The notes under the pieces were generated by a model. That model searched no databases and was not told the origin of the DNA. It saw nothing but the letters and a program-made list of their open reading frames with translations. Positions 1 to 64,000 of a stretch of 64,000 bases of DNA are shown here, piece after piece (the stretch's first letter is position 1; the number at the start of each line of letters is the position of its first letter). The position numbers were made by a program, and so were the translations under genes. Source of the DNA: Elusimicrobiota bacterium (lineage in GTDB: Bacteria > Elusimicrobiota > Elusimicrobia > UBA1565 > UBA9628); contig JACRDS010000026.1 of assembly GCA_016212825.1 (NCBI GenBank), positions 31,413 to 95,412 on the forward strand, given 5' to 3'.

Positions 1-1
1 A

Positions 2-52
2 GACCTGGTGATCGCGCCCAAGGTCCTGCTGCAGTCGGAGCTCCTGCCATGA
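2..52 (+). CDS. 3' end of an upstream gene that is truncated by the window edge
   Basis: The open frame from position 2 reads ...DLVIAPKVLLQSELLP and stops at TGA 50-52. It overlaps the ATG of the next gene as ATGA. Confidence 0.3.
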   Translation, partial: DLVIAPKVLLQSELLP

Positions 53-1275
53 GACGGCTCCTGGCCCTGGCGTGGATCCTGGCCGCCCCTGCGGGCGCGG
101 TCGAGGTCGACACCCTCTTCAAGGCCCAGGTCCTGGGCGGCCAGTACTTCTTCTCGGGCCAGAAGTCCGACCTGGCCGGCAACGCCTCGGTTCTGGCGGC
201 GCCGGCCCTCAAGTTCGGCGAGGAGTTCGCGCTCCTGCCCGTGGCGCAGGCCTCCTACCAGGGCGCCAAGAGGATCGTGGACCTGGCCGGCGCCGGCACG
301 CTCTTCCAGGAGCAGATGGACTACCGCGCCGCGGCGCGGGCCGTCTGGGCCCCCCGGGATTCCCCGTGGCGCCTGAAGCCCTCCTTCACCTACAAGTACG
401 AGCTGCTCAAGGAGACCAAGGACGAAGACTGGGGCGGCGGGCTCTTCGACTATCAGAAGTGGTCTTTCGGGACCGAGGCCGAATACGTCTGGCGCGAGCC
501 CTTCTCCTGGCGCCTGGGGGTGGACTACTACGAGGTCAGCTTCCCGAACTACACCAGCCTGGAGTCCCAGGCCGCCCTGCAGTTCCAGGGCCAGAGCCTG
601 GCCCGGGAGCTGGTCGGCGACCATGTCCTCGACACCCAGAACGTGGGCGTGAGCCTGGCCCTCGACGGCCCCCTGCACGAGCGGGTGACCTGGGAAGGGT
701 CGGCGGCCGTCACCTACCGGCGCTTCCCGCGCCAGCGCGTGGTGGACTCGGTGGGGGGACTCACCGGCGACTCCCGCCAGGACGTCTATACCGCGGCCCG
801 GCTCGCGGCCCGCATGCCCGCGGAGCTCAACCGGGACCTGCGCGTGCTCGGCGCCCTGGAGCTGGGCTTCGCGTACAACGCTTCGGACCAGAACAGCTAC
901 GACGCTGCCGGCGTGCGCTACACCCCGTACTACTACAACTACGGGGAGTGGCGTCTGGAGCCGTCTCTCAAGTTCCTGGCCGGGCCGCAGGGGCCGGGGA
1001 CCCGCCCCATGGTTCTCGAGCTCACCGGCTCCTGGTGGCGCCGGCGCTATCCCTACCGGACCGCCCAGGACGCGGCCGGGGCCTACGGCAACGGCGGCCT
1101 GCACACGGCCGGCTGGTCAGTGGGGGCGAACCTGAGCTATCCCATGCTGAGGCGCTGGAGCCTCGTGCTCGACGCCCGGCTCGCCCGGACCTCGTCCAAC
1201 CAGGATTTCGAGCAGTTCTACCGCTACAACTATTCCTCGGCGAACTACCTCTTCGGGGTCAGCTACGAATACTAA
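49..1275 (+). CDS. Outer-membrane beta-barrel protein (hypothetical), encoded immediately upstream of the giant T9SS cargo gene
   Basis: N-terminal signal peptide MRRLLALAWILAAPAGA. Aromatic-rich alternating pattern. The C-terminus ends ...GVSYEY, the terminal-aromatic signature of OM barrels. 408 aa. Confidence 0.5.
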   Translation: MRRLLALAWILAAPAGAVEVDTLFKAQVLGGQYFFSGQKSDLAGNASVLAAPALKFGEEFALLPVAQASYQGAKRIVDLAGAGTLFQEQMDYRAAARAVWAPRDSPWRLKPSFTYKYELLKETKDEDWGGGLFDYQKWSFGTEAEYVWREPFSWRLGVDYYEVSFPNYTSLESQAALQFQGQSLARELVGDHVLDTQNVGVSLALDGPLHERVTWEGSAAVTYRRFPRQRVVDSVGGLTGDSRQDVYTAARLAARMPAELNRDLRVLGALELGFAYNASDQNSYDAAGVRYTPYYYNYGEWRLEPSLKFLAGPQGPGTRPMVLELTGSWWRRRYPYRTAQDAAGAYGNGGLHTAGWSVGANLSYPMLRRWSLVLDARLARTSSNQDFEQFYRYNYSSANYLFGVSYEY

Positions 1276-1276
1276 G

Positions 1277-4200
1277 ATCAAGCTGAGCGCGCTCCTGGCC
1301 GCGGCCTGCCTCTTCCTGGCGGGGGGGGCGGCGTCTGCCAGGACCTGGACCGGCGGCAACGGCGACGGGAACTGGTCCCAGCCGCCCAACTGGAACCCCA
1401 TCGGGGTCCCGATCATCGGCGACGACGTGATCATCGACATGAGCACCACCGTCTTCATCTCGGCCGGCGCCGCGATCCCGCCGCTGAATTCCCTGACCCT
1501 GGGCGACGCCGGGGGCAGCTTCGCGCCCACCCTCTGGCTCTCGACCGGGATCGCGGTCAGCGGGCCGGGCGGCGTGTCCCGCTTCTACGCCGGCGCGACC
1601 CTCCTCGCCGATACCTCCGCGCAGCTGACCTTCACGAACCTGGTGCTGGCCGCCGGCTCGAGCATCACCTACACCAGGCCCGGGGCGTCCGGCCCGCCGC
1701 CGGCCGGCTCCGGGGCCTTCATCAACCTGCGCATACTCGATACCCTGACCGTGCAGGCGGGCGCCACGATCACGGCGTACGGCCTGGGCTATCCCGCGGT
1801 GGGCGGCCCGCAGCCCGGCGCCACCGCCATCTACGGAGGCGGCGGGGGCGGACACGGCGCGGCCGGAGGCCTGGGCGGCCAGCCCGGGGCGGGCGGCGGC
1901 GTCGGCGGCCAGTCCTACGACGCCCTCATCACGCCCGGGGACTACGGCTCCGGCGGAGGCCTGGGCGCGAACATCCGCCCCGCCGCGGCGGGCGGCGGCT
2001 TCATCCTCATCGATGCCGGCAGCGCGACCATAGACGGCCTCATCACCGTCTCCGGCGCCGACGCCCCGGCGGCCGCGGACTGGGGGGGAGGGGGCGGCGC
2101 GGGCGGCGCGGTGCGCCTGCGCGCCGCCTACCTCTACGGGCAGGGCAGCATCCTGGCTGGCGGCGGGGCCGGCGGCTCCGGCGCGCTCGGCGGCGGCGGC
2201 GGCGGCGCGGGGGGCCGCATCGCCGTGGCCGTGACCGGGCCCTACGACACGCTGACCTCGACGCTGACCATCCGGCCCTGGGGCGGCGCGGGAGGCGGCG
2301 GTCCCGATCCCGGCGTGTGGGGCAGCACCGGGAGCGTGCACATGAACCCCGCGCACTGGACGGGAGGGGCCGGTCCCGCCTCCCCCAACGCCGTCTTCTT
2401 CGCCAACTGGTACGCCACCGCGCCGGCGGCGGGGGTCACGGTGGTGTTCGGCTCGTCGGGGACCACGGACTGCTTCTGGGACCTCCCCTTCACCGTGGTC
2501 ATGGGCAGCGTCGCCCTGCTCGCCGCCTATCCGAGCACGGTCACGATCGCCAATAACCTCGCCGTGTCGGGTTCCTGGACCATGGCCGGCGGGACCGTGG
2601 CCATGACCGGCGGCCTGAACCTCTTCGTCGGCGGGGACGTGGCCCAGTCCGGCGGGCGCTTCGCCATGCCCGCCGGGACCTTCGTCCTTTCCGGGAACAA
2701 CCCGCAGAACGCCTCCTTCACGCCGGACTCCTTCTTCAACAACTTCACGGCCAACGCGCCGCCCGCCGGGGTCGGGAACCTCAACCTGCTCTCCGACCTG
2801 GCCGTGCGCGGGAACATGGGGGTGGGCCTCAACAACACGCTGGTCCTGGGCGCGGGGCGGACCCTGCGCGTGGGGGGCAACTGGCCCTGGGTCGGCATGG
2901 GCCGCATCAGCGCCGACCCCGCCAGCCAGATCGTGGCCGACGGCAGCGCGGTCCAGATCTGGCAGACCCCTCCCAACGGGCTGGGGAGGCTCCGGGTCTC
3001 CAACACGGGCGGGGGCGTGAGCCTGGCCGCCGGGTCCTGGACGCTGGGCGGCCCCGGAGCGTCCAGCGAGCTGCTGGTCGACACCGCGGCGGTGCTGAGC
3101 ATCGCCGGCTCCAGCCTGAGCGTCTCCGGGGACTGGCTCAACTACGGCTCGGTGGACGTCTCCGCCAGCACCGTGGCGTTCATCTCCGCCGCCGCAGACC
3201 AGTACATCGTGGCGGGAGCCTCCTTCAACATCGTGGCGGTCAACAAGCCGGGACGGACCCTCTCCCTTTCCACGGAGGCCGTGGTGGCCAGCTCCGTGAG
3301 CGTCAACGGCGGGACCTTCGACCTGCTCTCCTCCACCATCACGGTCGGGGGGGACTGGCTCCAGACTCCGGCCGCCCTGGTGCGCGGGGGGGCGAGCACG
3401 GCGATCTTCAGGGGGACGCGCAGCCAGAGGCTGACCCTCCTGGCGGGCAGCTCGTTCTACAACCTCATCTCCTCGGCCAGCGGGTCGGCGGTCATCCTGT
3501 CGAGCCACCTGGTGGTGGCCAACCGGCTGGAGGTCGGCGGCGGCACCCTGCAGATCTCGAGCCGCACGGTCCTGGTCCTGGGGGACGTGGCGCAGGGCCT
3601 CGGCTCCACTGTGGTCAGCGGGGGCTCCACCGTCACCCTGGCGGGCGCCGCCCCCCAGAGCCTGGGCGCCTGGGCCCTGGACACCGTGGTCATAGACAAC
3701 AGCGACCCGGCCGGCGTGCGGCTGAGCACGGACCTGGTCGTGGGCTCCAGCTTCACCATCCTCTCCGGCCGCGCCTTCGACGCGGCGGACCGGCGCCTGA
3801 CCATGCGCGGCTCGGGCTGGCAGACGGCCGGCGCGGTCTACCTCTCCTCCAATCCGGCCCATGCCGTGCGCTGGGACCCCGCGGGCGGCACCCTGTGGGT
3901 GGCGGCCGGGAGCACGGTCAACGCCCGCGTGACGGTCTCCACCAACGCGACGGTGCGGCTCCTGGGGGACCTGGACCTGCGCGGCTTCGGCAACCTCCTC
4001 GACGTCCAGGCCGGCGCCAGCATCATCAACGCCGCGGGCGGCTCGTCCATCACCTTCCACGACACCGCGGACCTGGCGCCCTCGGCGGGCGTGAACTGGA
4101 CCTACGGCGGCAACGTCGGACAGTCCTGGCTCGTCTTCGAGGGGACGGGGTCGGCGCGCGGCGCCGCCATCTCCAGCAACACCCTGGGCAACCTCATGGT

Positions 4201-7200
4201 GCGGCTCTCCGGGGCGACCTCCACCTTCACCCATCCCGACCTGGCGCTCAGCAGCCACGTGGTGGTCGCCTCGGGCGTGTTCAAGCCGGCGGGGAACCGG
4301 ACGCTCACCCTCAAGGGGGACTTCCTGCAGACCGGCGGCACCATCGACTACGTCTCCGCGGGCACGGGGACGGTGCGTCTGGCCGGCTCCGGTCCGCAGG
4401 CCCAGCGGGTCTCCCTGGCCGCCGGGCACGCCCTGCAGGCCTTCACCCTGGCGGGGTCGACGCAGGTCACGGCCCTCTCGGACCTCAACATCCGGGGCGA
4501 CTTCCGCGTCCTGGGAGGCACCTTCGCGGCGGGCGCCAACATCCTGAGCGTGGGCGGCGCCTTCTACGCGCCTTCCTCCGCGGCCTTCCTGGCCCAGGGC
4601 AGCACCCTGACCCTGGACGGCGGCCGGAACATCCCCCCCGCGACCTTCCAGAGCCTGACCTACGCGGCCGGGCAGACGTTCCACGGCTTGAGCGTGGAGG
4701 TGTCGAGCGCCGCGTTCTCCGCGGGCTTCCAGGCCGACGCGTTCACGAGCCGCGTGGCGGGCAGCACCCTGGCCTTCGCCTCCGGAGCGACCTCCACCGT
4801 GGGCGACCTGCGCCTCTCCGGGAGCCCGGGCGGCGGCCGCATCATCCTGCGCCCCATCACCCCCGCCGTGCCCTGGCGCCTCGCCGTGCTGGCTTTCTCG
4901 AGCGCCTCCGCGGTGGACGTGTCGTCCTGCGACGCCTCAGTCGGCCTGACCGTGCAGGCCAACGACGGCAAGAGCCTGGATTCCGGCGGCAACAGCAACT
5001 GGAACTTCAAGCCCAGCCTCCGGGTCCTGCCGCCCGGCCCCCAGCAGGCCGGGACCCCCTTCGGCGTGGCCGTCCAGGCCGTGGATTCGTCGAGCAACCC
5101 GGTCGCGAGCGCCGCCTTCCCCGTGGCCCTGACCTGGACCGAGCTCTACGTCTCGACGCCGCCGCCCCAGAGCCTGGTCAACGGCGCCACGGTGTTCAGC
5201 AACGTGGTCCTGCGCACGGCCCAGACCACGACCATCTCCCCGCAGCCGGACGCCCAGGCCTATTCGGTCGCCGGGACCGCTGTCGCCGTCGGCCCCGGCC
5301 CGCTGGCGCGCCTGCAGCTGCTCCTGCCCGGGGAGAGCCCCCAGCCCGGCTCCTTCCCGGGCAAGGCGGGGCAGGTGGAGGTCATCGCCGCTGGTCAGCC
5401 CATCCTGGTGCGGGTGCGCGGCACCGACCCGTACTGGAACCTGGATCCCGTCGCGCCCGCCGACCTCGTGCAGGTCTCCACCACGGCCGCGCTGGCCTCC
5501 AACCTGCCCCAGAGCACGGCCCTCGCGGCGGGAGCCACGGCCTTCACGTCCGTGGTCTTCCTGTCCAGCGCCTCCGGGGTGACCCTGGCGGCCAGCGACC
5601 TGAGCAACGGCGCGGTCACGGGCGACGTCAGCACGGTCTTCTCCGTCTTCGCGGCCCAGTCCTCCTCGCCGACGCTCTCCATCTCCATCCCCGCCTACAG
5701 CCTGGTCCTGACCCTCGGCGGGGCCATCAGCGGGACGGCCGCGGACACGGTGGCCGTCTCCCGGGTGAGCGTCGCCGTGCAGCGCAAGGACAGCGGCCTG
5801 TTCTTCACCTGGATCCCGCCGGCCTTCGGCTCCGCTTCCCCGGTCTTCTCCACCGCCGCCGTCGTCCCCTACCTCGGCACTCCGGTCCAGTGGTCCCTGC
5901 CGTTCGCGGATGCCGCGCTCAGCGATCAGACCAGCTACTATGTCCTGGCCCGGGCGACCAACCCGAGCAGCAACCTGACCGTGGCGGAGAGCACCTTCAC
6001 CTTCTCCACGTCGACCCTGCAGGGCGGCTCGGCTGCAGACGGCGGGGGCGCGGCCGTGGCGCTGACCAGCGCGGCCTACGGCTGCCAGCTCCTGGTGAGC
6101 ACCGTGGTCTTCACGGCCGGGCCGCTGGGCATCTCCCCCGGCGGCGCCGTGGCGGTCCACTGGCCGGACGGCTGGACCCGGCCCCTGAGCACGGGCGCGG
6201 CCGACCCGCCGAGCGCTCCGGGCGTCCTCTTCGTGGGAGCGGCCGGATACTCCATCGATTTCAGCCCGCCGGCCGCGGGCAGCACGACGCTCGGGGACAA
6301 CTGGGTCGTCTGGCGCCCCGGGGCGGGCCTGGCGCCGGGGGCGAGCGTCGTGTTCAAGCTCCTGGGGCTTCCGCCGGCCGGCCTCTCCGGCTCCGCCGCG
6401 GGCTTCCAGGTCCTGACCCAGGGGGGGCCTCAGGGCCGGCTCAAGTCCATCGCCGCGCCTCCCGCGCTGCCCCTGCCCGCCGGACCCGCGGCGCGCGTGG
6501 TCTTCGAGCCTTCCGGGCCCCTGGCCCTGGGCCTTCTGCAGGACTCGGCCACCATGCAGGTGCGCGTGACGGATCTCTGCGGGGCGTCCACGGTCACCGT
6601 GGCCATGACCACCGTGTCTTTGGCCGCGGGGGCGCCCGGCAACCCCGACTACACCGCGCTCTTCTTCTCCACCGGCGGGACCGCCCTGGCCGGGCCGAGC
6701 CTGTACATCCCGGTCGGCCGGAGCTCCTCATCCGCGCAGTTCTACTACCGGACCTCGACCGCCGGGGTCTCCTCCGAGCTGCTCATGGCCTCTGCGGTGA
6801 GCCTGAGCACCGCGCTGGTCCCCGCGGCCCGGCCCGTGAGCCTGCTCCCGGCCGGCGCGGCCTTCACCGGGGTCTCGGTGGACACGGGCGTGGCCACCCC
6901 GGGACTCTCGACCGTCACGCTGGCCGCGGGCGCTTCGTCGGGGGCCGTGGTCGGCTTCACGCCGCCCGACCTCTCCCTGCGCTGGACCGTGACCATATCG
7001 ACGAGCCAGGCCGATCCCGTCCGCGCGGTGTTCCAGCGCTCCGGGACCGGCGACCCGGGGCGCTCCGTGGTCTGGACCGGCCTGGATGAGAGCGCCGCTC
7101 CGTCCCGCTGGGCCGCACCCGGCTCCTATGTCGTGCGCCTCTGCCTGGACGGCTGTGCCGTGGCGGACCGGTCCCTGAGGGTCGTCCTGTCCCCGGCGGC

Positions 7201-10200
7201 CTTCCTCTTCGGGACGGTGCGCTCGACCGGGGCCTACGCCGCGGTGCGGGCCTACGGCCCCGGGGCCTCCTACGGCAGCTTCGCCGCGGCCAGCGCCACG
7301 GGCTATTTCGAGCTCCGCGGCCTGCAGAACGGCGGCCTCTACACCGTCCAGGCCTCGACCACGGTCTCCTCCATGGGACAGTCCGTGCCCCTGAGCGTCT
7401 CCTCATCCGGCGTCACCGCCTCGGCCGCCGGCGTGGACATCGGGTCCATCCCCTCCCCCCCGCCGGCCCGGCTGCGCCCGGCCCTGCGCCGGCCCTGGGC
7501 CGCGCCCGGCGAGCTCTGGGGCTCGGTGCGGCTCCACGACGCCGGCTATGTGCGCACGGCTCTGGGGACCCTGCACTACTCTTCCGCGTCCATGAGCTCG
7601 GACGACGGCGCCCGGGCGTTCGGCGGGACCTCCAGCACCTGGACGGTGCTGGCCGCCCCGCCCGGAGTCTATGACGCCGAATTCAGCGTGCCCGGCGTCG
7701 GCCTCTCCACCCGGGTCGCGGGCCTCGCGCTGGCCGCGGGCACGCTCACCGACCTGCCCCTGAGCCTGGGGCGCAAGGCCGAGGTCTCCGGCTCCGTGGT
7801 CCTGCCGGCCACGACGACCTTCGGGGCCTGGGTGAGCGTGGAGGCCCGCCTGGCCGGGTCCAGCGTCCCGGCGGCCTTCGGCGGCGCCGCGGTCCCCTGC
7901 GCTTCCTGCGGGCCGGTCCCGGACCTCAAGAGCGCGGCCTACGCCCTCTACGGCCTCGACCCCGGGACCTGGACCTTCACCGCGCGCAGCCCGGGCCTCC
8001 TCGCGGCCTCGAGCACGGCCTATCTGGCGCAGGGCCAGGCCCTGGCGGGCCTGGACCTGGCGCTCTCCAGCGCGGGGGCGCTCTCCGGGTCCTTGACCGT
8101 GCGGGGCGACACCAGCGGTCTGGGCGGCAACTGCCCGGGCGGCGGCCCGGGCCTGTGCCTCCTCGCGGAGGCCTGGTCTCCGGCCACCTTCGCCGCGGCC
8201 TCGGCGCGCGTCGTCCTGAGCACGGGCCCGGCGCCCGCCGTCAGCACCTTCTCCATCGCGGGGCTCGCGGACGGGGAGTACCTGTTGACCGCGCGCCTGG
8301 GCGGCTACAACGACGCGCGCAGCAGCGCCTCCGTGGCGGGCGGGACGGGGACCGCAGCCCTGGTCCTGACGCGCGACGACGCGCATCTGGCCGTGGCCCT
8401 GCGCCTGCCCGGCGGGCCGCATCCGGTCTCCGACTTCCAGCGCGCGGCCCTGCTGCTGCGCCGCCCCGGCGCGGCGCCGCTGGTCATCCCGGACCTCACC
8501 GCGGGCACGACCGTGGACTTCCACCCGTCCAGCGCGGTCTGGCACTCACCGTCCCTGCCGCCCGGCGACTACCTCTGCGACGCCTTCTACGGCCGCACCG
8601 GGATGTGGGCCGGGGCCGGGGCGCTGCTGACCCAGGGCGCCACCGCGGTGCTGAGCCTGGACCTCTCCGCGGCCACCGCCTCCCTGCGCGGCCAGGTCTC
8701 CTGGGCCGGAGGCGTGAGCTTCGCCAGCGGCAGCTTCACGGTCAGCGTCTCTTCCCTCCCGGGCCTGGCCGCCTTCTCCCGCACCTCGCGCTACTGCCTC
8801 TTGGGCTCGACCGTGCCGGTCTCGGTCGCGGCCCTGCACCTGGAGCTGCTGCCGGTTCGGCCGCGCGCGGGAGTCCCGGCCGTTCTCTCCGGGCCGCTCT
8901 ATCCGGCCCCTTCCACGGGCTGCGCCGCGCTGGCCCTCTCGGACCCGGACGGAGGCCCCAACCCCGCGCACGGCTACGTGGCGGCCATCGCGCCGGACGG
9001 CTCCTTCCTGTTCAGCGACGTCCCCCCCGGGCAGTACCTGTTGCGCAGCAACGCGGAGCTCGACGACAATCCGGGCGACGGAGCCGAGCTGGCGGTCGCG
9101 GCGCAGAGAGTGGTCGTCAGCACGGGCAGCGCGCCCGTGGCGGTGCGCCTGGAGGCCGGCTCCGGGATATCCGGAGCGGTGGTCCTGCCGCCCCAGACCA
9201 GCGTCAGCCGCGGCTTCAGCGTGGTCCTGCGCGACGCCGCGGGGACCGCCCTGGGCGAGGCCATAGCGGACACGGGCGGCACGGGCCGCGCCCCCTACCT
9301 CTTCGACCGGGTGGCCGACGGCTCCTACCTCGTCACGGTCCAGGACCTGGGGACTCCGGCCGCTTACGCGGGCGCGGCGCGGGCCGTGCAGGTGGCGGGA
9401 CTGGCCTTGTCCGGCATCGACCTGCCCGTGTCCATGACCGGAGCCCTGCGCGGGCGCCTGGCCCTGGAGACCCAGCGTCCCGACGGCACCCGCGCCTTCG
9501 TCCTGCTCGGGCCCGGGGGCGAGGTCCTGCTGCCGGCGGATTTCCGCATCGAGGCGCACGCGGACCCCTGGTTCCCCGGCGGGTTCGGCGAAACGGCCGG
9601 GCTCGACGGCTCCGGGGCCTTCACGGTCTCGGGCCTGCTCCCCGGGATCTACGAGCTGCGCTTCCTCTCCGGCGACACGGCCGCCGGCGCGGCCTCCGGC
9701 GGGATCAGCCTGGCGCCGTCGCGCCTGCCGGGACTGGTCGTGGCGGGCGGCCGGACCACGGACGCCGGCACCGCGCGCCTGCTCTCCGGGGTGAACCTGC
9801 GCGGCCGGGTCGTCGACGCCGGGGGCGCGGGCATCGCCGGCGTGCCGGTGGCGGCCCGTCCCTCGTCCCAGCAGGGCGGCGGCGCGGCCGCGGCTTCGGC
9901 GTTGTCCGACTCCAGCGGGGCCTTCATCCTGGGAGGCCTCGACCCCCGGACCCGGTTCTACGACCTCACGGCCGCGGACCGGGGCCGCACCGCGCCCGGC
10001 GACTCCCTGGTCCCCTACCAGAGCGCCGCCCTCCTCGGGGTGGACCTGAGCTCCGCCCCCGCGCCGGTTCTGCGCCTGTCCCCCGCGCCCTATTCCATCC
10101 GGGGCCGGCTGGCGGCGCCGGCGGGAGGGCCGGCCCTGTCCTGGCCGTTCGGCTCCAGGGGCGTCTCGGCGCCGGGAGCGCTGGTCTCCCTGCAGCGCTA

Positions 10201-11902
10201 CCGCGAGATTCCGGTGGAGAACCCGGTGGCCGACGCCGAGGCGCAGACCGGGCCCGATGGGGACTTCGTCCTGCCGGCCCTGGCCACGGGCACCTACCGG
10301 TTCTTCGCCTATGCCCAGGGCTACGCGGCCCTGGCCCGCGTGGCGGTGCTGTCCGGCGACCTGGACCTGGGGACCCTGACCTTGACCCGGGCGGCCATGC
10401 TCTCCGGGAGCCTGCGCCAGGCCGACGGCTCCGCGCCGAGCGCCTCGGAGGTGTCCGCGGCCGCGGCTGTGACCGAGGACCTGGGCGAAGTCCTCTTCGC
10501 GGACCTGGCCGCGGGCCCGGTGGCGCGCGGGGTCCCGGCCTACTCGGTCAGCGGCCTGCGGCCCGGAGTCCCCTACCGTCTGCTCCTGGTCGACGAGGGC
10601 GGCGCGGTGCAGTCCCCGCCCGAGGCGCAATCCGTGGTCATGAACTCGGCTTCGGAGTCGCGCGTCCTGGACGTCGTGTACCGTCCGACGCGGCCCCTGG
10701 TCAAGGCCGAGGCGCGGCGCAGCGGCGCCGGCCTGCGCCTGGCCTTCCAGCTCAGCCGCCCCCTGCGCAGCCGCACCGCGGCCGACGACGACCTCTCCGC
10801 CCTGCTCTCCACCATGAGCGCGGGGGGCAGCCTCGGCGAGGTCGCTCTATCGGCGGACCGGCGCTGGCTGACCGCGGTCTACACTCTGCCGGTGGGCGTC
10901 TCGGAATCGAGCTTCTCCGTGCGCCTGCGAGGCTACAGCTCCGTGGCGGACCCGTCGTCCCTGGACCCGGCCAACCCGGAGTTCCTGCTGCTCTCCACCG
11001 CGGCCTTCTTCTCCGGGGTGGACGGCTTCGCGCGGGCGCAGATGTCCAATTATTCGGGCGGGAGCCTGCCGGCCGGCAGCGAAGCGGGCCGCCTGGCCCT
11101 TCCGGGCGGCGCCTTCCGCGTGGAGGCCTCCAGCTCGGTGGAGGTCACCCTGCAGGTCTCGGCCGAGCCCCTGGCCAGGCTGGGCGCGGCGGCGGGGCCC
11201 CTGGGCACGCGCTTCCAGCCCTCGGCCTACCCGGCGCCTCTCCTGCGGGCCCTGGCCGCGGCGCCTCCGGACGTGCGGCCGCAGAGCTCCTTCTACGACG
11301 TGTCACTGCCGGCGGGAGTGAACACATCCCTGGCCCGGCCCGTGAAGCTGACCCTGGCCTACCCTGCAGGCGCGGACCCCTCCCGGCTCAACCTCTACTG
11401 GTACATTGCCGCGGCCAACCTCTACATCCTCCAGCAGGACGTCACGGGCGCTCCGCCCGTGATCGACGCGGCGAACCGCACCTTCACGGTCCACGTGAAC
11501 CACTTCTCGACTTTCGTGCTCTTCGAGACCGGGGTGGCCGTGATCTCGGGCAGCGCCTTCGCGGGAGGGGACGTCGAGGTCTTCAACTTCCCCAACCCCT
11601 TCGACCTCAGGGATAAGACGGTCATGGCCATCCACCCGGCCGCCGCCCTGACGACGCGGGGGACGGTGATCCGGGCGGCCCTGCCCGCGGACGCGGGGGG
11701 GGCCGCCGCCATCCACATCTACACCGTGGCCGGGGAGCGGGTGCGCACTTTGGACCTGGGACTCCTCGACGGCGGGGCCTACTATTATCAGTCCTGGGAC
11801 GGCCGCAACGACCAGGGCCGCGACGCGGCCACGGGCGTGTACCTCGGCGTGCTCAAGGTCGGCAGGCGCACCAAGACCTTCAAGATGGCGCTCATCAAAT
11901 GA
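1277..11902 (+). CDS. Giant secreted cell-surface protein of about 3,540 aa. It has an N-terminal Gly-rich beta-helix region, many Ig-like and carboxypeptidase-regulatory-like repeats, and a T9SS-type C-terminal sorting domain (Por_Secre_tail / FlgD-Ig-like)
   Basis: The reading frame is open from 1277, directly after the upstream stop (TAA 1273-1275). The segment 1277-1345 encodes IKLSALLAAACLFLAGGAASA, a signal peptide, followed by the W-T-G-G-N-G-D-G-N-W motif typical of large beta-helix adhesins. The first canonical start is GTG 1427. The C-terminus (...AIHIYTVAGERVRTLDLGLLDGGAYYYQSWDGRNDQGRDAATGVYLGVLKVGRRTKTFKMALIK) matches the T9SS CTD pattern. Confidence 0.8.
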   Translation: MKLSALLAAACLFLAGGAASARTWTGGNGDGNWSQPPNWNPIGVPIIGDDVIIDMSTTVFISAGAAIPPLNSLTLGDAGGSFAPTLWLSTGIAVSGPGGVSRFYAGATLLADTSAQLTFTNLVLAAGSSITYTRPGASGPPPAGSGAFINLRILDTLTVQAGATITAYGLGYPAVGGPQPGATAIYGGGGGGHGAAGGLGGQPGAGGGVGGQSYDALITPGDYGSGGGLGANIRPAAAGGGFILIDAGSATIDGLITVSGADAPAAADWGGGGGAGGAVRLRAAYLYGQGSILAGGGAGGSGALGGGGGGAGGRIAVAVTGPYDTLTSTLTIRPWGGAGGGGPDPGVWGSTGSVHMNPAHWTGGAGPASPNAVFFANWYATAPAAGVTVVFGSSGTTDCFWDLPFTVVMGSVALLAAYPSTVTIANNLAVSGSWTMAGGTVAMTGGLNLFVGGDVAQSGGRFAMPAGTFVLSGNNPQNASFTPDSFFNNFTANAPPAGVGNLNLLSDLAVRGNMGVGLNNTLVLGAGRTLRVGGNWPWVGMGRISADPASQIVADGSAVQIWQTPPNGLGRLRVSNTGGGVSLAAGSWTLGGPGASSELLVDTAAVLSIAGSSLSVSGDWLNYGSVDVSASTVAFISAAADQYIVAGASFNIVAVNKPGRTLSLSTEAVVASSVSVNGGTFDLLSSTITVGGDWLQTPAALVRGGASTAIFRGTRSQRLTLLAGSSFYNLISSASGSAVILSSHLVVANRLEVGGGTLQISSRTVLVLGDVAQGLGSTVVSGGSTVTLAGAAPQSLGAWALDTVVIDNSDPAGVRLSTDLVVGSSFTILSGRAFDAADRRLTMRGSGWQTAGAVYLSSNPAHAVRWDPAGGTLWVAAGSTVNARVTVSTNATVRLLGDLDLRGFGNLLDVQAGASIINAAGGSSITFHDTADLAPSAGVNWTYGGNVGQSWLVFEGTGSARGAAISSNTLGNLMVRLSGATSTFTHPDLALSSHVVVASGVFKPAGNRTLTLKGDFLQTGGTIDYVSAGTGTVRLAGSGPQAQRVSLAAGHALQAFTLAGSTQVTALSDLNIRGDFRVLGGTFAAGANILSVGGAFYAPSSAAFLAQGSTLTLDGGRNIPPATFQSLTYAAGQTFHGLSVEVSSAAFSAGFQADAFTSRVAGSTLAFASGATSTVGDLRLSGSPGGGRIILRPITPAVPWRLAVLAFSSASAVDVSSCDASVGLTVQANDGKSLDSGGNSNWNFKPSLRVLPPGPQQAGTPFGVAVQAVDSSSNPVASAAFPVALTWTELYVSTPPPQSLVNGATVFSNVVLRTAQTTTISPQPDAQAYSVAGTAVAVGPGPLARLQLLLPGESPQPGSFPGKAGQVEVIAAGQPILVRVRGTDPYWNLDPVAPADLVQVSTTAALASNLPQSTALAAGATAFTSVVFLSSASGVTLAASDLSNGAVTGDVSTVFSVFAAQSSSPTLSISIPAYSLVLTLGGAISGTAADTVAVSRVSVAVQRKDSGLFFTWIPPAFGSASPVFSTAAVVPYLGTPVQWSLPFADAALSDQTSYYVLARATNPSSNLTVAESTFTFSTSTLQGGSAADGGGAAVALTSAAYGCQLLVSTVVFTAGPLGISPGGAVAVHWPDGWTRPLSTGAADPPSAPGVLFVGAAGYSIDFSPPAAGSTTLGDNWVVWRPGAGLAPGASVVFKLLGLPPAGLSGSAAGFQVLTQGGPQGRLKSIAAPPALPLPAGPAARVVFEPSGPLALGLLQDSATMQVRVTDLCGASTVTVAMTTVSLAAGAPGNPDYTALFFSTGGTALAGPSLYIPVGRSSSSAQFYYRTSTAGVSSELLMASAVSLSTALVPAARPVSLLPAGAAFTGVSVDTGVATPGLSTVTLAAGASSGAVVGFTPPDLSLRWTVTISTSQADPVRAVFQRSGTGDPGRSVVWTGLDESAAPSRWAAPGSYVVRLCLDGCAVADRSLRVVLSPAAFLFGTVRSTGAYAAVRAYGPGASYGSFAAASATGYFELRGLQNGGLYTVQASTTVSSMGQSVPLSVSSSGVTASAAGVDIGSIPSPPPARLRPALRRPWAAPGELWGSVRLHDAGYVRTALGTLHYSSASMSSDDGARAFGGTSSTWTVLAAPPGVYDAEFSVPGVGLSTRVAGLALAAGTLTDLPLSLGRKAEVSGSVVLPATTTFGAWVSVEARLAGSSVPAAFGGAAVPCASCGPVPDLKSAAYALYGLDPGTWTFTARSPGLLAASSTAYLAQGQALAGLDLALSSAGALSGSLTVRGDTSGLGGNCPGGGPGLCLLAEAWSPATFAAASARVVLSTGPAPAVSTFSIAGLADGEYLLTARLGGYNDARSSASVAGGTGTAALVLTRDDAHLAVALRLPGGPHPVSDFQRAALLLRRPGAAPLVIPDLTAGTTVDFHPSSAVWHSPSLPPGDYLCDAFYGRTGMWAGAGALLTQGATAVLSLDLSAATASLRGQVSWAGGVSFASGSFTVSVSSLPGLAAFSRTSRYCLLGSTVPVSVAALHLELLPVRPRAGVPAVLSGPLYPAPSTGCAALALSDPDGGPNPAHGYVAAIAPDGSFLFSDVPPGQYLLRSNAELDDNPGDGAELAVAAQRVVVSTGSAPVAVRLEAGSGISGAVVLPPQTSVSRGFSVVLRDAAGTALGEAIADTGGTGRAPYLFDRVADGSYLVTVQDLGTPAAYAGAARAVQVAGLALSGIDLPVSMTGALRGRLALETQRPDGTRAFVLLGPGGEVLLPADFRIEAHADPWFPGGFGETAGLDGSGAFTVSGLLPGIYELRFLSGDTAAGAASGGISLAPSRLPGLVVAGGRTTDAGTARLLSGVNLRGRVVDAGGAGIAGVPVAARPSSQQGGGAAAASALSDSSGAFILGGLDPRTRFYDLTAADRGRTAPGDSLVPYQSAALLGVDLSSAPAPVLRLSPAPYSIRGRLAAPAGGPALSWPFGSRGVSAPGALVSLQRYREIPVENPVADAEAQTGPDGDFVLPALATGTYRFFAYAQGYAALARVAVLSGDLDLGTLTLTRAAMLSGSLRQADGSAPSASEVSAAAAVTEDLGEVLFADLAAGPVARGVPAYSVSGLRPGVPYRLLLVDEGGAVQSPPEAQSVVMNSASESRVLDVVYRPTRPLVKAEARRSGAGLRLAFQLSRPLRSRTAADDDLSALLSTMSAGGSLGEVALSADRRWLTAVYTLPVGVSESSFSVRLRGYSSVADPSSLDPANPEFLLLSTAAFFSGVDGFARAQMSNYSGGSLPAGSEAGRLALPGGAFRVEASSSVEVTLQVSAEPLARLGAAAGPLGTRFQPSAYPAPLLRALAAAPPDVRPQSSFYDVSLPAGVNTSLARPVKLTLAYPAGADPSRLNLYWYIAAANLYILQQDVTGAPPVIDAANRTFTVHVNHFSTFVLFETGVAVISGSAFAGGDVEVFNFPNPFDLRDKTVMAIHPAAALTTRGTVIRAALPADAGGAAAIHIYTVAGERVRTLDLGLLDGGAYYYQSWDGRNDQGRDAATGVYLGVLKVGRRTKTFKMALIK

Positions 11903-12852
11903 GGAAGCTCTGTCTGATGACGGCGGCGCTTCTCCTCGCCCCTCCGGGGTCCTTCGCCAGGGGCTCCGCGGACAAGGGCACCAGCGCGGCCGCCTTCCTC
12001 AAGCTGGGCGCCGGGGCCCGGGCCTCGGCCATGGGCGGGGCCTTCGCGGGCGTGGCCGACGACGCGGCGGCCGCCTACTACAACCCGGCCGGCCTGGCCT
12101 TCCTGAAGCGGCCGGAAGCGACGGGCATGCACGAGAGCCGCTACGCGGGCCTGGCCTACGACTACGCGACCGTGGCCGTGCCCCTGCTGGCCTGGGTGGA
12201 CACGCCCCGGCAGCGCAACGCCCGCGGCGTGGCCGCGCTCTCCGTCTACAGCCTCTCCGCGGGGGGCATCGAGCGGCGCGGGACCACGGAGACGGACCAG
12301 CCTCTGGACACCTTCGGGGCGCGGGACTTCGCCTACGCCCTGAGCTACGCCTACAACCCGGCCGGCACGGGGCTGGGGCTGGGCGGCACGGCCAAGGTGG
12401 TGGATTCCTCCATCGACCGCGCCTCCGGACGGGCCCTGGCCGTGGACGCGGGCGCGCTCTACCGGGCGGACCGGCTCTCCGCCGGCCTGGGCTGGCGCCA
12501 CCTGGGCACGCGGCAGAAGATCGGCAGCGTCGCCGACCCGCTGCCCTTCGCCTGGTTCGCGGGCGGGGCCTGGCGCTTCCCTGGCGGGCTCCTGGCCTCG
12601 CTGGAGCTGGACCTGCCCCGCGACGGGAACCTGGCCGGGGCCGTGGGCGGGGAGTACCGGCACGAGTTCGGGCGGCGCCTCTCCGGGACCGCGCGCCTGG
12701 GCTTCAACAGCGGCGTCCGGGACCCGGGGGGCTTGAGCGGATTCTCCCTGGGCTTCGGCCTGCGCTACGACATGGCGGACCTGGACTTCGCCTGGCTGCC
12801 GGGCGGCGAACTGGGGGATTCCTTCCGGTATTCGCTGCTGGTGCGGTTCTGA
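11899..12852 (+). CDS. PorV/PorQ-family (FadL-like) outer-membrane beta-barrel. Putative cognate T9SS partner of the upstream cargo
   Basis: Signal peptide. N-terminal motif AAFLKLGAGARASAMGGAFAGVADDAAAAYYNPAGLA, characteristic of the PorV/PorQ/FadL family. The C-terminus ends in F. Its start overlaps the stop of the giant gene (ATGA). Confidence 0.55.
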   Translation: MRKLCLMTAALLLAPPGSFARGSADKGTSAAAFLKLGAGARASAMGGAFAGVADDAAAAYYNPAGLAFLKRPEATGMHESRYAGLAYDYATVAVPLLAWVDTPRQRNARGVAALSVYSLSAGGIERRGTTETDQPLDTFGARDFAYALSYAYNPAGTGLGLGGTAKVVDSSIDRASGRALAVDAGALYRADRLSAGLGWRHLGTRQKIGSVADPLPFAWFAGGAWRFPGGLLASLELDLPRDGNLAGAVGGEYRHEFGRRLSGTARLGFNSGVRDPGGLSGFSLGFGLRYDMADLDFAWLPGGELGDSFRYSLLVRF

Positions 12853-12860
12853 GCGGCCGC

Positions 12861-13328
12861 TCAGTCCACGGAGACCAGCTCGGAGCCGTCTTCCATGGCT
12901 TTGGCCGCGGCCTTGCGGCCTTCGCCCCAGTCCTTGCGGGACTTGGCGATGACCTTGAGCTGGGCTGTGGGCTTGACCGCGGTCTCCTGGGCTGGGGCAC
13001 CCTTGTCGTCCCGGGCCGCCAGGCCGGCTTCGGGCTTGAGGCCGGAGAGGGCGTCTTCGGACGGGTTGGAGTTGAGGGCGTCCTTGAGGTCGCCGGAGAG
13101 TTTGAGGTCCAGCTCAGGCATCTGCAGCTCGATGGACTGTCCGCTGGCGATGCGCACCGCCGCGGTGATGCCGCCGTTGCGCTGGGTGAGCTGGCGGTGC
13201 AGGATCTGGCGCATGAGAGGGTCCTGGCTGGCCAGGGCCGATTCCTTGGAGGCGGACGCGGCGGGTCCCCCGAGGACCGGGGCCGCCGGCATCGCCGCCA
13301 GGAGCGCCATCAGGATGATCTGTTTCAT
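12861..13328 (-). CDS. Hypothetical secreted protein, 155 aa
   Basis: Signal peptide MKQIILMALLAAMPAAPVLG. No recognisable domain. Confidence 0.45.
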   Translation of the reverse strand: MKQIILMALLAAMPAAPVLGGPAASASKESALASQDPLMRQILHRQLTQRNGGITAAVRIASGQSIELQMPELDLKLSGDLKDALNSNPSEDALSGLKPEAGLAARDDKGAPAQETAVKPTAQLKVIAKSRKDWGEGRKAAAKAMEDGSELVSVD

Positions 13329-13424
13329 GTTCGCCTCTGCCCATAGGATAGCCGGCGGGAGGAGTCCGCGGCAGAGTCCTTGGTCCTTGGGGGGTCTAGG
13401 ACGAAAGTCCTATGCGGGGAAGGG

Positions 13425-14531
13425 CTATTTGCAGGTGCCGAAGAGACATTCCTTCTTGCGGACCGGGTCGGTCTTCTTCACGTCGGCGGACTGGCCGTCG
13501 AAGGCCTGGCGGCCGGAGACCCCGTCGTCCGCGGCCCCGGAGAGCTGGCTGGTGATGGCCTTGAGCAGGGCCGGGTCCTGGCGCAGGGCGCGCAGGTCCG
13601 TGGCCGAGGCGTTGCTGGCCAGCAGGGCCCGGTCCCTGAGGAAGGGGGACGAGTCCACGATACCGCCGATGAGCCAGGGGTCCTGGTCCTCGCCCGAGAG
13701 CCCCGACAGGCCGCTCCGCGCGTAATCCAGGCCGGGGTTCCGGTCGCGGCCCGTCCCGGCCGGGGGTCCCAGCGCGGCGCCGGACCGGTCCCGGTCCGGC
13801 GCGCGGCCATCGTCGGACCCTGCTTCCGGGGTCTGCTTCCAGAGCGTCTGCCCGCTCATGTCCCTGCCTTCGTTCGGGGGGGCGGGCGAGGGCGAGTCGA
13901 TCCCCACCCGGTCCCCGGCATGGGGGGATGCTTTCGAACCCCCGTCGTTCATCGCCACGACCGGAGGGCCGCCGGCGTCCCCGCTGTTGAGGAACATGCT
14001 GACTTCCTTGTTCCCGCTCTCGATGCCCTTGTCCGCCGCCTTGCCGGGGTCGGCGGACTGCTTCGCTTCGGTCTGGGCCTTGGCCAGGGTGCCCTCGATG
14101 TCCTTGAGGCACGCGGGGGACTGCAGGCAGTAGTCGAGGTCGGCGCCCGAGCTCGTGGAGCCTCCCGGGCAGTCGCTGAGGCACTGCAGCCAGTTCTGGT
14201 TGTTGAGGAACTTGTAGTCGCCGCCTTTGGCGTCCTGATATCTGGAGAGGAAGTCGGCCGTCTGCGCCTTGCACTTCGCGTCGTTGTCAGCGCACTTCGC
14301 GTTGATGAAGACCCAGTTGTCGGGGAGCTTGTAGGTGACGTCCCCGATCCTCACGGTGCGCTGGGCGATGGCGCCCGAGGAGGAGGAGACCTCTTTGCCT
14401 TCGTCGCAGACCGGCTGGCGGTCCAGGGTGAGGGCTTTGGGCTCGGAGCCGTCGGGGCACTTCGGGCCCGCAGCCTGGGCCGAGGCGCCCAAGACCGCCG
14501 CCAGCGCGAGATACGCCGTCACGGGAAGCAT
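13425..14531 (-). CDS. Hypothetical secreted Cys-rich protein, about 369 aa, with a long low-complexity disordered middle region
   Basis: The internal Met at 14531 starts a signal peptide, MLPVTAYLALAAVLGASAQA. About 10 Cys sit in the first 170 aa. A G/S/D/P-rich linker follows. The C-terminus is ...KKECLFGTCK. Confidence 0.5.
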   Translation of the reverse strand: MLPVTAYLALAAVLGASAQAAGPKCPDGSEPKALTLDRQPVCDEGKEVSSSSGAIAQRTVRIGDVTYKLPDNWVFINAKCADNDAKCKAQTADFLSRYQDAKGGDYKFLNNQNWLQCLSDCPGGSTSSGADLDYCLQSPACLKDIEGTLAKAQTEAKQSADPGKAADKGIESGNKEVSMFLNSGDAGGPPVVAMNDGGSKASPHAGDRVGIDSPSPAPPNEGRDMSGQTLWKQTPEAGSDDGRAPDRDRSGAALGPPAGTGRDRNPGLDYARSGLSGLSGEDQDPWLIGGIVDSSPFLRDRALLASNASATDLRALRQDPALLKAITSQLSGAADDGVSGRQAFDGQSADVKKTDPVRKKECLFGTCK

Positions 14532-14662
14532 TTTTCCGCCTTGCCCATTAAGTATAGCGTCCTGCCGGGTCCTGTCAAGGGGTGGGGCCCTCTTTAACCA
14601 TCCTTTTCCCGAGGCCCCGCCGCCTGTCAAGGTCCAGTATAGCCCCCGAGGGCTTGATTTCC

Positions 14663-14705
14663 ATAGGCCTAAAGACCCATCGGTCAATAGGCCTAAGGGC
14701 CTAGG
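14663..14705. promoter_or_regulatory. Repeated palindromic motifs in the divergent intergenic region upstream of the phosphohexomutase-eno pair
   Basis: ATAGGCCTAA occurs at 14663-14672 and at 14687-14696 (each has a TAGGCCTA palindrome), with GGCCTAGG/CCTAGG at 14700-14705. Confidence 0.3.
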
Positions 14706-14725
14706 GACACCGGGCCTCGGCGGGC

Positions 14726-16255
14726 TTGCCGGGCATTGCCTCGGGCCTTGCCATATGCTACTATCGCCCGCACAATATCATGATCAGATTCGGCACAGGC
14801 GGTTGGCGGGCGCAGCTCTGCGACGAGTTCACGTTCTTCAATGTCCGCAAGGTGGCTCACGCCATCTCGGCTTCGGTCAAGGAGAACCCCGATTTCGGGG
14901 CGGCCTCCGCGGACTACCTGGCCTGGATCGGGGCGGGCAAGCGCAGCCCCGTGCCCGTGGTGGTGGTCGGCTACGACAGCCGCTTCCTCTCCGAGGACTT
15001 CGCCCACGAGGTGGCCGCGGTCTTCGCCCTCGACGGCATAAAGACCATCATCTCGTCTTCGGACGCGCCCACCCCGGCGGTCGCCGCCGCCGTGCTGGCG
15101 CGCCGGGCCGTGGGCGGGTTCGTGATCACCGCCTCGCAGAGCCCGGCGCAGATGAGCGGCATCAAGTGGCTGCCTTTCTGGGGCGGCGCCGCCACCCCGG
15201 CCGTGACCGAGGACATCGAGCGGCGGGTGGACCTCCTGGGGGCCCACACCGTCAAGACCATGTCCCTGGACCGTTCCCTGCGCGAGTCCTGGGTCGAGAC
15301 CGTGGACCTGCGCCCCGGCTACTTCAAGCAGCTCTGCTCGCTGCTGGACGTCAAGGCCATCAAGCGCGCCCGGCTCAAGGTCGCGGTGGACGCCATGCAC
15401 GGCACGACGCGCGGCTACATGCGCCCCCTCCTGGAGAGCCTGGGCGTGGAGGTCGCGGGCCTGCACGAGAAGCGCGACGTGCTTTTCGGCGGCCGCGCCC
15501 CGGAGCCCTCCCCCGAGTCCCTCGGCGAGCTGGCGCAGGCCATGGCCAGGAAGCGGCTGGGCCTGGGGCTGGCCTGCGACGGCGACGGGGACCGCTTCGG
15601 CATCCTGGACGCGGGCGGCCGCTGGATCCCGCCCAACGAGGTCCTGGCCCTGGCCCTGGAGCACCTGGTGGCCAACCGGGGCATGAAGGGCAAGGTGGCG
15701 CGCAGCGTCATGACCTCCCATTTTGTCGACGCCGTGGCCAAGTCCCACGGCCTCGACGCCCGCGAGACCCCGGTGGGCTTCAAGTTCATCGGCGACCTGC
15801 TGCGCACGGGCCAGTTCGTGCTGGGCGGCGAGGAGTCCGGCGGGCTGTCCATCCGGGGCCACACGCCGGACAAGGACGGCCTGCTGGCCTGCCTGCTCAT
15901 GCTCGAGCTCGCGGCCTACGAGCGCAAGCCCCTGGCCGCGGTGCGCGACCGGCTCTTCAAGCGCGTGGGCGCCTTCCACCACGCCCGCGAGGACTTCGCC
16001 ATGACCCGCCCGCGGCAGATCCAGGAGCTGGAGGAGCGCCTGCGCGTGCGCCCGCCCTTGGACCTCGCCGGCGGCTCGGTGTGGCGCATCGACCAGTCCG
16101 ACGGCTTCAAGTTCATCCTGCGCGACGGCTCCTGGCTGGGCCTGCGCTCCTCGGGCACGGAGCAGGCGTTCCGGCTCTACGCCGAGGCCCACGACCCCAA
16201 GAAGCTCTCCGCGCTCGTGGCTTCGGGCAAGAAACTGCTGCAAGGGAGACTCTGA
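14726..16255 (+). CDS. Phosphoglucomutase/phosphomannomutase (alpha-D-phosphohexomutase family)
   Basis: Motifs FGTGGWRA, the metal loop CDGDGDR and the sugar loop GGEESGG. The true start may be the ATG at 14780 (MIRFGTGGW...). Confidence 0.85.
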   Translation: MPGIASGLAICYYRPHNIMIRFGTGGWRAQLCDEFTFFNVRKVAHAISASVKENPDFGAASADYLAWIGAGKRSPVPVVVVGYDSRFLSEDFAHEVAAVFALDGIKTIISSSDAPTPAVAAAVLARRAVGGFVITASQSPAQMSGIKWLPFWGGAATPAVTEDIERRVDLLGAHTVKTMSLDRSLRESWVETVDLRPGYFKQLCSLLDVKAIKRARLKVAVDAMHGTTRGYMRPLLESLGVEVAGLHEKRDVLFGGRAPEPSPESLGELAQAMARKRLGLGLACDGDGDRFGILDAGGRWIPPNEVLALALEHLVANRGMKGKVARSVMTSHFVDAVAKSHGLDARETPVGFKFIGDLLRTGQFVLGGEESGGLSIRGHTPDKDGLLACLLMLELAAYERKPLAAVRDRLFKRVGAFHHAREDFAMTRPRQIQELEERLRVRPPLDLAGGSVWRIDQSDGFKFILRDGSWLGLRSSGTEQAFRLYAEAHDPKKLSALVASGKKLLQGRL

Positions 16256-16259
16256 GCCT

Positions 16260-17552
16260 ATGGCCAAGATAGACGCCGTCCGCGCACTGGAGATCCTCGA
16301 TTCCCGCGGCTTCCCCACGGTGGAGGCCGAGGTCCGGCTCGACGACGGCACCGTCGCCTCGGCGGCCGTTCCCAGCGGCGCCTCCACGGGCGAGCACGAG
16401 GCCGTGGAGCTGCGCGACGGCGACAAGGCCCGCTTCGGCGGCAAGGGCGTGCTCAAGGCCGTCTCGCACGTCGAGGGCCCCCTGGCCAAGCTGCTCAAGG
16501 GCAAGGATGCCAAGGACCAGGCGGCGCTGGACCAGGCCATGATCGCTGCCGACGGCACCCCCAACAAGGGCAAGTTCGGCGCCAACGCCATCCTCTCGCT
16601 CTCCATGGCCATCGCCCGGGCCTCGGCGGTCTCGGCCAAGCTGCCCCTCTACGCCTACCTGCGCAAGGCCTACGGCATCCCCGAGGGCGAGTGGCTGCTG
16701 CCCACGCCCATGCTCAACGTCATCAACGGCGGCAAGCACGCGGACTCCGGCCTGGATGTGCAGGAGTTCATGCTGGTGCCGGCTGGCGCCGCCTCGTTCC
16801 ACGACGGCCTGCGCGCCGGCGCGGAGATCTACCAGGTGCTCAAGAAGACCTTGGCCGGCATGAAGATGACCGTGGCCGTGGGCGACGAGGGGGGCTTCGC
16901 GCCCCAGCTCAAGGACCACGCCAGCGCGCTCGACGTGCTCACCGACTCCATCGCCAAGGCCGGGTACAAGGACAAGGTCCGCCTCGGGCTGGACTCCGCG
17001 GCCAGCGAGTTCTATAAGGACGGCTCCTATGTGTTCGAGAAGAAGCCGCGCACCGCGGCCGAGATGACCGAGGTCTACGGCGGCTGGCAGAAGAAGTACG
17101 GCATCATCTCCTTCGAAGACCCCCTGGCCGAGAACGACTGGGCGGGCTGGAAGGCGCTGACCGGCGAACTCGGCGCGGGCGTGCGCATCATCGGCGACGA
17201 CCTCTTCGTCACCAACCCGGAGTTCCTCCAGCGCGGCATCCAGGAAAAGGCGGCCAACGCCATCCTCATCAAGCTCAACCAGATCGGCACCGTGACCGAG
17301 ACCGTGGAGGCCATCCAGACCGCGCACAAGGCGGGCTTCACGACCGTCGTCTCGCACCGCTCCGGCGAGACCGAGGACGCCTTCATCGCGGACTTCGCCG
17401 TGGCCACCAACGCCGGCGCCATCAAGACCGGCGCGCCCTGCCGCTCCGAGCGCCTGTGCAAGTACAACCAGCTGCTGCGCATCGAGCGCGAGCTGGGCGG
17501 AAAGGCGCGCTACGCGGGCATGGCGTGCTTTAAGACTGCCGCCGCCGTTTAG
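16260..17552 (+). CDS. eno: Enolase (phosphopyruvate hydratase)
   Basis: MAKIDAVRALEILDSRGFPTVEAEV..., the SHRSGETED signature, 430 aa. Confidence 0.95.
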   Translation: MAKIDAVRALEILDSRGFPTVEAEVRLDDGTVASAAVPSGASTGEHEAVELRDGDKARFGGKGVLKAVSHVEGPLAKLLKGKDAKDQAALDQAMIAADGTPNKGKFGANAILSLSMAIARASAVSAKLPLYAYLRKAYGIPEGEWLLPTPMLNVINGGKHADSGLDVQEFMLVPAGAASFHDGLRAGAEIYQVLKKTLAGMKMTVAVGDEGGFAPQLKDHASALDVLTDSIAKAGYKDKVRLGLDSAASEFYKDGSYVFEKKPRTAAEMTEVYGGWQKKYGIISFEDPLAENDWAGWKALTGELGAGVRIIGDDLFVTNPEFLQRGIQEKAANAILIKLNQIGTVTETVEAIQTAHKAGFTTVVSHRSGETEDAFIADFAVATNAGAIKTGAPCRSERLCKYNQLLRIERELGGKARYAGMACFKTAAAV

Positions 17553-17554
17553 TA

Positions 17555-17606
17555 ATTCCGCGCGAAGCGCGGAATCCGGCGGTCCCCCTATGAGGGGGAC
17601 CGCCGG
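17555..17606 (+). terminator. Two tandem GC-rich hairpins immediately after the eno stop codon
   Basis: Hairpin 1 is ATTCCGCG-CGAAG-CGCGGAAT (17555-17575). Hairpin 2 is CCGGCGGTCCCCC-TATGA-GGGGGACCGCCGG (17576-17606), a perfect 13-bp stem. A short T-run follows (ccttttgt). Confidence 0.5.
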
Positions 17607-17623
17607 TCCGTTAGGGTGGCCTT

Positions 17624-17935
17624 TTGTACAATATCATGGTGACTCGCACTGAGATGGTCTCTTGGCTGAGGGAGAGCTGGGTCAAGGCTCTGGTGGCCGT
17701 CGGCCTGCTGGGCGTCTTCTTCGGCAACCAGGGCTTCCGCAGCCTGGTGCGCAACTGGATCGAGCTGCGCGGCCTGTCGCGCGAGATCGCGGCCCTGGAG
17801 GAAGAGAACTCCCGGACCGCGGCCCAGCTCAAGGAGTTGCGCGAGAGCGATTCGGCCCTGGAGCGTGAGGCGCGCAGGGTCGGGTTCATCAAGCCGGGGG
17901 AGACCGAGTACCGCTTCGAACCGCCCAAGAAATGA
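17624..17935 (+). CDS. ftsB: Septum formation initiator FtsB/DivIC-like protein
   Basis: A short protein with a single TM (WVKALVAVGLLGVFFG) followed by a coiled-coil region (EIAALEEENSRTAAQLKELRESDSALEREARR). It lies downstream of eno, as ftsB does in many bacteria. The start is uncertain: TTG 17624, ATG 17636 or ATG 17654. Confidence 0.6.
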   Translation: MYNIMVTRTEMVSWLRESWVKALVAVGLLGVFFGNQGFRSLVRNWIELRGLSREIAALEEENSRTAAQLKELRESDSALEREARRVGFIKPGETEYRFEPPKK

Positions 17936-18567
17936 AGCCCGCCATCTACCTGCGCCAGCTGGCCGTGGGCCCCATGCAGAACTACTCCTATCTCGTGGGG
18001 CCGGCGCGGGGACGGCACTGCGCGGTCGTTGACCCGGGCTGGGACGCGGCGGCGATCCGGGCCGCGGCCGCGGCGGACGGCCGGAGCATCCTGGCCCTGG
18101 CGCTGACGCACGGCCATTTCGACCACGCGGGGGCGGTCAAGGACCTCCTGGCGGCGGAAGAGGTCCCGGTCTTCGTGCACGAGGCCGACGCGCCGATGCT
18201 GGCCAAGGTCGCCAGGGCCGTCCGCCCCATGCCGGACGGCGGGAGCCTGGACGCGGGCGGACTGGAGTTGCGCGGCCTGCACACTCCCGGCCACACCCCG
18301 GGCTCCCAGTGCCTGCTCGGCCAGGGGCAGCTCTTCACCGGAGACACCCTGTTCATGGACTGCTGCGGCCGCACCGACCTGCCCGGCTCCGACCCGGCGG
18401 CCATGCACCGCAGCCTGCGGCGTCTAGCCGCCCTGCCTCCGGAGACCGTGGTCTGGCCGGGCCACGACTACGGGCCCCTGCCCAGCGGCCCGCTGAGCGC
18501 CGTGCTGGGGATCAACCCGTATCTCGCGGCCGCGGACCTGCGGGAGTTCCTCCGCCTGGGGGCCTGA
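17932..18567 (+). CDS. MBL-fold metallo-hydrolase (glyoxalase II-like)
   Basis: The THGHFDHAG metal-binding motif and a downstream HTPGHTPGS. Its start overlaps the ftsB stop (ATGA). Confidence 0.7.
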   Translation: MKPAIYLRQLAVGPMQNYSYLVGPARGRHCAVVDPGWDAAAIRAAAAADGRSILALALTHGHFDHAGAVKDLLAAEEVPVFVHEADAPMLAKVARAVRPMPDGGSLDAGGLELRGLHTPGHTPGSQCLLGQGQLFTGDTLFMDCCGRTDLPGSDPAAMHRSLRRLAALPPETVVWPGHDYGPLPSGPLSAVLGINPYLAAADLREFLRLGA

Positions 18568-18570
18568 GGC

Positions 18571-19362
18571 ATGCATCCCGTCTTCCTGCAGGTCGGGGAC
18601 TTCCGCGTCTTCAGCTATGGGGTGCTCATCGCCCTGGGCGGGCTGTTCTCCTGCCTCATCTGGTACGCCAAGCGCGCGCAGATGGGCCTGCGCGGCGAGG
18701 ACGACTTCTGGCTCCTGGTCAACGCCATCCTGATCGGGGGCTTCCTGGGCGGCCGCGTCCTGCACATCATCGAGTACGTCCCTTTCCGCGCCGCCGAGCT
18801 CTGGGACGCTGTCTTCTCCTTGACCCGGGGCTTCTCGGTACTGGGCGCCTTCGCGGGCGTCATCGGCGGCGTCTGGCTGACGGCCCGTTCCCGGCGCATC
18901 GCCTTCCTGAGGCTGCTCGACTACGTGAGCCTGCTCGCCCCCTTCTGGCACGTGTTCGGCAGACTGGGGTGCTTGCTGGCCGGCTGCTGCCACGGCCGGC
19001 CCGCGGACCTGCCCTGGGCCGTGCGCTTCACCGACCCCCGCGGCATGGTGGACCCGTCCTTGCTGGGAGTCCCTCTGCACCCAACCCAACTCTACGAGGC
19101 CGCGGGGGACGCCGCCATCTTCCTGGCGCTCTGGCGCTTCGTCCTGCCGCGTCTGGAATCTGGGCGGCTGGGCCCCGGGACCTTGAGCGGCCTCTATTTC
19201 GCGGCCTACGGCCTGCTGCGCTTCGTGCTGGAGTTCTACCGGGGCGACACCGTGCCGGGGTTGCTCGGCCTGACCGGAGGCCAGGGCCTCGCTCTAGCCC
19301 TGCTGGCCGCGGGGCTGGGCCTGGCCGCCTGGCGGCATAGGAAGCCATGCACCCCATCCTGA
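18571..19362 (+). CDS. lgt: Prolipoprotein diacylglyceryl transferase
   Basis: FGRLGCLLAGCCHGRP and PLHPTQLYEA signatures, 263 aa. Confidence 0.85.
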   Translation: MHPVFLQVGDFRVFSYGVLIALGGLFSCLIWYAKRAQMGLRGEDDFWLLVNAILIGGFLGGRVLHIIEYVPFRAAELWDAVFSLTRGFSVLGAFAGVIGGVWLTARSRRIAFLRLLDYVSLLAPFWHVFGRLGCLLAGCCHGRPADLPWAVRFTDPRGMVDPSLLGVPLHPTQLYEAAGDAAIFLALWRFVLPRLESGRLGPGTLSGLYFAAYGLLRFVLEFYRGDTVPGLLGLTGGQGLALALLAAGLGLAAWRHRKPCTPS

Positions 19363-20132
19363 TCTCTTTGGGGCCGCTGAGCCTCTCGACCTACGGCGCC
19401 GCCGTGGCGGCCGGCTACCTCGCGGCCATCCTCTGGCTCAAGTCCCGGATGGCCGAGATGCGCCTCGACGAGAAGAGCTTCTGGCGGCTCATCTACTGCC
19501 TCTTCTTCGGCGCCCTGGCCGGCGGCAAGCTGCTCTACTGGGCCGTGTCCTACCGGGAACTGCTCGACGGCCGGCTGAGCCTCTTGGGCGACATCCGCTA
19601 CGGCTTCGTGTTCTTCGGCGGCGTGCTGGGCGCCCTGGCCATGGGCTATGTCGCCAAGCTCTGGGTGAAGCTCGACTACATGTCCACGGCGGACTACGCG
19701 GGGGTGGCCCTGCCCCTGGGCCACGCGATCGGCCGGCTGGGCTGCCTGGCCGCGGGCTGCTGCTACGGCCGGCCCACGGAGATGCCCTGGGGCCTGGCCC
19801 TGGGCGGGCACCCGGCCTGCGTGACGCCGCGCGAGCTCTGGGGCATCCCCCTGCACCCGACCCAGCTCTACGAGGCCGCGGCCAGCGCGCTCATCTCGCT
19901 GGTCTTGCTCAAGGCGATGCTGCCCCGCGCCCGGGAACGCGAGCTGGTGCCAGGCACCGTTTTTCTTTCCTACGTCGCGCTCTACGGCGCGGCGCGCTTC
20001 TGGATAGAGTTCTACCGATTCGACGACCGGGGCGCCTCCGTGCCGCCGTTCTCCGTGTCGCAGTGGCTGGCCTTGGCCGGGATCGGGTTTGCGGCCGCGC
20101 TCATGGCGCGCCGGGGGGTGAGAACGCGATGA
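19347..20132 (+). CDS. lgt: Prolipoprotein diacylglyceryl transferase, second tandem paralog
   Basis: IGRLGCLAAGCCYGRP and PLHPTQLYEAAAS. It overlaps the first lgt by 16 nt and the downstream rluD by 4 nt. Confidence 0.85.
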   Translation: MHPILISLGPLSLSTYGAAVAAGYLAAILWLKSRMAEMRLDEKSFWRLIYCLFFGALAGGKLLYWAVSYRELLDGRLSLLGDIRYGFVFFGGVLGALAMGYVAKLWVKLDYMSTADYAGVALPLGHAIGRLGCLAAGCCYGRPTEMPWGLALGGHPACVTPRELWGIPLHPTQLYEAAASALISLVLLKAMLPRARERELVPGTVFLSYVALYGAARFWIEFYRFDDRGASVPPFSVSQWLALAGIGFAAALMARRGVRTR

Positions 20133-21064
20133 GCCGCGAGCCCGAGTCTTTCGTGGCGGACACCGCCCGCCAGCGCCTGGACATCTTCCTGACCGGCCGC
20201 CTGCGGGGCCTCAGCCGCGGCCACATCCAGAAGCTCATCGCGGCCGGTTCGGTGCGCGTGGACGGCGAGCTGGCGGAGGCGGACCGCCTCCTGCGGCCGG
20301 GGCAGACCGTGACCGTGGCGTCCCTGCGGCCGCGCTGGGAGGACGACCTGGGCGGGCTGTCGGACTGGATCCTCCATGAGGACCGCGACCTGCTGGTCCT
20401 GGAGAAGCCGGCGGGACTGCTCATGCATCCTCTGGGCACGAGCTGGCTGACCTCCCCGGAGGCGGCGCTGGCCGAGCCGCAGCCGAACCTGGCGGGCCTC
20501 CTGCTCAGGGGCAGGCCGGGCATCCGTTGCGCCGGCACCCCGCGCTGCGGCATCGTGCACCGGCTGGACCGGGCCACCAGCGGGGTCCTGCTGGTGGCCA
20601 AGACCCCGGCCGCCTCGGAGGCGCTCATCCGCTCCTTCAAGGACCGCCAGGTGTCCAAGACCTACCGCGCGGTGGTGCGCGGGGTCTGGCGGGAGAAGCG
20701 CTCCCGCGTGGAGGCGCCGGTGGGGCGCAAGCCGGGCCACCGCAAGGTGTTCGCCACGCCGTTCGGCAAGCAGGCCTCCACGGGCTTCACGGTCCTGGGA
20801 TCCTGCCCGTCCGGAGCCCTGGTAGAGGCGCGGCCCCTGACCGGCCGCATCCATCAGATCCGCGTGCACCTGGACCTGCTGGGCCACCCTGTGATGGGCG
20901 ACGTGGAGTTCGACAGGCCGGGGCCGGGAGCGCCCGTGCCGCCGCGCCTGATGCTGCACGCCTACAAGATCGAGTTCGCGCACCCGGCCACGGGCAAGCC
21001 GGCGAGCTTCTCCGCCCGGATCCCCAAGGACATGCGGGACTTCTGGGCTTCCATCCGGTCCTAA
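20129..21064 (+). CDS. rluD: RluA-family 23S rRNA pseudouridine synthase (RluD-like)
   Basis: An S4-like N-terminus (RLDIFLTGRLRGLSRGHIQKLIAAGSVRVDG). Catalytic motif HRLDRATSGVLLVAKT. Start taken as the ATG at 20129 (MSREP...). Confidence 0.85.
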   Translation: MSREPESFVADTARQRLDIFLTGRLRGLSRGHIQKLIAAGSVRVDGELAEADRLLRPGQTVTVASLRPRWEDDLGGLSDWILHEDRDLLVLEKPAGLLMHPLGTSWLTSPEAALAEPQPNLAGLLLRGRPGIRCAGTPRCGIVHRLDRATSGVLLVAKTPAASEALIRSFKDRQVSKTYRAVVRGVWREKRSRVEAPVGRKPGHRKVFATPFGKQASTGFTVLGSCPSGALVEARPLTGRIHQIRVHLDLLGHPVMGDVEFDRPGPGAPVPPRLMLHAYKIEFAHPATGKPASFSARIPKDMRDFWASIRS

Positions 21065-21111
21065 TCCGGGGACACCCACTTATCTCCCGGATTGAGTGAG
21101 TGTCCCCGGAT
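21064..21111. terminator. 12-bp perfect inverted repeat between convergent rluD and the LysR gene. Putative bidirectional terminator
   Basis: ATCCGGGGACAC (21064-21075) pairs with GTGTCCCCGGAT (21100-21111) across a 24-nt loop. The repeat spans exactly from one stop codon to the other. Confidence 0.4.
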
Positions 21112-22004
21112 CAACTAGCCCCGGCCTGGCCGGCGCTGAGGTGCTTCAGGAAGGCCTTCACGGTGCGGTCCCCGCGCCGTATCTTGCGCACCAGGCAGCC
21201 CAGGGGCCGCGAGAGCTTCTGCCCCGAGAAGCGCCGCACGCACAGGCTGCCGGCCTTGGCCTCGGCCGCCACGGTCGCCGCCGGCACGATGGCCACCCCC
21301 ATCCCGGTGGAGACCGCGTTCTTGATGGTCTCGATGTTGTCGAGCTCCATGCGCACACGGGGCCGCACGCCCGCCCGGCGCAGGACCTTGTCCAGGGCCT
21401 TGCGCGTGGGCGTGCCCCGGTCGAAGGCGATGAAGTCCTGCCCGGCCAGGTCGGCCAGGGCCATGGAGCCCCGGCCGGCCAGGGCGTGGCTCCTGGGCAG
21501 GATGAGGACCAGCTCCTCGTCGTGGATCGGGATGACCTGCAGGTCGCGGCGCTTGACCGGGTAGGCCATTAGGCAGAGGTCCGCCCGCCCGCGCAGCAGG
21601 TCGCCGCAGATGCGGCTCGCCTTCTGGTATTCCACCTCCACCTTGACGTCGGGGTGGCGCTTGAGGAAACCCTTGAGGTAGCCCTGCAGGACGTAGGTGC
21701 CCACGCTGTAGATGGCCGCGATGCGTAGGCGCCGGGCCGCCTCGGGAGATTCGGAGTGGATGCGCGCGGTGACCTCCTCATAAGAGGAGACGATGCGCTT
21801 GGCCGCGCCGTAGAAGGCCCTGCCGGCGGGCGTCAGCTTGAGTCGGCGGCCGCCCCGCTCGAGCAGGGGCCGGCCCACGGAGCGCTCCAACTGCTGGAGC
21901 TGCTGGCTCACCGCGGACTGGGTCAGGTAGTTGAGCTCGGCGGCCCGGGAGAAGGAGCCCGTCTCGATGAGGTCCCGGAAGATGCGCAGGGATTCGAGGT
22001 GCAT
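21111..22004 (-). CDS. LysR-family transcriptional regulator
   Basis: N-terminal HTH FSRAAELNYLTQSAVSQQLQQLERSVGRPLLER and a C-terminal substrate-binding domain. Confidence 0.85.
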   Translation of the reverse strand: MHLESLRIFRDLIETGSFSRAAELNYLTQSAVSQQLQQLERSVGRPLLERGGRRLKLTPAGRAFYGAAKRIVSSYEEVTARIHSESPEAARRLRIAAIYSVGTYVLQGYLKGFLKRHPDVKVEVEYQKASRICGDLLRGRADLCLMAYPVKRRDLQVIPIHDEELVLILPRSHALAGRGSMALADLAGQDFIAFDRGTPTRKALDKVLRRAGVRPRVRMELDNIETIKNAVSTGMGVAIVPAATVAAEAKAGSLCVRRFSGQKLSRPLGCLVRKIRRGDRTVKAFLKHLSAGQAGAS

Positions 22005-22018
22005 GGCCCGGGGCCGCC

Positions 22019-22951
22019 TCAGCCGCCCGGTTCCCGGCCTGCGGGCCGGGCCAGTTGCGCCTTTTCCTTGGAGAGGCTGTCGAGGAAGGAGCGTGCCGCC
22101 GGGCTGGGCGGCCCGCCCTTGCGCACCACCGCGGCCACCGGCCGCAGCAGGCGCAGGCCCGAGAAGCGCGCGGCGTGGATCTTCCCGGTCACGATCTCGT
22201 TGCGCACCGCCGCCTCCGGGACGATGGAGACCCCGGTCCCGGCCTGGATGGCGCTCTTGATGGTCTCGATGTTGTCGAGCTCGAGCTTGACCGAGACCCG
22301 CACGTTGTGCGCGCGCAGCACCTTGTCCAGGGCGGCGCGGGTGGGGGCGGCTTCGTCGAAGGCGATGAAGTCCTTGCCGTCGAGCCGGGCCAGCTCCAGG
22401 CGGGGCTCCTGGGCGAGCTCGTGCTCCGGGTGGCAGGCCAGGACCAGCTCGTCGTCGTAGAGGGGGACGATCTCCACGCCGCGGCGGCGCGCGGGGTAGG
22501 CCAGGACCCCCAGGTCGGCCCGGTTGCGTATGATGTCGTCGTAGATCCGGCCCGCCTTCTGGTAGCTGACCGAGAACTTGACGTCCGGGTTGCGGCGGAT
22601 GAACCTCTGGATGTGCCCCTGCAGGACGTAGGTCCCCAGACTGTAGATGGTGGAGATGCGCACCGTGCTCGAGAGGCCCCCGGAGACCGTCTGGAGCTGG
22701 GCCAGGGTCTCGGCATAGGTCTCCAGGATGCGCTTGGCGGTGCGGTAGAAGACCAGGCCCGCGGGCGTCAGGGTCAGGCCGCGGTTGGAGCGGCTGAGCA
22801 GGATGCGGCCCAGGCTGACCTCCAGGTTCTTGATCTGGTGGCTGACCGCCGGCTGGGTGAGGAAGTTGAGCTCCGCCGCCTTGGAGAAGCTGCCGGTGTC
22901 CACGAGGTCCCGGTAGATCTTGAGGGTTTCCAGGAGCATGTCTGTAGGCAT
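22019..22951 (-). CDS. LysR-family transcriptional regulator (tandem paralog), divergent from the hdr/nuo/mvh locus
   Basis: HTH FSKAAELNFLTQPAVSHQIKNLEVSLGRILLSR. Parallel domain layout to the downstream LysR. It may start at the internal ATG at 22939. Confidence 0.85.
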   Translation of the reverse strand: MPTDMLLETLKIYRDLVDTGSFSKAAELNFLTQPAVSHQIKNLEVSLGRILLSRSNRGLTLTPAGLVFYRTAKRILETYAETLAQLQTVSGGLSSTVRISTIYSLGTYVLQGHIQRFIRRNPDVKFSVSYQKAGRIYDDIIRNRADLGVLAYPARRRGVEIVPLYDDELVLACHPEHELAQEPRLELARLDGKDFIAFDEAAPTRAALDKVLRAHNVRVSVKLELDNIETIKSAIQAGTGVSIVPEAAVRNEIVTGKIHAARFSGLRLLRPVAAVVRKGGPPSPAARSFLDSLSKEKAQLARPAGREPGG

Positions 22952-22971
22952 TATAAATAAATTTAATGGAG

Positions 22972-22990
22972 AAATGAAATCAATTCATTT
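22972..22990. promoter_or_regulatory. Putative LysR-type (T-N11-A) operator dyad in the divergent intergenic region
   Basis: AAATGAA-atcaa-TTCATTT, a 7-bp inverted repeat. It contains T-GAAATCAATTC-A (T-N11-A) and sits in an AT-rich 100-bp gap between the LysR gene and hdrC. Confidence 0.4.
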
Positions 22991-23017
22991 GCCGGGCTGC
23001 CGGGGCCGTAGTATCAT
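22989..23017 (+). promoter_or_regulatory. Candidate sigma70-like promoter for the hdr/nuo/mvh operon
   Basis: TTGCCG (22989-22994), a 17-nt spacer, then TATCAT (23012-23017). SD GGAGGG lies 7 nt before the hdrC ATG. Confidence 0.3.
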
Positions 23018-23055
23018 GGCATATGCACATCAGCGGGGCGCCGGAGGGTTAGCGG

Positions 23056-23661
23056 ATGACGACCGAAGGGGCATCAGTGCTGCCGGGAGAAGGGCCATTG
23101 CGCGTTCTGCCAGTATCGCGGGAGAGACTCCGTTTCATCGGGGACATCCGGCAGGAGGGCGGACAGGATGTCGGCTTGTGCTATCAATGCCGGAAGTGCA
23201 CCGCGGGGTGCCCCGTCGTCGATGAGATGGACCTGACTCCCACGCAGGTCATCCATGCGGTCCGCCTGGGGCTGCGCGATCTCGTCCTGGACAGCAAGAC
23301 CATATGGATCTGCGCGTCTTGCGAAACTTGCACGACCAGATGCCCGCAGGAGGTGGACATCGCCAGGGTCATGGATGCGGCCCGCATCCTGGCGCGCCGG
23401 GAGGGCCGGCGCCCGAGAATCCCTGAGGTCGCCGCTTTCCACAGATCCGTGCTCGAGAGCCTCCGGATGTTCGGAAGGCTTTACGAGTTGGGGGCGATCG
23501 GCGCGCTCAAGCTCAGGACCATGAGGTTGACCGAGGACCTCGACCTCGGGCTCAGGATGTTCAAGAAGGGCAAATTCCGATTCATCCCGGCATTCGCGAA
23601 CGTCCTGGCGACCAACAGGATCTTCCGGAGGGTCAAGAAGGCTGAGAGGGCAAGAACATGA
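23056..23661 (+). CDS. Heterodisulfide reductase subunit C-like protein (two [4Fe-4S] ferredoxin motifs)
   Basis: CYQCRKCTAGCPV and CASCETCTTRCPQ, with HdrC-like length and layout. Confidence 0.75.
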   Translation: MTTEGASVLPGEGPLRVLPVSRERLRFIGDIRQEGGQDVGLCYQCRKCTAGCPVVDEMDLTPTQVIHAVRLGLRDLVLDSKTIWICASCETCTTRCPQEVDIARVMDAARILARREGRRPRIPEVAAFHRSVLESLRMFGRLYELGAIGALKLRTMRLTEDLDLGLRMFKKGKFRFIPAFANVLATNRIFRRVKKAERART

Positions 23662-24539
23662 GGTTCGCATATTATCCCGGTTGCTCGCTTCATTCCACGG
23701 GCCGCGAGTACGACGCGTCTTTCCGGGAGGTGTGCGCCAGACTCGGCTTGGAGCCGGACGAGGTCGAAGGCTGGACCTGCTGCGGCGCTTCCAGCGCGCA
23801 TGCGACCTCGCGCCTTCTCTCGGTGGCGCTGGCCGCGGACAACCTCGCCCGCGTCGAGACCGCGGGTCACAAGGACGTCGTCGTGCCGTGCGCCTCGTGT
23901 TTTTCAAGGTTCAAGGACGCCACGCACGAGATCGAGAGCGATCCCGGCATGAAAGCCGAGATCGGCGGGATATTGGGACGGCCCTTCTCCAATTCCGTGA
24001 AAACCATCCACCCGCTGGAACTGCTGGATAAGATGGGAGAGGAGGGGAGGCTCGGGGCGGCGCCGGTCAAGGAGATGCCGGGAGTGAGGGCCGTCTGCTA
24101 CTACGGCTGCCTCTTGACGCGCCCTCCCAAGGTCACCCAATTCGACGATTGCGAGTACCCTATGAGCATGGATAGGCTGCTCGGGAGGTTCGGCGTGCGG
24201 ACGCTGGACTGGTCGTACAAGACCGACTGCTGCGGCGCCGGTTTTGGATTGACTAGGCCCGCGATAGTCTGCAAGCTGGTCAAGAAGATCCTGGACAATG
24301 CCTCGGCGGCGGGCGCCAATGTCGTGGCGGTCGCCTGTCCATTGTGCCATGCCAACCTGGATTCCAGACAGGCTGATTTGAACCGCGCCGGCGGCAACGG
24401 CGCAGGCCCAGGCGCGTACAAGATGCCGGTGCTCTACTTCACGCAGTTGATCGGGCTGGCCCTGGGCGCGGCGCCGGAGAGTCTGGGCCTGGGGAGCCAT
24501 CTGGTCGAGACCGCTCCAGTACTGGGAATGATGAGATGA
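23658..24539 (+). CDS. Heterodisulfide reductase subunit B-like protein (two CCG cysteine-rich domains)
   Basis: Motifs WTCCGAS...VVVPCASCF and DCCGAGFG...VACPLCHANL. Confidence 0.8.
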   Translation: MRFAYYPGCSLHSTGREYDASFREVCARLGLEPDEVEGWTCCGASSAHATSRLLSVALAADNLARVETAGHKDVVVPCASCFSRFKDATHEIESDPGMKAEIGGILGRPFSNSVKTIHPLELLDKMGEEGRLGAAPVKEMPGVRAVCYYGCLLTRPPKVTQFDDCEYPMSMDRLLGRFGVRTLDWSYKTDCCGAGFGLTRPAIVCKLVKKILDNASAAGANVVAVACPLCHANLDSRQADLNRAGGNGAGPGAYKMPVLYFTQLIGLALGAAPESLGLGSHLVETAPVLGMMR

Positions 24540-25453
24540 GCGAAGCAAAAACCAACGACGGGAAAATCGGAGCCGCTCTGGTCGTCGGCGGCGGCATAGG
24601 GGGAATGCAGGCGGCCCTGGATCTGGCCGACTCCGGCATCAAGGTCTATCTGGTCGACAAGGAACCGTCCATCGGCGGAGTCATGGCCAAGCTGGACAAG
24701 ACCTTCCCCACCAACGACTGCGCCATGTGCACGATGGCGCCCAGGCTCGTGGAGGTCGGCAGGAACAAGGATATCGAGATTATCTCGCTGGCCGATGTGG
24801 AGAATCTCAGCGGCGGACCTGGCAATTTCACGCTGACCTTGCGCAAGAAGCCGCGTTTCGTGAAGGAGGACAAATGCACCGGTTGCGGCACCTGCGTGAC
24901 GAATTGTCCCGTGCGAAACGAGATCTATCTGGACGTCAAGCTGGATGAGATAAAGCTTGAGGACGCGGATATGTCCAAGACGACGGCGATACTGGAACGG
25001 TACAAGGGCAGGAAAGAAGACCTGATCGCTATTTTGCAGGACATCAACGCCGAGTACAGGTATCTGCCGGAATTCGTGCTGAAATACATGGCGCGCAAGT
25101 TGGATGTGCCTTACAGCCAAGTATACAGCATCGCCACTTTCTACACCGCTTTCAGCCTGGTGCCCAAAGGGAAATACAAGATTTCCGTGTGCCTGGGAAC
25201 GGCCTGTCATGTCAGAGGGGCTCAGCGTATCATGGAGAGCCTGGAAAGAGAGCTGGATATCAAGAACGGGGGGACGACCAAGGACATGTTGTTCAGCCTG
25301 GAATCCGTCAGGTGCATCGGGTGCTGCGGTCTGGCTCCGGTTTTCGCGATCAACGAGGAGCTTTACGGAAAGGTCTCGCAGGGGAAGGTCCCGCAAATAA
25401 TCGAAAAATACCGGAAGGCGGAAGTCAAGGACAAGGCCTATGCAAAAACTTAA
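24536..25453 (+). CDS. Fusion protein. The N-terminal about 130 aa is the first half of a HdrA FAD-binding domain. The C-terminal about 170 aa is a NuoE/HoxE-like thioredoxin-fold [2Fe-2S] subunit
   Basis: GAALVVGGGIGGMQAALDLADSGIKVYLVDKEPSIGGVMAKLDKTFPTNDCAMC and CTGCGTCVTNCPV are HdrA N-terminal hallmarks. SVCLGTACHVRGA...VRCIGCCGLAPV carries the NuoE Cys pattern. Confidence 0.7.
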   Translation: MSEAKTNDGKIGAALVVGGGIGGMQAALDLADSGIKVYLVDKEPSIGGVMAKLDKTFPTNDCAMCTMAPRLVEVGRNKDIEIISLADVENLSGGPGNFTLTLRKKPRFVKEDKCTGCGTCVTNCPVRNEIYLDVKLDEIKLEDADMSKTTAILERYKGRKEDLIAILQDINAEYRYLPEFVLKYMARKLDVPYSQVYSIATFYTAFSLVPKGKYKISVCLGTACHVRGAQRIMESLERELDIKNGGTTKDMLFSLESVRCIGCCGLAPVFAINEELYGKVSQGKVPQIIEKYRKAEVKDKAYAKT

Positions 25454-25823
25454 GCCTGAGGATCTGGGCAAGATCAGCGAAAGGATGAAGGGCGTGGTCA
25501 ATCTGCGCGACGGCGCGTATTGCGCAAAGATCACCGTTCATATGGGGACATGCGGGATAGCCGCCGGCGCCCGGAAAGTGATGACGGCCCTTCTGGCCGT
25601 TGTGGCGGAGAAGGGGAACAAGGATGTCCTGGTCACGACTTCGGGCTGCGCCGGGCTGTGCGGCCGCGAACCGATGGCCACTGTCGAACTGCGGGGTGAG
25701 GCGCCCGTGAAATACGGCAACCTGGACGAGGCCAAGATTAAAGAGATCTTCGACCAGCATGTCCTGGGCAAGAAGATCGTGACTGAATACGCGATCGGCA
25801 TAGGCAGTGAAAGGGTTTCCTAA
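25440..25823 (+). CDS. Small thioredoxin-like [2Fe-2S] ferredoxin (HndB-like)
   Basis: 127 aa. VHMGTCGIAAGARKV...TSGCAGLCGREP. This is the position a HndB/HydB-N type protein usually occupies, between NuoE-like and NuoF-like genes. Confidence 0.6.
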   Translation: MQKLKPEDLGKISERMKGVVNLRDGAYCAKITVHMGTCGIAAGARKVMTALLAVVAEKGNKDVLVTTSGCAGLCGREPMATVELRGEAPVKYGNLDEAKIKEIFDQHVLGKKIVTEYAIGIGSERVS

Positions 25824-27627
25824 GGATACCGTGGGAAATACAACCAGGACTCATTTGATGGTCTGCGCGGGTACGGGCTGCGTTTCGGCCAAGTGCTTTA
25901 AAATCAAGGAAGCCTTGGAGCGCGAGCTCAAGAAACATGATCTTTGCGAAGAGGTGCAGATCGTCATGACCGGGTGCAACGGATTCTGCGCCCAGGGCCC
26001 GATCATGGTCGTGCAGCCCGAGGGCATCTTCTACAACATGCTCAAAGAGGAAGACATCCCGCATCTGGTCGCGGAGCACTTCCTGAAAGGACGGCCGGTA
26101 AAGAAGCTGATGTTCACCCCGCCTCAGGAAAAAGCCCCTGTCCCGCTGATGAAGGATATCGGGTTCTTCAGCAAACAGTCGCTGCTGATATTGAGAAACA
26201 GGGGTCTGATAGACCCTGAGAATATCGACGAGTATATCGCCAGGAACGGTTATGCCGCCTTCTCCAAAGCCGTGACCTCGATGGCGCCGGATGAAGTCAT
26301 CGCAGAGATCAGGAATTCCGGTCTGAGAGGCAGGGGCGGCGCCGGATTCCCTACCGCCAAGAAGTGGGAGCACTGCAGGCATGCCCCAGGAGAGCCGAAA
26401 TACATCATATGCAACGCCGACGAGGGCGACCCCGGCTGTTTCCAGGACAGGAGCATACTCGAGGGCGACCCGCATTCGGTGATCGAAGGCATGCTCATAG
26501 GGGCGTATGCGATAGGTTCAAGGCACGGGTATATCTATGTGCGGAATGAATATCCTCTGGCGATCAAGAGATTCTCGACAGCATTGAGCCAGGCGCGGCA
26601 ATACGGCCTGTTGGGCGATGATGTCCTGGGGACGAAATTTTCTTTTGACATCAGCATAAGCAGGGGGGCGGGCGCGTTCGTATGCGGAGAATCAAGCGCC
26701 TTGATGGCTTCCATCGAAGGCAAGATCGGGGAGCCGAGGTATAAGCATATCCACGCCACGGAGAAGGGGTTGTGGGATAAGCCGACCGTCCTGAATAATG
26801 TCAAGACCTGGGCCAGCGTCCCTTCGATCATAAGGCACGGCGCGGAGTGGTTCGCCAAGATCGGGACGGAGACTTCCAAGGGGACGATGGTCTTCTCGCT
26901 TGTGGGCAAGATCAAGAATACCGGGCTTATCGAGGTCCCGATGGGCATCTCGCTCAGGGAGATCATCTACGATATAGGAGAGGGTCTCATAGGCGACAGG
27001 AAATTCAAAGCGGTCCAGACCGGCGGGCCGTCAGGCGGATGCCTGCCTGAATCGTGCCTTGATTTGCCGGTGGATTACGAATCATTGACGGAGGCCGGCT
27101 CCATGATGGGTTCCGGCGGGATGATCGTGCTGGATGAAGACAACTGCATGGTGGACGTGGCGAGGTATTTCCTGGACTTTTTGAAGGGAGAATCCTGCGG
27201 CAAGTGCACGGCCTGCAGGGATGGCATCGAGGCGATGTACGAGTGTTTGAACGATATCTGCGAAGGGAAAGGGAAGGAGAAAGACATCGAGATGCTCGAG
27301 GAATTGGCCGGGGCAGTCAAGGATGCCTCCCTTTGCGGACTAGGCGCCTCAGCGCCCAATCCGGTTTTGAGCACGATACGCTACTTCCGGGACGAGTATG
27401 ACGCCCATATCCGGGACAAGAAGTGCCCTGCGGGAGTCTGCAAAGCGTTGATCCAATACTCCATAGATGCCGAGAAGTGCACCGGGTGCACGCTGTGCGC
27501 CAAGAAGTGCCCCAGCGAGGCGATCACCGGAGAGCGCAAGGCCAAGCATGCCATCGACCTGGAGAAGTGCATCAAGTGCGGCGTCTGCCGTGAGGTATGC
27601 AAATTCAAGGCGGTCGTGGTCAACTGA
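25807..27627 (+). CDS. NuoF-like NAD(H)-binding FMN/[4Fe-4S] flavoprotein. It has an N-terminal thioredoxin-like 2Fe-2S domain and a C-terminal 2x[4Fe-4S] ferredoxin domain (HndC/HydB-like)
   Basis: GLRGRGGAGFPTAKKW (NADH/FMN site), ESCGKCTACRDG (N3 cluster), and C-terminal CTGCTLCAKKCP / CIKCGVCREVC. The start is uncertain: GTG 25807 or ATG 25858. Confidence 0.85.
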   Translation: MKGFPKDTVGNTTRTHLMVCAGTGCVSAKCFKIKEALERELKKHDLCEEVQIVMTGCNGFCAQGPIMVVQPEGIFYNMLKEEDIPHLVAEHFLKGRPVKKLMFTPPQEKAPVPLMKDIGFFSKQSLLILRNRGLIDPENIDEYIARNGYAAFSKAVTSMAPDEVIAEIRNSGLRGRGGAGFPTAKKWEHCRHAPGEPKYIICNADEGDPGCFQDRSILEGDPHSVIEGMLIGAYAIGSRHGYIYVRNEYPLAIKRFSTALSQARQYGLLGDDVLGTKFSFDISISRGAGAFVCGESSALMASIEGKIGEPRYKHIHATEKGLWDKPTVLNNVKTWASVPSIIRHGAEWFAKIGTETSKGTMVFSLVGKIKNTGLIEVPMGISLREIIYDIGEGLIGDRKFKAVQTGGPSGGCLPESCLDLPVDYESLTEAGSMMGSGGMIVLDEDNCMVDVARYFLDFLKGESCGKCTACRDGIEAMYECLNDICEGKGKEKDIEMLEELAGAVKDASLCGLGASAPNPVLSTIRYFRDEYDAHIRDKKCPAGVCKALIQYSIDAEKCTGCTLCAKKCPSEAITGERKAKHAIDLEKCIKCGVCREVCKFKAVVVN

Positions 27628-27644
27628 CCCCGGCAAGGACAAGG

Positions 27645-27992
27645 ATGAAGCTCAGGGAGATCTGCGAGATACTGGAAGCGGACATCGTCCATGGGGAGGA
27701 TCCGGACCGGGAGATCGACAAGGTGGGGGCCGCAGACCTGATGAGCGATGTGCTGACCCACAGCACGCGGGGTTCGCTGCTGCTCACGGGCCTGACGAAT
27801 TCCCAGGTGATCCGCACCGCTGAGATGTCGGATATCGAGGCCGTTTGTTTCGTGAGGGGGAAAAGGCCGCAGGCCGGCGTCATAAAGCTTGGAGAGGAAA
27901 TGGGCATCCCCGTGCTGGTGACGAGATTCTCGATGTACGAAGCCTGCGGGAAGCTGTACATGAAAGGGCTGCGGGGCTGTGAGCATAATTAG
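27645..27992 (+). CDS. DRTGG domain protein
   Basis: DLMSDVLTHSTRGSLLLTGLTN...GIPVLVTRFSMYEACGKLY. This is the small regulatory protein typical of NuoEF-containing hydrogenase loci. Confidence 0.6.
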   Translation: MKLREICEILEADIVHGEDPDREIDKVGAADLMSDVLTHSTRGSLLLTGLTNSQVIRTAEMSDIEAVCFVRGKRPQAGVIKLGEEMGIPVLVTRFSMYEACGKLYMKGLRGCEHN

Positions 27993-27994
27993 GC

Positions 27995-28909
27995 ATGAAA
28001 GAGGTCACCAAGATCCAGGAGCTCGTGTACGAGCTGAGGATGCGGGACGTGATGAGGAAGGATGTGATCTCCGTCAGCCCCGACATGCAGATGGGCCGGT
28101 TGAGGGAATTGTTCAAGACCAAGCGCATATCCGGGACGCCCGTGGTCGACGGCGGCGGGCTGGTCGGGATCGTGAGCATAGAGGATTTCATCAAGTGGCT
28201 CTCCGGCGGCGGCGGGGAGTGCCGGATCTCCGAGAAGATGACGCGGCGGGTGGAGACGTTCTACGACGACGAGGCGCTGGTGCATGCCTTGACCAAGATG
28301 GAGAGATCCGGTTACGGCAGGTTCCCGATCATCGACCGGCAGACCGGCGGAATGTGCGGCATCGTGACCAAAGGGAACATCATCGAGGGTCTGCTCAAGA
28401 AGATCGAGATCGACTATCACGAGGAGGAGGTCCGCAAGTACCGGGCCAGCCACATCTTCGAGGACATCCGGGCGGACAAGTCCACGCTGATCTGTCAGTA
28501 CCGGATCGCCGGGAGGAAGTTGACCGAAGCGGGCGAGACCGCCAGCGGGCTGAAAACGACGTTGAAGAGGTTGGGCTTCCATCCGGACATCGTCAGGAGG
28601 TCCGCGATCATCGCCTATGAGGCGGAGACCAACGTCATCATCTATGCCAAGGAAGGGAAGATGATCGTGAAGGTGGAGCCGGCCGAGATATACATGAAGG
28701 TCGAAGACAAGGGCCCGGGCATCCCCGACGTCGAAAAAGTGCTGGAGCCCGGGTTTTCGACCGCCCCGGACTGGGTCAGGGAGCTCGGGTTCGGCGCCGG
28801 GATGGGGCTGCCCAATATCAAGAAGTGTTCGGATCGGATGGTCTTGAATTCCACCGTCGGCAAGGGCACCTGCCTTGAGGCGACCGTGGTCATAGGGCCG
28901 ACGCGATGA
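27995..28909 (+). CDS. CBS-pair plus histidine-kinase-like ATPase (anti-sigma-factor / Ser-protein-kinase-like) protein
   Basis: Two CBS motifs (VMRKDVISVSPD..., GRFPIIDRQTGGMCGIVTKGNII) and a C-terminal HATPase_c (VEDKGPGIPDVEKVLEPGFST...GAGMGLP). Confidence 0.7.
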   Translation: MKEVTKIQELVYELRMRDVMRKDVISVSPDMQMGRLRELFKTKRISGTPVVDGGGLVGIVSIEDFIKWLSGGGGECRISEKMTRRVETFYDDEALVHALTKMERSGYGRFPIIDRQTGGMCGIVTKGNIIEGLLKKIEIDYHEEEVRKYRASHIFEDIRADKSTLICQYRIAGRKLTEAGETASGLKTTLKRLGFHPDIVRRSAIIAYEAETNVIIYAKEGKMIVKVEPAEIYMKVEDKGPGIPDVEKVLEPGFSTAPDWVRELGFGAGMGLPNIKKCSDRMVLNSTVGKGTCLEATVVIGPTR

Positions 28910-29250
28910 AGCTGCAAAAGCTGATCGAGCGCATGGATCTCGAAGTGAGAAGCGGGCGCGGCGCTCCGGATGTGGAAATCCGCCGCGGCTACGTGAGCGA
29001 TCTGTTGAGCGACGTCATCGCGCATGCTCAAGAGGCTGAGTTGTGGATCACGCTTCAGACGCACGTCAACATCGTGGCCGTGGCCAGCATGAAAGGTCTG
29101 GCCGGCATCATCTTGGTCCAAGGCCGGGAGCCGGAGCGGGCCACGGTCGAGAGGGCGGAAAAGGAAAAAGTCCCCATTCTGGTCACGAAACTTCCCGCTT
29201 ATGAAATGGCAGGGAAGCTCTATGACCTGCTGAATGCTGAAAAGGGTTAG
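28906..29250 (+). CDS. DRTGG domain protein (second copy)
   Basis: VSDLLSDVIAHAQEAELWITLQTHVN...VPILVTKLPAYEMAGKLY, parallel to the first DRTGG protein. Confidence 0.6.
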   Translation: MKLQKLIERMDLEVRSGRGAPDVEIRRGYVSDLLSDVIAHAQEAELWITLQTHVNIVAVASMKGLAGIILVQGREPERATVERAEKEKVPILVTKLPAYEMAGKLYDLLNAEKG

Positions 29251-29977
29251 AGGCGATTTGCATATCCACACTTGTTTGTCCCCATGCGCCGATGACGGGA
29301 TGACGCCCGCCGCCATCGTCAGGGAGGCGCGGAGGAAGCAGGTGGGGTTGGTCGGCATCTGCGACCATAATTCCATGGAGAATGTGGAAGCGGTGATGAG
29401 GGCGGGCGAACGGGAGAATGTCGGGGTCTTGGGCGGGATGGAGATCACAAGCAAAGAGGAAGTGCATATCCTGGCCGTCTGTGATGGCCTGGCCCCGCTG
29501 GGCAACATGCAGAAGACCTTGTATGAGCACCTGGAGGGAGAGAACGACGAAAGCAGGTTCGGCCCGCAGGACATCGTCAACGAATTCGATGAGAAGACCG
29601 GCTCGAACAGCAGGCTCTTGATCGGCGCCACGGATCTGGGCATCCAGAACGTGGTCGAGTTGATCCGCAGCGCCGGGGGGCTGGCGATCGCCTCGCACAT
29701 CGACAGGGAGGGCTTCAGCATCATGTCCCAGCTGGGTTTCATACCCGAGTCGCTGCGTCTTGACGGCTTGGAAGTGTCTCCCCTGACCACGGTCGAGGCG
29801 GCGCGGCGGAGATTCCCGGATATCGGCAAGTACCCTTTGCTGCGCTCGTCGGATGCGCATTCCCTGGGCGACATCGGGAGGCAGACCACGACGTTCCTGG
29901 TGGCGGATATGAGTTTCGCCGAGATCCGGAAGGCGCTGGCGGGAGAGGATGGCAGAAGGATCGAATATCAGGCCTGA
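29234..29977 (+). CDS. PHP-domain phosphoesterase
   Basis: The N-terminus DLHIHTCLSPCAD plus downstream His/Asp motifs (ICDHNSMEN, IASHIDREG, SSDAHS). Confidence 0.7.
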   Translation: MLKRVRGDLHIHTCLSPCADDGMTPAAIVREARRKQVGLVGICDHNSMENVEAVMRAGERENVGVLGGMEITSKEEVHILAVCDGLAPLGNMQKTLYEHLEGENDESRFGPQDIVNEFDEKTGSNSRLLIGATDLGIQNVVELIRSAGGLAIASHIDREGFSIMSQLGFIPESLRLDGLEVSPLTTVEAARRRFPDIGKYPLLRSSDAHSLGDIGRQTTTFLVADMSFAEIRKALAGEDGRRIEYQA

Positions 29978-29983
29978 GCGGAT

Positions 29984-30445
29984 TTGGAAGACCTATCTTT
30001 GCATGTTCTTGATATCGCTGAAAACTCGATCAGGGCGCTCGCGGAGAATGTCGTGATCAGGATCATCGAGGAGCCCGGGAAGGACCTGCTCACCCTGGAG
30101 ATCGAAGACGACGGACAAGGGATGGATGAGGGACTGCTCGAGAAGGCGCTGGATCCGTTCTTCACGACCAAGGCCGGCAAGAGGGTGGGGCTGGGGCTTC
30201 CGCTTTTGAGCCAGGCGGCCAGGGCCGGCGGAGGAGATATGCAGATCGAATCCGGGCCCGGAGCGGGCACCCGGATAAGGGCCACATTCAGATACAGCCA
30301 TCCTGACAGAAAGCCTTTGGGGGATATGCCGGCCACCATGCGGGCTTTGATGGCCGCAAATCCGGCCGTGAATTTCGTGTTTGTGCACAAGAAAGAGGGC
30401 GAAACGCACCGCGTAGAGAGCCGCGAAATGGGGTCCCAAGGATAA
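29984..30445 (+). CDS. Stand-alone histidine-kinase-like ATPase (HATPase_c) protein
   Basis: EIEDDGQGMDEGLLEKALDPFFTTK...GLGLPL. TTG start with an upstream SD. Confidence 0.6.
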   Translation: MEDLSLHVLDIAENSIRALAENVVIRIIEEPGKDLLTLEIEDDGQGMDEGLLEKALDPFFTTKAGKRVGLGLPLLSQAARAGGGDMQIESGPGAGTRIRATFRYSHPDRKPLGDMPATMRALMAANPAVNFVFVHKKEGETHRVESREMGSQG

Positions 30446-30448
30446 CCA

Positions 30449-33400
30449 ATGGCGAGTTCGAACATGAAGACGGATTTCATCATCAATGGGAAAGAGGCGT
30501 CGGTCGAGGGGGCGGCTACGGTGCTGGAGGCCTGCGCGAAACTGAGCCTGAAGATACCGACGCTCTGCGCGCACAAGGCGCTGCTCCCGTACGGAGCCTG
30601 CAGGCTCTGCCTGGTGGAGATCGGCAAGCCCCCCTACGGCAAGATCCAGACGGCGTGCACTTACCCCCTGAAGCCGGGGCTGGTCGTCTCCACGGACACG
30701 GAAAGGATCATGAAAGCCAGGAAGATCGTAATGGAACTCCTCCTGGCCAGGTGCCCGGATGTGAAGGCGATACAAGATCTGGCCGGAGAGCTCGGAGTCG
30801 CCGGCACGAGGTTCCACAAGAAGGACAGCGACTGCATACTGTGCGGCATGTGCATCAGGGTCTGCCGGGAACGGATGGGGGTCGAGGCATTGGGCTTCGC
30901 CAACCGGGGTTCCAAGAGAGAAGTGAGGCCTCCTTTCGACGCCCTCTCCGAGTTCTGCCAGGCCTGCGGCGCCTGTGAATTCATATGTCCGACGGGAAAG
31001 ATGAAGGTGCTGGAGGTGGGAAGAAGGGCGGCGCGGCCGATACCTTTCGAATTCAACGAGGGCTTGATCTCCAGGCCCGCGGTGCATATTCCCTACCCCC
31101 AGGCCGTCCCCAACAAGGCCGCGCTGGACGGCAGGTACTGCGTCCGCCTGCTGAAGGACAAATGCGGAATATGCCAGGTGTTCTGCGAAGCCGGCGCGAT
31201 AGACTATGAGCAGAAAGAGGAGCGCATCGAGTTGAAGGCGGGCGCCGTGATCCTGGCTCCGGGATTCGAGCTCTTCGACGCCAAGCTCAAGGGTGAGTTG
31301 GGTTACGGACGCTATCCCAACGTCATCACGAGCCTGGAGTTCGAGCGGATATTGAACGCCTCCGGGCCGTTCTCGGGCAAGGTGCTCAGGCCTTCCGACC
31401 GGCGCCATCCCAAGAAGATCGCCTTCATCCAATGCGTCGGGTCCCGGGATTGCGACAACAACTATTGCTCCTCCGTGTGCTGTATGTATGCGACCAAGGA
31501 AGCCATCATCGCGATGGAACACGAGAAGGGCCTGGAGTGCGCCATCTTCTTCATCGACCTGAGGGCATTCGGCAAGGGGTTCGACGCCTATTATGAGCGG
31601 GCCAAGAAGGCCGGCGTGAGGTATGTCCGATGCCGTCCGTCTTCCATCAAGGAGGACCCCTCAAGCCGGGATCTGGAAGTGAGGTACGAGGCCGAGGACG
31701 GGACGGTGGTGTCCGAGGGGTTCGATCTCGTGGTGCTTTCCAGCGGACTCAGACCCACGCGGGAAGCCCGGGATATGGCCAAGACCTTCGGCCTGTCCCT
31801 CAATGAGCACGGTTTCTGCAGGACTGGGACGTTCGCCCCGGTGGAGACGGGGCGCGCGGGGGTCTACGTGTGCGGGCCGTTCACGGAGCCCAAAGACATC
31901 CCGGAAACGGTCATGCAGGCCAGTGCCGCCGCGGCCAAGACTTTGTCCCTGCTGTCGTCGGCGCGGGGTTCGCTGATCGAGCCCAAGGGATTCCCCCCGG
32001 AGAAGGATGTCTCCGGGCGGCCGCCCAGGATCGGAGTCTTCGTCTGCCACTGCGGCACCAATATCGCGGGCGTGGTCAATGTGCCGGAAGTCGTCGAGTA
32101 TGTGAAGGGATTGCCGGATGTGGCCTATGCCGAGAACGATCTCTACACCTGCTCGAACGATGCTCAAGAAAGGATCAAGCAGTTGGTCCGGGAGCACGAT
32201 TTGAATCGGGTCGTGGTGGCGTCCTGCACGCCCAGGACGCACGAGCCCCTGTTCCGGAACACCATCCGGGAAGCGGGCGTGAATCCGTATCTTTTCGAAA
32301 TGGCCAATATCAGGGACCAATGCTCGTGGGTCCACATGCACGAGCCGGAGCAGGCCACGCGCAAGGCCAAGGACCTTCTGCGGATGGCCATCGCCAAGGC
32401 CCGGCTCCTGGAGCCGCTCCAGCGCCGGACCATGAAGGTCCATCCCGACGCCCTCGTGATCGGAGGGGGGGTGAGCGGCATGACCGCCGCGCTCGACATG
32501 GCGAAGCAGGGCATCACGGTGCACCTGGTGGAGCGCGAAGGCGCGCTCGGCGGCGGCCTGCGCAGGACGAGATACCTTCTGGATGGAGAGGACCCCAAGG
32601 GCGAGCTCGACCGACTGGTGGCGAACGTGCTCGGAGAGAAGCTGATCCGGGTCCATCTGAATTCCAAGATCGTCGCGATGGAGGGAAGCTGGGGCAATTT
32701 CAAGACGAAGGTCTCGGGCGTCGGCAACGGCGGCGCGGCGGAGTTCGGCCATGGCGTGGTGGTGGTGGCGACCGGCGCGCGGGAATACCAGCCTCAGGAG
32801 TATCTCTACGGGAAGGATGAGAGGGTGACGACCCAGCTCGAGCTGGAGTCCCTCATCGCGGACGGCAAGTTCAGGGCGAAATCCGTGGTGATGATCCAGT
32901 GCGTCGGTTCCCGGAACGATGAGCATCCCTATTGCAGCAGGGTCTGCTGCACCGAGGCGGTGAAAAACGCCCTGAAGATCAAGGCCACGAGCCCCGACTC
33001 CGAGGTGTACGTCCTTTATAGGGACGTCCGGACCTACGGCTTCCGCGAGCAGTACTATCGTCAGGCCCGGGAGAAGGGCGTGGTCTTCCTGCGCTACGAC
33101 GACGACAAAAAACCCGCGGTCGAGGTCAAGGAAGGCGGATTGCAGGTCTCTGCTTTCGACCCCATACTCAAGACGACCGTCTCCATCGACGCGGACCTGC
33201 TGGTCCTCTCGGCGGGGATCGTCGCCAATCCCGACAGCGCCGAGGTGGGGCAGATGCTGAAGGTGCCCTTGAACCAGGACAAGTTCTTCTTGGAAGCGCA
33301 CATGAAGCTGAGGCCCGTGGATTTCGCGAGCGATGGGATATTCCTCTGCGGCCTGGCGCATTCGCCGAAGGATCTGACCGAGTGCCTGATGCAGGCCAGC

Positions 33401-33751
33401 GGCGCCGCCGCGAGGGCCTCGGCGGTGGCGCTCAAGGGCAGCGTCGAGCTCGAGGCCAACGTTTCCCGGGTCCTCGACGAGAACTGCGACGGCTGCGCCT
33501 ATTGCGTGGACCCTTGCCCGTACAAGGCCATCACGCTCATCGAATACATGTTCAACGGCGCCATCAAGAAGACGGTGGAAGCCAACGAGAGCGTGTGCAA
33601 GGGCTGCGGGGTCTGCCAGGCCACCTGCCCCAAGAAGGGCATCGCCATAATGGGCTTCAGGCTGGAGCAGATATCCGCCATGGCCGAGGCCGCCCTGCAG
33701 GCGGGCGGAGCGCCGAGCGGAAAACCGGCCGAAGAGCTCGTGCGGCAGTAG
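30449..33751 (+). CDS. 1,100-aa multi-domain iron-sulfur flavoprotein. It has a NuoG/HydA-N-like 2Fe-2S plus [4Fe-4S] module, then the C-terminal half of a HdrA FAD domain, then a second complete HdrA-like unit with a C-terminal 2x[4Fe-4S] domain
   Basis: FIINGKEASVEGAATVLEACAKLSLKIPTLCAHKALLPYGACRLCLVEI (2Fe-2S). CILCGMCIRVC / CQACGACEFICP. IAFIQCVGSRDCDNNYCSSVCCMYATKEA (HdrA signature). DALVIGGGVSGMTAALDMAKQG (FAD-binding motif). VVMIQCVGSRNDEHPYCSRVCCTEA (second HdrA signature). CDGCAYCVDPCP / CKGCGVCQATCP. Confidence 0.8.
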   Translation: MASSNMKTDFIINGKEASVEGAATVLEACAKLSLKIPTLCAHKALLPYGACRLCLVEIGKPPYGKIQTACTYPLKPGLVVSTDTERIMKARKIVMELLLARCPDVKAIQDLAGELGVAGTRFHKKDSDCILCGMCIRVCRERMGVEALGFANRGSKREVRPPFDALSEFCQACGACEFICPTGKMKVLEVGRRAARPIPFEFNEGLISRPAVHIPYPQAVPNKAALDGRYCVRLLKDKCGICQVFCEAGAIDYEQKEERIELKAGAVILAPGFELFDAKLKGELGYGRYPNVITSLEFERILNASGPFSGKVLRPSDRRHPKKIAFIQCVGSRDCDNNYCSSVCCMYATKEAIIAMEHEKGLECAIFFIDLRAFGKGFDAYYERAKKAGVRYVRCRPSSIKEDPSSRDLEVRYEAEDGTVVSEGFDLVVLSSGLRPTREARDMAKTFGLSLNEHGFCRTGTFAPVETGRAGVYVCGPFTEPKDIPETVMQASAAAAKTLSLLSSARGSLIEPKGFPPEKDVSGRPPRIGVFVCHCGTNIAGVVNVPEVVEYVKGLPDVAYAENDLYTCSNDAQERIKQLVREHDLNRVVVASCTPRTHEPLFRNTIREAGVNPYLFEMANIRDQCSWVHMHEPEQATRKAKDLLRMAIAKARLLEPLQRRTMKVHPDALVIGGGVSGMTAALDMAKQGITVHLVEREGALGGGLRRTRYLLDGEDPKGELDRLVANVLGEKLIRVHLNSKIVAMEGSWGNFKTKVSGVGNGGAAEFGHGVVVVATGAREYQPQEYLYGKDERVTTQLELESLIADGKFRAKSVVMIQCVGSRNDEHPYCSRVCCTEAVKNALKIKATSPDSEVYVLYRDVRTYGFREQYYRQAREKGVVFLRYDDDKKPAVEVKEGGLQVSAFDPILKTTVSIDADLLVLSAGIVANPDSAEVGQMLKVPLNQDKFFLEAHMKLRPVDFASDGIFLCGLAHSPKDLTECLMQASGAAARASAVALKGSVELEANVSRVLDENCDGCAYCVDPCPYKAITLIEYMFNGAIKKTVEANESVCKGCGVCQATCPKKGIAIMGFRLEQISAMAEAALQAGGAPSGKPAEELVRQ

Positions 33752-33754
33752 GAG

Positions 33755-34213
33755 ATGATCATGGCTGAGACAGTGATGGAGCAGGAACAGCAGGCGGAGA
33801 TCCTCAATCCGGACCCGGTGGTCATCGCCTTCTGCTGCAATTGGTGCTCCTACACCGGCGCGGACCTGGCCGGGACCTCCCGGCTCCAGTATCCGCCCCA
33901 GATCCGCATCATCCGGGTCATGTGTTCGGGCATGGTGCACCCCAACCTGGTCATAGACGCCCTGACCAAGGGCGCCGACGGCGTGATGATCTGCGGCTGC
34001 CACCTGGGCGACTGCCATTACATAGACGGCAACTACAAGACCGAGAAGCGGGCCGATGCCATCAAGCTCATGTTGGAGGACTTCGGCCTGGAGCCCGAGC
34101 GCTTCCGCCTGGAGTGGGTCTCCGCGTCGGAGGGCCCGAAGTTCGCCCAAGTCATGACCGACATGGTCGCGGCCTTGAAAAGGCTGCCGCCGAGCTCCTA
34201 CAAGGTGGGGTGA
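33755..34213 (+). CDS. mvhD: MvhD-like hydrogenase/heterodisulfide reductase iron-sulfur subunit
   Basis: IAFCCNWCSYTGADLAG...IRVMCSGMV...DGVMICGCHLGDCHY. The likely start is ATG 33761. Confidence 0.8.
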   Translation: MIMAETVMEQEQQAEILNPDPVVIAFCCNWCSYTGADLAGTSRLQYPPQIRIIRVMCSGMVHPNLVIDALTKGADGVMICGCHLGDCHYIDGNYKTEKRADAIKLMLEDFGLEPERFRLEWVSASEGPKFAQVMTDMVAALKRLPPSSYKVG

Positions 34214-34218
34214 GCGTT

Positions 34219-34416
34219 ATGACCCAGAGCGCGAGATTCTTCGACGACAAGAAGTTCATGTGGGATGGGAAAGTCTACGAGGGACGCTCGGAGGCCGAGG
34301 AGTCCGAGCGGGGCTACAGGAAGGACGCCTTTGAGACGCGGGTCGTGGAGGACGGCGGGAAGTTCCTGGTCTATTCCCGCCGGGTGGCCGCCCAGCAGAC
34401 GGCCGTAGAGGGATAA
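34219..34416 (+). CDS. Small hypothetical protein (65 aa) between mvhD and the hydrogenase small subunit gene
   Basis: ATG 34219 has an upstream GGTGGGG. It reads MTQSARFFDDKKFMWDGKVYEGRSE... and has no recognisable motif. The track shows it only as the tail of a longer overlapping ORF. Confidence 0.3.
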   Translation: MTQSARFFDDKKFMWDGKVYEGRSEAEESERGYRKDAFETRVVEDGGKFLVYSRRVAAQQTAVEG

Positions 34417-34438
34417 ACTGTTAAGGAGGGAGAATAGA

Positions 34439-35413
34439 ATGCCTGTGAAAGTCGCGGAGGAATGGCTTAACATCTGCGGTGGCTGCGAGGTCAGCATACT
34501 CGACATCGGCGAGCCGCTCTTGGACCTGCTGCCGAACCTGGAGTTCGTGCACATGCCCGTGCTCATGGACCACAAGTACCACGGCCAGACCGGCGAGGGC
34601 GATCCGCACAAGATCGACATCCCGGACGCGGACGTGGGCATCATCTCCGGCGGCATCCGCAACGAGAAGGAGAAGCAGGTCGCCCTGGCGATGCGGGCCA
34701 AGTGCAAGACCGTGGTGGCCCTGGGCTCCTGCGCCTGCTACGGCGGCATCCCGGCTTTGGCCAACATGTGGTCCCTGACCGACATGTGCGACAAGGTCTA
34801 CAAGGACAGCAAGTCCACGGAGAAGGCCGACACGCCCAAGACCGACCTGCCGCCGCTCCTGGACCGCGTCTACGCCCTCGACGAGGTCATCAAGGTGGAC
34901 CTGGCCATCCCGGGCTGCCCCACCTCCTCGGACTGGATCAAGGAAGCCCTGCTCTCCTTGCTCTCGGGCAAGCCCTTCGCCATGCCGGATAAGTCCGTGT
35001 GCGACGAGTGCCCGACCAAGCGCGAGAAGAAGGCCTCCGGCGGCACTATCAAGCGGCCCCTGGAGAACATGGCCTTCAAGCAGGACGCGCCCTGGGAGGA
35101 GACCCGCTGCTTCATGGAGCAGGGCTACCTGTGCCTGGGCCCGGTGACCCGGGCCGGCTGCGCGGGCATGAGCATGGAGGCGGGCGAGGCCAAGGTGCCG
35201 CGCTGCATCAAGGGCTACATGCCCTGCCGGGGCTGCTTCGGCCCGGTCAAGAAGGGCTCCAACCCGCTCGTGGACATGATGGGCGCGCTGTCCTCCATCG
35301 GCCTCAAGGCCGACCAGGTCAGCGACCGCCGCGCCATGCTCAGCCGCTACGTGGGCGGCCACGGCATGCTCAAGCCGCTTCCGGCCAAGGCGCCGGCGCC
35401 GGTGAAGAAGTAG
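34439..35413 (+). CDS. mvhG: [NiFe] hydrogenase small subunit (group 3, MvhG-like)
   Basis: NICGGCEVS, LGSCACYGGIP, GCPTSSDW and the C-terminal Cys cluster CRGCFGP. Confidence 0.85.
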   Translation: MPVKVAEEWLNICGGCEVSILDIGEPLLDLLPNLEFVHMPVLMDHKYHGQTGEGDPHKIDIPDADVGIISGGIRNEKEKQVALAMRAKCKTVVALGSCACYGGIPALANMWSLTDMCDKVYKDSKSTEKADTPKTDLPPLLDRVYALDEVIKVDLAIPGCPTSSDWIKEALLSLLSGKPFAMPDKSVCDECPTKREKKASGGTIKRPLENMAFKQDAPWEETRCFMEQGYLCLGPVTRAGCAGMSMEAGEAKVPRCIKGYMPCRGCFGPVKKGSNPLVDMMGALSSIGLKADQVSDRRAMLSRYVGGHGMLKPLPAKAPAPVKK

Positions 35414-35435
35414 GGACTTCTCAGGAGGCACTGCA

Positions 35436-36881
35436 ATGGCTAAGACTCTCACCATCGCGCCGGTCTCGAGGCTGGAAGGCCACGCCAAGGTCACCATCAA
35501 CCTCGACGACGCGGGCGACGTCAAGGACACCTTCGTCAACATCGTGGAACTGCGCGGCTTCGAGAAGTTCTGCCAGGGCCGCCCGGTCGAGGAGCTGCCC
35601 CGCATCGTGACCAGCATCTGCGGGGTCTGCCCCTGGTCGCACCACCTGGCCTCGTCGAAGGCCTGCGACGCGGTCTTCGGCGTGACCCCGCCGCCGGCGG
35701 GGCGCAAGCTGCGCGAGCTGTGCAACTCGGTGGCCTACACCGAGGAGCACATCCTGCACTTCTTCTTCCTGGCCGGTGCGGACTACGTGCTGGGACCGGG
35801 CGCCGACTACAAGACCCGCAACGTCATCGGCATCGCGGCGGCCGCGCCCGAGATCGGCAAGAGGGTGGTGCGCAACCGCCAGCTCGGCGCGCGCATGCTC
35901 AACGTCATCTCGGGCAAGTCCATCCACCCCGTAACCTCGGTGCCGGGCGGCTTCTCCAAGCCGCTCACCGCCAAGGAGCGCGACCTGTGCCTCCCGCTGG
36001 CCGAGGAGATCCTGGAGTTCGCCAAGTGGGGCATGGCCTGGGCCAAGTCCGAGGTGTTCCCCAAGTACCTCGACGCGGTCAAGTCCGTGGGCGTCATCAA
36101 GACCGGGTACATGGGCACGGTGCGCGGCGACGGGACCATGGACCTCTACGACGGCAAGATCCGGCTCATGAAGCCGGACGGGAGCTTCGCGGACTTCGCG
36201 GACTCGGACTACCTCGATTACATCGAGGAGAAGGTCCTGCCCTGGTCCTACATGAAGTTCCCCTACGCCAAGTCCTGGAACGAGGGCTTCTCCATGGACC
36301 TGGCCGCGCCCAAGGGCATCTACCGCACCAACACCCTGGCGCGCATCAACGCCTGCGACAAGCTCGCCACCCCGCTGGCGCAGAAGGAGCTGGAGGAGTT
36401 CCGCAGGGGTTTCGGCCGCCCCTGCCACCTGACCCTGCTCTACAACTGGGCCCGGCTCATCGAGCTGCTCTACAACGCGGAGTACGCGGTGCAGCTGCTC
36501 AAGGACCCGGAGATCACGAGCAAAGAGACCCGCGTGCCGGTGACGCCTCGGGCCGGCCGGGGCGTGGGGCACGTGGAGGCGCCGCGCGGCACCCTCATCC
36601 ACGACTACGAGACCGACGCGCAGGGGCTGGTGACCAACGTCAACCTCATCGTGGGCACCACGCACAACAACGCGCCCATCAACATGGCGGTCAAGCAGTC
36701 GGCGCAGAGCCTCATCAAGGGCGGCAAGTACGACGAGGCCCTCCTCAACACCGTGGAGATGTCCATCCGCGCCTACGACCCGTGCTTCTCCTGCGCGACC
36801 CACAACCTCGACGGCCGCCTGGCCGTCAAGGTGGACGTGGTGGGAGCCGACGGGGAGGTCCGGGCCACGCTGGCCAACTGA
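35436..36881 (+). CDS. mvhA: [NiFe] hydrogenase large subunit (group 3, MvhA-like)
   Basis: N-terminal RLEGH and the L1 motif ICGVCPWSHH. C-terminal L2 motif DPCFSCATH. Confidence 0.9.
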   Translation: MAKTLTIAPVSRLEGHAKVTINLDDAGDVKDTFVNIVELRGFEKFCQGRPVEELPRIVTSICGVCPWSHHLASSKACDAVFGVTPPPAGRKLRELCNSVAYTEEHILHFFFLAGADYVLGPGADYKTRNVIGIAAAAPEIGKRVVRNRQLGARMLNVISGKSIHPVTSVPGGFSKPLTAKERDLCLPLAEEILEFAKWGMAWAKSEVFPKYLDAVKSVGVIKTGYMGTVRGDGTMDLYDGKIRLMKPDGSFADFADSDYLDYIEEKVLPWSYMKFPYAKSWNEGFSMDLAAPKGIYRTNTLARINACDKLATPLAQKELEEFRRGFGRPCHLTLLYNWARLIELLYNAEYAVQLLKDPEITSKETRVPVTPRAGRGVGHVEAPRGTLIHDYETDAQGLVTNVNLIVGTTHNNAPINMAVKQSAQSLIKGGKYDEALLNTVEMSIRAYDPCFSCATHNLDGRLAVKVDVVGADGEVRATLAN

Positions 36882-36933
36882 GGCAAGAGTACGGGGGTGC
36901 CCGCCCTGGCGGGCGGGCGCCCCGCCCCTTGAT

Positions 36934-37455
36934 ATGCAGACCACCCATCGCGACCCGGCCGAGGAGCGCACCGAGGCCATAGACGCCGCGGCGGCGGACG
37001 TGCTCATCATCGGCTGCGGCAACGTGCTCATGGGCGACGACGGCTTCGGCCCGGCCTTCATCAAGCACCTGGAGCAGACGGGCGGGCTGCCCGAGGGCGT
37101 AGGCCTGCTCGACGCGGGCACGGGCGTGCGTTCCTTCCTCTTCGGCCTGGTGCTCGCGGACCAGAAGCCCCGGCGCATCCTCATCGTCGACGCCGTGGAC
37201 ATGGGCCGCAAGCCCGGCGAGGTCTTCCACATAGACCTGGAGGCCGTGCCCGCGCTGAAAGCCGACGATTTCTCTTTGCACCAGCTGCCCACCTCCAACA
37301 TGCTGCGCGAGCTGCGCGACAGCTGCGGCGTGGAGGTGGGCGTGCTGGCCGTACAGGTCGAGTCCATCCCGGACCGGGTGGACTGGGGCCTCTCACCCCC
37401 CATGATCCAGGCCCTGGAGCCGGCGCGCGCCGCGGTCCTGGCCTGGCTGGGCTGA
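36934..37455 (+). CDS. Hydrogenase maturation endopeptidase (HycI/HyaD/FrhD family)
   Basis: VLIIGCGNVLMGDDGFGPAFIKHL, the canonical GxGNxxxxDDGxG motif. Confidence 0.8.
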   Translation: MQTTHRDPAEERTEAIDAAAADVLIIGCGNVLMGDDGFGPAFIKHLEQTGGLPEGVGLLDAGTGVRSFLFGLVLADQKPRRILIVDAVDMGRKPGEVFHIDLEAVPALKADDFSLHQLPTSNMLRELRDSCGVEVGVLAVQVESIPDRVDWGLSPPMIQALEPARAAVLAWLG

Positions 37456-37456
37456 C

Positions 37457-38878
37457 TCATCGCCCGGGGGCCAGGCCGCCCGCGGCCAGGCCCAGCCGGT
37501 ACGCCACCAGGAAGTCGAGCGGGGAGAAGCGCTGCGGCGGTTCGCGGCGGTAGCCGAGCCAGTCGTCCAGGCTGTGCGCGGACCTCTGCCAGATGAAATC
37601 CGCGGGCGGCCGCTGCCAGAGGGGCAGGGGCTGGCTCAGGACGCGCAGGCCGGAGAACGGCCAGGGCCGGGTGTTGAGGTCGGACCGCTGGGAGTTGACG
37701 GTCTCCCGCAAGACCTTGCAGGCGGGATAGTCCCATTCCAGCATGGCCACCTGCGCGGCCCTGAAATGCGCGGTCCGGTCGGCCAGGAACTCCGCCACCA
37801 CGCCGTCTCGGGCAGGGGCAGTCATGCCTGAGCGCGCCAGGACCCAGTGGCCGAGGTACAGCCAGAAGGAGTTTCCCATGTTCTGGGTCACGTGCTCCAG
37901 CCGCACCAGGCCGCGGGCGTAGACGGCCTTGCGCTCGGGGGAATCCTCCGTCAGGAGCGCCGCGGCCAGGGCCAGGAACGCGATGTTGTGGTTCGTGGTC
38001 TTGTTGTTCCAGAGCAGGGGCCCCGAGCCGTAGGCGCCCCACCGGTCCTGGCCTTTGGCCACGAGATCCTGGTGGTCCGCGGCCCACGGGCCCGCGGGAT
38101 TGGCCCGGGCGGCGGCCTTGAGCGCCGCCAAGGTGACGAGGACGCCGGGCGGGGAGTTGAACACCGCCCCGCCCATCCGGCAGTAGCGGGTGGGGGAACC
38201 GTCCGAGTTGCGCAGCAGGTAGCCCGCCCCTCTGAGCCTGCGGCTGAAGCGCAGGAGGCCGGCGTCCGCCTTGGGACGCAGCGGCGGGACCAGCTCGCGC
38301 AGCATGGCCGCTCCGAAGATCCAGCCGGAGGCGGAATCGATGCTGGCGTCCTCCTTCCATTGCCAGCGGCCGTCCCGGGAATACCAGGGCCCGGGAGACT
38401 CGGCGGCGAGCCCCGCCGGATAGACGGAGCGGGCGATGGGCCAGCCGTGGGTCATGAGGAGCTCCAGTCCTTCCAGGGCGCGCCGCGCGCGCCGGAGGTT
38501 GCGGGGAGTGGGCGCCTGGGACCAGCGCAGGGCCGCCTCCGCCGCGTACACCCCCTGCCACAGGCAGACATCCCCCAGTTGGACGGGCGGGGTGGAGATG
38601 AGGAAGAGACGGCCGTCCTCCACGGTGAAGAGCCGGTCGAGATCCGCCTCCATGACCCGGGCTTGGGCGGCGAGCGGGCGCAGGTCCTTGCGCTGGGAGG
38701 CGCGGGAGAGTTGCAGGTGGGGCTCCAGCCCCAGGTGCACCGCATCCCAGCGCAGCAGGACCGCCAGCAGGCCGTCGAAGAAAAGGCCGCGCCAGCCGGG
38801 CAGCGCGTAGAAGGTCCCGGCGGACAGGAGACAGAGGAGCAGGCCGCCCAAGGCCGCCGCCCTGAAGGGCCGTCTCAT
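37457..38878 (-). CDS. Hypothetical membrane-anchored protein (about 473 aa). It may have an (alpha/alpha)6-toroid-like fold
   Basis: The internal Met at 38878 starts MRRPFRAAALGGLLLCLLSAGTFYAL, a signal/TM segment. The part of the track ORF upstream of it is Arg-rich noise. No confident motif. Confidence 0.4.
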   Translation of the reverse strand: MRRPFRAAALGGLLLCLLSAGTFYALPGWRGLFFDGLLAVLLRWDAVHLGLEPHLQLSRASQRKDLRPLAAQARVMEADLDRLFTVEDGRLFLISTPPVQLGDVCLWQGVYAAEAALRWSQAPTPRNLRRARRALEGLELLMTHGWPIARSVYPAGLAAESPGPWYSRDGRWQWKEDASIDSASGWIFGAAMLRELVPPLRPKADAGLLRFSRRLRGAGYLLRNSDGSPTRYCRMGGAVFNSPPGVLVTLAALKAAARANPAGPWAADHQDLVAKGQDRWGAYGSGPLLWNNKTTNHNIAFLALAAALLTEDSPERKAVYARGLVRLEHVTQNMGNSFWLYLGHWVLARSGMTAPARDGVVAEFLADRTAHFRAAQVAMLEWDYPACKVLRETVNSQRSDLNTRPWPFSGLRVLSQPLPLWQRPPADFIWQRSAHSLDDWLGYRREPPQRFSPLDFLVAYRLGLAAGGLAPGR

Positions 38879-38974
38879 CCGCCGTCCCACACGGATAGTG
38901 TGGGTCCTGCCGGCGGTTCCGTCAAGGCCGGCGATCCCTGGTGGGGCAGGTCGCCATTTGAGTATCCTTGTCTC

Positions 38975-39916
38975 ATGCCCGGCATCATCAGCCCCATCCT
39001 GCTCCTGGCGTTCCTGGCGGCGGGCCGGGCGGCTCCGGTCCCGGCACGGGAAGAGGAAGCGTTCGCAGCCCGCGTGCGCGTCGAAGAGGAGACGCCGCGC
39101 CATACGCTCTACGAGGTGCGCTTCCCGAGCGCCCTGCGCAGCCCTTTCCCGGTCAACGATACGGTGTGGGGCCACCTCTACGTGCCGAAGCCTGCGCGGC
39201 CGGCCGGCGCCAAGCCTGCGTGCATCCTCGTGCTCCCGGTGATGGCGGCCCCCAACGTCTGGATCGAGCTGCGCTTCGTGCACGCCTTCCTCAGACGCGG
39301 CTTCGCGGTCCTATGGCTGGAGATGCCGTACCAGTTCCATCGCCGGCCCCACCCTTCGGTGCCCAGCGGCCAGGTCTTCCTGGCGCGTTCGGCCCGGCGG
39401 CTCGGGGCGAATTTCCGCCAGTCCATCGCGGACGCCCGGCGGGCCTTGACCTGGCTCGGACGCAGCGGCCTGGTGGATCAGGAGCGCATCGGTCTCTTCG
39501 GGATCAGCCTGGGAGGGATGGTGGCCGCGGCGGTCTACAGCGTCGACGACAGGCCCAAGGGCGCCGTCCTGCTGCTGGCCGGGGCGGGTTTCCCCGACTT
39601 GGCGGTCAACGGTTCCCTGACCGCGGATTTCGTCCGGCGCGCGGGCATCGGGACGGAGGAGCTCCGCCGCGCCTGGCAGGGCCTCGACCCCGCGGCCTAC
39701 CGGGAGCGCAACCGCGGCAAGCCCGTCTGCCTCGTCAACGCGCGCTCGGACACCGTCGTCCCGAGGGACAACGCCCTCAAGCTCAAGGAGTCCTTCCCGG
39801 ACGCCAGGCAGTTGTGGGTCCCATTCGGGCATTACTCGTCCGCCGTCCATCTGCTCTGGGTGAGGTCCTACGCGGCCGGAGAGTTCTCCCGGCTCTTGTT
39901 CCCTCCCGGGCCATGA
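38975..39916 (+). CDS. Secreted alpha/beta-hydrolase (dienelactone hydrolase / prolyl-oligopeptidase-like)
   Basis: Signal peptide MPGIISPILLLAFLAAGRAAP and the nucleophile elbow GISLGG. It is the in-frame tail of the track ORF 37847..39916. Confidence 0.6.
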   Translation: MPGIISPILLLAFLAAGRAAPVPAREEEAFAARVRVEEETPRHTLYEVRFPSALRSPFPVNDTVWGHLYVPKPARPAGAKPACILVLPVMAAPNVWIELRFVHAFLRRGFAVLWLEMPYQFHRRPHPSVPSGQVFLARSARRLGANFRQSIADARRALTWLGRSGLVDQERIGLFGISLGGMVAAAVYSVDDRPKGAVLLLAGAGFPDLAVNGSLTADFVRRAGIGTEELRRAWQGLDPAAYRERNRGKPVCLVNARSDTVVPRDNALKLKESFPDARQLWVPFGHYSSAVHLLWVRSYAAGEFSRLLFPPGP

Positions 39917-39935
39917 ATTAGTATAATTAATAATC

Positions 39936-41186
39936 ATGAATATCCTAGTCCTGAACTGCGGCTCCTCCACGGTGAAATTCCAGGTCATCGCGACCGACGC
40001 GGACCTCATCAAGTCGGACGGCGACCGCCGGCTGGCCCACGGCCTGGTCGAGCGCATCGGCAGCCAGTGCCTCATCACCCTCCAGGCGGACGGCCAGAGG
40101 CCGATCAAGAGGGCGGCGCCGGTCCGGGACCATAAGTCCGCCATCGACATGATCGTGAAGTGGGCCATCTCGCCGGAGGCCAGGATCGACGGCATCCAGA
40201 AGCTCTCGGACCTCCAGGCCGTCGGGCACCGCGTGGTCCACGGCGGGGAGCGCTTCCGGACCTCCGCCTTGCTCGACGACGAGGTCATGCGGCAGATCGA
40301 GGACTGCATCGAGCTGGCCCCCCTGCACAACCCCGCCAATCTCAAGGGCATCTTGGCCGCGCGCGAGCTCCTGGGCGCGGGCATCCCCCAGGTGGCGGTC
40401 TTCGACACCGCCTTCCACTCCTCCATGCCCGAGACCTCGTACATCTACGGCATCCCCTACCAGCTCTACCGCCGGCACAAGATCCGCCGCTACGGCTTCC
40501 ACGGCACCTCCCACCGCTACGTGGCCTACAAGTACCGGCGCATCGCCAAGTTGGAGCGCGACCAGGTCAACGCCATCACCCTGCACCTGGGCAGCGGCTG
40601 CTCCGCCTGCGCCATCAAGGACGGCCTCTCCTTCGACACCTCCATGGGCTTCACGCCCCTGGAGGGGCTGATGATGGGCACGCGCTGCGGCGACATCGAC
40701 CCTTCCATCATCGACTTCCTGGTGCACAAGGAAGGCATGAGCATCGACCAGGTGGACGCTTTGCTCAACAAGCAGTCGGGCCTGCTGGGCGTCTCCGGCC
40801 TGACCAACGACATGCGCGAGCTCCTCGATGAGGAGGCGGAGCACCAGGACCGCCGGGCCCGCCTAGCCATCGACATCTTCTGCCAGAGGGTCCGTCGCTA
40901 CATCGGCGGCTACCTCGCCGAGATGGGCGGGGCCGACGCGGTGATCTTCACGGGCGGCATCGGGGAGCGCTCGCCGCTGATTCGCGGCCGGATCTGCGCG
41001 GGGCTGGACTGCCTGGGTCTGACCCTGGACAAGGGCCGCAACGAGCGCTGCCAGGGCGACGAGGCGGGGCTCATCACGGAGGAGGGCGCGGAGCTCAAGG
41101 CCTACGTCATCCCCACCAACGAGGAACTGCTCATCGCGCGGGACGCCTTCCGGGTGGTCTCCGGACAGACAGCGGTGGCGGCCTAG
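39936..41186 (+). CDS. ackA: Acetate kinase
   Basis: MNILVLNCGSSTVKFQV... and later FHGTSHRYV. A TATAAT sits at 39921-39926 just upstream. Confidence 0.9.
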   Translation: MNILVLNCGSSTVKFQVIATDADLIKSDGDRRLAHGLVERIGSQCLITLQADGQRPIKRAAPVRDHKSAIDMIVKWAISPEARIDGIQKLSDLQAVGHRVVHGGERFRTSALLDDEVMRQIEDCIELAPLHNPANLKGILAARELLGAGIPQVAVFDTAFHSSMPETSYIYGIPYQLYRRHKIRRYGFHGTSHRYVAYKYRRIAKLERDQVNAITLHLGSGCSACAIKDGLSFDTSMGFTPLEGLMMGTRCGDIDPSIIDFLVHKEGMSIDQVDALLNKQSGLLGVSGLTNDMRELLDEEAEHQDRRARLAIDIFCQRVRRYIGGYLAEMGGADAVIFTGGIGERSPLIRGRICAGLDCLGLTLDKGRNERCQGDEAGLITEEGAELKAYVIPTNEELLIARDAFRVVSGQTAVAA

Positions 41187-41266
41187 CCGGGCGCCGCGGG
41201 CCGGATGATTTTGCTATCATCTGGGGCGCCCGCGTAGGGGCGCACCGTCTTGGAGGGACCCGCGTC

Positions 41267-42484
41267 ATGAGCATCAGCACTCTCGCCCGATCCATCGCCG
41301 AATCCCCGACCTTGAGCCTCAACGAGGCCGCCCGCGTGCTGCGGGAGAAGGGGGAGGCCGTCATCCATCTGGGCGGCGGCGAGCCCAAGAACAAGACCCC
41401 CATCAACGCCATACTGACCTCGGCCGCCAAGCTGCGCGACGGCGACGTCAAGTACACGCCCACTGACGGCATCCCCTCGCTCAAGAAGGCCATCGTGCGC
41501 TACACCGAGGAGAACTACGACCGCATGGTCGGGCCGGAGAACATCATCGTCTCGGCCGGGGCCAAGCAAGCGCTCTACAATTTATTGTTCACCCTCCTGA
41601 ACCCGCAGGACGAGGTCATCGTGCTGGCCCCCTACTGGGTCAGCTACCCGGAGATGATCAAGATGGTCTACGGGGTGCCGGTGATCGTCACGCCGGAGGA
41701 CGGCCGCTTCGTGCCCCGCATGAAGGACATCGCGGCCGCGGTGAGTTCCTACACCAAGGCCATCATCGTCAACTCGCCCAACAATCCTTCGGGCGTCATG
41801 TATCCGCCGGAGTTCGTCGAGGAGCTGGTGCGCTTCTGCGAAGCTAAGGGCATCTACTACATCTCCGACGACATCTACCACAAGCTGGTCTTCGACGGCA
41901 AGCAGCCCGTCTCCCCGTATAAGTTCACGGACAAGGACCCGGAGAACACCAAGATCGTCTCCATCAACGGCATCTCCAAGCTCTACGGCATGACGGGCTT
42001 CCGCATCGGCTGGGTGGTGGCGCCCAAGGCCATGGTAGCTGTGCTGACCAACGTGCAGGCCCAGACCGTGTCCTGCACCTCCGTCATCCTGCAGGCCGCG
42101 GCCGAGGGCGCCCTGACCGGCCTGCAGAGCCCCATCGAATCCCTGCGCATGACCTTGGAGAACAACCGCAACGTCATGCTGCAGGAGCTGCGCGCCTTCG
42201 ACGGGGTCAAGGTCGCCAAGCCGGACGGCACCTACTACTGCCTGCCCGACTTCCGCGCCTACGGCAAGAGCTCGGTGGAACTCTCGCAGATGCTGCTCAA
42301 GCGGGCTTTGGTGGTGACCGTGCCGGGCAAGGAGTTCGGCATGGAAGGCCACCTGCGCCTGAGCTACTGCACCACGGTCAAGGACATCACCGAGGGCGTG
42401 GCCCGCATCAAGTGGGCCCTGGACCCCAACGCGCCCAAGGAAATCTACATCGGCGAGCGCAAGCTCGTGAGGGACTGGAAATGA
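41267..42484 (+). CDS. Class I/II PLP-dependent aminotransferase (aspartate aminotransferase-like)
   Basis: NSPNNPSGV and SKLYGMTGFRIGW, with the PLP lysine region. Confidence 0.85.
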   Translation: MSISTLARSIAESPTLSLNEAARVLREKGEAVIHLGGGEPKNKTPINAILTSAAKLRDGDVKYTPTDGIPSLKKAIVRYTEENYDRMVGPENIIVSAGAKQALYNLLFTLLNPQDEVIVLAPYWVSYPEMIKMVYGVPVIVTPEDGRFVPRMKDIAAAVSSYTKAIIVNSPNNPSGVMYPPEFVEELVRFCEAKGIYYISDDIYHKLVFDGKQPVSPYKFTDKDPENTKIVSINGISKLYGMTGFRIGWVVAPKAMVAVLTNVQAQTVSCTSVILQAAAEGALTGLQSPIESLRMTLENNRNVMLQELRAFDGVKVAKPDGTYYCLPDFRAYGKSSVELSQMLLKRALVVTVPGKEFGMEGHLRLSYCTTVKDITEGVARIKWALDPNAPKEIYIGERKLVRDWK

Positions 42485-44121
42485 ACAACCTCCTCGACAT
42501 CAAGACCCCGGCGGAAGCCACGGCGCAGTCGCTCAAGAGCGACTACGGCCTCAACAACCACGGCTTCTCCAACCTGCGCAAGGTCTACTGGAACCTCCCG
42601 ACCTCCGCCCTCTACGAGGAGGCCATCTTCCGGGGCGAGGCGCGCCTCTCGGACATGGGCGCCGTGCTCGTCGACACCGGCAAGCACACGGGCCGCTCCG
42701 CCAACGACAAGTTCGTCGTCAAGGAGGAGACCACCTCGGAGAAGGTCTGGTGGGGGGAGTACAACCGGCCCTTCAGCCCGGAGAAGTTCAACGACCTCTA
42801 CCAGCGCCTGCTGGGCTTCCTGCAGGGACGCGACCTCTTCGTGCAGGACTGCTACGGGGGGGCGGACCCGGACTACCGCCTGCCCGTGCGCATCATCACC
42901 GAGAAGGCCTGGCACAGCCACTTCGCGCGCAACATGCTGCTCAAGCCGGCCACCAACGAGGAGTACCGGCGCTTCGTGCCGGACTTCACGGTCATCTCCG
43001 TGCCCTCCTTCCAGGCCATGCCCCAGGTGGACGTGACCGCCTCCAACACCTTCATCCTGCTCAACTTCGCCCAGCGCCTGTGCATCATAGGCGGCACGGG
43101 CTACGGCGGGGAGATCAAGAAGTCGGTCTTCTCCATCCTCAACTACCTGCTGCCCCTGGAAGGCGTCTTCCCCATGCACTGCTCCGCCAACATCGGCGAG
43201 GCCGGCGACGCGGCCCTGTTCTTCGGGCTCTCGGGCACGGGCAAGACCACGCTCTCAGCCGACCCCTCGCGCCGGCTCATCGGCGACGACGAGCACGGCT
43301 GGAGCGACGCGGGCGTGTTCAACTTCGAGGACGGCTGCTACGCCAAGGTGATCCACCTCTCCTCCAGCGCGGAGCCGCAGATCTTCGGGGCCATCCGGCG
43401 CTTCGGCGCCATCCTGGAGAACGTGCCCTACGACCCGGTCACGCGCCTCATCGACCTCGACGACGAGTCGCGCACCGAGAACACCCGGGCCTCCTACCCG
43501 CTGGACTACATAGACAACGCGGTGCCGGAGAAGAAGGGCGGACATCCCAAGAACATCATCTTCCTGACCTGCGACGCCTCCGGCGTGATGCCGCCCATCG
43601 CCAAGCTCACCCCGGACCAGGCCCTCTACCAGTTCATCTCCGGCTACACCTCCAAGGTGGCGGGCACCGAGGCCGGGCTGGGCAAGGAGCCGGAGATGAC
43701 CTTCTCCACCTGCTTCGGCGCGCCTTTCATGGTGCACCACCCGGCGGTCTACGCGGACCTGCTCAAGCGCAAGGTGCTCAAGCACGGGGTCGACTGCTGG
43801 CTGGTCAACACGGGCTGGGTGGGCGGCCCTTACGGCGTGGGCAAGCGCATCAGCATCCGGCACACCCGCGGCCTGCTCAACGCGGTCCTGAGCGGCAAGC
43901 TTCTGAAGGTGGAGTTCGTCATAGACCCGGTGTTCGGCTTCCAGGTGCCCAAGTCCTGCGACGGGGTGCCGGCCGGGGTGCTCAACCCCTCGGAGTCCTG
44001 GTCCGACAAGGGCCACTACAGCCAGCGCTACCGCGAACTGGCCACCCGGTTCATCGAGAACTTCAAGAAGTTCGAGACCGGCTGTCCCGCCGAGGTCCGC
44101 GCCGCCGGGCCCAGGCGCTAG
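42481..44121 (+). CDS. pckA: Phosphoenolpyruvate carboxykinase (ATP)
   Basis: MNNLLDIKTPAE..., FFGLSGTGKTTLS (kinase-1a), CSANIGEAGDAALFFGLSG. The ATG at 42481 overlaps the aminotransferase stop. Confidence 0.9.
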   Translation: MNNLLDIKTPAEATAQSLKSDYGLNNHGFSNLRKVYWNLPTSALYEEAIFRGEARLSDMGAVLVDTGKHTGRSANDKFVVKEETTSEKVWWGEYNRPFSPEKFNDLYQRLLGFLQGRDLFVQDCYGGADPDYRLPVRIITEKAWHSHFARNMLLKPATNEEYRRFVPDFTVISVPSFQAMPQVDVTASNTFILLNFAQRLCIIGGTGYGGEIKKSVFSILNYLLPLEGVFPMHCSANIGEAGDAALFFGLSGTGKTTLSADPSRRLIGDDEHGWSDAGVFNFEDGCYAKVIHLSSSAEPQIFGAIRRFGAILENVPYDPVTRLIDLDDESRTENTRASYPLDYIDNAVPEKKGGHPKNIIFLTCDASGVMPPIAKLTPDQALYQFISGYTSKVAGTEAGLGKEPEMTFSTCFGAPFMVHHPAVYADLLKRKVLKHGVDCWLVNTGWVGGPYGVGKRISIRHTRGLLNAVLSGKLLKVEFVIDPVFGFQVPKSCDGVPAGVLNPSESWSDKGHYSQRYRELATRFIENFKKFETGCPAEVRAAGPRR

Positions 44122-44179
44122 CAGTCTTTTTCATGCACGCCGGCCCCCGGCCGAGCGGCCTCCCGCGCGGCCCGTCTGC

Positions 44180-44210
44180 GACCCATTAGATTTATTCATG
44201 GGTCCATGAA
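44180..44210. promoter_or_regulatory. Two overlapping inverted repeats in the AT-rich leader upstream of citrate synthase
   Basis: GACCCAT-N11-ATGGGTC (44180-44204) and TTCATGG-GT-CCATGAA (44195-44210). Confidence 0.35.
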
Positions 44211-44295
44211 AATTATTAATTTGGTTTGAGCCGCGGCCGCTTGCTATCATTCGAAGCATAACGGAGTCCAAATCCCAGAGCAGCAGGAGAAGTCC

Positions 44296-45618
44296 ATGTC
44301 CAATCTGAAAGAGAAGCTCTTCGACAAGATCAAGGCTTGGCGGCCCCGGACCACCAAGCTCCTCAAGGAATACGGCAACGTCAAGCTCGACGAGGTGACC
44401 ATCGAGCAGTGCATCGGCGGCATGCGCGACATCAAGAGCCTCGTCACCGACATCTCCTACCTGGATCCGCAGGAAGGCATCCGCTTCCGCGGCTTCACCA
44501 TCCCGGAGGTCCTGGCCAAGCTGCCCAAGGTCAAGGGCCGCGAGATGCCTTCCGTGGAGGGGTTCTTCTACCTCCTGCTCACCGGCGACGTGCCGACCGT
44601 GGCGGACGAGGCGGCCGTGACCGAGGAGTTCCGCAAGCGTGCCGCGGTGCCCAAGTACGTCTTCGACGTGCTGCGCGCCATGCCCGCGGACAGCCACCCC
44701 ATGACCATGTTCTCCGCCGCCATCCTGACCATGCAGCGCGAATCGCTCTTCGTCAAGCGCTACAACGAGGGCATGAGCAAGATGGACTACTGGGACCCCA
44801 TGTACGAGGACGCCCTCAACGTCCTGGCCAAGCTGCCCGAGATCGGCGCCTTCATCTACCGCCACAAGTACAAGGGCGGCAAGATCATCGCCTCCGACCC
44901 GTCCTTGGACTTCGGCGGCAACTTCGCGCGCATGATGGGCATCGAGAAGCCCTACGACGACGTGGCGCGCATGTACTTCATCCTGCACAGCGACCATGAG
45001 AGCGGCAACGTCAGCGCGCACACCGGCCACCTGGTGGCCAGCGCGCTCTCGGACATCTACTACTCGCTCTCCGCCATGCTCGACGGCCTGGCTGGCCCCC
45101 TGCACGGGCTGGCCAACCAGGAGGTCCTGCGCTGGATGATGGGCGTGATGGACAAGATGGGCGGCAAGACCCCGACCGAGGAGGAGATGCGCAAGTTCGT
45201 CTGGGACACGCTCAAGGGCGGCCAGGTGGTGCCGGGCTTCGGCCACGCGGTGCTGCGCAAGACCGACCCGCGCTACATGGCCCAGCGCGAGTTCTGCCTC
45301 AAGCACCTGCCCGACGACCCCATCTTCAAATATGTCGACGTCCTCTTCAAGGTGGTGCCGCCGGTGCTCAAGGAGCAGGGCAAGGCCAAGAACCCGTGGC
45401 CCAACGTGGACGCGCAGTCCGGCGTCATCCAGTGGCACTACGGCCTCAAGGAGTACGACTTCTACACCGTGCTCTTCGGCATCGGCCGCGCCCTGGGCGT
45501 GTCGGCCAACATCGTCTGGGACCGCGGCCTGGGTTACGCCCTGGAGCGGCCCAAGTCCGTGACCACCGCCATGCTCGAAGAGGTGGCGGCCAAGGCTCCG
45601 GCCAAGACTGCGGCCTGA
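44296..45618 (+). CDS. gltA: Citrate synthase
   Basis: The CIGGMRDIKSLVTDISYLDPQEGIRFRG and GFGHAVLRKTDPR motifs. SD AGGAGA upstream. Confidence 0.85.
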   Translation: MSNLKEKLFDKIKAWRPRTTKLLKEYGNVKLDEVTIEQCIGGMRDIKSLVTDISYLDPQEGIRFRGFTIPEVLAKLPKVKGREMPSVEGFFYLLLTGDVPTVADEAAVTEEFRKRAAVPKYVFDVLRAMPADSHPMTMFSAAILTMQRESLFVKRYNEGMSKMDYWDPMYEDALNVLAKLPEIGAFIYRHKYKGGKIIASDPSLDFGGNFARMMGIEKPYDDVARMYFILHSDHESGNVSAHTGHLVASALSDIYYSLSAMLDGLAGPLHGLANQEVLRWMMGVMDKMGGKTPTEEEMRKFVWDTLKGGQVVPGFGHAVLRKTDPRYMAQREFCLKHLPDDPIFKYVDVLFKVVPPVLKEQGKAKNPWPNVDAQSGVIQWHYGLKEYDFYTVLFGIGRALGVSANIVWDRGLGYALERPKSVTTAMLEEVAAKAPAKTAA

Positions 45619-45640
45619 GGCTGGTCAGAGAGGTCATCTC

Positions 45641-45686
45641 GCCCCGCTTCGCGGGGCGGGCGCGCCCGGCGCTTCGCGCCGGGCGC
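45641..45686 (+). terminator. Two tandem GC hairpins after citrate synthase
   Basis: GCCCCGC-TTC-GCGGGGC (45641-45657) and GCGCCCGGCGC-TTC-GCGCCGGGCGC (45662-45686). A perfect TATAAT -10 box follows at 45697-45702, upstream of maeB. Confidence 0.5.
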
Positions 45687-45734
45687 CCGCTTAAAGTATA
45701 ATCGGCAGGAACCCGCACCGGAGGTCCATCCGCC

Positions 45735-48020
45735 ATGGCCGTGAGAAAAGAAGAGGCGCTCGAGTACCACTCCCACCCCGTCCCGGGCAAGATCGAGGTC
45801 GTCTCCACCAAGCCCTGCTACACCCAGCGCGACCTGAGCATGGCCTACACCCCGGGCGTGGCCGACCCCTGCCTGGAGATCAAGGCCCATCCGGCCGACG
45901 TCTACAAATACACCTCGAAGGGCAACCTCGTGGCCGTGGTCTCCAACGGCACCGCGGTGCTGGGCCTGGGCAACATCGGCGCGGCGGCCGGCAAGCCCGT
46001 GATGGAGGGCAAGGGCGTGCTCTTCAAGCGCTTCGCGGACATCGACGTCTTCGACATCGAGGTGGCCTCCGAGGACCCGCAGGAGGTCATCCGCCTCTGC
46101 CAGCTGCTGGAGCCCACCTTCGGCGGCATCAACCTGGAGGACATCAAGGCGCCCGAGTGCTTCCTCATCGAGGAGACGCTCAAGAAGACCATGAAGATCC
46201 CGGTGATGCACGACGACCAGCACGGCACGGCCATCATCTCCGGCGCGGCCCTGCTCAACGCCCTGGAGATCGCGGGCAAGGATATCCGTTCCGCCAAGGT
46301 GGTCTTCAACGGGGCCGGGGCCGCGGGCTTCGCCTGCGCGGACCACTACCTGCGCCTGGGCGTCAAGCGCGAGAACGTCATCCTCTGCGACACCGCGGGC
46401 GTGGTCTACAAGGGCCGCGGCAAGGGCATGAACCCGTACAAGGAGAAGTTCGCCAGCGACACGGAGGCCCGCACCCTGGCCGAGGCCATGCGCGGCGCCG
46501 ACGTGTTCGTAGGCCTGTCCGTGGCCGACGCGGTCGCGCCCGAGATGCTGCGCGGCATGGCCAAGAACCCCGTCGTCTTCGCCATGGCCAATCCCAACCC
46601 GGAGATCCGCTACGACGCGGCCGTGGCCGCGCGCCGCGACATCATCATGGCCACGGGCCGCTCCGACTTCCCCAACCAGGTCAACAACGTGCTGGGCTTC
46701 CCTTTCATCTTCCGCGGGGCGCTCGACGTGCGCGCCTCCTGCATCAACGACGAGATGAAGCTGGCCGCCACCTACGCCCTGGCCAAGCTGGCCAAGGAGG
46801 ACGTGCCGGACTCGGTGCGCAAGGCTTACGGGGGCGAGCGCCTGCAGTTCGGCCGCGAGTACATCATCCCCAAGCCTTTCGACCGCCGCGTCCTGCTCTG
46901 GGAGGCCTCGGCCGTGGCCGAGGCCGCCATGAAGAGCGGCGTGGCGCAGAAGCCGGTCAAGCTCGACGAGTACCGCCTCCAGCTGGAGAAGCGCCTGGGC
47001 CGCGACCGCGAGGTGATGCGCGCCGTCATCGACAAGGCCCAGCGCGAGCCCAAGCGCATCGTGTTCCCGGAGGGCGAGGAGGAGAAGATCCTGCGCGCCA
47101 GCCAGGTCCTGCTCGACGAGGGCATCGCCAAGCCGGTGCTGCTGGGCCGCGAGGGGCGCATCAAGGCCGTGGCCAAGGAGCACGGCCTGGACCTGGAGGG
47201 GGCCGTGATGGTGGACCCGGAGGCCAGCGCCCGGCGCGAGGACTACATCCAGGAGTACTTCCGCCTGCGCCAGCGCAAGGGCTGCACTCTGGCCGGGGCG
47301 CGCGAGGACATGGCGGACAAGAACGCCTTCGGCGCCATGATGGTGCACACGGGCGACGCGGACGCCCTCATCGCCGGCCTGACCCAGCACTACCCCAACA
47401 CCATCCGGCCGGCTTTGCGCGTCATCAAGGTGCGCGAGGGCCACTCCCGGGTGGCCGGGCTCTACATGCTGGTCTTCAAGAAGGACGTGTACTTCCTGGC
47501 CGACGCCACGGTCAACATCGACCCGCCGGCCGAGGTGCTCGCCGAGATCGCCCAACTGGCCGCGGAGACGGCGCGGCGCTTCAACGTGGAGCCACGCGTG
47601 GCCATGCTCTCCTTCTCCAACTTCGGCAGCACCGCGCATCCCGCGGCCGAGAAGGTGGCGCGGGCCGCGGCACTGGTGCAGAAGGCGGAGCCGGGGCTGA
47701 TGGTGGACGGCGAGATGCAGGCCGACACGGCCGTGGTGCCGGAGCTCATGGAGCACACCTATCCCTTCAGCCGGCTCAAGGGCGGGGCCAACGTGCTCAT
47801 CTTCCCGAGCCTGGAGGCGGGCAACATCGCCTACAAGCTGCTCTCCCGCATCGGCGGGGCCACGGCCATCGGGCCCATCCTGATGGGCATGAGCAAGCCG
47901 GTGCACGTGCTCCAGCGCGACGACGACGTCGACGACATCGTCAACATGGCGGCCATCGCGGTGGTGGACGCCCAGGACACCCAGCGCCGCCAGGCGCCGC
48001 GCCGGACCGCCAGGAAGTAG
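45735..48020 (+). CDS. maeB: NADP-dependent malic enzyme with a C-terminal phosphotransacetylase-like domain
   Basis: N-terminal malic-enzyme motifs ([21 protein letters not shown]) and a 761-aa length with a PTA-like C-terminal half. Confidence 0.9.
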
Positions 48021-48078
48021 GCGTCGGCGGCGCGTCCATTAAGTAATCTTATAACTCGCGCGCATGATGATTATTCAT

Positions 48079-48108
48079 TTGATAGCCCATTCCACCCAAT
48101 GTTATGAT
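48079..48108 (+). promoter_or_regulatory. Candidate sigma70 promoter for mdh
   Basis: TTGATA, an 18-nt spacer, then TATGAT. AT-rich surroundings. SD GGAGG before ATG 48152. Confidence 0.35.
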
Positions 48109-48151
48109 AGGGGGCACCGTCGTTGATACGCGATTTCTGGGAGGTCATACC

Positions 48152-49093
48152 ATGAGAAAGAAGATAGCGCTCGTCGGCGCCGGACAGATCGGACAGAACC
48201 TGGCCATGCTCGCGGCCATGAAGGGGCTCGGAGACGTGGTCATCCTCGATGTGCCCGCCTACGTCAACGTGGCCAAGGGCAAGGCCCTGGACCTCATGGA
48301 GATGGCGCCCAACGGCGACTACGACGCCAACGTCACCGCCACCTCCGACTACAAGGACATCAAAGGCGCCGACGTGGTCATCGTCACCGCCGGCAAGCCC
48401 CGCGAGGCGGGCATGACGCGCGAGGACCTGCTGGCCATCAACATCAAGATCATCGGCGCCGTGGCCGCGGGCGTCAAGGAGAACGCGCCCAACGCCTTCT
48501 GCATCATCGTGACCAACCCTCTCGACGCCATGGTCTACGCCTTCCACAAGATGACCGGCTTCCCCAAGAACCGGGTCGCGGGCATGGCCGGCACCCTCGA
48601 CACCGCGCGCTGGCGCGCCTTCATCGCCATGGAACTGGGCGTCTCCGTGCAGGACGTGGCCGGCACCGTGCTGGGCGGACACGGGCCGGACATGGTGCCC
48701 CTGCCGCGCCTGACCACGGTGGGCGGCGTGCCTTTGACCGACGTGGCGAGCAAGGAGCAGATCGAGAAGCTGGCCGCGCGCACCCGCGAGGCGGGCACCG
48801 AGATCGTCAAGCTCTTCGGCAAGGGCTCGGCCTTCTTCTCCCCGGCCTGGAGCGCCATCATCATGGCCGAGGCCTACCTCAAGGACCAGCGGCGCGTGCT
48901 GCCCTGCGCGGCCCTGTGCGAGGGCGAGTACGGCGTCAAGGGCCTGTTCATCGGCGTGCCCTGCCTCATCGGCGCCAAGGGCGTGGAGAAGATCTACGAG
49001 ATCAAGCTCACCGACGAGGAGAAGGCTTTGCTCGCCAAGACCGCGGCTTCCGTGAAGAAGACCGTGGAAGAGACCGCGGCGGTCAAGGCCTAG
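48152..49093 (+). CDS. mdh: Malate dehydrogenase (LDH-like, NAD-dependent)
   Basis: MRKKIALVGAGQIGQNLAM... and IVTNPLDAMV. Confidence 0.9.
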   Translation: MRKKIALVGAGQIGQNLAMLAAMKGLGDVVILDVPAYVNVAKGKALDLMEMAPNGDYDANVTATSDYKDIKGADVVIVTAGKPREAGMTREDLLAINIKIIGAVAAGVKENAPNAFCIIVTNPLDAMVYAFHKMTGFPKNRVAGMAGTLDTARWRAFIAMELGVSVQDVAGTVLGGHGPDMVPLPRLTTVGGVPLTDVASKEQIEKLAARTREAGTEIVKLFGKGSAFFSPAWSAIIMAEAYLKDQRRVLPCAALCEGEYGVKGLFIGVPCLIGAKGVEKIYEIKLTDEEKALLAKTAASVKKTVEETAAVKA

Positions 49094-49112
49094 CCCGAAG
49101 GAGCCGGCGCCC

Positions 49113-51057
49113 ATGAAAGGCACGCTGAGCGAGAAGATCCTCAAAGCCCACCTGGCGGAGGGCCGCCTGGAGCCGGGAGCCGAGATCGGCATCCGCATAG
49201 ACCAGACCTTGACCCAGGACGCCACCGGCACCATGGCATTCCTTCAATTCGAGGCCATGGGCATACCCAAGGTCCGCGCCGAACTCTCCGTGAGCTACGT
49301 GGACCACAACAGCCTGCAGATGGGCTTCGAGAACGCGGACGACCACCGCTACCTGCAGGGCGCGGCGGCCAAGTACGGGGCGTACTACTCCCGGGCGGGC
49401 AACGGCATCTGCCACCAGGTCCACCTGGAGCGCTTCGGCGCTCCAGGCAGGACCTTGCTGGGCTCGGACTCCCACACGCCCACGGGCGGCGGCCTGGGCA
49501 TGTTCGCCATGGGCGCCGGCGGCATAGACGTCGCTGTGGCGATGGGCGGCGGGCCGTACTTCCTCACCGTGCCCAAGGTGGTGCGCGTCATCCTCAAGGG
49601 CTCCCTGCCCCAGTGGGTGACTGCCAAGGACGTGATCCTGCACCTGCTCTCCATCCTGACCACGAAGGGGAACGTCGGGACGGTCATCGAGTACTCAGGA
49701 GATGGCCTTTCTCAATTGACCGTCCCGCAGCGCGCCACCATGACCAACATGGGAGCCGAGCTGGGGGTGACCACGTCGCTGTTCCCCAGCGACGAGCAGA
49801 CCAAGAAGTTCCTGACCGCGCAGAAGCGGGCCAAGGACTTCAAGCCTTTGACGGCTGACGCGAACGCCGAGTATTCCCGCACCATAGAGATAGACCTGGC
49901 CAAGCTCGAGCCCATGGCCGCCTGCCCGCACAGCCCGGACAACGTCAAGCCCGTCTCGGCGCTCAAGGGCATGGCCGTGGACCAGGTCTGCATCGGCTCA
50001 TGCACCAACTCGTCGTATCTGGACCTCATGCGCGTGGCTGCCATGCTCAAGGGCAAGCGCGTGCCGCAGTCCGTGAGCCTCGTGCTGGTGCCTGGCTCGC
50101 GCCAGGTGGAGCTCATGCTGGCTGAGAACGGCGCCTTGAAGACCTTCGTCGAGGCCGGCGCCCGCCTGGTGGAGCCGACCTGCTCCTTCTGCATCGGCAT
50201 GGGCCAGTCGCCGGTGAGCGGCGGGGTGAGCCTGCGCACCGGCAACCGCAACTTCGAGGGCCGCAGCGGCACCACGGACGCCCAGGTCTATCTGGTGAGC
50301 CCTGAGACCGCTGCTGCCAGCGCCTTGACCGGGACCTTCACTGACCCGCGCAGCCTGGGCAAGAAGGTCAAGCTGCCTGCGGAGCTGCCCAAGGCCTTCC
50401 TCATCGACGACAGCATGATCATATCTCCCAAGGATGCGCCCAGAAACGCCGTGATCAAGCGCGGCCCGAACATCGGCGAGCCGCCTAAGAACACGCCCCT
50501 GCCTGACGCGCTCAAGGGCACAGTAGTCATCAAGGTGGGAGACAAGATCACCACGGACCACATCATGCCGGCCGGCGAGCGCCTGAAGTACCGCTCCAAC
50601 ATCGGCAAATACTCTCAATTCGTGTTCGAGCGCTTGGACCCCGACTTCCACAAGAAGTGCCAGGCCGAGGCTTCGGCCGGCAAGGCCGTGTTCGTCGTGG
50701 CCGGCGAGTCCTACGGCCAGGGCTCCTCGCGCGAGCACGCGGCCATGTGCCCCATGTTCCTGGGCGTCAAGGCCGTGCTGGCCCGGTCCATCGAGCGCAT
50801 CCACGCGGCCAACCTCATCAACTTCGGCATCCTGCCCCTGGCCTTCAAGGACCCCAAGGACTACGAGGCTCTTGAGGCGGGCGCGGAGTTGGAGCTGCCC
50901 GATCTGCTCCAGGCTCTGGAGAAGGGCGAGGTCAAGGTCCGCGACCTGAGCAGGAACCGCGAGTTCACCGTGAAGGCCGTTTTCTCCAAGAGGCAGGCCG
51001 CCATCCTGCGGGCCGGAGGCTTGCTCAACCATACCGTCGCCGCCAAGGAGACCGCCA

Positions 51058-51068
<11 letters not shown>
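49113..51068 (+). CDS. Aconitate hydratase (short, about 650-aa aconitase family)
   Basis: Aconitase-family Cys ligands and motifs ([19 protein letters not shown], the GNRNFEGR tail). Confidence 0.8.
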
Positions 51069-52290
<1,222 letters not shown>

Positions 52291-52292
52291 AA

Positions 52293-52547
52293 TTGAGCGA
52301 CAAACCCGCAACGGCGAAGGTGAAGGGGACGGTGAGCGTCAAGCCCGAGGTGTGCAAGGGCTGCGCCTATTGCATCGAGTTCTGCCCGACCAAGTCCTTG
52401 GAGTTCTCCCAGTCGTTCAACCGGAAGGGCTACCACTATCCGGTGCTGGCCAGGCCCGAGACCTGCACGGGCTGCGACCTCTGCGGCGTGCACTGCCCGG
52501 ACTTCGCCATCTTCGGCCGGCGCCTCAAGCCGGGAGAGAAAGCATGA
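52293..52547 (+). CDS. korD: 2-oxoglutarate:ferredoxin oxidoreductase delta (ferredoxin) subunit
   Basis: CKGCAYCIEFCP and CTGCDLCGVHCP. Start TTG 52293 or GTG 52320. It is in-frame with the tail of track ORF 51228..52547. Confidence 0.6.
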   Translation: MSDKPATAKVKGTVSVKPEVCKGCAYCIEFCPTKSLEFSQSFNRKGYHYPVLARPETCTGCDLCGVHCPDFAIFGRRLKPGEKA

Positions 52548-53701
52548 AGGCCGATCCCAAAGGCGTGCTGACGGGCGCGCACTTCATGGACGGCGACCAC
52601 GCGGCCTGCGAGGGCGCCCTGGCCGCGGGCTGCCGGTTCGTGGCCGGCTATCCCATCACCCCTTCTACCGAGGTGGTGGAGCGCTTCGCGGCGCGCATCC
52701 CGCTGGTGGGGGGGATGTTCATCCAGATGGAGGATGAGATCGCCTCCTCCATCGCGATCCAGGGCGCGGTCTGGGGCGGGGCGAAGGTGATGACCGTGAC
52801 TTCGGGCCCCGGGCTCTCGCTGATGATGGAGCACATCGGCCTGGCCGCCATCACCGAGTGCCCCTGCGTCTTCGTGGACGTCCAGCGCGGCGGGCCGTCC
52901 ACCGGCCTGCCCACTTTGCCGGCGCAGGCGGACATGATGCAGGTGAAGTGGGGCTCGCACGGCGACTATGAGATCATCGCGCTGGCGCCGAACTCCCCGC
53001 AGGAGTGCTTCGACCTGATGATCAAGGCTTTCAACCTGGCGGAGCGCTACCGGGTGCCGGTCTTCTTCATGATGGACGAGGTGGTGGGGCACATGACCGA
53101 GCGGGTGGTCATCCCCGAGGCCGCGGCCATAGAGGTGGAGGAGCGGCGCTGGACCAAGAAGAAACCGGGCGAATACAAGCTCTACGAGACGGGCCCTGAC
53201 TTGGTGCCGGAGATGGTCATGGCCGGCCAGGGGCACCGCATCCACGTCACGGGCCTGACCCACGACGAGCGGGGCTATCCGGCCATGAACCCGGCGGCCC
53301 AGGAACAGCTCGTCGAGCGCCTCCTGAACAAGATCCGCGAGCATAACGGCGACCTGGTCGACGTGCGCGAGGACGGGGTCGAGGGCGCCGACGTTGTGGT
53401 GGTGTCTTTCGGCATCACCTCGCGCGTGGCGGGCCATGCCGTGGAAGCGGCGCGCCAGCAGGGCTTGAAGGTGGGGCATCTGCGCCTGGTGATCTGCTGG
53501 CCCTTCCCGGCCCAGCTCATCCGGGAGCTGTCCGCGAAGACGAAGGCTTTCGTGGTCCCGGAGCTGAACATGGGCCAGATGGTGCTGGAGGTGGAGCGGG
53601 CCGCGGCGGGCAAGGCGAAGGTGGTGTCCGTCCCCCACGCGGGGGGCACGGTGCACGAGCCTGAGGCGATCTTGGCCGCGATACGGGAGGCGGGAAGATG
53701 A
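52544..53701 (+). CDS. korA: 2-oxoglutarate:ferredoxin oxidoreductase alpha subunit
   Basis: MKADPKGVLTGAHFMDGDHAACEGALAAGCRFVAGYPITPSTE, the canonical KorA/PorA N-terminus. Confidence 0.85.
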   Translation: MKADPKGVLTGAHFMDGDHAACEGALAAGCRFVAGYPITPSTEVVERFAARIPLVGGMFIQMEDEIASSIAIQGAVWGGAKVMTVTSGPGLSLMMEHIGLAAITECPCVFVDVQRGGPSTGLPTLPAQADMMQVKWGSHGDYEIIALAPNSPQECFDLMIKAFNLAERYRVPVFFMMDEVVGHMTERVVIPEAAAIEVEERRWTKKKPGEYKLYETGPDLVPEMVMAGQGHRIHVTGLTHDERGYPAMNPAAQEQLVERLLNKIREHNGDLVDVREDGVEGADVVVVSFGITSRVAGHAVEAARQQGLKVGHLRLVICWPFPAQLIRELSAKTKAFVVPELNMGQMVLEVERAAAGKAKVVSVPHAGGTVHEPEAILAAIREAGR

Positions 53702-54579
53702 GCCAGGAAGCCTTGGAAGGGGCGGGCTGCGCGGTGGAGTCGGACAACCCGGTCCTGCCTTTTTTGCGCCAGGACCGCCTGCCGCACATCTGGTGCCCGG
53801 GCTGCGGCATCGGCACCACGGTGAACTGCTTCGCCCGGGCTCTGCAGGACTCGGGCATGAAACTGGACGATGTGGCGATCGTGTCTGGCATCGGGTGCAC
53901 GGGCCGGGTGGCGGGCTACATGAACCTGGACTCGTTCCACACCACGCACGGCCGGGCCATCCCTTTCGCCACGGGGCTGAAATTGGCCAACCCGAAGCTG
54001 AAGGTGGTGGTCTACTCGGGCGACGGGGACCTCTCCGCCATCGGCGGCAACCACTTCATCCACGCGGCGCGCCGGAACATGGATCTGATGGTGGTCTGCG
54101 TGACGAACCATACCTACGGGATGACTGGGGGCCAGACGGCTCCGACGACCCCGCAGGGCGCCACACAGACGACCATGCCTTACGGCAATTTCGAGAACCC
54201 TTTCAACCTGCCGTTCCTGGCCGACGCCTGCGGCGCGGTGTATGTGGCGCGCTGGACCGTGTATCATGTGCGGCACCTGGCGCGCGCCATGAAGGAGGGG
54301 CTGGCCAAAAAGGGGTTTTCCTTCATCGAGGCGCTGGCGCCTTGTCCGACCTTGTACTCGCGGCGCAACAAGCTGGGCGATGGTGTGGAACAGCTGAAGT
54401 ACTACAAGGCCAAGAGCACGATCAAGAACGGGGCTGACACGAAGGACGTGGGCCTGACCTTCCAGGGCGATATCATCGTGGGCAAGTTCGTGGACCGCGA
54501 GCGGCCGACGTGGCTGGACTCGATGAACGGGCATCTGACCAAGGTTTTCCCGGGCAAGTTCACGCCCTATGGGAGCTGA
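53698..54579 (+). CDS. korB: 2-oxoglutarate:ferredoxin oxidoreductase beta (TPP-binding) subunit
   Basis: WCPGCGIGT and the GDGD TPP motif. Confidence 0.85.
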   Translation: MSQEALEGAGCAVESDNPVLPFLRQDRLPHIWCPGCGIGTTVNCFARALQDSGMKLDDVAIVSGIGCTGRVAGYMNLDSFHTTHGRAIPFATGLKLANPKLKVVVYSGDGDLSAIGGNHFIHAARRNMDLMVVCVTNHTYGMTGGQTAPTTPQGATQTTMPYGNFENPFNLPFLADACGAVYVARWTVYHVRHLARAMKEGLAKKGFSFIEALAPCPTLYSRRNKLGDGVEQLKYYKAKSTIKNGADTKDVGLTFQGDIIVGKFVDRERPTWLDSMNGHLTKVFPGKFTPYGS

Positions 54580-54580
54580 C

Positions 54581-55138
54581 ATGGCTAAGACGGAGATCCG
54601 GGTGGGGGGCTTGGGCGGGCAGGGGGTGATCCTCTGCGGCTCGATCATCGGCAAGGCCGCGGCCTTGCACGACGGCAAGCACGCGACCTTGATCCAGGCT
54701 TTCGGGCCGGAGGCTCGGGGCAGCGCGTGCTCGGCTCAGGTGACGGTGTCCGATGCTGTGATCGGCTACCCTTACGTGAAGCAGGCCGACATCTTGATCT
54801 TGATGTCGCCGGATGCGTACCAGCAGTTCATCCCTTCCTTGAAGCCGAACGGGCTGCTGCTCTACGAAAGTGACCTGATCAAGATCGGCCATGACCTGCC
54901 GGCCGGGGCCAGGGCTTTGGGCATCCCGGCCACTCGCTTCGCGGAGGAACTGGGCCGGCGCCTGGTGCTGAACATCGTGATGACCGGGTTCTTCGCGGGC
55001 ACGACCGATATCGTGAAGGCCGAGGCGGTCGAGAAGTCTGTGCTTGAATCCGTTCCGAAGGGGACCGAGGAGCTGAACCTGAAGGCTTTCCGCAAGGGCT
55101 TGGAGTACGGGCGCAGCCTGGCCGCCAAGGCGGCCTGA
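54581..55138 (+). CDS. korC: 2-oxoglutarate:ferredoxin oxidoreductase gamma subunit
   Basis: MAKTEIRVGGLGGQGVILCGSIIGKAA... Confidence 0.8.
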   Translation: MAKTEIRVGGLGGQGVILCGSIIGKAAALHDGKHATLIQAFGPEARGSACSAQVTVSDAVIGYPYVKQADILILMSPDAYQQFIPSLKPNGLLLYESDLIKIGHDLPAGARALGIPATRFAEELGRRLVLNIVMTGFFAGTTDIVKAEAVEKSVLESVPKGTEELNLKAFRKGLEYGRSLAAKAA

Positions 55139-55509
55139 TGCACGAGCACGCGACCATAGACGGGATCGTCAAGGCGATCCTTAAAGACCCGTCTTTGAAG
55201 GGTGCGTCCAAGGTCAGCGAGGTGTTCCTGCGCATCGGGGCTTTGGAGTTCCACTCGGAAGCGGCTTTCCGGCAGGGCTTCGAGGTGGCGGTGCAGGGGA
55301 CGGTGCTGGCGGGGGCGGCTTTGAGGCTGGATGTGGTCTTGCCGGAGCTGAAGTGCGAGGCGTGCGGGCATAAGGATGTGTGCCGGGAGGGGGAAGTCGA
55401 CCCGCATGAGAAGCTGCCGGTGCGGGAGTGCCCGAAGTGCCAGTCGCTGGCGCGGATCAGCGGCGGGCGCGGGGTCGATAAGATCGAGCTGTCGGTCGAA
55501 GGGCGCTAG
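55138..55509 (+). CDS. hypA: Hydrogenase nickel-insertion metallochaperone HypA
   Basis: N-terminal MHE. Zn motif CEACGH ... CPKCQS. 123 aa. The ATG overlaps the korC TGA. Confidence 0.75.
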   Translation: MHEHATIDGIVKAILKDPSLKGASKVSEVFLRIGALEFHSEAAFRQGFEVAVQGTVLAGAALRLDVVLPELKCEACGHKDVCREGEVDPHEKLPVRECPKCQSLARISGGRGVDKIELSVEGR

Positions 55510-55625
55510 GCCGTTCCCTCCTCGCCCGGGGCCTTGATGAGATTCCTGAAGATCGCCGCGGTCGTGCTTTCCATCCTTTTCCTCATCGTGGCCGCGGTCT
55601 GCATCTTCGCGGCCTATCGGATGCC

Positions 55626-55667
55626 TTGACAATGAAGATTGGAGTGTTATACTGTTAATATAACAGT
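55626..55667 (+). promoter_or_regulatory. Near-consensus sigma70 promoter, with a perfect 17-bp palindromic operator overlapping and following its -10 box, upstream of the XRE gene
   Basis: TTGACA (55626-55631), a 16-nt spacer, then TATACT (55648-55653). ACTGTTAATATAACAGT (55651-55667) is a perfect palindrome. Confidence 0.45.
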
Positions 55668-55697
55668 CAAGCTCTCTATCCTGGGGGGAGTCAAACC

Positions 55698-56090
55698 ATG
55701 AAGACCAAGAGGAGGTTCGGGGAGATCCTGCGTGCTCTGCGCATGCGGCGGGGTCTCGGCCTGCGCACCTTCGCAAAGCTCATCGAGATGCAGCCGTCCA
55801 ACCTCAGCTTCATCGAGAACGGACGCGTCCAGCCGCCCGTAGACGACGCCATCCTGTTCCGCATCGCAGCGGCGCTCGGCATCAAGAAAGGCTCTCCCGA
55901 ATGGGGGGAGTTCTTCGACGCCGCCGTCGCCGGACGCAGCGAGCGCCTGCCCGCCGACATCGCCCACGACCGCCGGATGCAGGACTTCCTGCCCATCATG
56001 CTCAGGACGGTCGCGAATCAGAAGCTCGACGCCTCGGAGCTAAAAGAGCTCATCGAGCGCATCAAGTCCTTCCGCCCGGACAGCAAGTAA
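55698..56090 (+). CDS. XRE-family helix-turn-helix transcriptional regulator
   Basis: ILRALRMRRGLGLRTFAKLIEMQPSNLSFIENGRVQPP, a Cro/C1-type HTH. Confidence 0.8.
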   Translation: MKTKRRFGEILRALRMRRGLGLRTFAKLIEMQPSNLSFIENGRVQPPVDDAILFRIAAALGIKKGSPEWGEFFDAAVAGRSERLPADIAHDRRMQDFLPIMLRTVANQKLDASELKELIERIKSFRPDSK

Positions 56091-56710
56091 TGCCCTTCAA
56101 GTCTTTCGAGAAGAGCCTGACGCAGCTGCAGCGCATCGGGCAAGGCATCCCTCGCGTCTGCCGGAGCGGCCGGCAGTATGAGGTCGATATCGAACTCATG
56201 CTGGAGCAGGCCGGCATCGAGATAGACGCCGTTCCCCTCGCGGACAAAGGGATCGTCGCTTGGATATCGCTGAGCGGCCGAAAGCTCTACGTCGATATCG
56301 GCTTGGCCGACAAAGACTGGCTGGAGAAGCGGTACAGGTTTACCCTCGCCGAAGAATACTCTCATACGATCCTGCATAAGGACCTCTTCGTCGGCATCGC
56401 CACCCCGGAGCAATGGGTGAAGAAGTGGCAGGGATTGCCGGAGGAGATCTACCGGCGGCTGGACCAACAAGCCAAGGAGCTTGCAGGCATCCTGCTCATG
56501 CCGGAAGACACCTTCCGTCCGCGGATGATCGCGCTGCGGGATGACTTCGCGAACATCGAAGGTGCCTCGGGCAATATGAGCCTCGAGCAGAAGGCCCGCA
56601 TCGCGATCAATGTCAGAAAGACCCTCATAGATGACTATAATGTGAGCGAGCATGCCTGTTCTATCCGGATACAGCGGCTGGCATATCCCAAGGACCTGTT
56701 TTCTGTCTAA
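56090..56710 (+). CDS. ImmA/IrrE-like (DUF955-like) partner protein of the XRE regulator (putative)
   Basis: Its start overlaps the XRE stop (TAATG). It has a His-containing EEYSHTILH segment. Gene order and size fit XRE+ImmA-type pairs. No perfect HExxH. Confidence 0.4.
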   Translation: MPFKSFEKSLTQLQRIGQGIPRVCRSGRQYEVDIELMLEQAGIEIDAVPLADKGIVAWISLSGRKLYVDIGLADKDWLEKRYRFTLAEEYSHTILHKDLFVGIATPEQWVKKWQGLPEEIYRRLDQQAKELAGILLMPEDTFRPRMIALRDDFANIEGASGNMSLEQKARIAINVRKTLIDDYNVSEHACSIRIQRLAYPKDLFSV

Positions 56711-56751
56711 ACCACCCGCTTCATCCCCCAACTTTACCCAGGAGAACTGAC

Positions 56752-57687
56752 ACGAAATTCAACACCTTCGACGAACTCATCCGCCTCACCAAGGGCCTCT
56801 CCAACCGCATCGTCTCCCCCGGCGCCGACACCCCCGAGCTCATCGAGGCCATCAAGATCGCCGACGACTTCGGCCTGGTCTCCGGCGGGGTGCTCATCGG
56901 CGACACCGCCCGCATGAAGGCTCTGGCCGCCCAGGCCGGGCTCGGGCTCGGCAAGTTCGAGCTCCTCGACTGCCCCGACCACGCCCAGATGTGCGGCGCC
57001 GCCTGCGCGCTCATCAAGGAAGGTAAAGGCGACATCCTGGTCAAAGGCCACGTCGACTCGGCCCTCTACGTCAAAGCCATCATGAGCAAGGAGACCCGGC
57101 TCATGCTCCCCGGCACCACCCTCTCCCACTTCGCCCTCTTCGAGACCGCCCGCTACCACAAGCTTTTCGGCATCGCCGACTCCGCCGTGCTCGTGGCGCC
57201 CAACCTCGAGCGCAAGCGCAAGATCATCCAGAACTCCGTGGACATCATGCGCCTGCTCGGCGTCGAGCTCCCCAAGGTCGCGGTCGTCTGCCCCGTGGAG
57301 AAGGTCAACCCCGCCATGCCCAGCACCGTGGACGCCGCCGAGCTCGCCAAGATGAGCCAGGACGGCCGCATCCAGAACGCCGTGGTGGAAGGGCCCTACG
57401 ACCTCTATATCGCGCTCTCGCGCCGGGCCGCCGAGCAGAAAGGCGTGCAGGGCGGCCAGGTGCCCGGCGAGGCCGACATCCTGCTCCTGCCCAACCTCGA
57501 GGCCTGCAACCCCCTCTACAAGGCGCTCAACTTCTTCGCCGAAGGCGTCAAACAAGGCGGCTTCGTGGCCGGCGCCGCCGTGCCCGTGCTGCTGCCTTCG
57601 CGCACCGACCCGCCCATCGTCAAGGCGCTCTCTATAGCTTTGGCCTCGTTCCTCAAGAGCCAGAAGCAGGCCGCGGCGCAGGCATAG
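56752..57687 (+). CDS. Phosphate butyryltransferase/phosphate acetyltransferase (PTA_PTB family). The start codon position is occupied by ACG
   Basis: PTB-like homology runs from TKFNTFDELIRLTKGLSNRIVSPGADTPELIEAIKIADDFGLVSGGVLIGD... in-frame from 56752. SD GGAGA lies 6 nt upstream of ACG 56752. The first canonical start (GTG 56890) would delete the conserved N-terminus. Confidence 0.7.
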   Translation, partial: TKFNTFDELIRLTKGLSNRIVSPGADTPELIEAIKIADDFGLVSGGVLIGDTARMKALAAQAGLGLGKFELLDCPDHAQMCGAACALIKEGKGDILVKGHVDSALYVKAIMSKETRLMLPGTTLSHFALFETARYHKLFGIADSAVLVAPNLERKRKIIQNSVDIMRLLGVELPKVAVVCPVEKVNPAMPSTVDAAELAKMSQDGRIQNAVVEGPYDLYIALSRRAAEQKGVQGGQVPGEADILLLPNLEACNPLYKALNFFAEGVKQGGFVAGAAVPVLLPSRTDPPIVKALSIALASFLKSQKQAAAQA

Positions 57688-57695
57688 GAGCCGCC

Positions 57696-59624
57696 TTGAG
57701 GATCGCGCCTCTCGGCGTGGCGGCCATGATGTTCATCGCCGGCGCCGCCATCGCCGCGGACAGACAGAGCGACCTGCAGACCTGGCGGAGCTTCCGCGAG
57801 GCGCTGCGTTCCGGGAAGATGGCCGACCCCGCCCGCTACCGCCCCCTGCTCCCCATGCTCCGCGAGCCCTTGATAGGGTTCATGTCGGACATGCGCAAGA
57901 ACGTGGACTGGGAAGACCCGGGCCCTGACCCCGAGGTCTTCCGCGTCGGCGACCGCGTCCACTACATCGTCACTTTGGCCTCCGGGCAAGGGGAGTCCAA
58001 GTCCACCGGCACGTTCTGCTTCACCTTGGTCCTGGAGCAAGGACAGTGGTACTTCCAGCACGTGGAGAGCATATTCCTCCGCCTGGACAAGATCGGCGAG
58101 CCTCCGGTGTCCAGCTTCCCCGACCTGGCGGAGGGACAGAAGCTGTGGATCCGCGACGAGATCCAGGCCACCAAGGACGTGCGGCTCTTCGCCCAGCTCA
58201 GCCGCGACAAGGGCAAGGCCTCGGCGCTGGACTGGTTCAAGGACGGCGCCGGCTACGCTCTTCAGGCGCGGACCTGGGTCCCCTTCGTGTCCCCGGCCCG
58301 GGCCTTCATCCTGTATCTGTGCTGGGACCTGGCCAACCTCAGAGGCGAGGCGGCGGTCTTGGAGAGCTTGAGCGACCAGGAAGCGCGCGTCCGCTTCTCT
58401 CCCCGCGCCTTCGCGCTCTATGAGCGCACGGGCCACCTCAAGAAGCAGATCAGCGGGGAGGACTTCCGCAGCCTCTTCGAGACCGTGTGGCTCGACCGCG
58501 CGCAAAGCGCGGGCTGGGACTTGAGCATCTCCTATGAAGGGGAGAAGTGCGTGTTCCGCTTCGTCAGGCAGGCCCGGAAGCAGGAGCCGAGCCAGCCCAT
58601 GCAGCCGCTGGAAGCCTTCCTGAGCTCCCAAGGCCGGCCCCCGGGCGACTACGTCCTCTCCAGATTCCGCGACCATCGCATCGTCCTGCTGGGCGAGCAC
58701 CACTGGATCCGCCATGACGCGTCCATGGTCCGGGACCTCGTGCCGCGCCTGCCGGAGGCGGGAGTCCGGATCCTGGCTCTCGAGCAGCTCCCCGCGGCCG
58801 AACAGGCGCGTATCGACCGCATCCTCTCCGCCGAGACTTGGGACCGGCGGGAGGCCATCGCGGTGCTGCGGCGCGCGCAATGGCCCTACCGCGAATACCT
58901 GGAGATTCTACAGGCCGCCTGGAAGCTCAACCATGGCCCCTCCGCCAAGGCCCGTCCCCTCTCAGTCCTCGCGCTGGCTCCCGGAGCGGATTGGCGCCAG
59001 GAGCTCTTGCCCAAGGGCCAGACCTACGACTCTTTCATGGCCAAGCGGCTCCTCGACCGAATCGGCGGGACCAAGGACAAGGTCCTGGTCTATTGCGGCA
59101 TCCACCATGCCTTCACCCGCTACAGCCAGCCCGAGTTCCCTCGCGAGGGCCGGGTCGAGCGCTACATGGATCGGATGGGCAACATCCTGTGGCGGGAGCT
59201 GGGGGAGGACGTGTTCCTCATCGCGCTCCACAGGCCCTGGACCTGCGTGAAGGGCGGCAAGGAAGCGCCCTGCTACCCGGCTCGCGGCGCGATCGACTGC
59301 GCGGCGGCCAAGGTCGGCAAGCCCGTGGGGTTCGATGTCGTGGGCTCGCCCTTCGCCGAGCTGGGCGCGGAGCCGGGCGCCTACTATTCCATGGGGCACC
59401 CGGGCTTCCAACTCCAGGGCTTCACGGACGGCTACATCTGGCAGAGGCCCCTGCGCGGCTATGAAGGCGTCGAGCTCATCCCTCTCGAGGAGTTCGCGCC
59501 GGACCTGCCGGCGGCCAGGATGAAGGAGTTCTGGGTGAAGGAGTCCGCCAAGCTGCGCGATTTTCCGGCCGCGCACGGCTGGGAGGGGATGCTGGCCAGT
59601 CCCCCGTGTCATGAGTCCCATTAG
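57696..59624 (+). CDS. Hypothetical secreted protein (642 aa). Its C-terminal half has a GEHH motif reminiscent of the ChaN/Tiki/erythromycin-esterase superfamily
   Basis: TTG start 5 nt after SD AGGAG. Signal peptide RIAPLGVAAMMFIAGAAIAA. Motif RIVLLGEHHWIRHD. Confidence 0.45.
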   Translation: MRIAPLGVAAMMFIAGAAIAADRQSDLQTWRSFREALRSGKMADPARYRPLLPMLREPLIGFMSDMRKNVDWEDPGPDPEVFRVGDRVHYIVTLASGQGESKSTGTFCFTLVLEQGQWYFQHVESIFLRLDKIGEPPVSSFPDLAEGQKLWIRDEIQATKDVRLFAQLSRDKGKASALDWFKDGAGYALQARTWVPFVSPARAFILYLCWDLANLRGEAAVLESLSDQEARVRFSPRAFALYERTGHLKKQISGEDFRSLFETVWLDRAQSAGWDLSISYEGEKCVFRFVRQARKQEPSQPMQPLEAFLSSQGRPPGDYVLSRFRDHRIVLLGEHHWIRHDASMVRDLVPRLPEAGVRILALEQLPAAEQARIDRILSAETWDRREAIAVLRRAQWPYREYLEILQAAWKLNHGPSAKARPLSVLALAPGADWRQELLPKGQTYDSFMAKRLLDRIGGTKDKVLVYCGIHHAFTRYSQPEFPREGRVERYMDRMGNILWRELGEDVFLIALHRPWTCVKGGKEAPCYPARGAIDCAAAKVGKPVGFDVVGSPFAELGAEPGAYYSMGHPGFQLQGFTDGYIWQRPLRGYEGVELIPLEEFAPDLPAARMKEFWVKESAKLRDFPAAHGWEGMLASPPCHESH

Positions 59625-59654
59625 GCCGGCCTGGGCGGCCTCCTCTGCCTCTTA

Positions 59655-59969
59655 TTGCTGGTCGCTGGGGGCATATTTTTCTTCGGCATGGTCAGAGAGC
59701 CCAAGCCTATCCCCTTCGACCAGCAGGTCTGGAACGACCCCAATAGAGGAGAGCAGTCCCGCTACGCCATGCACGAGGACCTCATAGCCGAGCACCGGCT
59801 CATCGGCATGACCAAAGCCGAGATAGAGGCCCTATTGGGCAAACCCGACTGGGAAGGCCGCGACTGGTACAAGCTCAGCCCCCAGCTGGGCTTCGGCATC
59901 GACCACATCTGGCTCGAGTTCACGTACCAGGACGGCAAGGTCGCGGCGCACAAGCTCGCCTACGACTAG
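59655..59969 (+). CDS. Hypothetical small protein (104 aa) with an N-terminal TM segment
   Basis: MLVAGGIFFFGMV.... No motif recognised. Confidence 0.4.
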   Translation: MLVAGGIFFFGMVREPKPIPFDQQVWNDPNRGEQSRYAMHEDLIAEHRLIGMTKAEIEALLGKPDWEGRDWYKLSPQLGFGIDHIWLEFTYQDGKVAAHKLAYD

Positions 59970-60121
59970 CGGCCGCAAGGCGCGGCAGCGCGACAAAACC
60001 CCGGGGGGATCTCGAAAAAACTCTCCGGGGATATATCAGGCAGGCCCGGAACAGGCTTCCGCGGGAGGGGTCCCCGTCCCCCGCTGGCGTCAGCCCCCCA
60101 ACAAAGGTATCCTCACCAGTG

Positions 60122-60778
60122 ATGGCCAAGAGCAAGTCCCGCCGGTCCAACGTCTTCGAGGCGTTCGTCCTCGTGTTCGCCGGAGCCGTGCTCCTGCCCC
60201 TCGGCTGCCGCGACGCCGAGAAGCAGGCGGAGCGGCTGGCCACCTACATCCAGACCAACGCCAGCATCCTCTCCGGCGCGGTCCGGGAGGTCCAGGACGA
60301 CGACGGCACCGAGTACTGCCCCCGCCTGCTCTACCGCTACGTGGCCGAAGACCGCTGGCTCGAGTCCGGCGAGGTCACGCCCCTGGGCGACCTGCCCTGC
60401 TCTTCGACCCGGGCCAAGGCCGAGGCCGTGCTCAAGAGCTACCCGCCCGGCATGCAGCTCAAGGCCTACGTGGACCCCGCCCAGCCCGGGCGGCAGGTCT
60501 TCCTCCTGCCCCGCCGCTCCAGCGCGCCCTACTTCATGATGCTCGGCGGCCTGGTCCTGCTGACGATCGGGCTCTGGCTCTGGGACGTCCGGCCCCGCAC
60601 TGGCCGCGCCTTCGCTTGGGTCTGGTCCCTCTATGCCCTGGCCGGGGTCCTGATAATGGCCCACGAGCGGTTCAGCGGACCGGGCTGGTCCCTTCCCGTC
60701 GCCTTGGCCCTGTGGGCCGCGCACTGCGGCGTGCCCTTCATCCTGCGGGCCGAGCCCTGGGACCTTTCGGATGATTGA
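60122..60778 (+). CDS. DUF3592-like membrane protein
   Basis: An N-terminal TM, a Tyr-rich soluble segment (YCPRLLYRYVAEDRW...KAYVDPAQP) and then two C-terminal TM helices. Confidence 0.45.
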   Translation: MAKSKSRRSNVFEAFVLVFAGAVLLPLGCRDAEKQAERLATYIQTNASILSGAVREVQDDDGTEYCPRLLYRYVAEDRWLESGEVTPLGDLPCSSTRAKAEAVLKSYPPGMQLKAYVDPAQPGRQVFLLPRRSSAPYFMMLGGLVLLTIGLWLWDVRPRTGRAFAWVWSLYALAGVLIMAHERFSGPGWSLPVALALWAAHCGVPFILRAEPWDLSDD

Positions 60779-60800
60779 GTACGCAGGAAAGGAGGCGGTC

Positions 60801-61406
60801 ATGAGGACAATCGCCGGGAGATTAGCCGCGCATGTGCACGCCCTGCGCGCCTGCCGGCGCTGCAGCCACATGCATCCGCCCGTGGTCAGCGGCGGCCCCG
60901 TCATCAGCAAGGTCATCCTCGTGGGCCAGGCCCCGGGCGACAAGGAGCCCAAGCTGGGGCGGCCCTTCGCCTGGACCGCGGGCAAGACCCTTTTCAAGTG
61001 GTTCTCCGAGGCCGCCGGCCTGACCGAAGAGCGCTTCCGCTCCACCATCTACATGGCCGCGGTGTGCCGCTGCTTCCCGGGCAAGAAGCCGGGCGGCGGG
61101 GACCGGGTCCCCTCGCCCGAGGAGGTCGAGAACTGCGCGGCTTGGCTGGAGCGCGAGGTCGAGATCCTCGAGCCGGCGCTCGTCATCCCGGTGGGCAAGC
61201 TGGCTATCGGGCGCTTCCTGCCCGCGGGCAAGCTCGACGAGCTCATCGGCCGCCGATTCCGGGTCCAGGGCCTCGACGTCATCCCTCTGCCGCACCCCTC
61301 CGGCGCCTCGCCCTGGCACCGCATGGAGCCGGGCAAGACCTTGCTGCGCAAGGCCCTGGGCCTCATCGCCGCGCATCCGGCCCTGCGGCGGTCCCGGGGC
61401 GACTGA
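60801..61406 (+). CDS. Uracil-DNA glycosylase superfamily protein (family 4/5-like)
   Basis: ILVGQAPGDKE (the GxAPG motif), IPLPHPSG (the HPS motif) and Cys residues for an Fe-S cluster. A strong SD, AAGGAGG, lies before ATG 60801. Confidence 0.7.
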   Translation: MRTIAGRLAAHVHALRACRRCSHMHPPVVSGGPVISKVILVGQAPGDKEPKLGRPFAWTAGKTLFKWFSEAAGLTEERFRSTIYMAAVCRCFPGKKPGGGDRVPSPEEVENCAAWLEREVEILEPALVIPVGKLAIGRFLPAGKLDELIGRRFRVQGLDVIPLPHPSGASPWHRMEPGKTLLRKALGLIAAHPALRRSRGD

Positions 61407-61480
61407 GCGGCCCGCCTGAATTGACGCTTTTTTGACGGCTCTGCGCTAGAGTATTCTCAAGACTTACAGGCGGAGGCCGT

Positions 61481-62437
61481 ATGCGGAGCGGGGCCGTGCG
61501 CTGGAGCAGTCGCCTAGGCACGGCACTCGCCTGCCTTTTGGCTTGCCCTGCGGCCTGGGGCTCGGCCTACGAAGGCCTGGCGCGCGATCTGTCCCGTGCC
61601 GCGCGTCGTGCCGGCATCCGAACCGTGGCCGTGGCCCCCTTCCAGTCCGCCGATGGGGCCGAGTCGCGCGAAGGCTGGTTCATCGCCGAGGAGCTCAGCA
61701 CCGATCTGGTCCGCGCCGGCCGGTTGCGCGTGGTGGAGCGCAACCTCCTGGGGGCCCTCTTCGACGAGGAGCGCCTGGCGCGCACCGGGGCTCTCGGCCA
61801 GCGGCCTCCGCGCCTCTCCGGCGGCCTGGTCGCTGCCGACGGCATCGTCACCGGCAGCTACGCCTCGGTCGGCGGAAAGCTGCGCGTGGAAGCCCGGCTC
61901 GTAGACGCGGCCAGCGGCCTGGTCGTGGCCGCGGCCCGCGAGCGCGCCGCCCGGCTCCTGCTCGGCGCCCCCGCGGCCGCCGGCCTGGCCCCGGCCCGGC
62001 CCCGGAAGAGCGGCTGGTCCTTCCTGATTCCGGAGTTCGATTCGTCCCCGCCCACCGAGTTCCTCGAGGAGCCCCTGGCCGATTTCCTGTTCCAGCCGGC
62101 CCGCGCCGAGCGCGTCGCGGCGTCCGATCCCGCCATGCGGGACGCCGTGGCGGACAACTGCGCCGACGCCCGGCGCTCGGTCGACGAGATGGAGTCGCGC
62201 GTCCTGGAGCTCAAGGCCCGCTACTGGGCCCTGCGCCTGCGCCGCGGCCCCAAGGGAGCCTGGCCCTCGGACCCCGGCGCGTCGCTCTCCGACCCGGAGC
62301 TCAAGCGCCGCTTCTACGCCGAGCTGGGCTCCTGGAGCGCGCGGCCGGACGTGCGGGAACTCGACGTCGGCGAACTGCTGACCTTGCTCATGATCGACCA
62401 CAAGGCCGGCGCCTTGCGCGAGAAGTGCAGACTTTGA
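61481..62437 (+). CDS. CsgG/LpoB-fold-like lipoprotein (hypothetical)
   Basis: Lipoprotein-like signal (LACLLACPAAWG). TVAVAPFQSADGAESREGWFIAEELSTDLVRAGRLRVVERNLLGALFDEERL...GIVTGSY...RLVDAASGLVV resembles the CsgG/LpoB N-domain pattern. Confidence 0.45.
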   Translation: MRSGAVRWSSRLGTALACLLACPAAWGSAYEGLARDLSRAARRAGIRTVAVAPFQSADGAESREGWFIAEELSTDLVRAGRLRVVERNLLGALFDEERLARTGALGQRPPRLSGGLVAADGIVTGSYASVGGKLRVEARLVDAASGLVVAAARERAARLLLGAPAAAGLAPARPRKSGWSFLIPEFDSSPPTEFLEEPLADFLFQPARAERVAASDPAMRDAVADNCADARRSVDEMESRVLELKARYWALRLRRGPKGAWPSDPGASLSDPELKRRFYAELGSWSARPDVRELDVGELLTLLMIDHKAGALREKCRL

Positions 62438-62451
62438 CGGAAGGAGGGGAT

Positions 62452-62892
62452 ATGAGAAATCTGGCATTGGCGGCCCTGGCCCTGGCCGCGGTCATGGCCG
62501 GCTGTCACGGCGTGACCTCGCGGGTCAAGCAGGGACACGTCACGCAGACCATCGACCAGCGCCCCGAGCGGGGCAGCTACTTCGAGGCCATCGGCATCGG
62601 GGCCTCGGACCCGACCATGCCCACGGAGACCCAGCGCAAGGCCCTGGCGCGCGACGCGGCCATCGTCAAGGCGCAGTACGAGATGCTCTCCATGCTCAAG
62701 GGCGTGCGCCTGGAGGGCGGCGTGACCGTGGACCGGGCCTTGGAGGTGGACTCCAAGCTCGAGGCCCGGGTGATGGAGACCATCAAGGGCGCGGAGATCT
62801 ATAAGTCCGAGTTCACCGCGGACAACGGCTGCGTGGTGACCCTGCGCCTGCCCAAGTCCAAGCTCGGGCAGCTCTTCGGCTCGGAGCTGTGA
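62452..62892 (+). CDS. Small lipoprotein (LPP20-like, hypothetical)
   Basis: ATG 62452 after SD GGAGGGG. Lipobox LAAVMAGC. 146 aa. It is the tail of track ORF 61543..62892. Confidence 0.45.
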   Translation: MRNLALAALALAAVMAGCHGVTSRVKQGHVTQTIDQRPERGSYFEAIGIGASDPTMPTETQRKALARDAAIVKAQYEMLSMLKGVRLEGGVTVDRALEVDSKLEARVMETIKGAEIYKSEFTADNGCVVTLRLPKSKLGQLFGSEL

Positions 62893-63692
62893 TGAGCCGG
62901 ACGGCCCGCGCCTGGCCGCTCCTGGCGGCGGCCGCGCTCTGCGCGGCTTGCGCCGGGCCCCCGCGCCGCGCCGGCCCGCCGGGGCCGGCCGTGCGCAGCG
63001 TGGAGGCGGAAGGCTGGGCTCCCTACGACGCGCGGGACCCCGAGGGCTCGCGGCGCCGCGCCGTGGCCGACGCGCAGTGGCGGGCCGCCGAGGCGGTCAA
63101 CGGAGTCTCGGTGTCGGCCTCCACCTTGGTCGCGGAGACGGTCGGGGTGCGCAGCCGCGTCCTCTCCGAGGCCGGCGGCGGCATCACGGACTACTCCGTG
63201 CTGGGCGAGTCCCGGGAGGGGGGGTTCGCGAAGGTCAGCATCCGCGCCGCGGTTCTGGTGCGGCCCGCGGGAGTGCCGGCCGAGGCCCCGCCCTTGGGCG
63301 TGCGCGTCAGCGTGGCGGTGTCGGCCGGCGGGCCTCTGTCCGGGGACTGGCGCGGGGCCGCGGGCGACGCCCTGCGCTGGCAGCTGCTGGCGCGGGGGTT
63401 CTCGGTCGTGGAAGGGAACCGGGAACGGCCGGATCTGGCCTTGGAGGCGCGGGCGCGGGCCGAGCCGGTGGAAGACCCCCGCCTGGGAGGCTTCCGCTCC
63501 TACGTGGCGACCTTGAGCGTGCGCGCGGTGCGGCCGGAGACCGGAGAGGTGCTGTGGGAGGGGGTGCGGGAGGCCTCGGGCCTGGACACGGACGCGGAGG
63601 CGGCCTTGTCGCAGGCCGTGGCTCAGGCCGGACTCATCGCGGGGCGGGACGCGGCCGCGGCCCTGTCCCGCCTGATGTGGCGCCGGTTCTAG
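62889..63692 (+). CDS. Lipoprotein (hypothetical)
   Basis: Signal/lipobox LLAAAALCAACAG. Its start overlaps the previous stop (ATGA). Confidence 0.45.
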   Translation: MMSRTARAWPLLAAAALCAACAGPPRRAGPPGPAVRSVEAEGWAPYDARDPEGSRRRAVADAQWRAAEAVNGVSVSASTLVAETVGVRSRVLSEAGGGITDYSVLGESREGGFAKVSIRAAVLVRPAGVPAEAPPLGVRVSVAVSAGGPLSGDWRGAAGDALRWQLLARGFSVVEGNRERPDLALEARARAEPVEDPRLGGFRSYVATLSVRAVRPETGEVLWEGVREASGLDTDAEAALSQAVAQAGLIAGRDAAAALSRLMWRRF

Positions 63693-63698
63693 TCGGGG

Positions 63699-64000
63699 CT
63701 ACTGGAGCGAGCCCTGGTGGTTCCAGAGCCAGTCCTTCTCGTACTTCTTGAACTGTTCCCAGGCGGCCTTGGCCGCCTCGATCCTGCCGGAGGCCGGCAT
63801 GTCCAAGAGGGACTTCTGGCCCCGGCGCTTGAGGACGGAGACCCCGCCGGTCGGGTCGTTCTCGACCCAGAGGCGGATGCTGGCGGAGACCGCGGCGTCC
63901 TTGTGCCCGTCTATGTCGTCCATGCCCAGGCGGGTGCCGCCCAGCTCGAAGTAGGTCTCGGCCATGCGGCTGGCCTGGATGTAGGACTTCTCCGCGGAGT
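63699..64000 (-). CDS. 3' portion of a minus-strand gene that continues beyond the window edge
   Basis: The frame stays open upstream of the Met at 63965 (…SAEKSYIQASRMAETYFELGG...) all the way to position 64000. Confidence 0.3.
   Translation of the reverse strand, partial: SAEKSYIQASRMAETYFELGGTRLGMDDIDGHKDAAVSASIRLWVENDPTGGVSVLKRRGQKSLLDMPASGRIEAAKAAWEQFKKYEKDWLWNHQGSLQ

What the first reader, a model, noticed from the sequence alone, without database searches (positions are those of the whole stretch)
49..12852. Giant T9SS-type cargo flanked by two outer-membrane barrels, with an overlapping PorV/PorQ-family gene immediately downstream
The gene encoding the ~3,540-aa protein (the longest ORF here, about 10.6 kb) ends in a Por_Secre_tail-like CTD. 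It is preceded by a 408-aa OM barrel and followed, with a 4-nt ATGA overlap, by a 317-aa PorV/PorQ-like barrel. This recalls the sprB-sprF arrangement, where type-B CTD cargo needs a cognate PorP/SprF-like protein encoded downstream. That suggests a dedicated cargo-plus-shuttle module, possibly an adhesin or S-layer-like protein of a non-Bacteroidetes, high-GC lineage.
Basis: partly seen in the sequence, partly recalled or inferred. Interest (0 to 1): 0.6.

Follow-up and report, generated by a model that had tools for sequence, protein, structure and literature searches.

The report
Giant surface protein with private PorV-like anchor
An uncultured Elusimicrobia bacterium carries a conserved operon in which a ~3,540-residue surface protein with a type-IX-secretion-like tail is flanked by two outer-membrane barrels, the downstream one a PorV relative; this pairing was known only from the Bacteroidota group, and it probably docks the giant protein on the cell surface.

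Summary
Window 49-12852 encodes, on the + strand, a 408-aa outer-membrane beta-barrel, a ~3,541-aa secreted protein and a 317-aa barrel that overlaps it by ATGA.

- **Downstream barrel:** it passes NCBIfam PorV_fam (120 bits, cutoff 90). Its AlphaFold model has 14 strands and best matches PorV from the two T9SS translocon structures.
- **Tail of the giant:** a FlgD_ig-type beta-sandwich, homologous to type-A CTDs (hhalign 99.7%) but with a ~20-aa insertion. It does not reach TIGR04183.
- **Organism:** an Elusimicrobia MAG, a phylum outside the lineages reported to have T9SS. No T9SS core gene lies in the 64 kb; the rest of the genome could not be checked.
- **Conservation:** in 21 of 21 orthologous Elusimicrobiota loci a giant CTD protein ends at the start of the PorV-like gene. 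In one lineage a FecR-domain protein and the 408-aa barrel precede the giant, translationally coupled to it.
- **SprB/SprF analogy:** it fits the gene order only. There is no PorP/SprF hit and no type-B CTD hit.

Best reading: a cargo with its own PorV/PorQ-like receptor or anchor. How the cargo crosses the outer membrane is unresolved. I rate it a new variant of a known kind.

The parts
49..1275 (+). 408-aa outer-membrane beta-barrel of about 16-18 strands with no plug domain. It belongs to a small family named so far only from Elusimicrobia and matched by no Pfam or NCBIfam model.
   Evidence: No family hits. AlphaFold2 pLDDT 88.9, all-beta barrel. Only generic barrel matches in PDB, TM<=0.45. 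Homologues are 'hypothetical protein [Elusimicrobia]'. Only 469 representatives among 1.84 billion proteins. No profile similarity to the PorV-like barrel.
1277..11902 (+). Giant secreted protein gene, ~3,541 aa if it starts at ATC 1277. The first canonical start is GTG 1427, which would remove the signal peptide.
   Evidence: The frame is open from 1151 to 11902. ATC sits where L082 and L085 have ATG, one base after the barrel's stop codon. No promoter-like or terminator-like site lies between the genes.
1277..1339 (+). Predicted Sec signal peptide (IKLSALLAAACLFLAGGAASA, followed by RTW)
   Evidence: Read directly from the translation. Relatives have equivalent signal peptides.
1340..5620 (+). 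Variable N-terminal ~1,450 aa. It is Gly-rich and beta-helix-like, with W-x-G-G...NW...P...D-D-V motifs and no family hit.
   Evidence: No Pfam hits. It is shared only with the closest relatives L082 and partly L005, and is replaced by other domains in L083 and L084. Residues 377-488 resemble the N-terminal domain fused to some 408-aa-barrel homologues.
5621..11581 (+). Conserved C-terminal ~2,000-aa 'stalk' containing CarboxypepD_reg-type Ig-like beta-sandwich repeats
   Evidence: BLASTP: residues ~1,450-3,543 align to every orthologue at 26-55% identity. The last ~1,250 aa also align to a second, 7,340-aa Kelch giant in L083. CarboxypepD_reg 73.7 bits; segment hits.
11582..11899 (+). C-terminal domain (CTD). 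It is a FlgD_ig / T9SS-type-A-like beta-sandwich (FPNPFDL ... WDGRND ... GVY ... KMALIK) with a ~20-aa insertion after FPNPF.
   Evidence: FlgD_ig 35.2 bits, cutoff 27. All 15 orthologous CTDs hit the CTD ends of the PorU and PorZ models, and 13 of 15 hit TIGR04183 weakly. hhalign 99.7%, E 1e-26, to FCB-type CTDs.
11899..12852 (+). 317-aa PorV/PorQ-family outer-membrane barrel (14 strands, FadL-like), overlapping the giant gene by ATGA
   Evidence: NF033709 120.1 bits, cutoff 90. AlphaFold2 pLDDT 83.4 with 14 strands. Best PDB matches are PorV chains 8gl6_F (E 2.8e-13, TM 0.70) and 6h3i_F, then FadL and TodX. Overlap verified.

Best explanation
The region is the visible part of a conserved Elusimicrobiota operon. 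Its full order is a FecR-domain periplasmic protein (just upstream of the window), the 408-aa barrel, the giant protein, and the PorV-like barrel.

The giant protein is exported by Sec. This is inferred from the signal peptide.

It has three regions, all shown here:
- a lineage-variable distal N-terminal region;
- a conserved ~2,000-aa stalk of Ig-like beta-sandwiches;
- a C-terminal beta-sandwich homologous to T9SS type-A CTDs.

The most likely mechanism is inferred by analogy. The CTD binds the extracellular face of its own, co-translated PorV/PorQ-like 14-strand barrel. This mirrors three known cases: PorV binds cargo CTDs at the T9SS translocon, the uncleaved CTDs of PorU and PorZ hold those proteins on PorV and PorQ, and type-B CTD proteins are held by PorP/SprF-like barrels. 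The barrel would then act as a private receptor or anchor that keeps the giant fibre on the outer membrane. In short, this is a 'cargo plus cognate barrel' module, several of which exist per genome.

The step that carries the polypeptide across the outer membrane is not identified. Either an unrecognised T9SS-like translocon elsewhere in the genome does it, or, in this lineage, the translationally coupled 408-aa barrel with its FecR-like partner contributes.
For: - **PorV family and fold:**
- **CTD homology to T9SS CTDs:**. The best NCBIfam matches of all 15 orthologous CTDs are the CTD ends of PorU (best E 8.6e-8) and PorZ (best E 9.4e-7). These are the two T9SS proteins whose CTDs are retained (PMC11285876).
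- **Strict adjacency:** 21 of 21 orthologous Elusimicrobiota loci have a CTD-bearing giant ORF ending at the barrel gene. A 4-nt overlap is seen in many.
- **Multiple modules per genome:** L083 has a second pair (a 7,340-aa Kelch giant plus a UPF0164/PorV-like barrel), and L085 has tandem modules. Paralogous CTDs and barrels within L083 are both diverged, at 46% and 43% identity.
- **Same pairing with small cargo:** in other Elusimicrobia, PorV-like paralogues sit next to small CTD proteins.
- **Pairing beyond this phylum:** at least 19 of 61 distant loci (Zixibacteria, Ignavibacteria and unclassified MAGs) have diverse CTD cargo directly upstream of a PorV-family gene. A Spirochaetia locus, L067, was found separately by phmmer and NCBIfam.
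- **Operon structure:** there are no internal promoter-like or terminator-like sites, and a convergent gene follows at 12861-13328.
- **FecR-like + barrel + giant coupling:** six loci counting the window, whose own FecR gene lies off its edge. The barrel and giant genes have overlapping or 1-nt-spaced stop and start codons.
Against: - No physical interaction was tested. AlphaFold multimer was not available.
- The window CTD fails the curated TIGR04183 model.
- The barrel is far below the PorV, PorQ and PorV2 equivalog cutoffs and slightly below the Pfam PorV cutoff (24.9 against 27).
- FadL-superfamily barrels also transport hydrophobic molecules, so the barrel could have another role.
- No T9SS core gene is in the window or in the flanks seen, so the translocation route is unknown.
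- The 408-aa barrel and FecR pair is absent within 10 kb of the giant gene in L001, L008, L015 and L016. It therefore cannot be a universal requirement of the module.
- The giant gene lacks a canonical start codon in this genome and is frameshifted in the complete genome of L001. Expression is not guaranteed.
Confidence: 0.6

Rival explanations
1. This is ordinary T9SS cargo in a genome with a complete, so far unnoticed T9SS (SprA/Sov, PorKLMN, PorU). The 317-aa barrel would be the organism's general PorV shuttle, or a PorQ, that merely happens to lie next to a large substrate.
For: The CTD is homologous to type-A CTDs. The barrel belongs to the PorV family and has the PorV fold. Smaller CTD proteins exist in Elusimicrobia, as expected if there is a general pathway.
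Against: - Several PorV-like paralogues occur per genome, each glued to its own giant or CTD gene. This is not the pattern of one general shuttle.
- Equivalog scores are 43-72 bits against cutoffs of 220-325.
- No T9SS core gene was seen in 64 kb of the window, nor in the few Elusimicrobiota flanks whose genes were annotated (L001, L082-L085 and parts of L034 and L066).
- The literature states that T9SS genes are absent outside FCB phyla (PMC11285876).
- No paper links Elusimicrobia with PorV or T9SS.
Confidence: 0.2
2. This is a type-V-like (autotransporter or two-partner-like) pathway. The 408-aa barrel, helped by the periplasmic FecR-domain protein, would be the channel or assembly site through which the unfolded giant protein reaches the surface. 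The PorV-like barrel would only tether the C-terminus afterwards.
For: - The barrel and giant genes are translationally coupled in every locus that has the barrel: stop and start overlap or lie 1 nt apart.
- FecR-like, barrel and giant genes are conserved together.
- Some family members (P0244, P0249, P0251) are single polypeptides with a signal peptide, a beta-helix-like N-terminal domain, a Pro/Ala/Glu linker and the barrel. This is an autotransporter-like layout.
- That N-terminal domain resembles giant residues 377-488 (E 2e-6).
Against: - There are no Autotransporter, ShlB, POTRA or Omp85 hits, and only generic barrel fold matches.
- The pair is absent next to orthologous giant genes in L001, L008, L015 and L016.
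- The conserved part of the giant is its C-terminus, not an N-terminal TPS-like signal.
- L083 and L084 giants that follow the barrel have unrelated N-termini.
Confidence: 0.15
3. The PorV-like barrel is a FadL-type channel for hydrophobic substrates, and the giant protein is an unrelated neighbour. The adjacency would be a matter of gene order, not function.
For: FadL and TodX are the next-best structural matches after PorV. There are weak Toluene_X and UPF0164 Pfam hits.
Against: - Adjacency is 21 of 21 across deeply divergent Elusimicrobiota, including Endomicrobium, Elusimicrobiaceae and Ca. Obscuribacterium.
- Start and stop codons overlap.
- The same pairing recurs with different cargo and in other phyla.
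- The top fold hits are PorV, in one case with a CTD substrate bound.
Confidence: 0.05

Closest known systems
PorU-PorV and PorZ-PorQ pairs of the T9SS attachment complex (Porphyromonas gingivalis, Flavobacterium johnsoniae)
   Same: A surface protein with a type-A-like beta-sandwich CTD is partnered with a 14-strand PorV/PorQ-family barrel. The Elusimicrobial CTDs match the CTD ends of the PorU and PorZ models best. The barrel's best structural matches are PorV chains. From my own knowledge, porU and porV are adjacent genes in Bacteroidota.
   Different: The cargo here is a 3,541-aa fibre-like protein with no peptidase C25 or PorZ beta-propeller region; only the CTD part of those models matches. 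The barrel fails the PorV and PorQ equivalog cutoffs. The host phylum is not known to have a T9SS. The CTD carries a ~20-aa insertion.
SprB-SprF and other type-B CTD / PorP-like pairs (Gorasia et al. 2022, PMC9143113, cited)
   Same: A very large surface protein is followed immediately by the gene for a cognate outer-membrane barrel that anchors it through the CTD. There are many such pairs per genome.
   Different: The barrel is not PorP/SprF: there is no PF11751 hit. The CTD is type-A/FlgD_ig-like, not type B: there is no TIGR04131 hit and only faint CHU_C.
PorV bound to a cargo CTD at the SprA translocon (PDB 8GL6, 6H3I)
   Same: The fold is the same as the 317-aa barrel (TM 0.70 and 0.68, 20-21% identity).
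   Different: No SprA-like gene is in the window. The barrel here is encoded once per cargo rather than once per genome.
UPF0164 (PF03687) FadL-like outer-membrane proteins of Treponema
   Same: Many orthologues of the 317-aa barrel carry precomputed PF03687 hits. The window protein scores 20.0 bits against a cutoff of 21.4.
   Different: From my own knowledge, the Treponema proteins are discussed as FadL-like transporters. A link to CTD cargo has not, to my knowledge, been described for them.

Membership tests
PorV/PorQ family (NCBIfam NF033709) | Score at or above the curated cutoff of the family HMM (90 bits) | tested here: met
   120.1 bits, E 1.4e-34, covering model positions 1-326 of 326.
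PorV/PorQ family (NCBIfam NF033709) | 14-strand FadL-like barrel fold closest to PorV | tested here: met
   AlphaFold2 model with 14 strands, pLDDT 83.4. Top Foldseek PDB hits are PorV chains 8gl6_F and 6h3i_F.
PorV proper, PorQ proper, PorV2 (NF033710, NF033711, NF052325 equivalogs) | Score at or above the equivalog cutoff (250, 220 and 325 bits) | tested here: not met
   43.4, 67.8 and 72.3 bits. Pfam PorV PF19572 scores 24.9 against a cutoff of 27.
T9SS type-A CTD (TIGR04183 / PF18962 Por_Secre_tail) | HMM match at the extreme C-terminus above the cutoff | tested here: not met
   The window CTD has no TIGR04183 hit even at E<=1. Of 15 orthologous CTDs, 13 hit weakly (best E 2.4e-5). Pfam Por_Secre_tail hits 9 of 15, best E 0.016.
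T9SS type-A CTD (TIGR04183 / PF18962 Por_Secre_tail) | Homology to bona fide CTD beta-sandwiches | tested here: met
   hhalign 99.7%, E 1e-26, to CTDs from FCB-phylum loci. Those CTDs hit PorU 6za2, PorZ 5m11 and cargo CTD 8glj_D in PDB. FlgD_ig scores 35.2 bits against a cutoff of 27.
T9SS cargo (functional definition) | The genome encodes the T9SS core (SprA/Sov, PorK/L/M/N, PorU) | not testable with these tools
   None is in the 64-kb window or in the flanks seen. A review states that T9SS genes are absent outside FCB phyla.
T9SS cargo (functional definition) | N-terminal Sec signal peptide | tested here: inconclusive
   A clear signal-peptide sequence starts at 1277, but the codon there is ATC. 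The first canonical start, GTG 1427, lies beyond it.
PorP/SprF with type-B CTD module | Barrel matches PF11751 and cargo matches TIGR04131 | tested here: not met
   No PF11751 hit at E<=0.01. No TIGR04131 hit. CHU_C scores only E 0.081 for the window CTD.
PorP/SprF with type-B CTD module | The cognate barrel is encoded immediately downstream of the cargo | tested here: met
   4-nt overlap, conserved in 21 of 21 loci.
Type V secretion (autotransporter / TpsB), considered for the 408-aa barrel | Autotransporter, ShlB/Omp85 barrel or POTRA domains | tested here: not met
   No Pfam or NCBIfam hit at all. Fold matches are generic, TM<=0.45.

The most novel reading that the evidence does not exclude
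Elusimicrobiota may lack the T9SS core and use self-contained modules to export and display giant surface proteins. Each module would be a CTD cargo with its own PorV-like barrel, joined in some lineages by a new 16-18-strand barrel and a FecR-domain partner. This would be a T9SS-independent, CTD-based surface-display system. Similar cargo/barrel pairs occur in Spirochaetia and in several candidate phyla. It could represent the evolutionary precursor of the T9SS attachment complex.
Probability: 0.2. Interest if true: 0.8.

Novelty: new variant of a known kind. Interest (0 to 1): 0.55.

Why it matters
CTD recognition by PorV-type barrels is currently understood only as part of the Bacteroidota/FCB type IX secretion system. 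Here the two parts that touch each other in that system, the CTD and the PorV-family barrel, occur as tightly coupled gene pairs, one barrel per cargo. They are found throughout a phylum for which no T9SS has been reported.

- If the core T9SS is really absent, CTD-barrel docking is an older, autonomous way to fix very large proteins to an outer membrane. The T9SS attachment complex would then be a derived use of it.
- If the core is present, the known range of T9SS extends beyond the FCB group.

Either way the module gives a simple genomic rule for predicting surface-exposed giant proteins in uncultured diderm lineages: a giant ORF with a FlgD_ig-type tail followed by a PorV-family gene. It also names two uncharacterised partners, the 408-aa barrel family and the FecR-like protein, for experiments.

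Tried and rejected
- **Exact look-ups:** the window's PorV-like protein and NCBI's 311-aa version found no contig on record. The source contig could not be extended upstream to see the FecR gene.
- **RNA genes:** Rfam and tRNA scans of the window found nothing. The low-GC stretch at 24-34 kb is therefore coding, not rRNA.
- **Homologue search:** the third search, using the last 700 aa of the giant, returned only 3 hits and no name for the giant protein.
- **Giant protein against PDB sequences:** no hits. FecR-like protein against PDB: no hits.
- **Are the two barrels paralogues?** Profile-profile comparison of the 408-aa barrel with the PorV-like barrel gave probability 0.3%, so this was rejected.
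- **Is the 408-aa barrel always part of the module?** Rejected. It is absent within 10 kb in L001, L008, L015 and L016.
- **Are the upstream CTD proteins in distant loci PorU or PorZ?** Rejected. Only their CTD parts match.
- **Is the + strand ORF 12895-13725 a fourth operon gene?** Rejected. The conserved gene there is the convergent 12861-13328 (-).
- **Literature searches:** searches for Elusimicrobia with PorV or T9SS found nothing relevant.
Full report
**What is in the sequence**

The window has ~72% G+C over the finding. It comes from an uncultured Elusimicrobia bacterium. The 317-aa and 408-aa proteins are 100% identical to NCBI records named 'PorV/PorQ family protein [Elusimicrobia bacterium]' and 'hypothetical protein HY926_02705 [Elusimicrobia bacterium]'. 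Both sit on a 102,712-bp contig.

Three + strand genes fill 49-12852.

- Gene 1 is 49-1275 (408 aa).
- Gene 2 occupies a frame open from 1151 to 11902.
- Gene 3 is 11899-12852 (317 aa) and overlaps gene 2 by ATGA.

No promoter-like or terminator-like site separates the three genes. A convergent gene at 12861-13328 (-) is conserved in a relative, so the operon ends at 12852.

The giant frame has no ATG, GTG or TTG before GTG 1427. An obvious signal peptide (IKLSALLAAACLFLAGGAASA, then RTW) starts at ATC 1277, one base after the barrel's TAA.

The closest relatives have ATG at exactly that position (L082: TGAcATG; L085: TGAgATG). Other loci vary:

- L084 has an ATG that overlaps the end of the barrel gene.
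- L012 has a GTG that overlaps the stop codon.
- L083 has ATT at the equivalent place.

The barrel and giant genes are therefore always translationally coupled. In this genome the start is a near-cognate codon or a sequence error.

**The three proteins**

*408-aa protein.* It has no Pfam or NCBIfam hit. It models confidently (pLDDT 88.9) as a plug-less beta-barrel of about 16-18 strands. It resembles solved barrels only generically, with TM<=0.45. Its family is small, with 469 representatives among 1.84 billion proteins. Every homologue that carries a source name is from Elusimicrobia.

*Giant protein.* Pfam hits occur only in the last third: CarboxypepD_reg-type Ig-like domains and a C-terminal FlgD_ig domain. 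Comparison with orthologues shows two regions:

- The last ~2,000 residues are conserved everywhere, at 26-55% identity.
- The first ~1,450 residues are shared only with close relatives and are replaced by other domains elsewhere.

*317-aa protein.* It passes NCBIfam PorV_fam (120.1 bits, cutoff 90) but is far below the PorV, PorQ and PorV2 equivalog cutoffs. Its model (pLDDT 83.4) has 14 strands. The best PDB matches are the PorV chains of the T9SS translocon structures, 8gl6_F (a complex with the RemA CTD bound) and 6h3i_F. FadL and TodX follow.

**The C-terminal domain**

The window's CTD reaches Pfam FlgD_ig (35.2 bits, cutoff 27) but not TIGR04183.

I aligned 15 orthologous CTDs (alignment A3). 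The results were:

- All 15 hit the CTD ends of the PorU and PorZ models.
- 13 of 15 hit TIGR04183 weakly.
- A profile-profile comparison with CTDs taken from Ignavibacteria, Zixibacteria and other FCB-type loci gives 99.7% probability (E 1e-26). The Elusimicrobial form has a ~20-residue insertion after the FPNPF motif.
- That FCB-type profile hits the solved CTDs of PorU (6za2), PorZ (5m11) and a T9SS cargo (8glj_D).

The tail is therefore a divergent homologue of type-A CTDs. It is not type B: there is no TIGR04131 hit, and CHU_C is only faint.

**Conservation**

A scan of one genome per species returned 80 loci with PorV-family genes.

In the window and in all 20 loci with an orthologous barrel (40-61% identity), a giant ORF with a homologous CTD ends at the start of the barrel gene. 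That is 21 of 21. These 20 loci are L001-L020. They include MAGs labelled Endomicrobium, Elusimicrobiaceae and Ca. Obscuribacterium magneticum.

L001 lies in a complete 3.8-Mb genome and is syntenic with the window: phosphoglucomutase and enolase follow in both.

The upstream barrel belongs to a further conserved pair. In L082, L083, L084, L085 and L012, a ~500-aa secreted FecR-domain protein precedes the barrel, which in turn precedes a giant gene. The window begins 48 bases before the barrel gene, so its own FecR gene is cut off.

Several observations bear on how these units are organised:

- Modules can be tandem. L085 reads giant (6,719 aa), PorV-like, FecR-like, barrel, giant.
- L083 has a second pair built on a 7,340-aa Kelch protein.
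- The FecR/barrel pair is absent within 10 kb in L001, L008, L015 and L016.

The universal core is therefore the giant protein plus the PorV-like barrel.

**Beyond the orthologues**

Other Elusimicrobia have PorV-like paralogues next to small CTD proteins.

Among the 61 more distant loci (Zixibacteria, Ignavibacteria and unclassified MAGs), at least 19 have a CTD-bearing ORF directly upstream of the PorV-family gene. A Spirochaetia locus (L067) has a CTD protein that ends just before its PorV-like gene. The upstream ORFs checked by NCBIfam are diverse cargo, such as beta-helix proteins, a metalloprotease and glycosidase-like proteins. They are not PorU or PorZ.

'CTD cargo followed by its own PorV-family barrel' is thus a recurrent arrangement.

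**Mechanism**

Shown here:

- a signal-peptide sequence;
- a type-A-like CTD;
- a PorV-fold barrel;
- strict genetic coupling;
- several modules per genome.

Inferred:

- The CTD docks on its cognate barrel, which holds the giant protein on the outer membrane. Three known cases serve as the model. PorV binds CTDs at the translocon. PorU and PorZ keep uncleaved CTDs within the attachment complex with PorV and PorQ (review PMC11285876; the specific PorU-PorV and PorZ-PorQ pairing is from my own knowledge). Type-B CTD proteins are anchored by PorP-like barrels (PMC9143113, cited).
- The variable N-terminal part would be the distal, functional end of a long stalk.

Unknown: how the polypeptide crosses the outer membrane.

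- No T9SS core gene is in the window. The remainder encodes glycolysis, Lgt, regulators, an Hdr/Mvh-type hydrogenase cluster and TCA-type enzymes.
- A review states that T9SS genes are absent outside FCB phyla.
- I found no paper connecting Elusimicrobia with PorV or T9SS.
- I could not scan a whole Elusimicrobial genome.

The 408-aa barrel is a candidate contributor in this lineage. Some family members are fusions of a signal peptide, a beta-helix-like domain, a Pro/Ala/Glu linker and the barrel, which is an autotransporter-like layout. That domain resembles residues 377-488 of the giant (E 2e-6 in a two-sequence comparison). The patchy distribution of the barrel argues against a general role.

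**Verdict**

NCBI already names the barrel a PorV/PorQ family protein, so the parts are not unknown. I did not find the following described anywhere:

- the conserved operon;
- its one-barrel-per-cargo logic in a non-FCB phylum;
- the associated FecR-like and novel-barrel pair.

I rate it a new variant of a known kind, of moderate interest. Interest would be higher if the T9SS core proves absent.

Noticed in passing
window 1273-1285 (also L083 11220-11260): The giant gene has ATC where the relatives L082 and L085 have ATG, one base after the upstream stop codon. L083 has ATT at the equivalent position. This is either a near-cognate start with reinitiation coupling or an assembly error. Gene callers place the start too far downstream (GTG 1427 here, 11499 in L084).
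   Followed up: partly
P0244, P0249, P0251 (homologues of window 49-1275): Some members of the 408-aa barrel family are 700-950 aa long. They have their own signal peptide, one or two beta-helix-like N-terminal domains and a Pro/Ala/Glu-rich linker ahead of the barrel, which is an autotransporter-like layout. The N-terminal domain resembles residues 377-488 of the giant protein.
   Followed up: partly
L067 8043-10852; L080 2-2394; L052, L042, L060, L028, L072 and others: In Spirochaetia, Zixibacteria, Ignavibacteria and unclassified MAGs, diverse CTD-bearing proteins lie directly upstream of a PorV-family gene. They include glycosidase-like, metalloprotease and beta-helix proteins and ORFs of about 2,000-2,300 aa. 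The cargo/private-barrel pairing is not limited to Elusimicrobia.
   Followed up: partly
L083 1-6054; L085 1-8353: Further modules occur in the same genomes: a 7,340-aa Kelch/fn3 protein and a 6,719-aa protein, each followed with a 4-nt overlap by its own PorV/UPF0164-like barrel. The Kelch giant shares the last ~1,250 aa with the window's giant.
   Followed up: partly
L001 3490-10001: In the complete Elusimicrobiota genome CP096137.1, the orthologous giant gene is split into two overlapping frames. The gene caller reports 1,743 aa plus a 78-aa FlgD_ig fragment. This is a frameshift, either a pseudogene or a sequencing error.
   Followed up: no
CTD alignment A3; L012, L014, L018, L019, L083 (second pair), L084: There are two CTD end types. 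One ends ...KMALIK at the stop codon, as in the window. The other carries a short extension, ...IIKGSGL or ...VVKDPKY(N/R). I did not test whether this correlates with barrel subtype.
   Followed up: no
window 23056-36881: A cluster encodes Hdr-like (CCG, 4Fe-4S), NuoE/NuoF-like, MvhD (FlpD) and NiFe-hydrogenase small and large subunits, plus a CBS + HATPase protein. G+C falls to 57-62% at 24-32 kb against ~72% elsewhere, which suggests foreign origin or strong compositional constraint. Group 3c hydrogenases are reported for some groundwater Elusimicrobia (bioRxiv 10.1101/765248).
   Followed up: partly
window 18571-20132: Two tandem, overlapping prolipoprotein diacylglyceryl transferase (Lgt) paralogues of 263 and 261 aa.
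   Followed up: no
window 21111-22951 (-): Two adjacent LysR-family regulator genes lie on the minus strand, just upstream of the hydrogenase/Hdr cluster.
   Followed up: no
window 12853-13725: The 276-aa + strand ORF (12895-13725) has no family hit and overlaps a 155-aa minus-strand gene (12861-13328). That minus-strand gene is conserved at the same place in L083 (39% identity, E 1e-18). The + strand ORF is probably spurious.
   Followed up: yes
window 39936-55138: A long same-strand run of central-carbon genes: acetate kinase, aminotransferase, PEP carboxykinase, citrate synthase, malic enzyme-PTA fusion, malate/lactate dehydrogenase, aconitase, isocitrate dehydrogenase and 2-oxoacid:ferredoxin oxidoreductase subunits.
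   Followed up: no
window 61481-62437: A 318-aa protein with a FlgO domain hit (PF17680, 29 bits).
   Followed up: no

Follow-up and report, generated by a model that had tools for sequence, protein, structure and literature searches.

In the framework of Lawrence and Ochman, horizontally acquired segments reportedly stand out by unusual base composition and codon choice and undergo later amelioration. At capsule (cps) and O-antigen loci, cassettes are switched by homologous recombination in the conserved genes that flank them. The locus described here resembles both. Like segments of the first kind, it has lower GC3, foreign Arg, Asp, Asn and His codons and a phylogeny incongruent with that of its flanks, is patchy among close relatives, and drifts toward host composition. 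Unlike typical examples, it comes without integrase, tRNA site or direct repeats, and its likely source is a relative in the same phylum; nor does it sit in a neutral site, since it replaces, in frame, part of an operon whose promoter and downstream genes are native. As in cps and O-antigen loci, conserved elements (LysR/promoter on one side, mvhD to mvhA on the other) bracket alternative gene sets that are non-homologous or distantly homologous, but the cargo is a redox-enzyme front end and not surface polysaccharide genes, and the crossover points are putative ones, drawn from similarity profiles.

The Bfu family consists of HydABC-type electron-bifurcating enzymes; its member Bam-Bfu has an HdrA module alongside BfuABC (Schut et al. 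2022; PMC9304861). As in Bam-Bfu, the NuoF-like subunit encoded here has the full BfuB domain set (full-length match to NiFe-HydABCSL subunit B, 7t2r_B, E 4e-248; B2-cluster ligands conserved 5/5), and is accompanied by a NuoE-like 2Fe-2S subunit, a NuoG-type N-terminal Fe-S domain, and HdrA, HdrBC-type and MvhD-type proteins. Where Bam-Bfu has a tungsten benzoyl-CoA reductase, the predicted partner here is an MvhGA [NiFe] hydrogenase; HdrA is split, with BfuC fused to one half and BfuA to the other, and a five-gene DRTGG/CBS-ATPase/DRTGG/PHP/ATPase cassette is embedded. Text searches of PMC9304861 found no Hdr-Mvh-type Bfu class. MvhADG-HdrABC is an H2:heterodisulfide/ferredoxin bifurcating complex (PDB 5odc; Kaster et al. 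2011, as cited in PMC9304861), with which this locus has in common HdrA (FAD and Fe-S), HdrB with two CCG domains, HdrC, MvhD, MvhG, MvhA and a maturation protease. It differs in having a split, extended HdrA and an additional NADH/ferredoxin module, and in belonging to a bacterium without methanogenesis.

In this study, we examine a 64,000-nucleotide stretch of DNA (the window), which represents the chromosome of a GC-rich Elusimicrobia bacterium; its flanks hold genes for enolase, Lgt, PEPCK, TCA-cycle enzymes, acetate kinase and other housekeeping functions, and its NuoF and large fusion protein match NCBI "Elusimicrobia bacterium" MAG proteins at 100% identity. Eleven plus-strand genes at 23056-33751 (~10.7 kb), in front of hydrogenase operon genes, form a compositional island. 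It is probable, at about 0.7, that here the front end of the operon was horizontally replaced by a module from a lower-GC lineage, which has since been partly ameliorated and is internally mosaic. Such an event is a well-documented instance of an ordinary process and not a new kind of biology. The features are as follows (protein domains from Pfam):

21111-22004 and 22019-22951, minus strand: two tandem LysR-family regulator genes (HTH_1 and LysR_substrate), native left flank, divergent from the operon
22952-23020, plus strand: AT-rich promoter/operator, native, also found in relatives without the island
23020-23056: left junction, where native promoter conservation ends and island composition begins
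23056-23661, plus strand: hdrC (Fer4_17/Fer4_8), island
23658-24539, plus strand: hdrB (two CCG domains), island
24536-25453, plus strand: HdrA N-terminal FAD/4Fe-4S piece fused to NuoE (BfuC-like), island
25440-25823, plus strand: small 2Fe-2S-thioredoxin-like gene, island
25807-27627, plus strand: NuoF/HydB-type (BfuB-like) NADH/FMN subunit, island core
27597-30445, plus strand: sensor/regulatory cassette of five genes (GC3 0.72-0.89), island
27597-27992, plus strand: DRTGG gene of the cassette
27995-28909, plus strand: CBS and HATPase gene of the cassette
28906-29250, plus strand: second DRTGG gene of the cassette
29234-29977, plus strand: PHP gene of the cassette
29984-30445, plus strand: HATPase gene of the cassette
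30449-33751, plus strand: fusion of a NuoG-type N-terminus (2Fe-2S and 4Fe-4S, BfuA-like) with the HdrA remainder, last island gene
31700-31770: internal mosaic boundary in the fusion gene
33575-33755: right junction, from module-type to native Elusimicrobia-type sequence
33755-37455, plus strand: native right flank, within the same operon as the island
33755-34213, plus strand: mvhD, native right flank
34219-34416, plus strand: conserved 65-aa ORF, native right flank
34439-35413, plus strand: mvhG, native right flank
35436-36881, plus strand: mvhA, native right flank
36934-37455, plus strand: hycI protease gene, native right flank

Measurement confirms the compositional island. Per kb, raw GC runs at 0.56-0.64 between 23 and 35 kb, 0.65-0.77 upstream and 0.60-0.74 downstream, and pooled GC is 0.605 in the island, 0.723 in the left flank and 0.672 in the right. 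With the 53 kb of flanks as the only "genome" background, GC3 is 0.72-0.89 (mean 0.787) in the 11 island genes and 0.86-0.97 (mean 0.928, sd 0.032) in 39 flanking genes, giving island-gene z-scores of -1.0 to -6.3 (Mann-Whitney p = 7e-7). GC at four-fold sites is also lower (0.84 vs 0.94, p = 2e-5). By Karlin codon-bias distance, island genes lie 0.27-0.63 from the flanks, whereas flank genes mostly lie at 0.13-0.38 and reach 0.54 at most (p = 5e-6). AGR (AGA/AGG) makes up 49% of Arg codons in the island vs 8% in the flanks, and the shares of GAT (40% vs 9%), AAT (41% vs 6%), CAT (54% vs 17%), AAA (23% vs 7%) and ATA (19% vs 7%) are raised as well. Of all 10.7-kb chunks, the island departs most from the remaining window in tetranucleotide usage (distance 0.033; others 0.008-0.023); its dinucleotide delta* of 84 is likewise the highest, with the giant-gene region at 1-12 kb near it (81). 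The original prediction of a lower-GC island with distinct codon usage is thus borne out by GC3, AGR share and tetranucleotide distance. The prediction had included hdrCB only tentatively, and both genes belong to the island: GC3 is 0.81-0.82 with AGR at 23/46, hdrC alone having 0.81 and 13/28. GC3 is 0.75-0.76 over the next two genes (24536-25823) and 0.75 in nuoF (AGR 18/27). The gradual climb described in the 3' part of the fusion gene is likewise real (GC3 ~0.82 to ~0.92), followed by mvhD at 0.91, mvhG at 0.96 and mvhA at 0.97, and the compositional end is essentially at 33751, as had been noted. GC3 is uniform across all 15 genes in 80 related loci, GC-rich hosts included (L010, 0.91-0.98; L044, 0.85-0.91), so the gene family as such does not account for the low-GC step.

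Both flanks of the island are native. The tandem LysR genes have a GC3 of 0.95-0.96 and AGR at 3/65; the two copies, spaced 935 nt apart, are 73% identical in DNA. One LysR, 52-55% identical to the window's, stands at the matching position in the Elusimicrobia relatives L083-L088, and none was detected adjoining the module in L001-L080. The AT-rich stretch at 22952-23020 had been taken as the foreign start; it is instead the promoter/operator on the native LysR side, conserved and AT-rich in GC-rich relatives, with a block in common (TTAT-AG..CTAATAGG..ATGAA..ATTCATTTG ... TA.CATG) in the window, L083, L084, L085 and L088. To the right, mvhD, mvhG, mvhA and hycI together have a GC3 of 0.88-0.97 and AGR at 4/56. 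The 67-72% GC read for mvhG/mvhA was too high (raw GC 0.62-0.70), and it is their GC3 that shows them to be host-like. Named Elusimicrobia MAG proteins match those of the right flank at 80-88% identity; for MvhA, the named Elusimicrobia matches lie at 85-87% among matches at 83-90%.

The closest relatives of the window (MvhA 85-87% identical) are 65-69% GC and have the divergent LysR, the promoter and mvhD-small ORF-mvhG-mvhA-hycI in common with it. In L083, L084 and L085-87, just two genes lie between promoter and mvhD, for a ~380-aa Fe-S protein and an unsplit ~1050-aa HdrA, and all the genes of these loci have a GC3 of 0.91-0.98. In L088, a separate Elusimicrobia MAG, the matching locus holds a low-GC remnant, a DRTGG gene plus the 5' end of the CBS-ATPase gene, with 80% DNA identity to window positions 27645-28184 and joined to mvhD by deletion. 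Three locus states thus occur: short form, full module and deleted remnant. Parsimony over these states is a tie between two module gains and two short-form gains.

The phylogenetic signal changes at the same two places as the composition (~23020-23056 and ~33575-33755). On the left, conservation between window and relatives ends at ~23020, and hdrC from 23056 is already island-like. On the right, fusion-gene informative sites are of the module type at 120 positions and of the relatives' short form at 10, the last module-type residue being 1042 of the protein; from mvhD onward the Elusimicrobia type prevails (3:0 in mvhD, 12:4 in mvhG, 30:7 in mvhA, 10:4 in hycI). DNA identity of the window to relatives is 59-75% over the fusion gene and 78-88% past ~33750; relatives compared with each other give 62-84% over the fusion gene and, from mvhD onward, values equal to those for the window. 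A C-terminal tail extension at this junction is common only to the window and its Elusimicrobia relatives. The block from hdrC-hdrB through NADH module, sensor cassette and large HdrA fusion therefore has, as had been proposed, a history unlike that of the flanks, on a native LysR-mvh scaffold. It is very unlikely indeed that these steps come from a chimeric contig in which assembly or binning united two organisms. The source is a metagenome-assembled contig, and the right junction does lie inside conserved sequence; such a chimera, however, needs two joins that return to the same host, the left one in non-conserved intergenic DNA, and junction-spanning reading frames are intact. Related low-GC DNA also stands at the same locus in the independent MAG L088.

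A relative of the donor type was found in L090, an Elusimicrobiota contig of the same mvh clade whose proteins have identical counterparts in MAG entries labelled "Elusimicrobiota bacterium". L090 has 56.6% GC, a uniform GC3 of 0.64-0.78 and ~50% AGR, and carries the cassette genes at its own genomic composition. Nothing else comes as close to the cassette and to the fusion gene's 5' third, but L090 reaches just 68-83% protein identity in the cassette (75-90% in DNA), too little to name it as the donor. Conserved residues have the identical codon in window and L090 at 63-72% of positions over 27.6-31.7 kb (65-72% in the cassette genes alone), and at 44-57% in the mvh genes. At conserved Arg residues the AGR/CGN choice agrees at 37 and disagrees at 7 positions in the five cassette genes, and disagrees at 14/22 in mvhA. 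Amelioration shows in the third-position differences from L090, which favour G/C in the window by 161:79 over 27.6-31.7 kb and by 100:29 over 31.7-33.75 kb; the mvh genes give 246:21. Along the alignment, island GC stays steadily above that of L090, which suits DNA evolving in a GC-rich host and not a chimera. In neighbour-joining trees (100 bootstraps, small taxon sets), the cassette genes plus fusion residues 165-420 place the window with L090 (bootstrap 100), while mvhG plus mvhA place it inside the Elusimicrobia clade (100) with the GC-rich members, excluding L090 (86); grouping with the short-form HdrA was never obtained (0). The fusion gene is itself a mosaic: 5' of 31700-31770 L090 is closest by far (68-86% aa; bootstrap 100), and 3' of it no nearer than other phyla (bootstrap 8).

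Vertical descent of the whole operon from a moderate-GC ancestor would explain the island as a front end that lagged behind while the genome grew richer in GC: being accessory and missing from relatives, it would undergo little GC-biased gene conversion or weaker codon selection. We regard this as quite unlikely. The low-GC state does occur in two GC-rich genomes, the window and L088, and several other GC-rich hosts keep 12-29% AGR in front-end genes vs 0-5% in mvh genes. The window-L090 divergence in the module is, moreover, about that expected from co-divergence with mvhA, so distance alone cannot separate within-clade transfer from descent, and the case for transfer rests on composition, codon-state sharing and the 86% bootstrap. 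Yet the module reaches host GC3 in other GC-rich hosts, so nothing intrinsic holds it down. The conflict between mvhGA and module trees, the compositional step within ~150 nt of the switch in phylogenetic signal, and the mosaic fusion gene also argue against descent.

The original prediction favoured a Firmicute-like donor, and direct movement of the whole island between phyla from a low-GC anaerobe of this kind is unlikely. The best non-self NuoF homologue among 5.8 billion proteins is 78% identical; it and the next (74%) lie on unbinned 42-44% GC contigs, followed by Aerophobetes and Latescibacterota (~70%), and the same search returned no Elusimicrobia homologue besides NuoF itself. The module is known in many phyla, including one Eubacteriales MAG, and a simple neighbour-joining tree puts the whole fusion protein with Latescibacterota/Actinomycetota sequences. 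Once L090 is added, however, both the cassette and the fusion gene's 5' third join that 57%-GC Elusimicrobiota contig, their only close relative; Firmicutes are absent from the top matches; and the island (GC3 0.79) is near L090 (0.70) and far from the 42%-GC contigs (0.31-0.46). For the leftmost 4.5 kb, from hdrC to nuoF, there is no close relative, and the source could be outside Elusimicrobia; the L090 contig does not cover this half, the sequence upstream of its DRTGG gene not being this NuoF.

A graft had also been said to fit the observation that HdrA is split. Loci of >10 phyla have this split and the same order of genes throughout, mvhD-mvhG-mvhA-hycI included; hdrC/hdrB likewise precede the module in loci of Planctomycetota, Gemmatimonadota and Thermoanaerobaculia, at 49-58% identity, and residues 24-126 of HdrA-N/NuoE match the N-terminus of the relatives' unsplit HdrA at 65-70%. 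The module was already split on arrival, and the event is therefore a like-for-like swap of an operon front end and not a novel fusion of NADH module and hydrogenase. The module is usually accompanied by its own mvh genes. It is conceivable, but highly unlikely, that a lower-GC relative supplied the entire operon from hdr to hycI and that recombination with GC-rich relatives later overwrote mvhD-hycI; the end pattern would look identical, but two events are required instead of one. The LysR gene and left promoter are also native-type and conserved in relatives, so the simplest reading is a native scaffold on both sides.

We infer the direction of the event. The clade possesses a conserved scaffold of a divergent LysR, the AT-rich promoter, a variable front end, mvhD, the small ORF, mvhG, mvhA and hycI, and the front end here consists of HdrC, HdrB, a split HdrA around a Bfu-type NuoE/NuoF/NuoG-N NADH-ferredoxin core, and the regulatory cassette. 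The module would have displaced whatever stood between promoter and mvhD; the source of its right half was most likely a ~57% GC member of the same Elusimicrobia clade carrying the module plus its own mvh genes. A double crossover in flanking homologous DNA accounts best for the replacement; its left exchange would fall in the promoter/5' region, its right one either within hdrA, at the conserved 3' end, or where mvhD begins. Nothing points to integration of a mobile element: integrase, transposase and tRNA genes and flanking repeats were all absent. Since arrival, the block would have drifted toward host composition, and it is made up of two or three segments at least.

As predicted from the genes, an H2-linked Hdr complex would thereby gain an NADH/ferredoxin-bifurcating module with its own sensor. 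The fusion protein matches HdrA (5odc_A) in three stretches and a NuoG-like chain over residues 8-191. The start of nuoF in the public annotation lies 17 codons downstream of that given here.

Genes were called by frame-specific GC and annotated with Pfam, and the 39 genes flanking the island within the window served as the compositional background. All genes between 23056 and 37455 are encoded on the + strand in a single tight array, of which the first eleven, up to 33751, form the island and those from mvhD onward are the native hydrogenase genes:

23056-23661, + strand, hdrC (Pfam)
23658-24539, + strand, hdrB with two CCG domains (Pfam)
24536-25453, + strand, HdrA N-terminal FAD/4Fe-4S piece fused to a NuoE-type 2Fe-2S domain
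25440-25823, + strand, small thioredoxin-like, 2Fe-2S-like gene
25807-27627, + strand, NuoF/HydB-type subunit
27597-30445, + strand, cassette of DRTGG, CBS + HATPase, DRTGG, PHP and HATPase genes
30449-33751, + strand, 1100-aa fusion of a NuoG-type N-terminus and the rest of HdrA
33755-37455, + strand, mvhD, 65-aa ORF, mvhG, mvhA and hycI

Raw GC per kb is 0.65-0.77 at 1-23 kb, 0.56-0.64 at 23-35 kb and 0.60-0.74 further downstream. Third-position GC (GC3) of the eleven island genes is 0.72-0.89 (mean 0.787), as compared to 0.86-0.97 (mean 0.928, sd 0.032) for the flanking genes (p = 7e-7, Mann-Whitney), a difference that persists when four-fold sites are counted and when Karlin's codon-bias distance is used. 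AGA and AGG (AGR) account for 49% of the arginine codons in the island and 8% in the flanks, and GAT, AAT, CAT, TAT, AAA, ATA and TTG are several-fold commoner in the island. By tetranucleotide distance, the island is the top outlier among all equal-size chunks of the window. The low-GC, AGG/AGA-rich island of the original prediction is thereby confirmed, and in GC3 and codon usage its genes, taken together, lie outside the distribution of the flanking genes. The gradual recovery proposed for the 3' part of the HdrA fusion was also seen: GC3 climbs from about 0.82 to 0.92 within this gene and is 0.91-0.97 in mvhD, mvhG, mvhA and hycI. In raw GC the compositional step at mvhD is masked, as GC1 and GC2 are low for the mvh proteins.

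The dinucleotide signature was a weak discriminator of foreign DNA here: the island is the most deviant region (delta* 84), but a region holding a giant repetitive gene is almost equally so (81). This giant ORF (1427-11902, + strand; 3491 aa, GC about 75%) is rich in Ala, Gly and Pro, with CarboxypepD_reg and FlgD_ig-like domains close to its C-terminus. The coding strand of the island is purine-loaded (23000-34000; GC skew +0.04 to +0.23, AT skew mostly positive), whereas over most of the flanking sequence both skews are slight or negative. Inside the island, the CBS + HATPase gene (27995-28909, + strand) is itself an outlier, with a GC3 of 0.89 versus 0.72-0.85 for the others.

The array encodes domains of Bfu-type and HdrABC-MvhADG enzymes. 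The NuoF-like protein carries the full BfuB domain set (2Fe-2S_thioredx, Complex1_51K, NADH_4Fe-4S and two Fer4 domains), and it matches subunit B of the bifurcating NiFe-HydABCSL enzyme (7t2r_B) over its full length at E 4e-248 and 7q4v_B likewise end-to-end. According to the Bfu family paper (PMC9304861), the B2 [2Fe-2S] cluster is bound by C438, C476, H525, C531 and C536 (A. mobile numbering), and the His is described there as missing from non-bifurcating homologues; in the alignment, the NuoF-like protein has identical residues at all five positions, the His included. At the domain level, a NuoE-type (BfuC) 2Fe-2S_thioredx domain occupies residues 151-293 of the 24536-25453 product, and a NuoG-type (BfuA) N-terminus, with Fer2_4 and Fer4, occupies fusion residues 8-182; the first 190 residues of the fusion match the NuoG-like chain 9mqx_A and HydA N-termini. 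HdrA, split over two genes, matches the methanogen protein 5odc_A in three stretches (E 2e-163), and it is encoded together with HdrB (two CCG domains), HdrC, MvhD, MvhG and MvhA, as judged by Pfam. The MvhA homologues carry the source label 'F420-non-reducing hydrogenase large subunit'. The BfuB, BfuC and BfuA domain sets of Bfu enzymes are thus all represented, but the fusion of the BfuC and BfuA parts to pieces of HdrA is unusual. The closest described architecture, from PMC9304861, is Bam-Bfu, which likewise pairs BfuABC with HdrA.

Two short genes accompany these enzymes. The small gene at 25440-25823 (+ strand; 127 aa) is kept across phyla at 46-69% identity; its one domain match, thioredoxin-like 2Fe-2S, is weak (E 0.0015). 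The 65-aa ORF (34219-34416, + strand), which seems to be unannotated and has no Pfam match, stands between mvhD and mvhG in most related loci of all phyla, with tblastn E values as low as 1e-23. It is apparently a 16th gene conserved in the cluster.

The locus is differently occupied in the closest relatives. MvhA has matches at 83-90%, named Elusimicrobia MAG proteins among them at 85-87%; NuoF and the fusion protein are 100% identical to proteins of an 'Elusimicrobia bacterium' MAG, but apart from that protein nothing above 78% was found for NuoF, and no other Elusimicrobia match. Five related Elusimicrobia contigs of 65-69% GC (L083-L087) share the order LysR (divergent), a gene for an approximately 380-aa Fe-S protein, an unsplit HdrA of about 1050 aa, mvhD, a 62-66-aa ORF, mvhG, mvhA and hycI. 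They hold a two-gene short form in the front-end slot, and a further contig, L088, holds a deleted remnant. The relatives' unsplit HdrA corresponds to residues 24-126 of the HdrA'/NuoE product (65-70% identity) plus fusion residues 160-1098 (58-61%), while mvhD, mvhG and mvhA are 80-88% identical. All genes of the short-form loci have a GC3 of 0.91-0.98 and few AGR codons.

In L088, an Elusimicrobia MAG contig whose mvhA is 86% identical to that of the window, LysR is joined at the locus by genes for a cNMP-binding protein, a free-standing NuoE (GC3 0.53) and a DRTGG protein (GC3 0.73), followed by the first ~190 nt of the CBS-ATPase gene, which a deletion has joined to mvhD codon 33. The remnant is 80% DNA-identical to window 27645-28184, and the surrounding L088 genes have a GC3 of about 0.89. 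The front-end slot thus appears to be a rearrangement hot spot, as L088 illustrates. A chimeric assembly would require two joins, and it is contradicted by L088, where related low-GC module DNA lies at the same locus in a second assembly, and by the intermediate composition of the island. The decayed L088 locus (1666-3095) encodes a NuoE 48% identical to the NuoE domain of the window and a DRTGG protein at 73%; its CBS-ATPase 5' fragment is frameshifted and the joined mvhD is N-terminally truncated. Nearby on L085 (13525-20346, - strand) and L083 (1-2800) lies a second and canonical cluster, hdrC-hdrB-hdrA(654 aa)-mvhD-mvhG-mvhA-hycI, or hdrCBA, only 33-55% identical to the window genes; the relatives therefore hold several paralogous Hdr/Mvh sets, which are possible recombination partners. 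The window LysR gene is tandemly duplicated (21111-22951, - strand; copies 935 nt apart, 73% DNA identity), and in the relatives it is single-copy.

Outside this phylum the cluster is widespread. A scan that took one genome from each species gave more than 560 sequences related to the fusion protein, all at 64% identity or less, and they come from Latescibacterota, Actinomycetota, Planctomycetota, Gemmatimonadota, Acidobacteriota, Bacteroidota, Spirochaetota, Chloroflexota, Bipolaricaulota and others; the Bfu-HdrA-Mvh cluster family is present in more than 10 phyla. By local tblastn, the order hdrC-hdrB-hdrA'/nuoE-small gene-nuoF-cassette-fusion-mvhD-mvhG-mvhA-hycI is repeated in many of them. 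GC3 is even over all 15 genes in these loci, GC-rich hosts included, and the compositional step is therefore specific to the window. Because the gene order with its split HdrA is conserved across phyla, the split and the mvh link are old features of a mobile cluster and not by-products of an event in the window genome, and the proposed tie between the HdrA split and the graft is not borne out. In three loci from GC-rich hosts (L044, L036 and L057), the first eleven genes have 12-29% AGR codons and mvhD-mvhG-mvhA-hycI 0-5%, with uniform GC3. Such an excess hints that the two parts, front end and hydrogenase back end, commonly differ in history, and that front-end swapping is recurrent. The literature searches run returned no description of the Hdr-NuoEF-Mvh cluster or of the DRTGG/PHP cassette and no biochemical study of the former, with the Bfu family paper as the only relevant source.

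On the left side of the island, an AT-rich intergenic block, the native promoter/operator, is conserved with the relatives to about 23020, and the island starts between 23020 and 23056. Downstream, the DNA of the fusion gene is 59-75% identical to that of the L083-L087 set (62-84% among themselves), and from about 33750 onward the window matches the relatives at 78-88%, as they match one another. Informative sites in the fusion protein favor the module consensus over the relatives' short form by 120:10, to residue 1042, and those downstream favor the Elusimicrobia type (mvhD 3:0, mvhG 12:4, mvhA 30:7, hycI 10:4; sum 55:15). The phylogenetic breakpoints match the compositional ones. A crossover at about 33.15-33.45 kb, inside the fusion gene, was considered because GC3 rises in this gene and a few residues near the C-terminus are shared, and was rejected on the same module-type sites; only the C-terminal tail, an extension common to the Elusimicrobia relatives alone, looks native. 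No integrase or transposase domains were found by Pfam in the eleven genes, no tRNA genes in the window and no repeats flanking the island, which does not have the make-up of a classical mobile genomic island.

The best non-self match of the fusion protein (P0242, 68%) lies on L090, a contig of 56.6% GC with uniform GC3 (0.64-0.78) and about 50% AGR codons, the proteins of which are identical to 'Elusimicrobia/Elusimicrobiota bacterium' MAG proteins (e.g. MBU2575031.1, MBU2573602.1). It reads DRTGG-CBS/ATPase-DRTGG-PHP-ATPase-fusion-mvhD-66-aa ORF-mvhG-mvhA-hycI, and it belongs to the clade of the window since its mvh genes are 80-83% identical. It also holds the closest known cassette relatives (CBS-ATPase 83%, PHP 78.5%, ATPase 72%, DRTGG 68-70%). 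The CBS + HATPase gene (27995-28909) is the most L090-like gene, with 83% amino acid identity and DNA identity that reaches 90% in the 28.5-28.8 kb stretch.

In neighbor-joining trees with bootstrap, mvhG+mvhA placed the window with the whole Elusimicrobia clade (100), and with its GC-rich members to the exclusion of L090 (86). The cassette genes and fusion residues 165-420 each joined the window to L090 (100), and the window never grouped with the relatives' short-form HdrA (bootstrap 0 in any partition). The island gene trees thus appear incongruent with those of the native mvh genes beside them. A donor in another phylum, Latescibacterota or Actinomycetota in the first trees, was superseded once L090 was included.

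Pairwise-identity calibration cannot tell transfer within the clade from co-divergence, and codon-state sharing was therefore used. Of the conserved residues, 63-72% are encoded by identical codons in window and L090 at 27.6-31.7 kb, and 44-57% in the mvh genes; AGR/CGN choice at conserved arginines agrees at 37 positions and disagrees at 7 in the cassette, and disagrees at 14/22 in mvhA. The shared codon states indicate that the island composition resembles that of an L090-like genome. Third-position differences favor G/C in the window by 161:79 in 27.6-31.7 kb and by 246:21 in the native mvh genes, and the former bias would be expected if the island has partly ameliorated within a GC-rich host. 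Vertical descent, with GC rising more slowly at this place than elsewhere, is compatible with the distance calibration alone but hard to square with the incongruence between module and mvh trees, the coincidence of compositional and phylogenetic breakpoints, and the attainment of host GC3 by the module in other GC-rich hosts.

Likeness to L090 does not extend over the whole island. DNA identity is 75-90% at 27.6-31.3 kb and 56-72% at 31.4-33.7 kb; L090 is by far the closest protein over fusion residues 1 to ~420, and over residues 440-1045 it is no closer than other phyla (window+L090 bootstrap 8). The island is thus a mosaic, with either the window or the L090 genome probably recombinant in the 440-1045 stretch. 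GC3 is lowest (0.74-0.81) in the left 4.5 kb, from hdrC to nuoF, and no close relative of this part was found; the L090 contig begins at the DRTGG gene, and the sequence preceding that gene is not the window NuoF. The best NuoF matches, at 78% and 74%, are on 42-44% GC contigs, and a metagenome scan gave none above 67% among the matches listed. A direct donor among Firmicutes or another phylum may account for the left half, where those low-GC contigs speak for it, but is not supported for the right half, which groups with L090. Firmicutes were not found as closest homologues among the top named matches of the island genes, which are Elusimicrobia (L090 lineage), Aerophobetes, Latescibacterota, Actinomycetota and Planctomycetota; the majority of the metagenome matches bear no taxon name.

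Atypical composition, incongruent trees and a different locus state in the closest relatives together mark the island as probably horizontally transferred. What stands of the original interpretation is the horizontal graft onto a native mvh locus, hdrCB included; two inferences that come easily, from low GC to a Firmicute donor and from the graft to the gene split, are corrected. On the simplest account the front end was imported, with a lower-GC lineage as its source. The recipient would be a GC-rich lineage of Elusimicrobia that had the scaffold LysR-promoter-front end-mvhDGA and gained the eleven genes, most likely by homologous recombination in the conserved flanks, with a relative within the same clade as putative donor of at least the right half. 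Parsimony on locus states alone gives a tie, and the direction is set by composition, because the short-form genes are at host equilibrium and the module, in the window or in L088, is not. The reverse polarity, in which the mvh part was overwritten later, needs one additional event.

By this import, an H2-linked HdrA/Mvh complex may have given way to one with, in addition, HdrBC, an NADH/ferredoxin module of Bfu type and a dedicated regulatory cassette, a functional consequence drawn from gene content. Transfer, homologous replacement and amelioration are ordinary processes, of which the window is a new and well-resolved instance: it exemplifies, at sequence resolution, how anaerobes rewire energy metabolism by exchanging an electron-input module and its regulators in place, under an existing promoter, with the hydrogenase genes kept. 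A broader proposal, to which we give roughly three chances in ten, is that LysR-promoter...mvhDGA is a docking site for exchanged front ends and the module a widespread family, with no description in the literature searched, of Bfu-core/split-HdrA/[NiFe]-hydrogenase supercomplexes with a sensor cassette. Redox front ends may be exchanged on this scaffold between lineages of the Elusimicrobia clade, in which three states are seen; the module family would combine a Bfu-type NADH/ferredoxin core and a split HdrA flavoprotein in one predicted [NiFe]-hydrogenase supercomplex, and its embedded cassette would be a kinase/phosphatase-like sensor. The broadly distributed cluster with this cassette is a candidate for biochemical study, and a more interesting by-product than the transfer itself.

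Elsewhere in the window, a second small low-GC patch (55698-56710, + strand; GC about 0.60, GC3 0.69 for its second gene) lies between hypA and a PTA-like gene. Its two genes, first XRE-type HTH and then ImmA/IrrE (Peptidase_M78), form a combination characteristic of the regulators of mobile elements. At 18571-20132 (+ strand) there are two adjoining, overlapping prolipoprotein diacylglyceryl transferase (Lgt) paralogues.

Follow-up and report, generated by a model that had tools for sequence, protein, structure and literature searches.

The stretch of DNA analysed here (the window, 64,000 nucleotides from a MAG) carries sixteen genes in a single row of ~14 kb (23056-37455), all on the plus strand. 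Stop and start codons overlap along the row, and overlaps and gaps are 52 nt or less, with the sole exception of a 225-nt gap that houses a small gene for a 65-aa protein. Using Pfam, NCBIfam and PDB-sequence (phmmer) searches, we recovered, where it had placed them, all of the domains called in an earlier sequence-only reading, which had described a single same-strand cluster joining NuoE/F-like, HdrABC-like and Mvh-like proteins. A LysR-type regulator (22019..22951, minus strand; Pfam HTH_1 and LysR_substrate) is encoded divergently 105 bp upstream of hdrC; it is a possible local regulator, and its membership in the system is only putative. The intergenic region shared by this gene and hdrC contains one promoter-like match (22989-23017), and promoter-like matches were not enriched relative to shuffled sequence.

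HdrCB-like and hydrogenase genes

The row opens with a gene for an HdrC-like subunit with two [4Fe-4S] clusters (23056..23661; Pfam Fer4_17/Fer4_8), which would link HdrA to HdrB. Its NCBIfam matches, to the qmoC N-terminal domain (E 5e-19) and CoB_CoM_SS_C (E 2e-18), both fall under the curated cut-offs, and its eight cysteines are invariant among 19 orthologues. The adjoining HdrB-like protein (23658..24539) contains two CCG domains (Pfam CCG x2, E 1.2e-21) and matches methanogen HdrB structures over its full length (E ~1e-32), with an NCBIfam HdrB score of 141.9 that is below the cut-off of 345. Both non-cubane sites are complete, as C9, C41, C42, C78 and C81 and C151, C191, C192, C227 and C230 are invariant among 19 orthologues, and we presume this protein to be the high-potential disulfide-reducing site.

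At the other end of the row (33755-37455) lie MvhD, an Mvh-type [NiFe] hydrogenase and its maturation protease, just as had been read from the sequence. The MvhD-type [2Fe-2S] adaptor (33755..34213, 152 aa; Pfam FlpD E 5.5e-55, NCBIfam VhuD E 2.7e-37) is followed by the conserved, cysteine-free 65-aa protein (34219..34416), a probable accessory subunit or assembly factor encoded between mvhD and mvhG. The MvhG/VhuG-like small subunit (34439..35413; Pfam Oxidored_q6, NCBIfam VhuG E 1e-60) has 13 conserved cysteines. The large subunit (35436..36881) belongs to group 3 (Mvh/Vhu-like); its best NCBIfam match is VhuA (E 7e-133), with a score under the equivalog cut-off, and its similarity to Mvh, NiFe-HydL and Hox is approximately equal (5odc_F, E 3e-118; 7t2r_D, E 4e-118; 5xf9_D, E 8e-109). 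Its L1 (C62/C65/H69) and L2 (C450/C453/H456) motifs are intact and invariant, and it has the C-terminal extension for proteolytic maturation. A maturation endopeptidase of the FrhD/HycI family (36934..37455; Pfam HycI E 5.9e-23, NCBIfam hydrog_prot E 1.4e-36) closes the row.

An HdrA divided around a NADH/ferredoxin module

The gene downstream of hdrB (24536..25453) had been called NuoE-like. Residues 151-293 of its product do form a NuoE/HydC-like [2Fe-2S] domain (residues 143-297 align to HydC 8a6t_C, E 2.5e-45), but residues 12-135, which that call overlooked, are HdrA sequence aligning to HdrA ~144-264 (5odc_A, 8rvu_a). This part holds the start of the FAD Rossmann fold, a CxxC pair and the first cysteine motif of the inserted ferredoxin domain. 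C62/C65, C114/C117/C120/C124 and C219/C224/C260/C264 are invariant among 46 orthologues of this HdrA-N::NuoE fusion, an architecture found in >120 database clusters of ~295 aa. The predicted NuoG-like module ahead of HdrA is present at residues 8-191 (NuoG-N/HydA-N; one [2Fe-2S] and two [4Fe-4S]) of an 1100-aa protein (30449..33751; PDB phmmer), and the HdrA sequence behind it begins at HdrA 259. Residues ~197-520 comprise the remainder of this first HdrA unit, namely the second half of the inserted ferredoxin domain and an FAD domain with K350. Residues 525-1075 add what the earlier call had not included, a complete second HdrA unit with an N-terminal cluster domain, an FAD domain in which K839 is present and CxxC absent, and a C-terminal 2x[4Fe-4S] domain. 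Across 121 family members, none of the cluster cysteines varies, nor does either lysine.

HdrA starts on the NuoE-like protein and the rest of it lies behind NuoG-N, so that the break falls within its inserted ferredoxin domain. Joined together, HdrA-N (1-140) and residues 196-1100 align colinearly, at 52% identity in 998 columns, to an undivided tandem HdrA of 1009 aa, and the gap between the halves is filled by a HydC-HndB-HydB-(regulators)-HydA-N cassette. The divided domain retains four plus four cysteines for two clusters, invariant in 46 and 121 orthologues, respectively. The split is real and, judging from these ligands, would oblige the two halves to associate. The idea of a HydA with HdrA in place of the H-cluster domain thus holds for the NuoG-N::HdrA fusion but is too simple, as a Bfu cassette splits a tandem, BamE-like HdrA.

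Within the cassette, the NADH-binding module is complete, as had been claimed, and is of the bifurcating HydBC/Bfu type. The NuoF-like protein (HydB/BfuB; 25807..27627; Pfam Complex1_51K, NADH_4Fe-4S, two Fer4 and 2Fe-2S_thioredx) begins with a Trx-like [2Fe-2S] domain and ends with a ferredoxin-binding domain of the 2x[4Fe-4S] kind; it also has an FMN/NAD(H) site and a [4Fe-4S] cluster. It matches bifurcating HydB structures at full length (7t2r_B, E 3.8e-248, residues 14-603; also 7q4v_B and 8a6t_B), which identifies it by sequence as a full-length bifurcating-type HydB that includes the N-terminal Trx-like and C-terminal ferredoxin domains, whose clusters have been used to separate bifurcating from non-bifurcating homologues (PMC9304861). 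The preceding gene (25440..25823) encodes a thioredoxin-like [2Fe-2S] protein that may be HndB/HydD-like, a weak assignment from Pfam (2Fe-2S_thioredx, E 0.0015) and NCBIfam (2Fe-2S ferredoxin, E 2.5e-7) matches; H34, C38, C70 and C74 are conserved among 43 orthologues, and the gene is present in 40 of 43 loci.

Five putative regulatory genes (27597-30445; Pfam, NCBIfam) lie between hydB and the 1100-aa fusion, encoding DRTGG (27597-27992, the true start probably being the Met at ~27645), CBS-CBS-HATPase (27995-28909), DRTGG (28906-29250), PHP (29234-29977) and HATPase (29984-30445) proteins. This block is found in ~75% of related loci and is missing en bloc in the others. Like the HdrA split and the 65-aa gene, it was absent from the sequence-only reading.

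Conservation across phyla and the putative outlet gene

MAGs from more than 10 phyla share both the split and the order of the genes, and at least 563 species loci were confirmed; all family members seen are from MAGs or SAGs. Among 57 inspected split-carrying loci, with a gene counted only where the contig reaches far enough, we found HdrA-N::NuoE in 43/43, NuoF in 44/44, MvhD in 53/53, MvhG in 40/46 and MvhA in 34/37. The order is far beyond chance because it is repeated in dozens of unrelated MAGs, and the claim that the NuoE/F, HdrA and Mvh genes are co-conserved is borne out. These data bear on whether there is one system at all, as a HydBC-type NADH:ferredoxin module and an Mvh-Hdr could merely be adjacent, or the split could be an assembly or frameshift artefact or reflect pseudogenes. 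The origin of the window in a MAG would fit such an explanation, as would the difference in GC3 between the 5' part of the cluster (0.72-0.89) and the mvh part (0.91-0.97). However, HdrA is split at the same point, with intact frames and invariant ligands, across more than 10 phyla whose MAGs and SAGs were assembled independently. Each half also shares a reading frame with its partner, NuoE or NuoG-N, and genes along the row overlap at their stop and start codons. We consider this explanation highly improbable, and the comparative data already contradict it.

Relatives of the cluster swap modules. In some, a QmoC-like membrane subunit takes the place of HdrCB; this 388-aa protein, found in about half of related loci, covers the whole length of the qmoC model (E 7e-57), with a score (193 bits) below the curated cut-off of 300. 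In others, an in-frame NfnB/GltD-like domain (HdrL type) takes the place of the Bfu cassette. In the 40 split-type loci with sufficient upstream sequence, the place immediately before the HdrA-N::NuoE gene is taken by HdrCB in 16 cases and by a QmoC-like gene in 14; four of the remaining 10 (L022, L044, L048 and L056) have an HdrC-like match elsewhere in the locus. A QmoC-like gene is directly upstream in 21 of 23 HdrL-type loci. The presence of one or the other in most loci fits a flavin site with three branches.

Such an outlet would be merely auxiliary, perhaps a redox sensor or protective thiol reductase, if the cluster encoded a simple NADH/ferredoxin-dependent [NiFe] hydrogenase like NiFe-HydABCSL or FeFe-HydABC, in which bifurcation occurs solely at HydBC and the HdrA flavins and MvhD act as a conduit. 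HydB, HydC and HydA-N are indeed very close to the NiFe-HydABCSL of Acetomicrobium mobile (the HydB match above, and E 1.7e-39 and 6e-19 to 7t2r chains C and A), the large subunit matches HydL no worse than MvhA, and those 10 loci have no adjoining HdrCB. Nevertheless, we regard this as rather unlikely, since no cofactor ligand varies in either HdrA unit, in HdrC or at the two non-cubane sites of HdrB, an outlet gene is directly upstream in 30 of 40 split-type and 21 of 23 HdrL-type loci and elsewhere in the locus in four more, and ~1000 residues and two FADs are needless for a mere conduit. Relative to both HydABC enzymes, the window interposes a tandem HdrA of ~900 residues, MvhD and HdrCB between NuoG-N and the hydrogenase.

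Proposed electron flow and known relatives

We favour, at somewhat better than even odds (about 0.55), a reading in which the cluster encodes one soluble multi-subunit hydrogenase complex that unites HydBC/Bfu-type and HdrA-type bifurcation modules and would couple H2, NAD(H), ferredoxin and a high-potential acceptor. The earlier suggestion of a megacomplex that bifurcates or confurcates electrons at flavin thus remains the most reasonable interpretation of the sequence. From the domains and their conservation we infer the complex itself, its electron path, direction and substrates as follows. The Bfu-type module would consist of the NuoE-like, HndB-like and NuoF-like (FMN, NAD(H), ferredoxin-binding C-terminus) proteins and NuoG-N, and would be built covalently into the inserted ferredoxin domain of HdrA unit 1, putatively the bifurcating type with CxxC and K350 near its FAD. 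MvhD and MvhGA would donate or withdraw H2-derived electrons, and HdrC and HdrB would form the high-potential branch. As in methanogenic Mvh-Hdr, electrons may enter from H2 via MvhA, MvhG, MvhD and the C-terminal ferredoxin domain to the FAD of unit 1. The high-potential electron would then pass through the adjacent [4Fe-4S] cluster, HdrC and HdrB to some disulfide; in sister clusters it would go to the QmoC-like subunit, with menaquinone as the probable next acceptor. The low-potential electron would leave through the split inserted-domain clusters and the NuoG-N clusters to the HydBC core, where NAD+ and ferredoxin would be reduced. We expect the complex to work in reverse as well, when it would confurcate electrons to H2 from NADH, from reduced ferredoxin and from a thiol or quinol. 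In HdrA and BamE, low-potential electrons exit by the inserted ferredoxin domain, which is where the GltD-like NAD(P)H domain sits in HdrL-type relatives. Genes near the cluster encode MDH, IDH, malic enzyme and 2-oxoacid:Fd oxidoreductase, sources of NAD(P)H and reduced ferredoxin that we count in favour of this reading. Against it, the covalent position of NuoG-N beside the inserted domain is no proof of that route, NAD+ is an energetically odd low-potential endpoint unless H2 is scarce, and HdrB and HdrC are under NCBIfam equivalog cut-offs.

The closest characterised system is the class II benzoyl-CoA reductase BamBCDEFGHI of Geobacter metallireducens, which combines Bfu, HdrA, MvhD and HdrBC-like components in one enzyme (PMC9304861; bioRxiv 10.64898/2026.04.10.717634). 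It is the sole characterised enzyme with both modules: BamGHI is the Bfu module, BamE a fused HdrA dimer in which TrxR1 (CxxC pair and lysine) is bifurcating and TrxR2 structural, BamF the MvhD-type adaptor, and BamD the HdrBC-like high-potential branch. Counterparts of BamD (as HdrC and HdrB), BamE, BamF, BamG, BamH and BamI are all present in the window, and HdrA unit 1 has a CxxC pair (C62/C65; cf. BamE C59/C62) and a lysine after a CC motif. By analogy, CxxC in unit 1 and its absence from unit 2 match the one bifurcating and one structural FAD of BamE; since the lysine is kept in both units, the sequence by itself would be compatible with bifurcation at either FAD. Several features differ. 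The window lacks the tungsten BamB/BamC and has the [NiFe] hydrogenase MvhGA instead, its BamE homologue comes in two halves, one joined to the homologue of BamG and the other to that of BamI, and the non-cubane motifs of its HdrB are both complete, in contrast to the degenerate distal cluster of most BamD.

In Bam, the Bfu module feeds the C-terminal ferredoxin domain via the MvhD homologue. By the same flow here, HydBC would confurcate NADH and reduced ferredoxin into a mid-potential donor to HdrA, which would send a high-potential electron to HdrBC (or QmoC/quinone) and a low-potential one to the hydrogenase, making H2 even against high H2 pressure. We hold this to be a less likely alternative, though one with a precedent, as the flow has been demonstrated or proposed in the sole characterised Bfu plus HdrA enzyme. 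Most of the host lineages live by fermentation and must get rid of NADH and reduced ferredoxin, with ackA and a Pta domain (within a malic-enzyme fusion, 45735-48020) in the window besides the oxidoreductase, and the regulatory genes of ~3/4 of related loci presumably resemble regulators of H2-evolving HydABC operons. On the other hand, the window Bfu module is inserted covalently at the low-potential exit domain rather than the entry, and proton reduction requires no electron below ferredoxin potential. MvhD lacks selenocysteine and the BamF extension that contacts BamI, and its canonical size favours the canonical MvhG-MvhD-HdrA contact. Furthermore, every biochemically characterised group 3c enzyme oxidises H2 in cells (PMC11216029).

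The electron entry of the favoured reading is modelled on methanogenic MvhAGD-HdrABC (group 3c), whose MvhA, MvhG, MvhD, HdrA, HdrB and HdrC all have homologues with cofactor ligands in the window; the families matched best are Vhu/Mvh and HdrA/HdrA2. Here, however, HdrA is a fused heterodimer rather than a homodimer, the presumed docking domain for free ferredoxin holds a covalent NAD(H)/ferredoxin module, and the host is a bacterium without CoM-S-S-CoB. HdrL, an HdrA/glutamate-synthase-small-subunit fusion of Desulfobacterium autotrophicum and Syntrophobacter fumaroxidans, is likewise a large HdrA-derived protein with a NAD(P)H module, followed by mvhD. In acidobacterial sister loci, an HdrL-type protein of ~1480 aa carries its GltD-like domain between the two inserted-domain cysteine motifs and adjoins mvhGA, hycI, the 65-aa gene and a QmoC-like gene. 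A GltD-like domain is absent from the window, whose NAD(H) module is of the multi-subunit HydBC type, delivered by the gene split. In QmoABC of sulfate reducers, two flavoproteins resembling HdrA are combined with an MvhD-like domain and with QmoC, which joins an HdrC-like FeS domain to a membrane domain; the window has soluble HdrC and HdrB instead of QmoC, and Qmo lacks a hydrogenase and Bfu module.

The sequence-only reading had not recognised this gene order. Our literature search found no description of it, and the main text of a survey of the Bfu family lists no type of this composition, although the combination of modules has its precedent in BamBCDEFGHI. As far as we could find, then, a layout apparently undescribed in the literature searched is common to hundreds of uncultured bacterial species.

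Gene content, conservation and setting of the cluster

Pfam and NCBIfam searches recovered, each in its proper place, all of the domains that the sequence-only reading had named. In order along the plus strand, the cluster (23056-37455) encodes an HdrC-like protein (23056-23661), an HdrB-like protein with two CCG domains (23658-24539), a NuoE/HydC-like domain (within 24536-25453), a thioredoxin-like [2Fe-2S] protein that scores weakly (25440-25823), a NuoF-like protein (25807-27627), a NuoG-N module fused to HdrA (30449-33751), MvhD (33755-34213), the small (34439-35413) and large (35436-36881) subunits of a [NiFe] hydrogenase, and a maturation protease (36934-37455). Absent from that reading were five genes between nuoF and the fusion gene (encoding DRTGG, CBS-CBS-HATPase, DRTGG, PHP and HATPase proteins), a 65-aa ORF between mvhD and mvhG (34219-34416, plus strand), and the HdrA part of the protein that had been called NuoE-like. 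Start and stop codons overlap or lie no more than 52 nt apart along the row, and the one sizeable gap is filled by the 65-aa ORF. A scan for promoters and terminators gave counts equal to those in shuffled sequence and was uninformative on operon structure; the status of the cluster as an operon is drawn from gene packing and synteny.

The earlier proposal had placed the NuoE/F-like genes and the hydrogenase genes in a single locus, and comparison with other genomes bears this out. We searched 80 related loci with 15 proteins of the window by tblastn and took counts from the 57 loci carrying the split fusion, wherever the contig extends far enough (the remainder, here termed HdrL-type, carry a GltD-like domain and lack the Bfu genes). 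The gene for HdrA-N::NuoE, the fusion of part of HdrA to NuoE, was present in 43 of 43 loci, NuoF in 44 of 44, the thioredoxin-like (HndB-like) protein in 40 of 43 and MvhD in 53 of 53. The hydrogenase genes were likewise conserved together with the split fusion (MvhG, 40/46; MvhA, 34/37; protease, 33/36), and the regulator genes occur in about 75% of these loci. Cysteines that ligate clusters are all invariant among the orthologues compared. In the HndB-like protein (25440-25823, plus strand) the only conserved cysteines are C38, C70 and C74, alongside His34 and His107, so that the presumed [2Fe-2S] cluster may have both His and Cys ligands.

The architecture is widespread. The 1100-aa NuoG-N::HdrA fusion protein aligns over its full length, at 61-68% identity, with more than 120 database clusters, as does the HdrA-N::NuoE fusion, and a scan with one genome per species yielded at least 563 confirmed loci, spread over Acidobacteriota, Planctomycetota, Actinomycetota, Aminicenantes, Latescibacterota, Bacteroidota, Spirochaetota, Bipolaricaulota, Chloroflexota and others. 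The 80 loci listed represent more than ten phyla and are all from MAGs or SAGs, with no cultured organism among the matches listed.

The 65-aa protein marks this hydrogenase family specifically. Its gene is found in 62 of the 80 related loci and in both cluster types, and the protein has 234 representatives in 1.84 billion proteins. Ten residues are invariant (K11, K12, W15, G17, A26, Y33, F38, V51, R54 and R55), the protein contains no cysteine at all, and the sequence yields a confident predicted model of a small beta-beta-alpha-beta-beta protein, for which we found no family match and no informative fold match. It may represent an accessory subunit, or a factor for assembly, that has not been described for these hydrogenases.

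The GC content of the window is 66-77% outside the cluster and 57-63% overall within it. Values of GC3 are 0.72-0.89 from hdrC through the HATPase gene and 0.85 in the fusion gene, and rise to 0.91-0.97 in mvhD, mvhG, mvhA and the protease gene, resembling the flanks (0.92-0.98); this step points, tentatively, to a more recent horizontal acquisition of the 5' two thirds of the cluster. The cluster is flanked by two opposite-strand LysR regulators and by a block of central-carbon genes (39936-55138, plus strand) specifying ackA, an aminotransferase, PEP carboxykinase, citrate synthase, a malic enzyme-Pta fusion, malate dehydrogenase, aconitase, isocitrate dehydrogenase and a 2-oxoacid:ferredoxin oxidoreductase. 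Producers of NAD(P)H and reduced ferredoxin are thus encoded right after the hydrogenase cluster. Also downstream of the cluster are two overlapping antisense ORFs, one of 608 aa without a Pfam match (37457-39283, minus strand) and one of 689 aa with an alpha/beta-hydrolase domain (37847-39916, plus strand). Elsewhere in the window, a single 3491-aa ORF (1427-11902, plus strand) has a host-like GC3 of 0.95, which argues that it encodes a giant protein, and two overlapping tandem genes specify prolipoprotein diacylglyceryl transferase (Lgt) paralogues (18571-19362 and 19347-20132, plus strand).

A tandem HdrA divided between two proteins

The cluster encodes two HdrA units, the first of which is distributed over both fusion genes. 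In the 305-aa HdrA-N::NuoE protein (24536-25453), residues 12-135 align to HdrA residues 144-264. In the 1100-aa protein (30449-33751), the NuoG-N module takes up residues 8-191, HdrA resumes (from its residue 259) in residues 197-450, and residues 525-755 and 932-1075 make up a second, complete unit, with N-terminal cluster, FAD and C-terminal ferredoxin domains. Since the N-terminal portion is carried on NuoE and the remainder lies behind NuoG-N, unit 1 is cut inside its inserted ferredoxin domain. The cut falls directly after the first CxxCxxCxxxCP motif, and the two halves are joined to the N-terminus of HydC and the C-terminus of NuoG-N. Once joined to each other, with the junction between '...CPV' and 'IPFEFNEGL', they run colinearly with a 1009-aa tandem HdrA that a spirochaete MAG encodes unsplit (998 aligned columns, 52% identity). 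Comparison with relatives led us to reject both a pseudogene and a misassembly as explanations of the split.

In a two-cluster ferredoxin fold, both motifs supply ligands to each cluster. The divided domain retains four invariant cysteines in one protein (C114/117/120/124) and four in the other (C231/239/242/246), so that the two polypeptides have to come together around clusters held in common. Such shared-cluster assembly rules out both a pair of independent enzymes and an assembly artefact. In unit 1, which is devoid of the N-terminal domain, a CxxC pair (C62/C65) adjoins the flavin and the CC motif is followed by a lysine (K350); the lysine is retained in unit 2 (K839), which has neither the CxxC pair nor the inserted ferredoxin domain. 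Placement of a module into a ferredoxin domain, such that its clusters become common to two subunits, makes this route of gene splitting a neat case of modular enzyme evolution.

Catalytic modules and their exchange in related loci

According to a 2022 survey of the Bfu family (PMC9304861), an N-terminal thioredoxin-like [2Fe-2S] domain and a C-terminal 2x[4Fe-4S] domain separate bifurcating BfuB from non-bifurcating NuoF. The NuoF-like protein of the window has the FMN/NAD(H) domain and the extra clusters of BfuB, with C20/25/57/61 and two CxxCxxCxxxC motifs (558-568 and 588-598). Its residues 14-603 align end to end with structures of bifurcating HydB (7t2r_B, E 3.8e-248; also 7q4v_B and 8a6t_B), an alignment that takes in both the thioredoxin-like and the two-cluster ferredoxin domains and with which the Pfam domains agree. 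BfuC is represented by residues 143-297 of HdrA-N::NuoE, which align to HydC (E 2.5e-45) with C219/224/260/264, for the [2Fe-2S] cluster, invariant, and the NuoG-like BfuA, the subunit through which a third module delivers electrons in this family, by residues 8-191 of the 1100-aa protein, which match the NuoG-like chain 9mqx_A (E 1.3e-38) as well as HydA N-termini and in which the ligand sets for a [2Fe-2S] and two [4Fe-4S] clusters are invariant among orthologues.

A variant NuoF in 14 loci has a GltD-like domain after the [4Fe-4S] domain, and tblastn aligns it only to residue ~550-580 of the window protein. The 1023-aa example in L011 (4013-7084) carries GltD-like Fer4_20 and Pyr_redox_2 domains after NADH_4Fe-4S, with no C-terminal ferredoxin domain reported by Pfam. 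This arrangement suggests that the variant may use NADP(H), or a second nucleotide site, in addition to ferredoxin or in its place.

The hydrogenase genes supply parts known from the MvhAGD-HdrABC complex: an MvhD adaptor, a three-cluster small subunit and a [NiFe] large subunit that belongs to group 3 and carries the L1/L2 motifs. The L1/L2 ligands are intact and the best NCBIfam family match of the large subunit is VhuA; by PDB E-values, however, NiFe-HydL of A. mobile, a Hox enzyme and MvhA are about equally close. Because these E-values do not separate Mvh, NiFe-HydL and Hox large subunits, we dropped a firm 3c label, although the presence of MvhD and the match to VhuA point to subgroup 3c rather than a 3d-like enzyme. 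HdrB (141.9 bits against an NCBIfam cut-off of 345) and HdrC (66.6 against 160) score below equivalog level, and as MvhA also falls below its curated cut-off, the cluster is not an equivalog of methanogenic Mvh-Hdr. Disulfide chemistry at the window HdrB is plausible given its complete cluster ligands.

The module expected to receive high-potential electrons differs among relatives. We classified it in 40 split-type loci with more than 1.3 kb upstream of the HdrA-N::NuoE gene. Directly upstream of that gene were HdrC and HdrB of the window type in 16 of the 40 and a 388-aa QmoC-like protein in 14; the other ten include four with an HdrC-like match elsewhere in the locus (L022, L044, L048 and L056). 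The 388-aa protein combines an HdrC-like N-terminus with a membrane domain, matches NCBIfam qmoC end to end (E 7e-57, below the cut-off), and stands in place of HdrC and HdrB in L007, L010, L012, L028, L031, L035, L040 (1729-2895), L051, L054 and L078. This swap suggests that menaquinone may serve as an alternative high-potential partner.

The QmoC-like gene is also present in most HdrL-type loci (for example L063, 8803-9972), lying directly upstream of the HdrL-type gene in 21 of 23. These 23 loci, mostly acidobacterial (including L055, L058-L075, L077, L079 and L080), lack Bfu genes and encode a single tandem HdrA of ~1480 aa (L063, 9962-14419) in which a GltD/NfnB-like NAD(P)H domain is situated between the two cysteine motifs of the same inserted ferredoxin domain. 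Their gene order is mvhG-mvhA-protease-small ORF-qmoC-like-hdrL-mvhD. The constant core across loci is a tandem HdrA, MvhD, an Mvh-type hydrogenase and a pyridine-nucleotide module at the inserted ferredoxin domain, with an HdrC-like outlet kept in most.

Some loci carry further genes. Upstream in L002 (46-3921) are a second MvhD, a PyrK-like FAD/NAD protein and Flx-like FeS proteins, L006 (13742-17224) has an additional HdrA of 842 aa and duplicates of both MvhD and the small ORF, and L056 (13223-22949) has two unsplit 1009-aa tandem HdrA genes together with HdrCB, MvhD and an FrhB/FdhB-like protein.

Known systems and a proposed path for electrons

Every module of the cluster is individually known, and it is their combination that differs. 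The closest known system is class II benzoyl-CoA reductase (BCRII, BamBCDEFGHI), which an April 2026 cryo-EM preprint (bioRxiv 10.64898/2026.04.10.717634) describes as a supercomplex linking two distinct bifurcation modules. Compared with Bam by description, the window has putative architectural counterparts of BamE (a fused HdrA dimer), of the MvhD-like adaptor, of BamGHI (HydCB and NuoG-N) and of the HdrBC-like BamD. The catalytic output of BCRII, a tungsten-pterin BamB of the AOR family with BamC, has no equivalent: none of the 16 genes encodes an AOR or tungstopterin domain, the place of the third module being taken by MvhGA. Four further differences are that HdrA is split and fused to other subunits, that MvhD is canonical, that HdrB is complete in both of its clusters, and that the attachment point of the Bfu module is another one. 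The main text of the Bfu survey (PMC9304861) gives Bam-Bfu as the only HdrA-containing type, and one of its supplements has no Hdr or Mvh entries.

Methanogenic Mvh-Hdr differs in that its HdrA is one homodimer-forming polypeptide with N-terminal cluster, FAD, inserted ferredoxin and C-terminal ferredoxin domains, whereas in the window all of these domains exist but are spread over a fused pair of units. The Fer4_20 and Pyr_redox_2 (GltD/NfnB-like) domains of HdrL, which the sister proteins encoded by L063 and L068 do have, are absent from both HdrA-bearing proteins of the window. The cluster is not HdrL, NiFe-HydABCSL or a Qmo complex, though it has parts in common with each. A full-text literature search, in which coverage of HdrA reviews was incomplete, returned no description of this architecture; an earlier mention is possible.

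How the complex as a whole would function we infer from its sequence. Electrons from H2 would enter via MvhA, MvhG and MvhD and be split at HdrA. The high-potential electron would pass to HdrC and HdrB or, in relatives, to QmoC and quinone, and the low-potential electron would pass through the shared ferredoxin clusters and NuoG-N to the HydBC core, where NAD+ and ferredoxin would both be reduced. The main rival to this path, and a less probable one, is a flow like that of BCRII, with NADH and reduced ferredoxin entering and H2 leaving on the low-potential branch. In BamE, a fused HdrA dimer in which one FAD bifurcates and the other is structural, the preprint identifies a C59/C62 pair and, as in HdrA, an inserted ferredoxin domain that is the low-potential exit. 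The CxxC/lysine pattern of the two HdrA units in the window matches BamE, and this match, the inserted ferredoxin domain as low-potential exit, and an MvhD of canonical size, without the BamF extension that docks the NuoG-like BamI, together favour wiring like that of methanogens.

We tentatively propose, with a probability of roughly one in three, that the cluster represents an unrecognised and widespread class of hydrogenase in which HdrA-type and HydBC-type bifurcation sites operate in series: electrons from H2 would be split at HdrA, with a disulfide at HdrB (or menaquinone via QmoC in relatives) as the high-potential sink, the low-potential branch would be bifurcated again to NADH and reduced ferredoxin, and a ferredoxin domain whose clusters span two polypeptides would hold the enzyme together. 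Standard potentials from the cited literature (H2, -414 mV; heterodisulfide, -140 mV; menaquinone, -74 mV; NAD, about -280 to -320 mV; ferredoxin, about -500 mV) imply that, with the favoured wiring, both reductants could be made from H2 at low partial pressure and that, in reverse, electrons at the level of quinol or thiol could be lifted to H2.

The cluster would be the second case of two linked bifurcation modules after BCRII, with H2 as substrate and a far wider spread. In the MAG studies consulted that mention comparable hydrogenase genes, these are labelled simply 'MvhADG/HdrABC, group 3c' and modelled like the methanogen enzyme; for any genome that carries the cluster, the NAD(H)/ferredoxin module attached to it would be missing from such a model. 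The architecture also bears on the long-standing question of what bacterial Hdr/Mvh complexes do without CoM-S-S-CoB, for which the natural exchange of HdrCB for QmoC offers a concrete handle on the high-potential partner. If the proposal is correct, anaerobes of sediments, peat and aquifers could make both reductants from trace H2 and, in the reverse direction, electrons from quinols or thiols could be lifted to H2 with no need for a membrane potential, a step that is still unexplained in many syntrophic oxidations.
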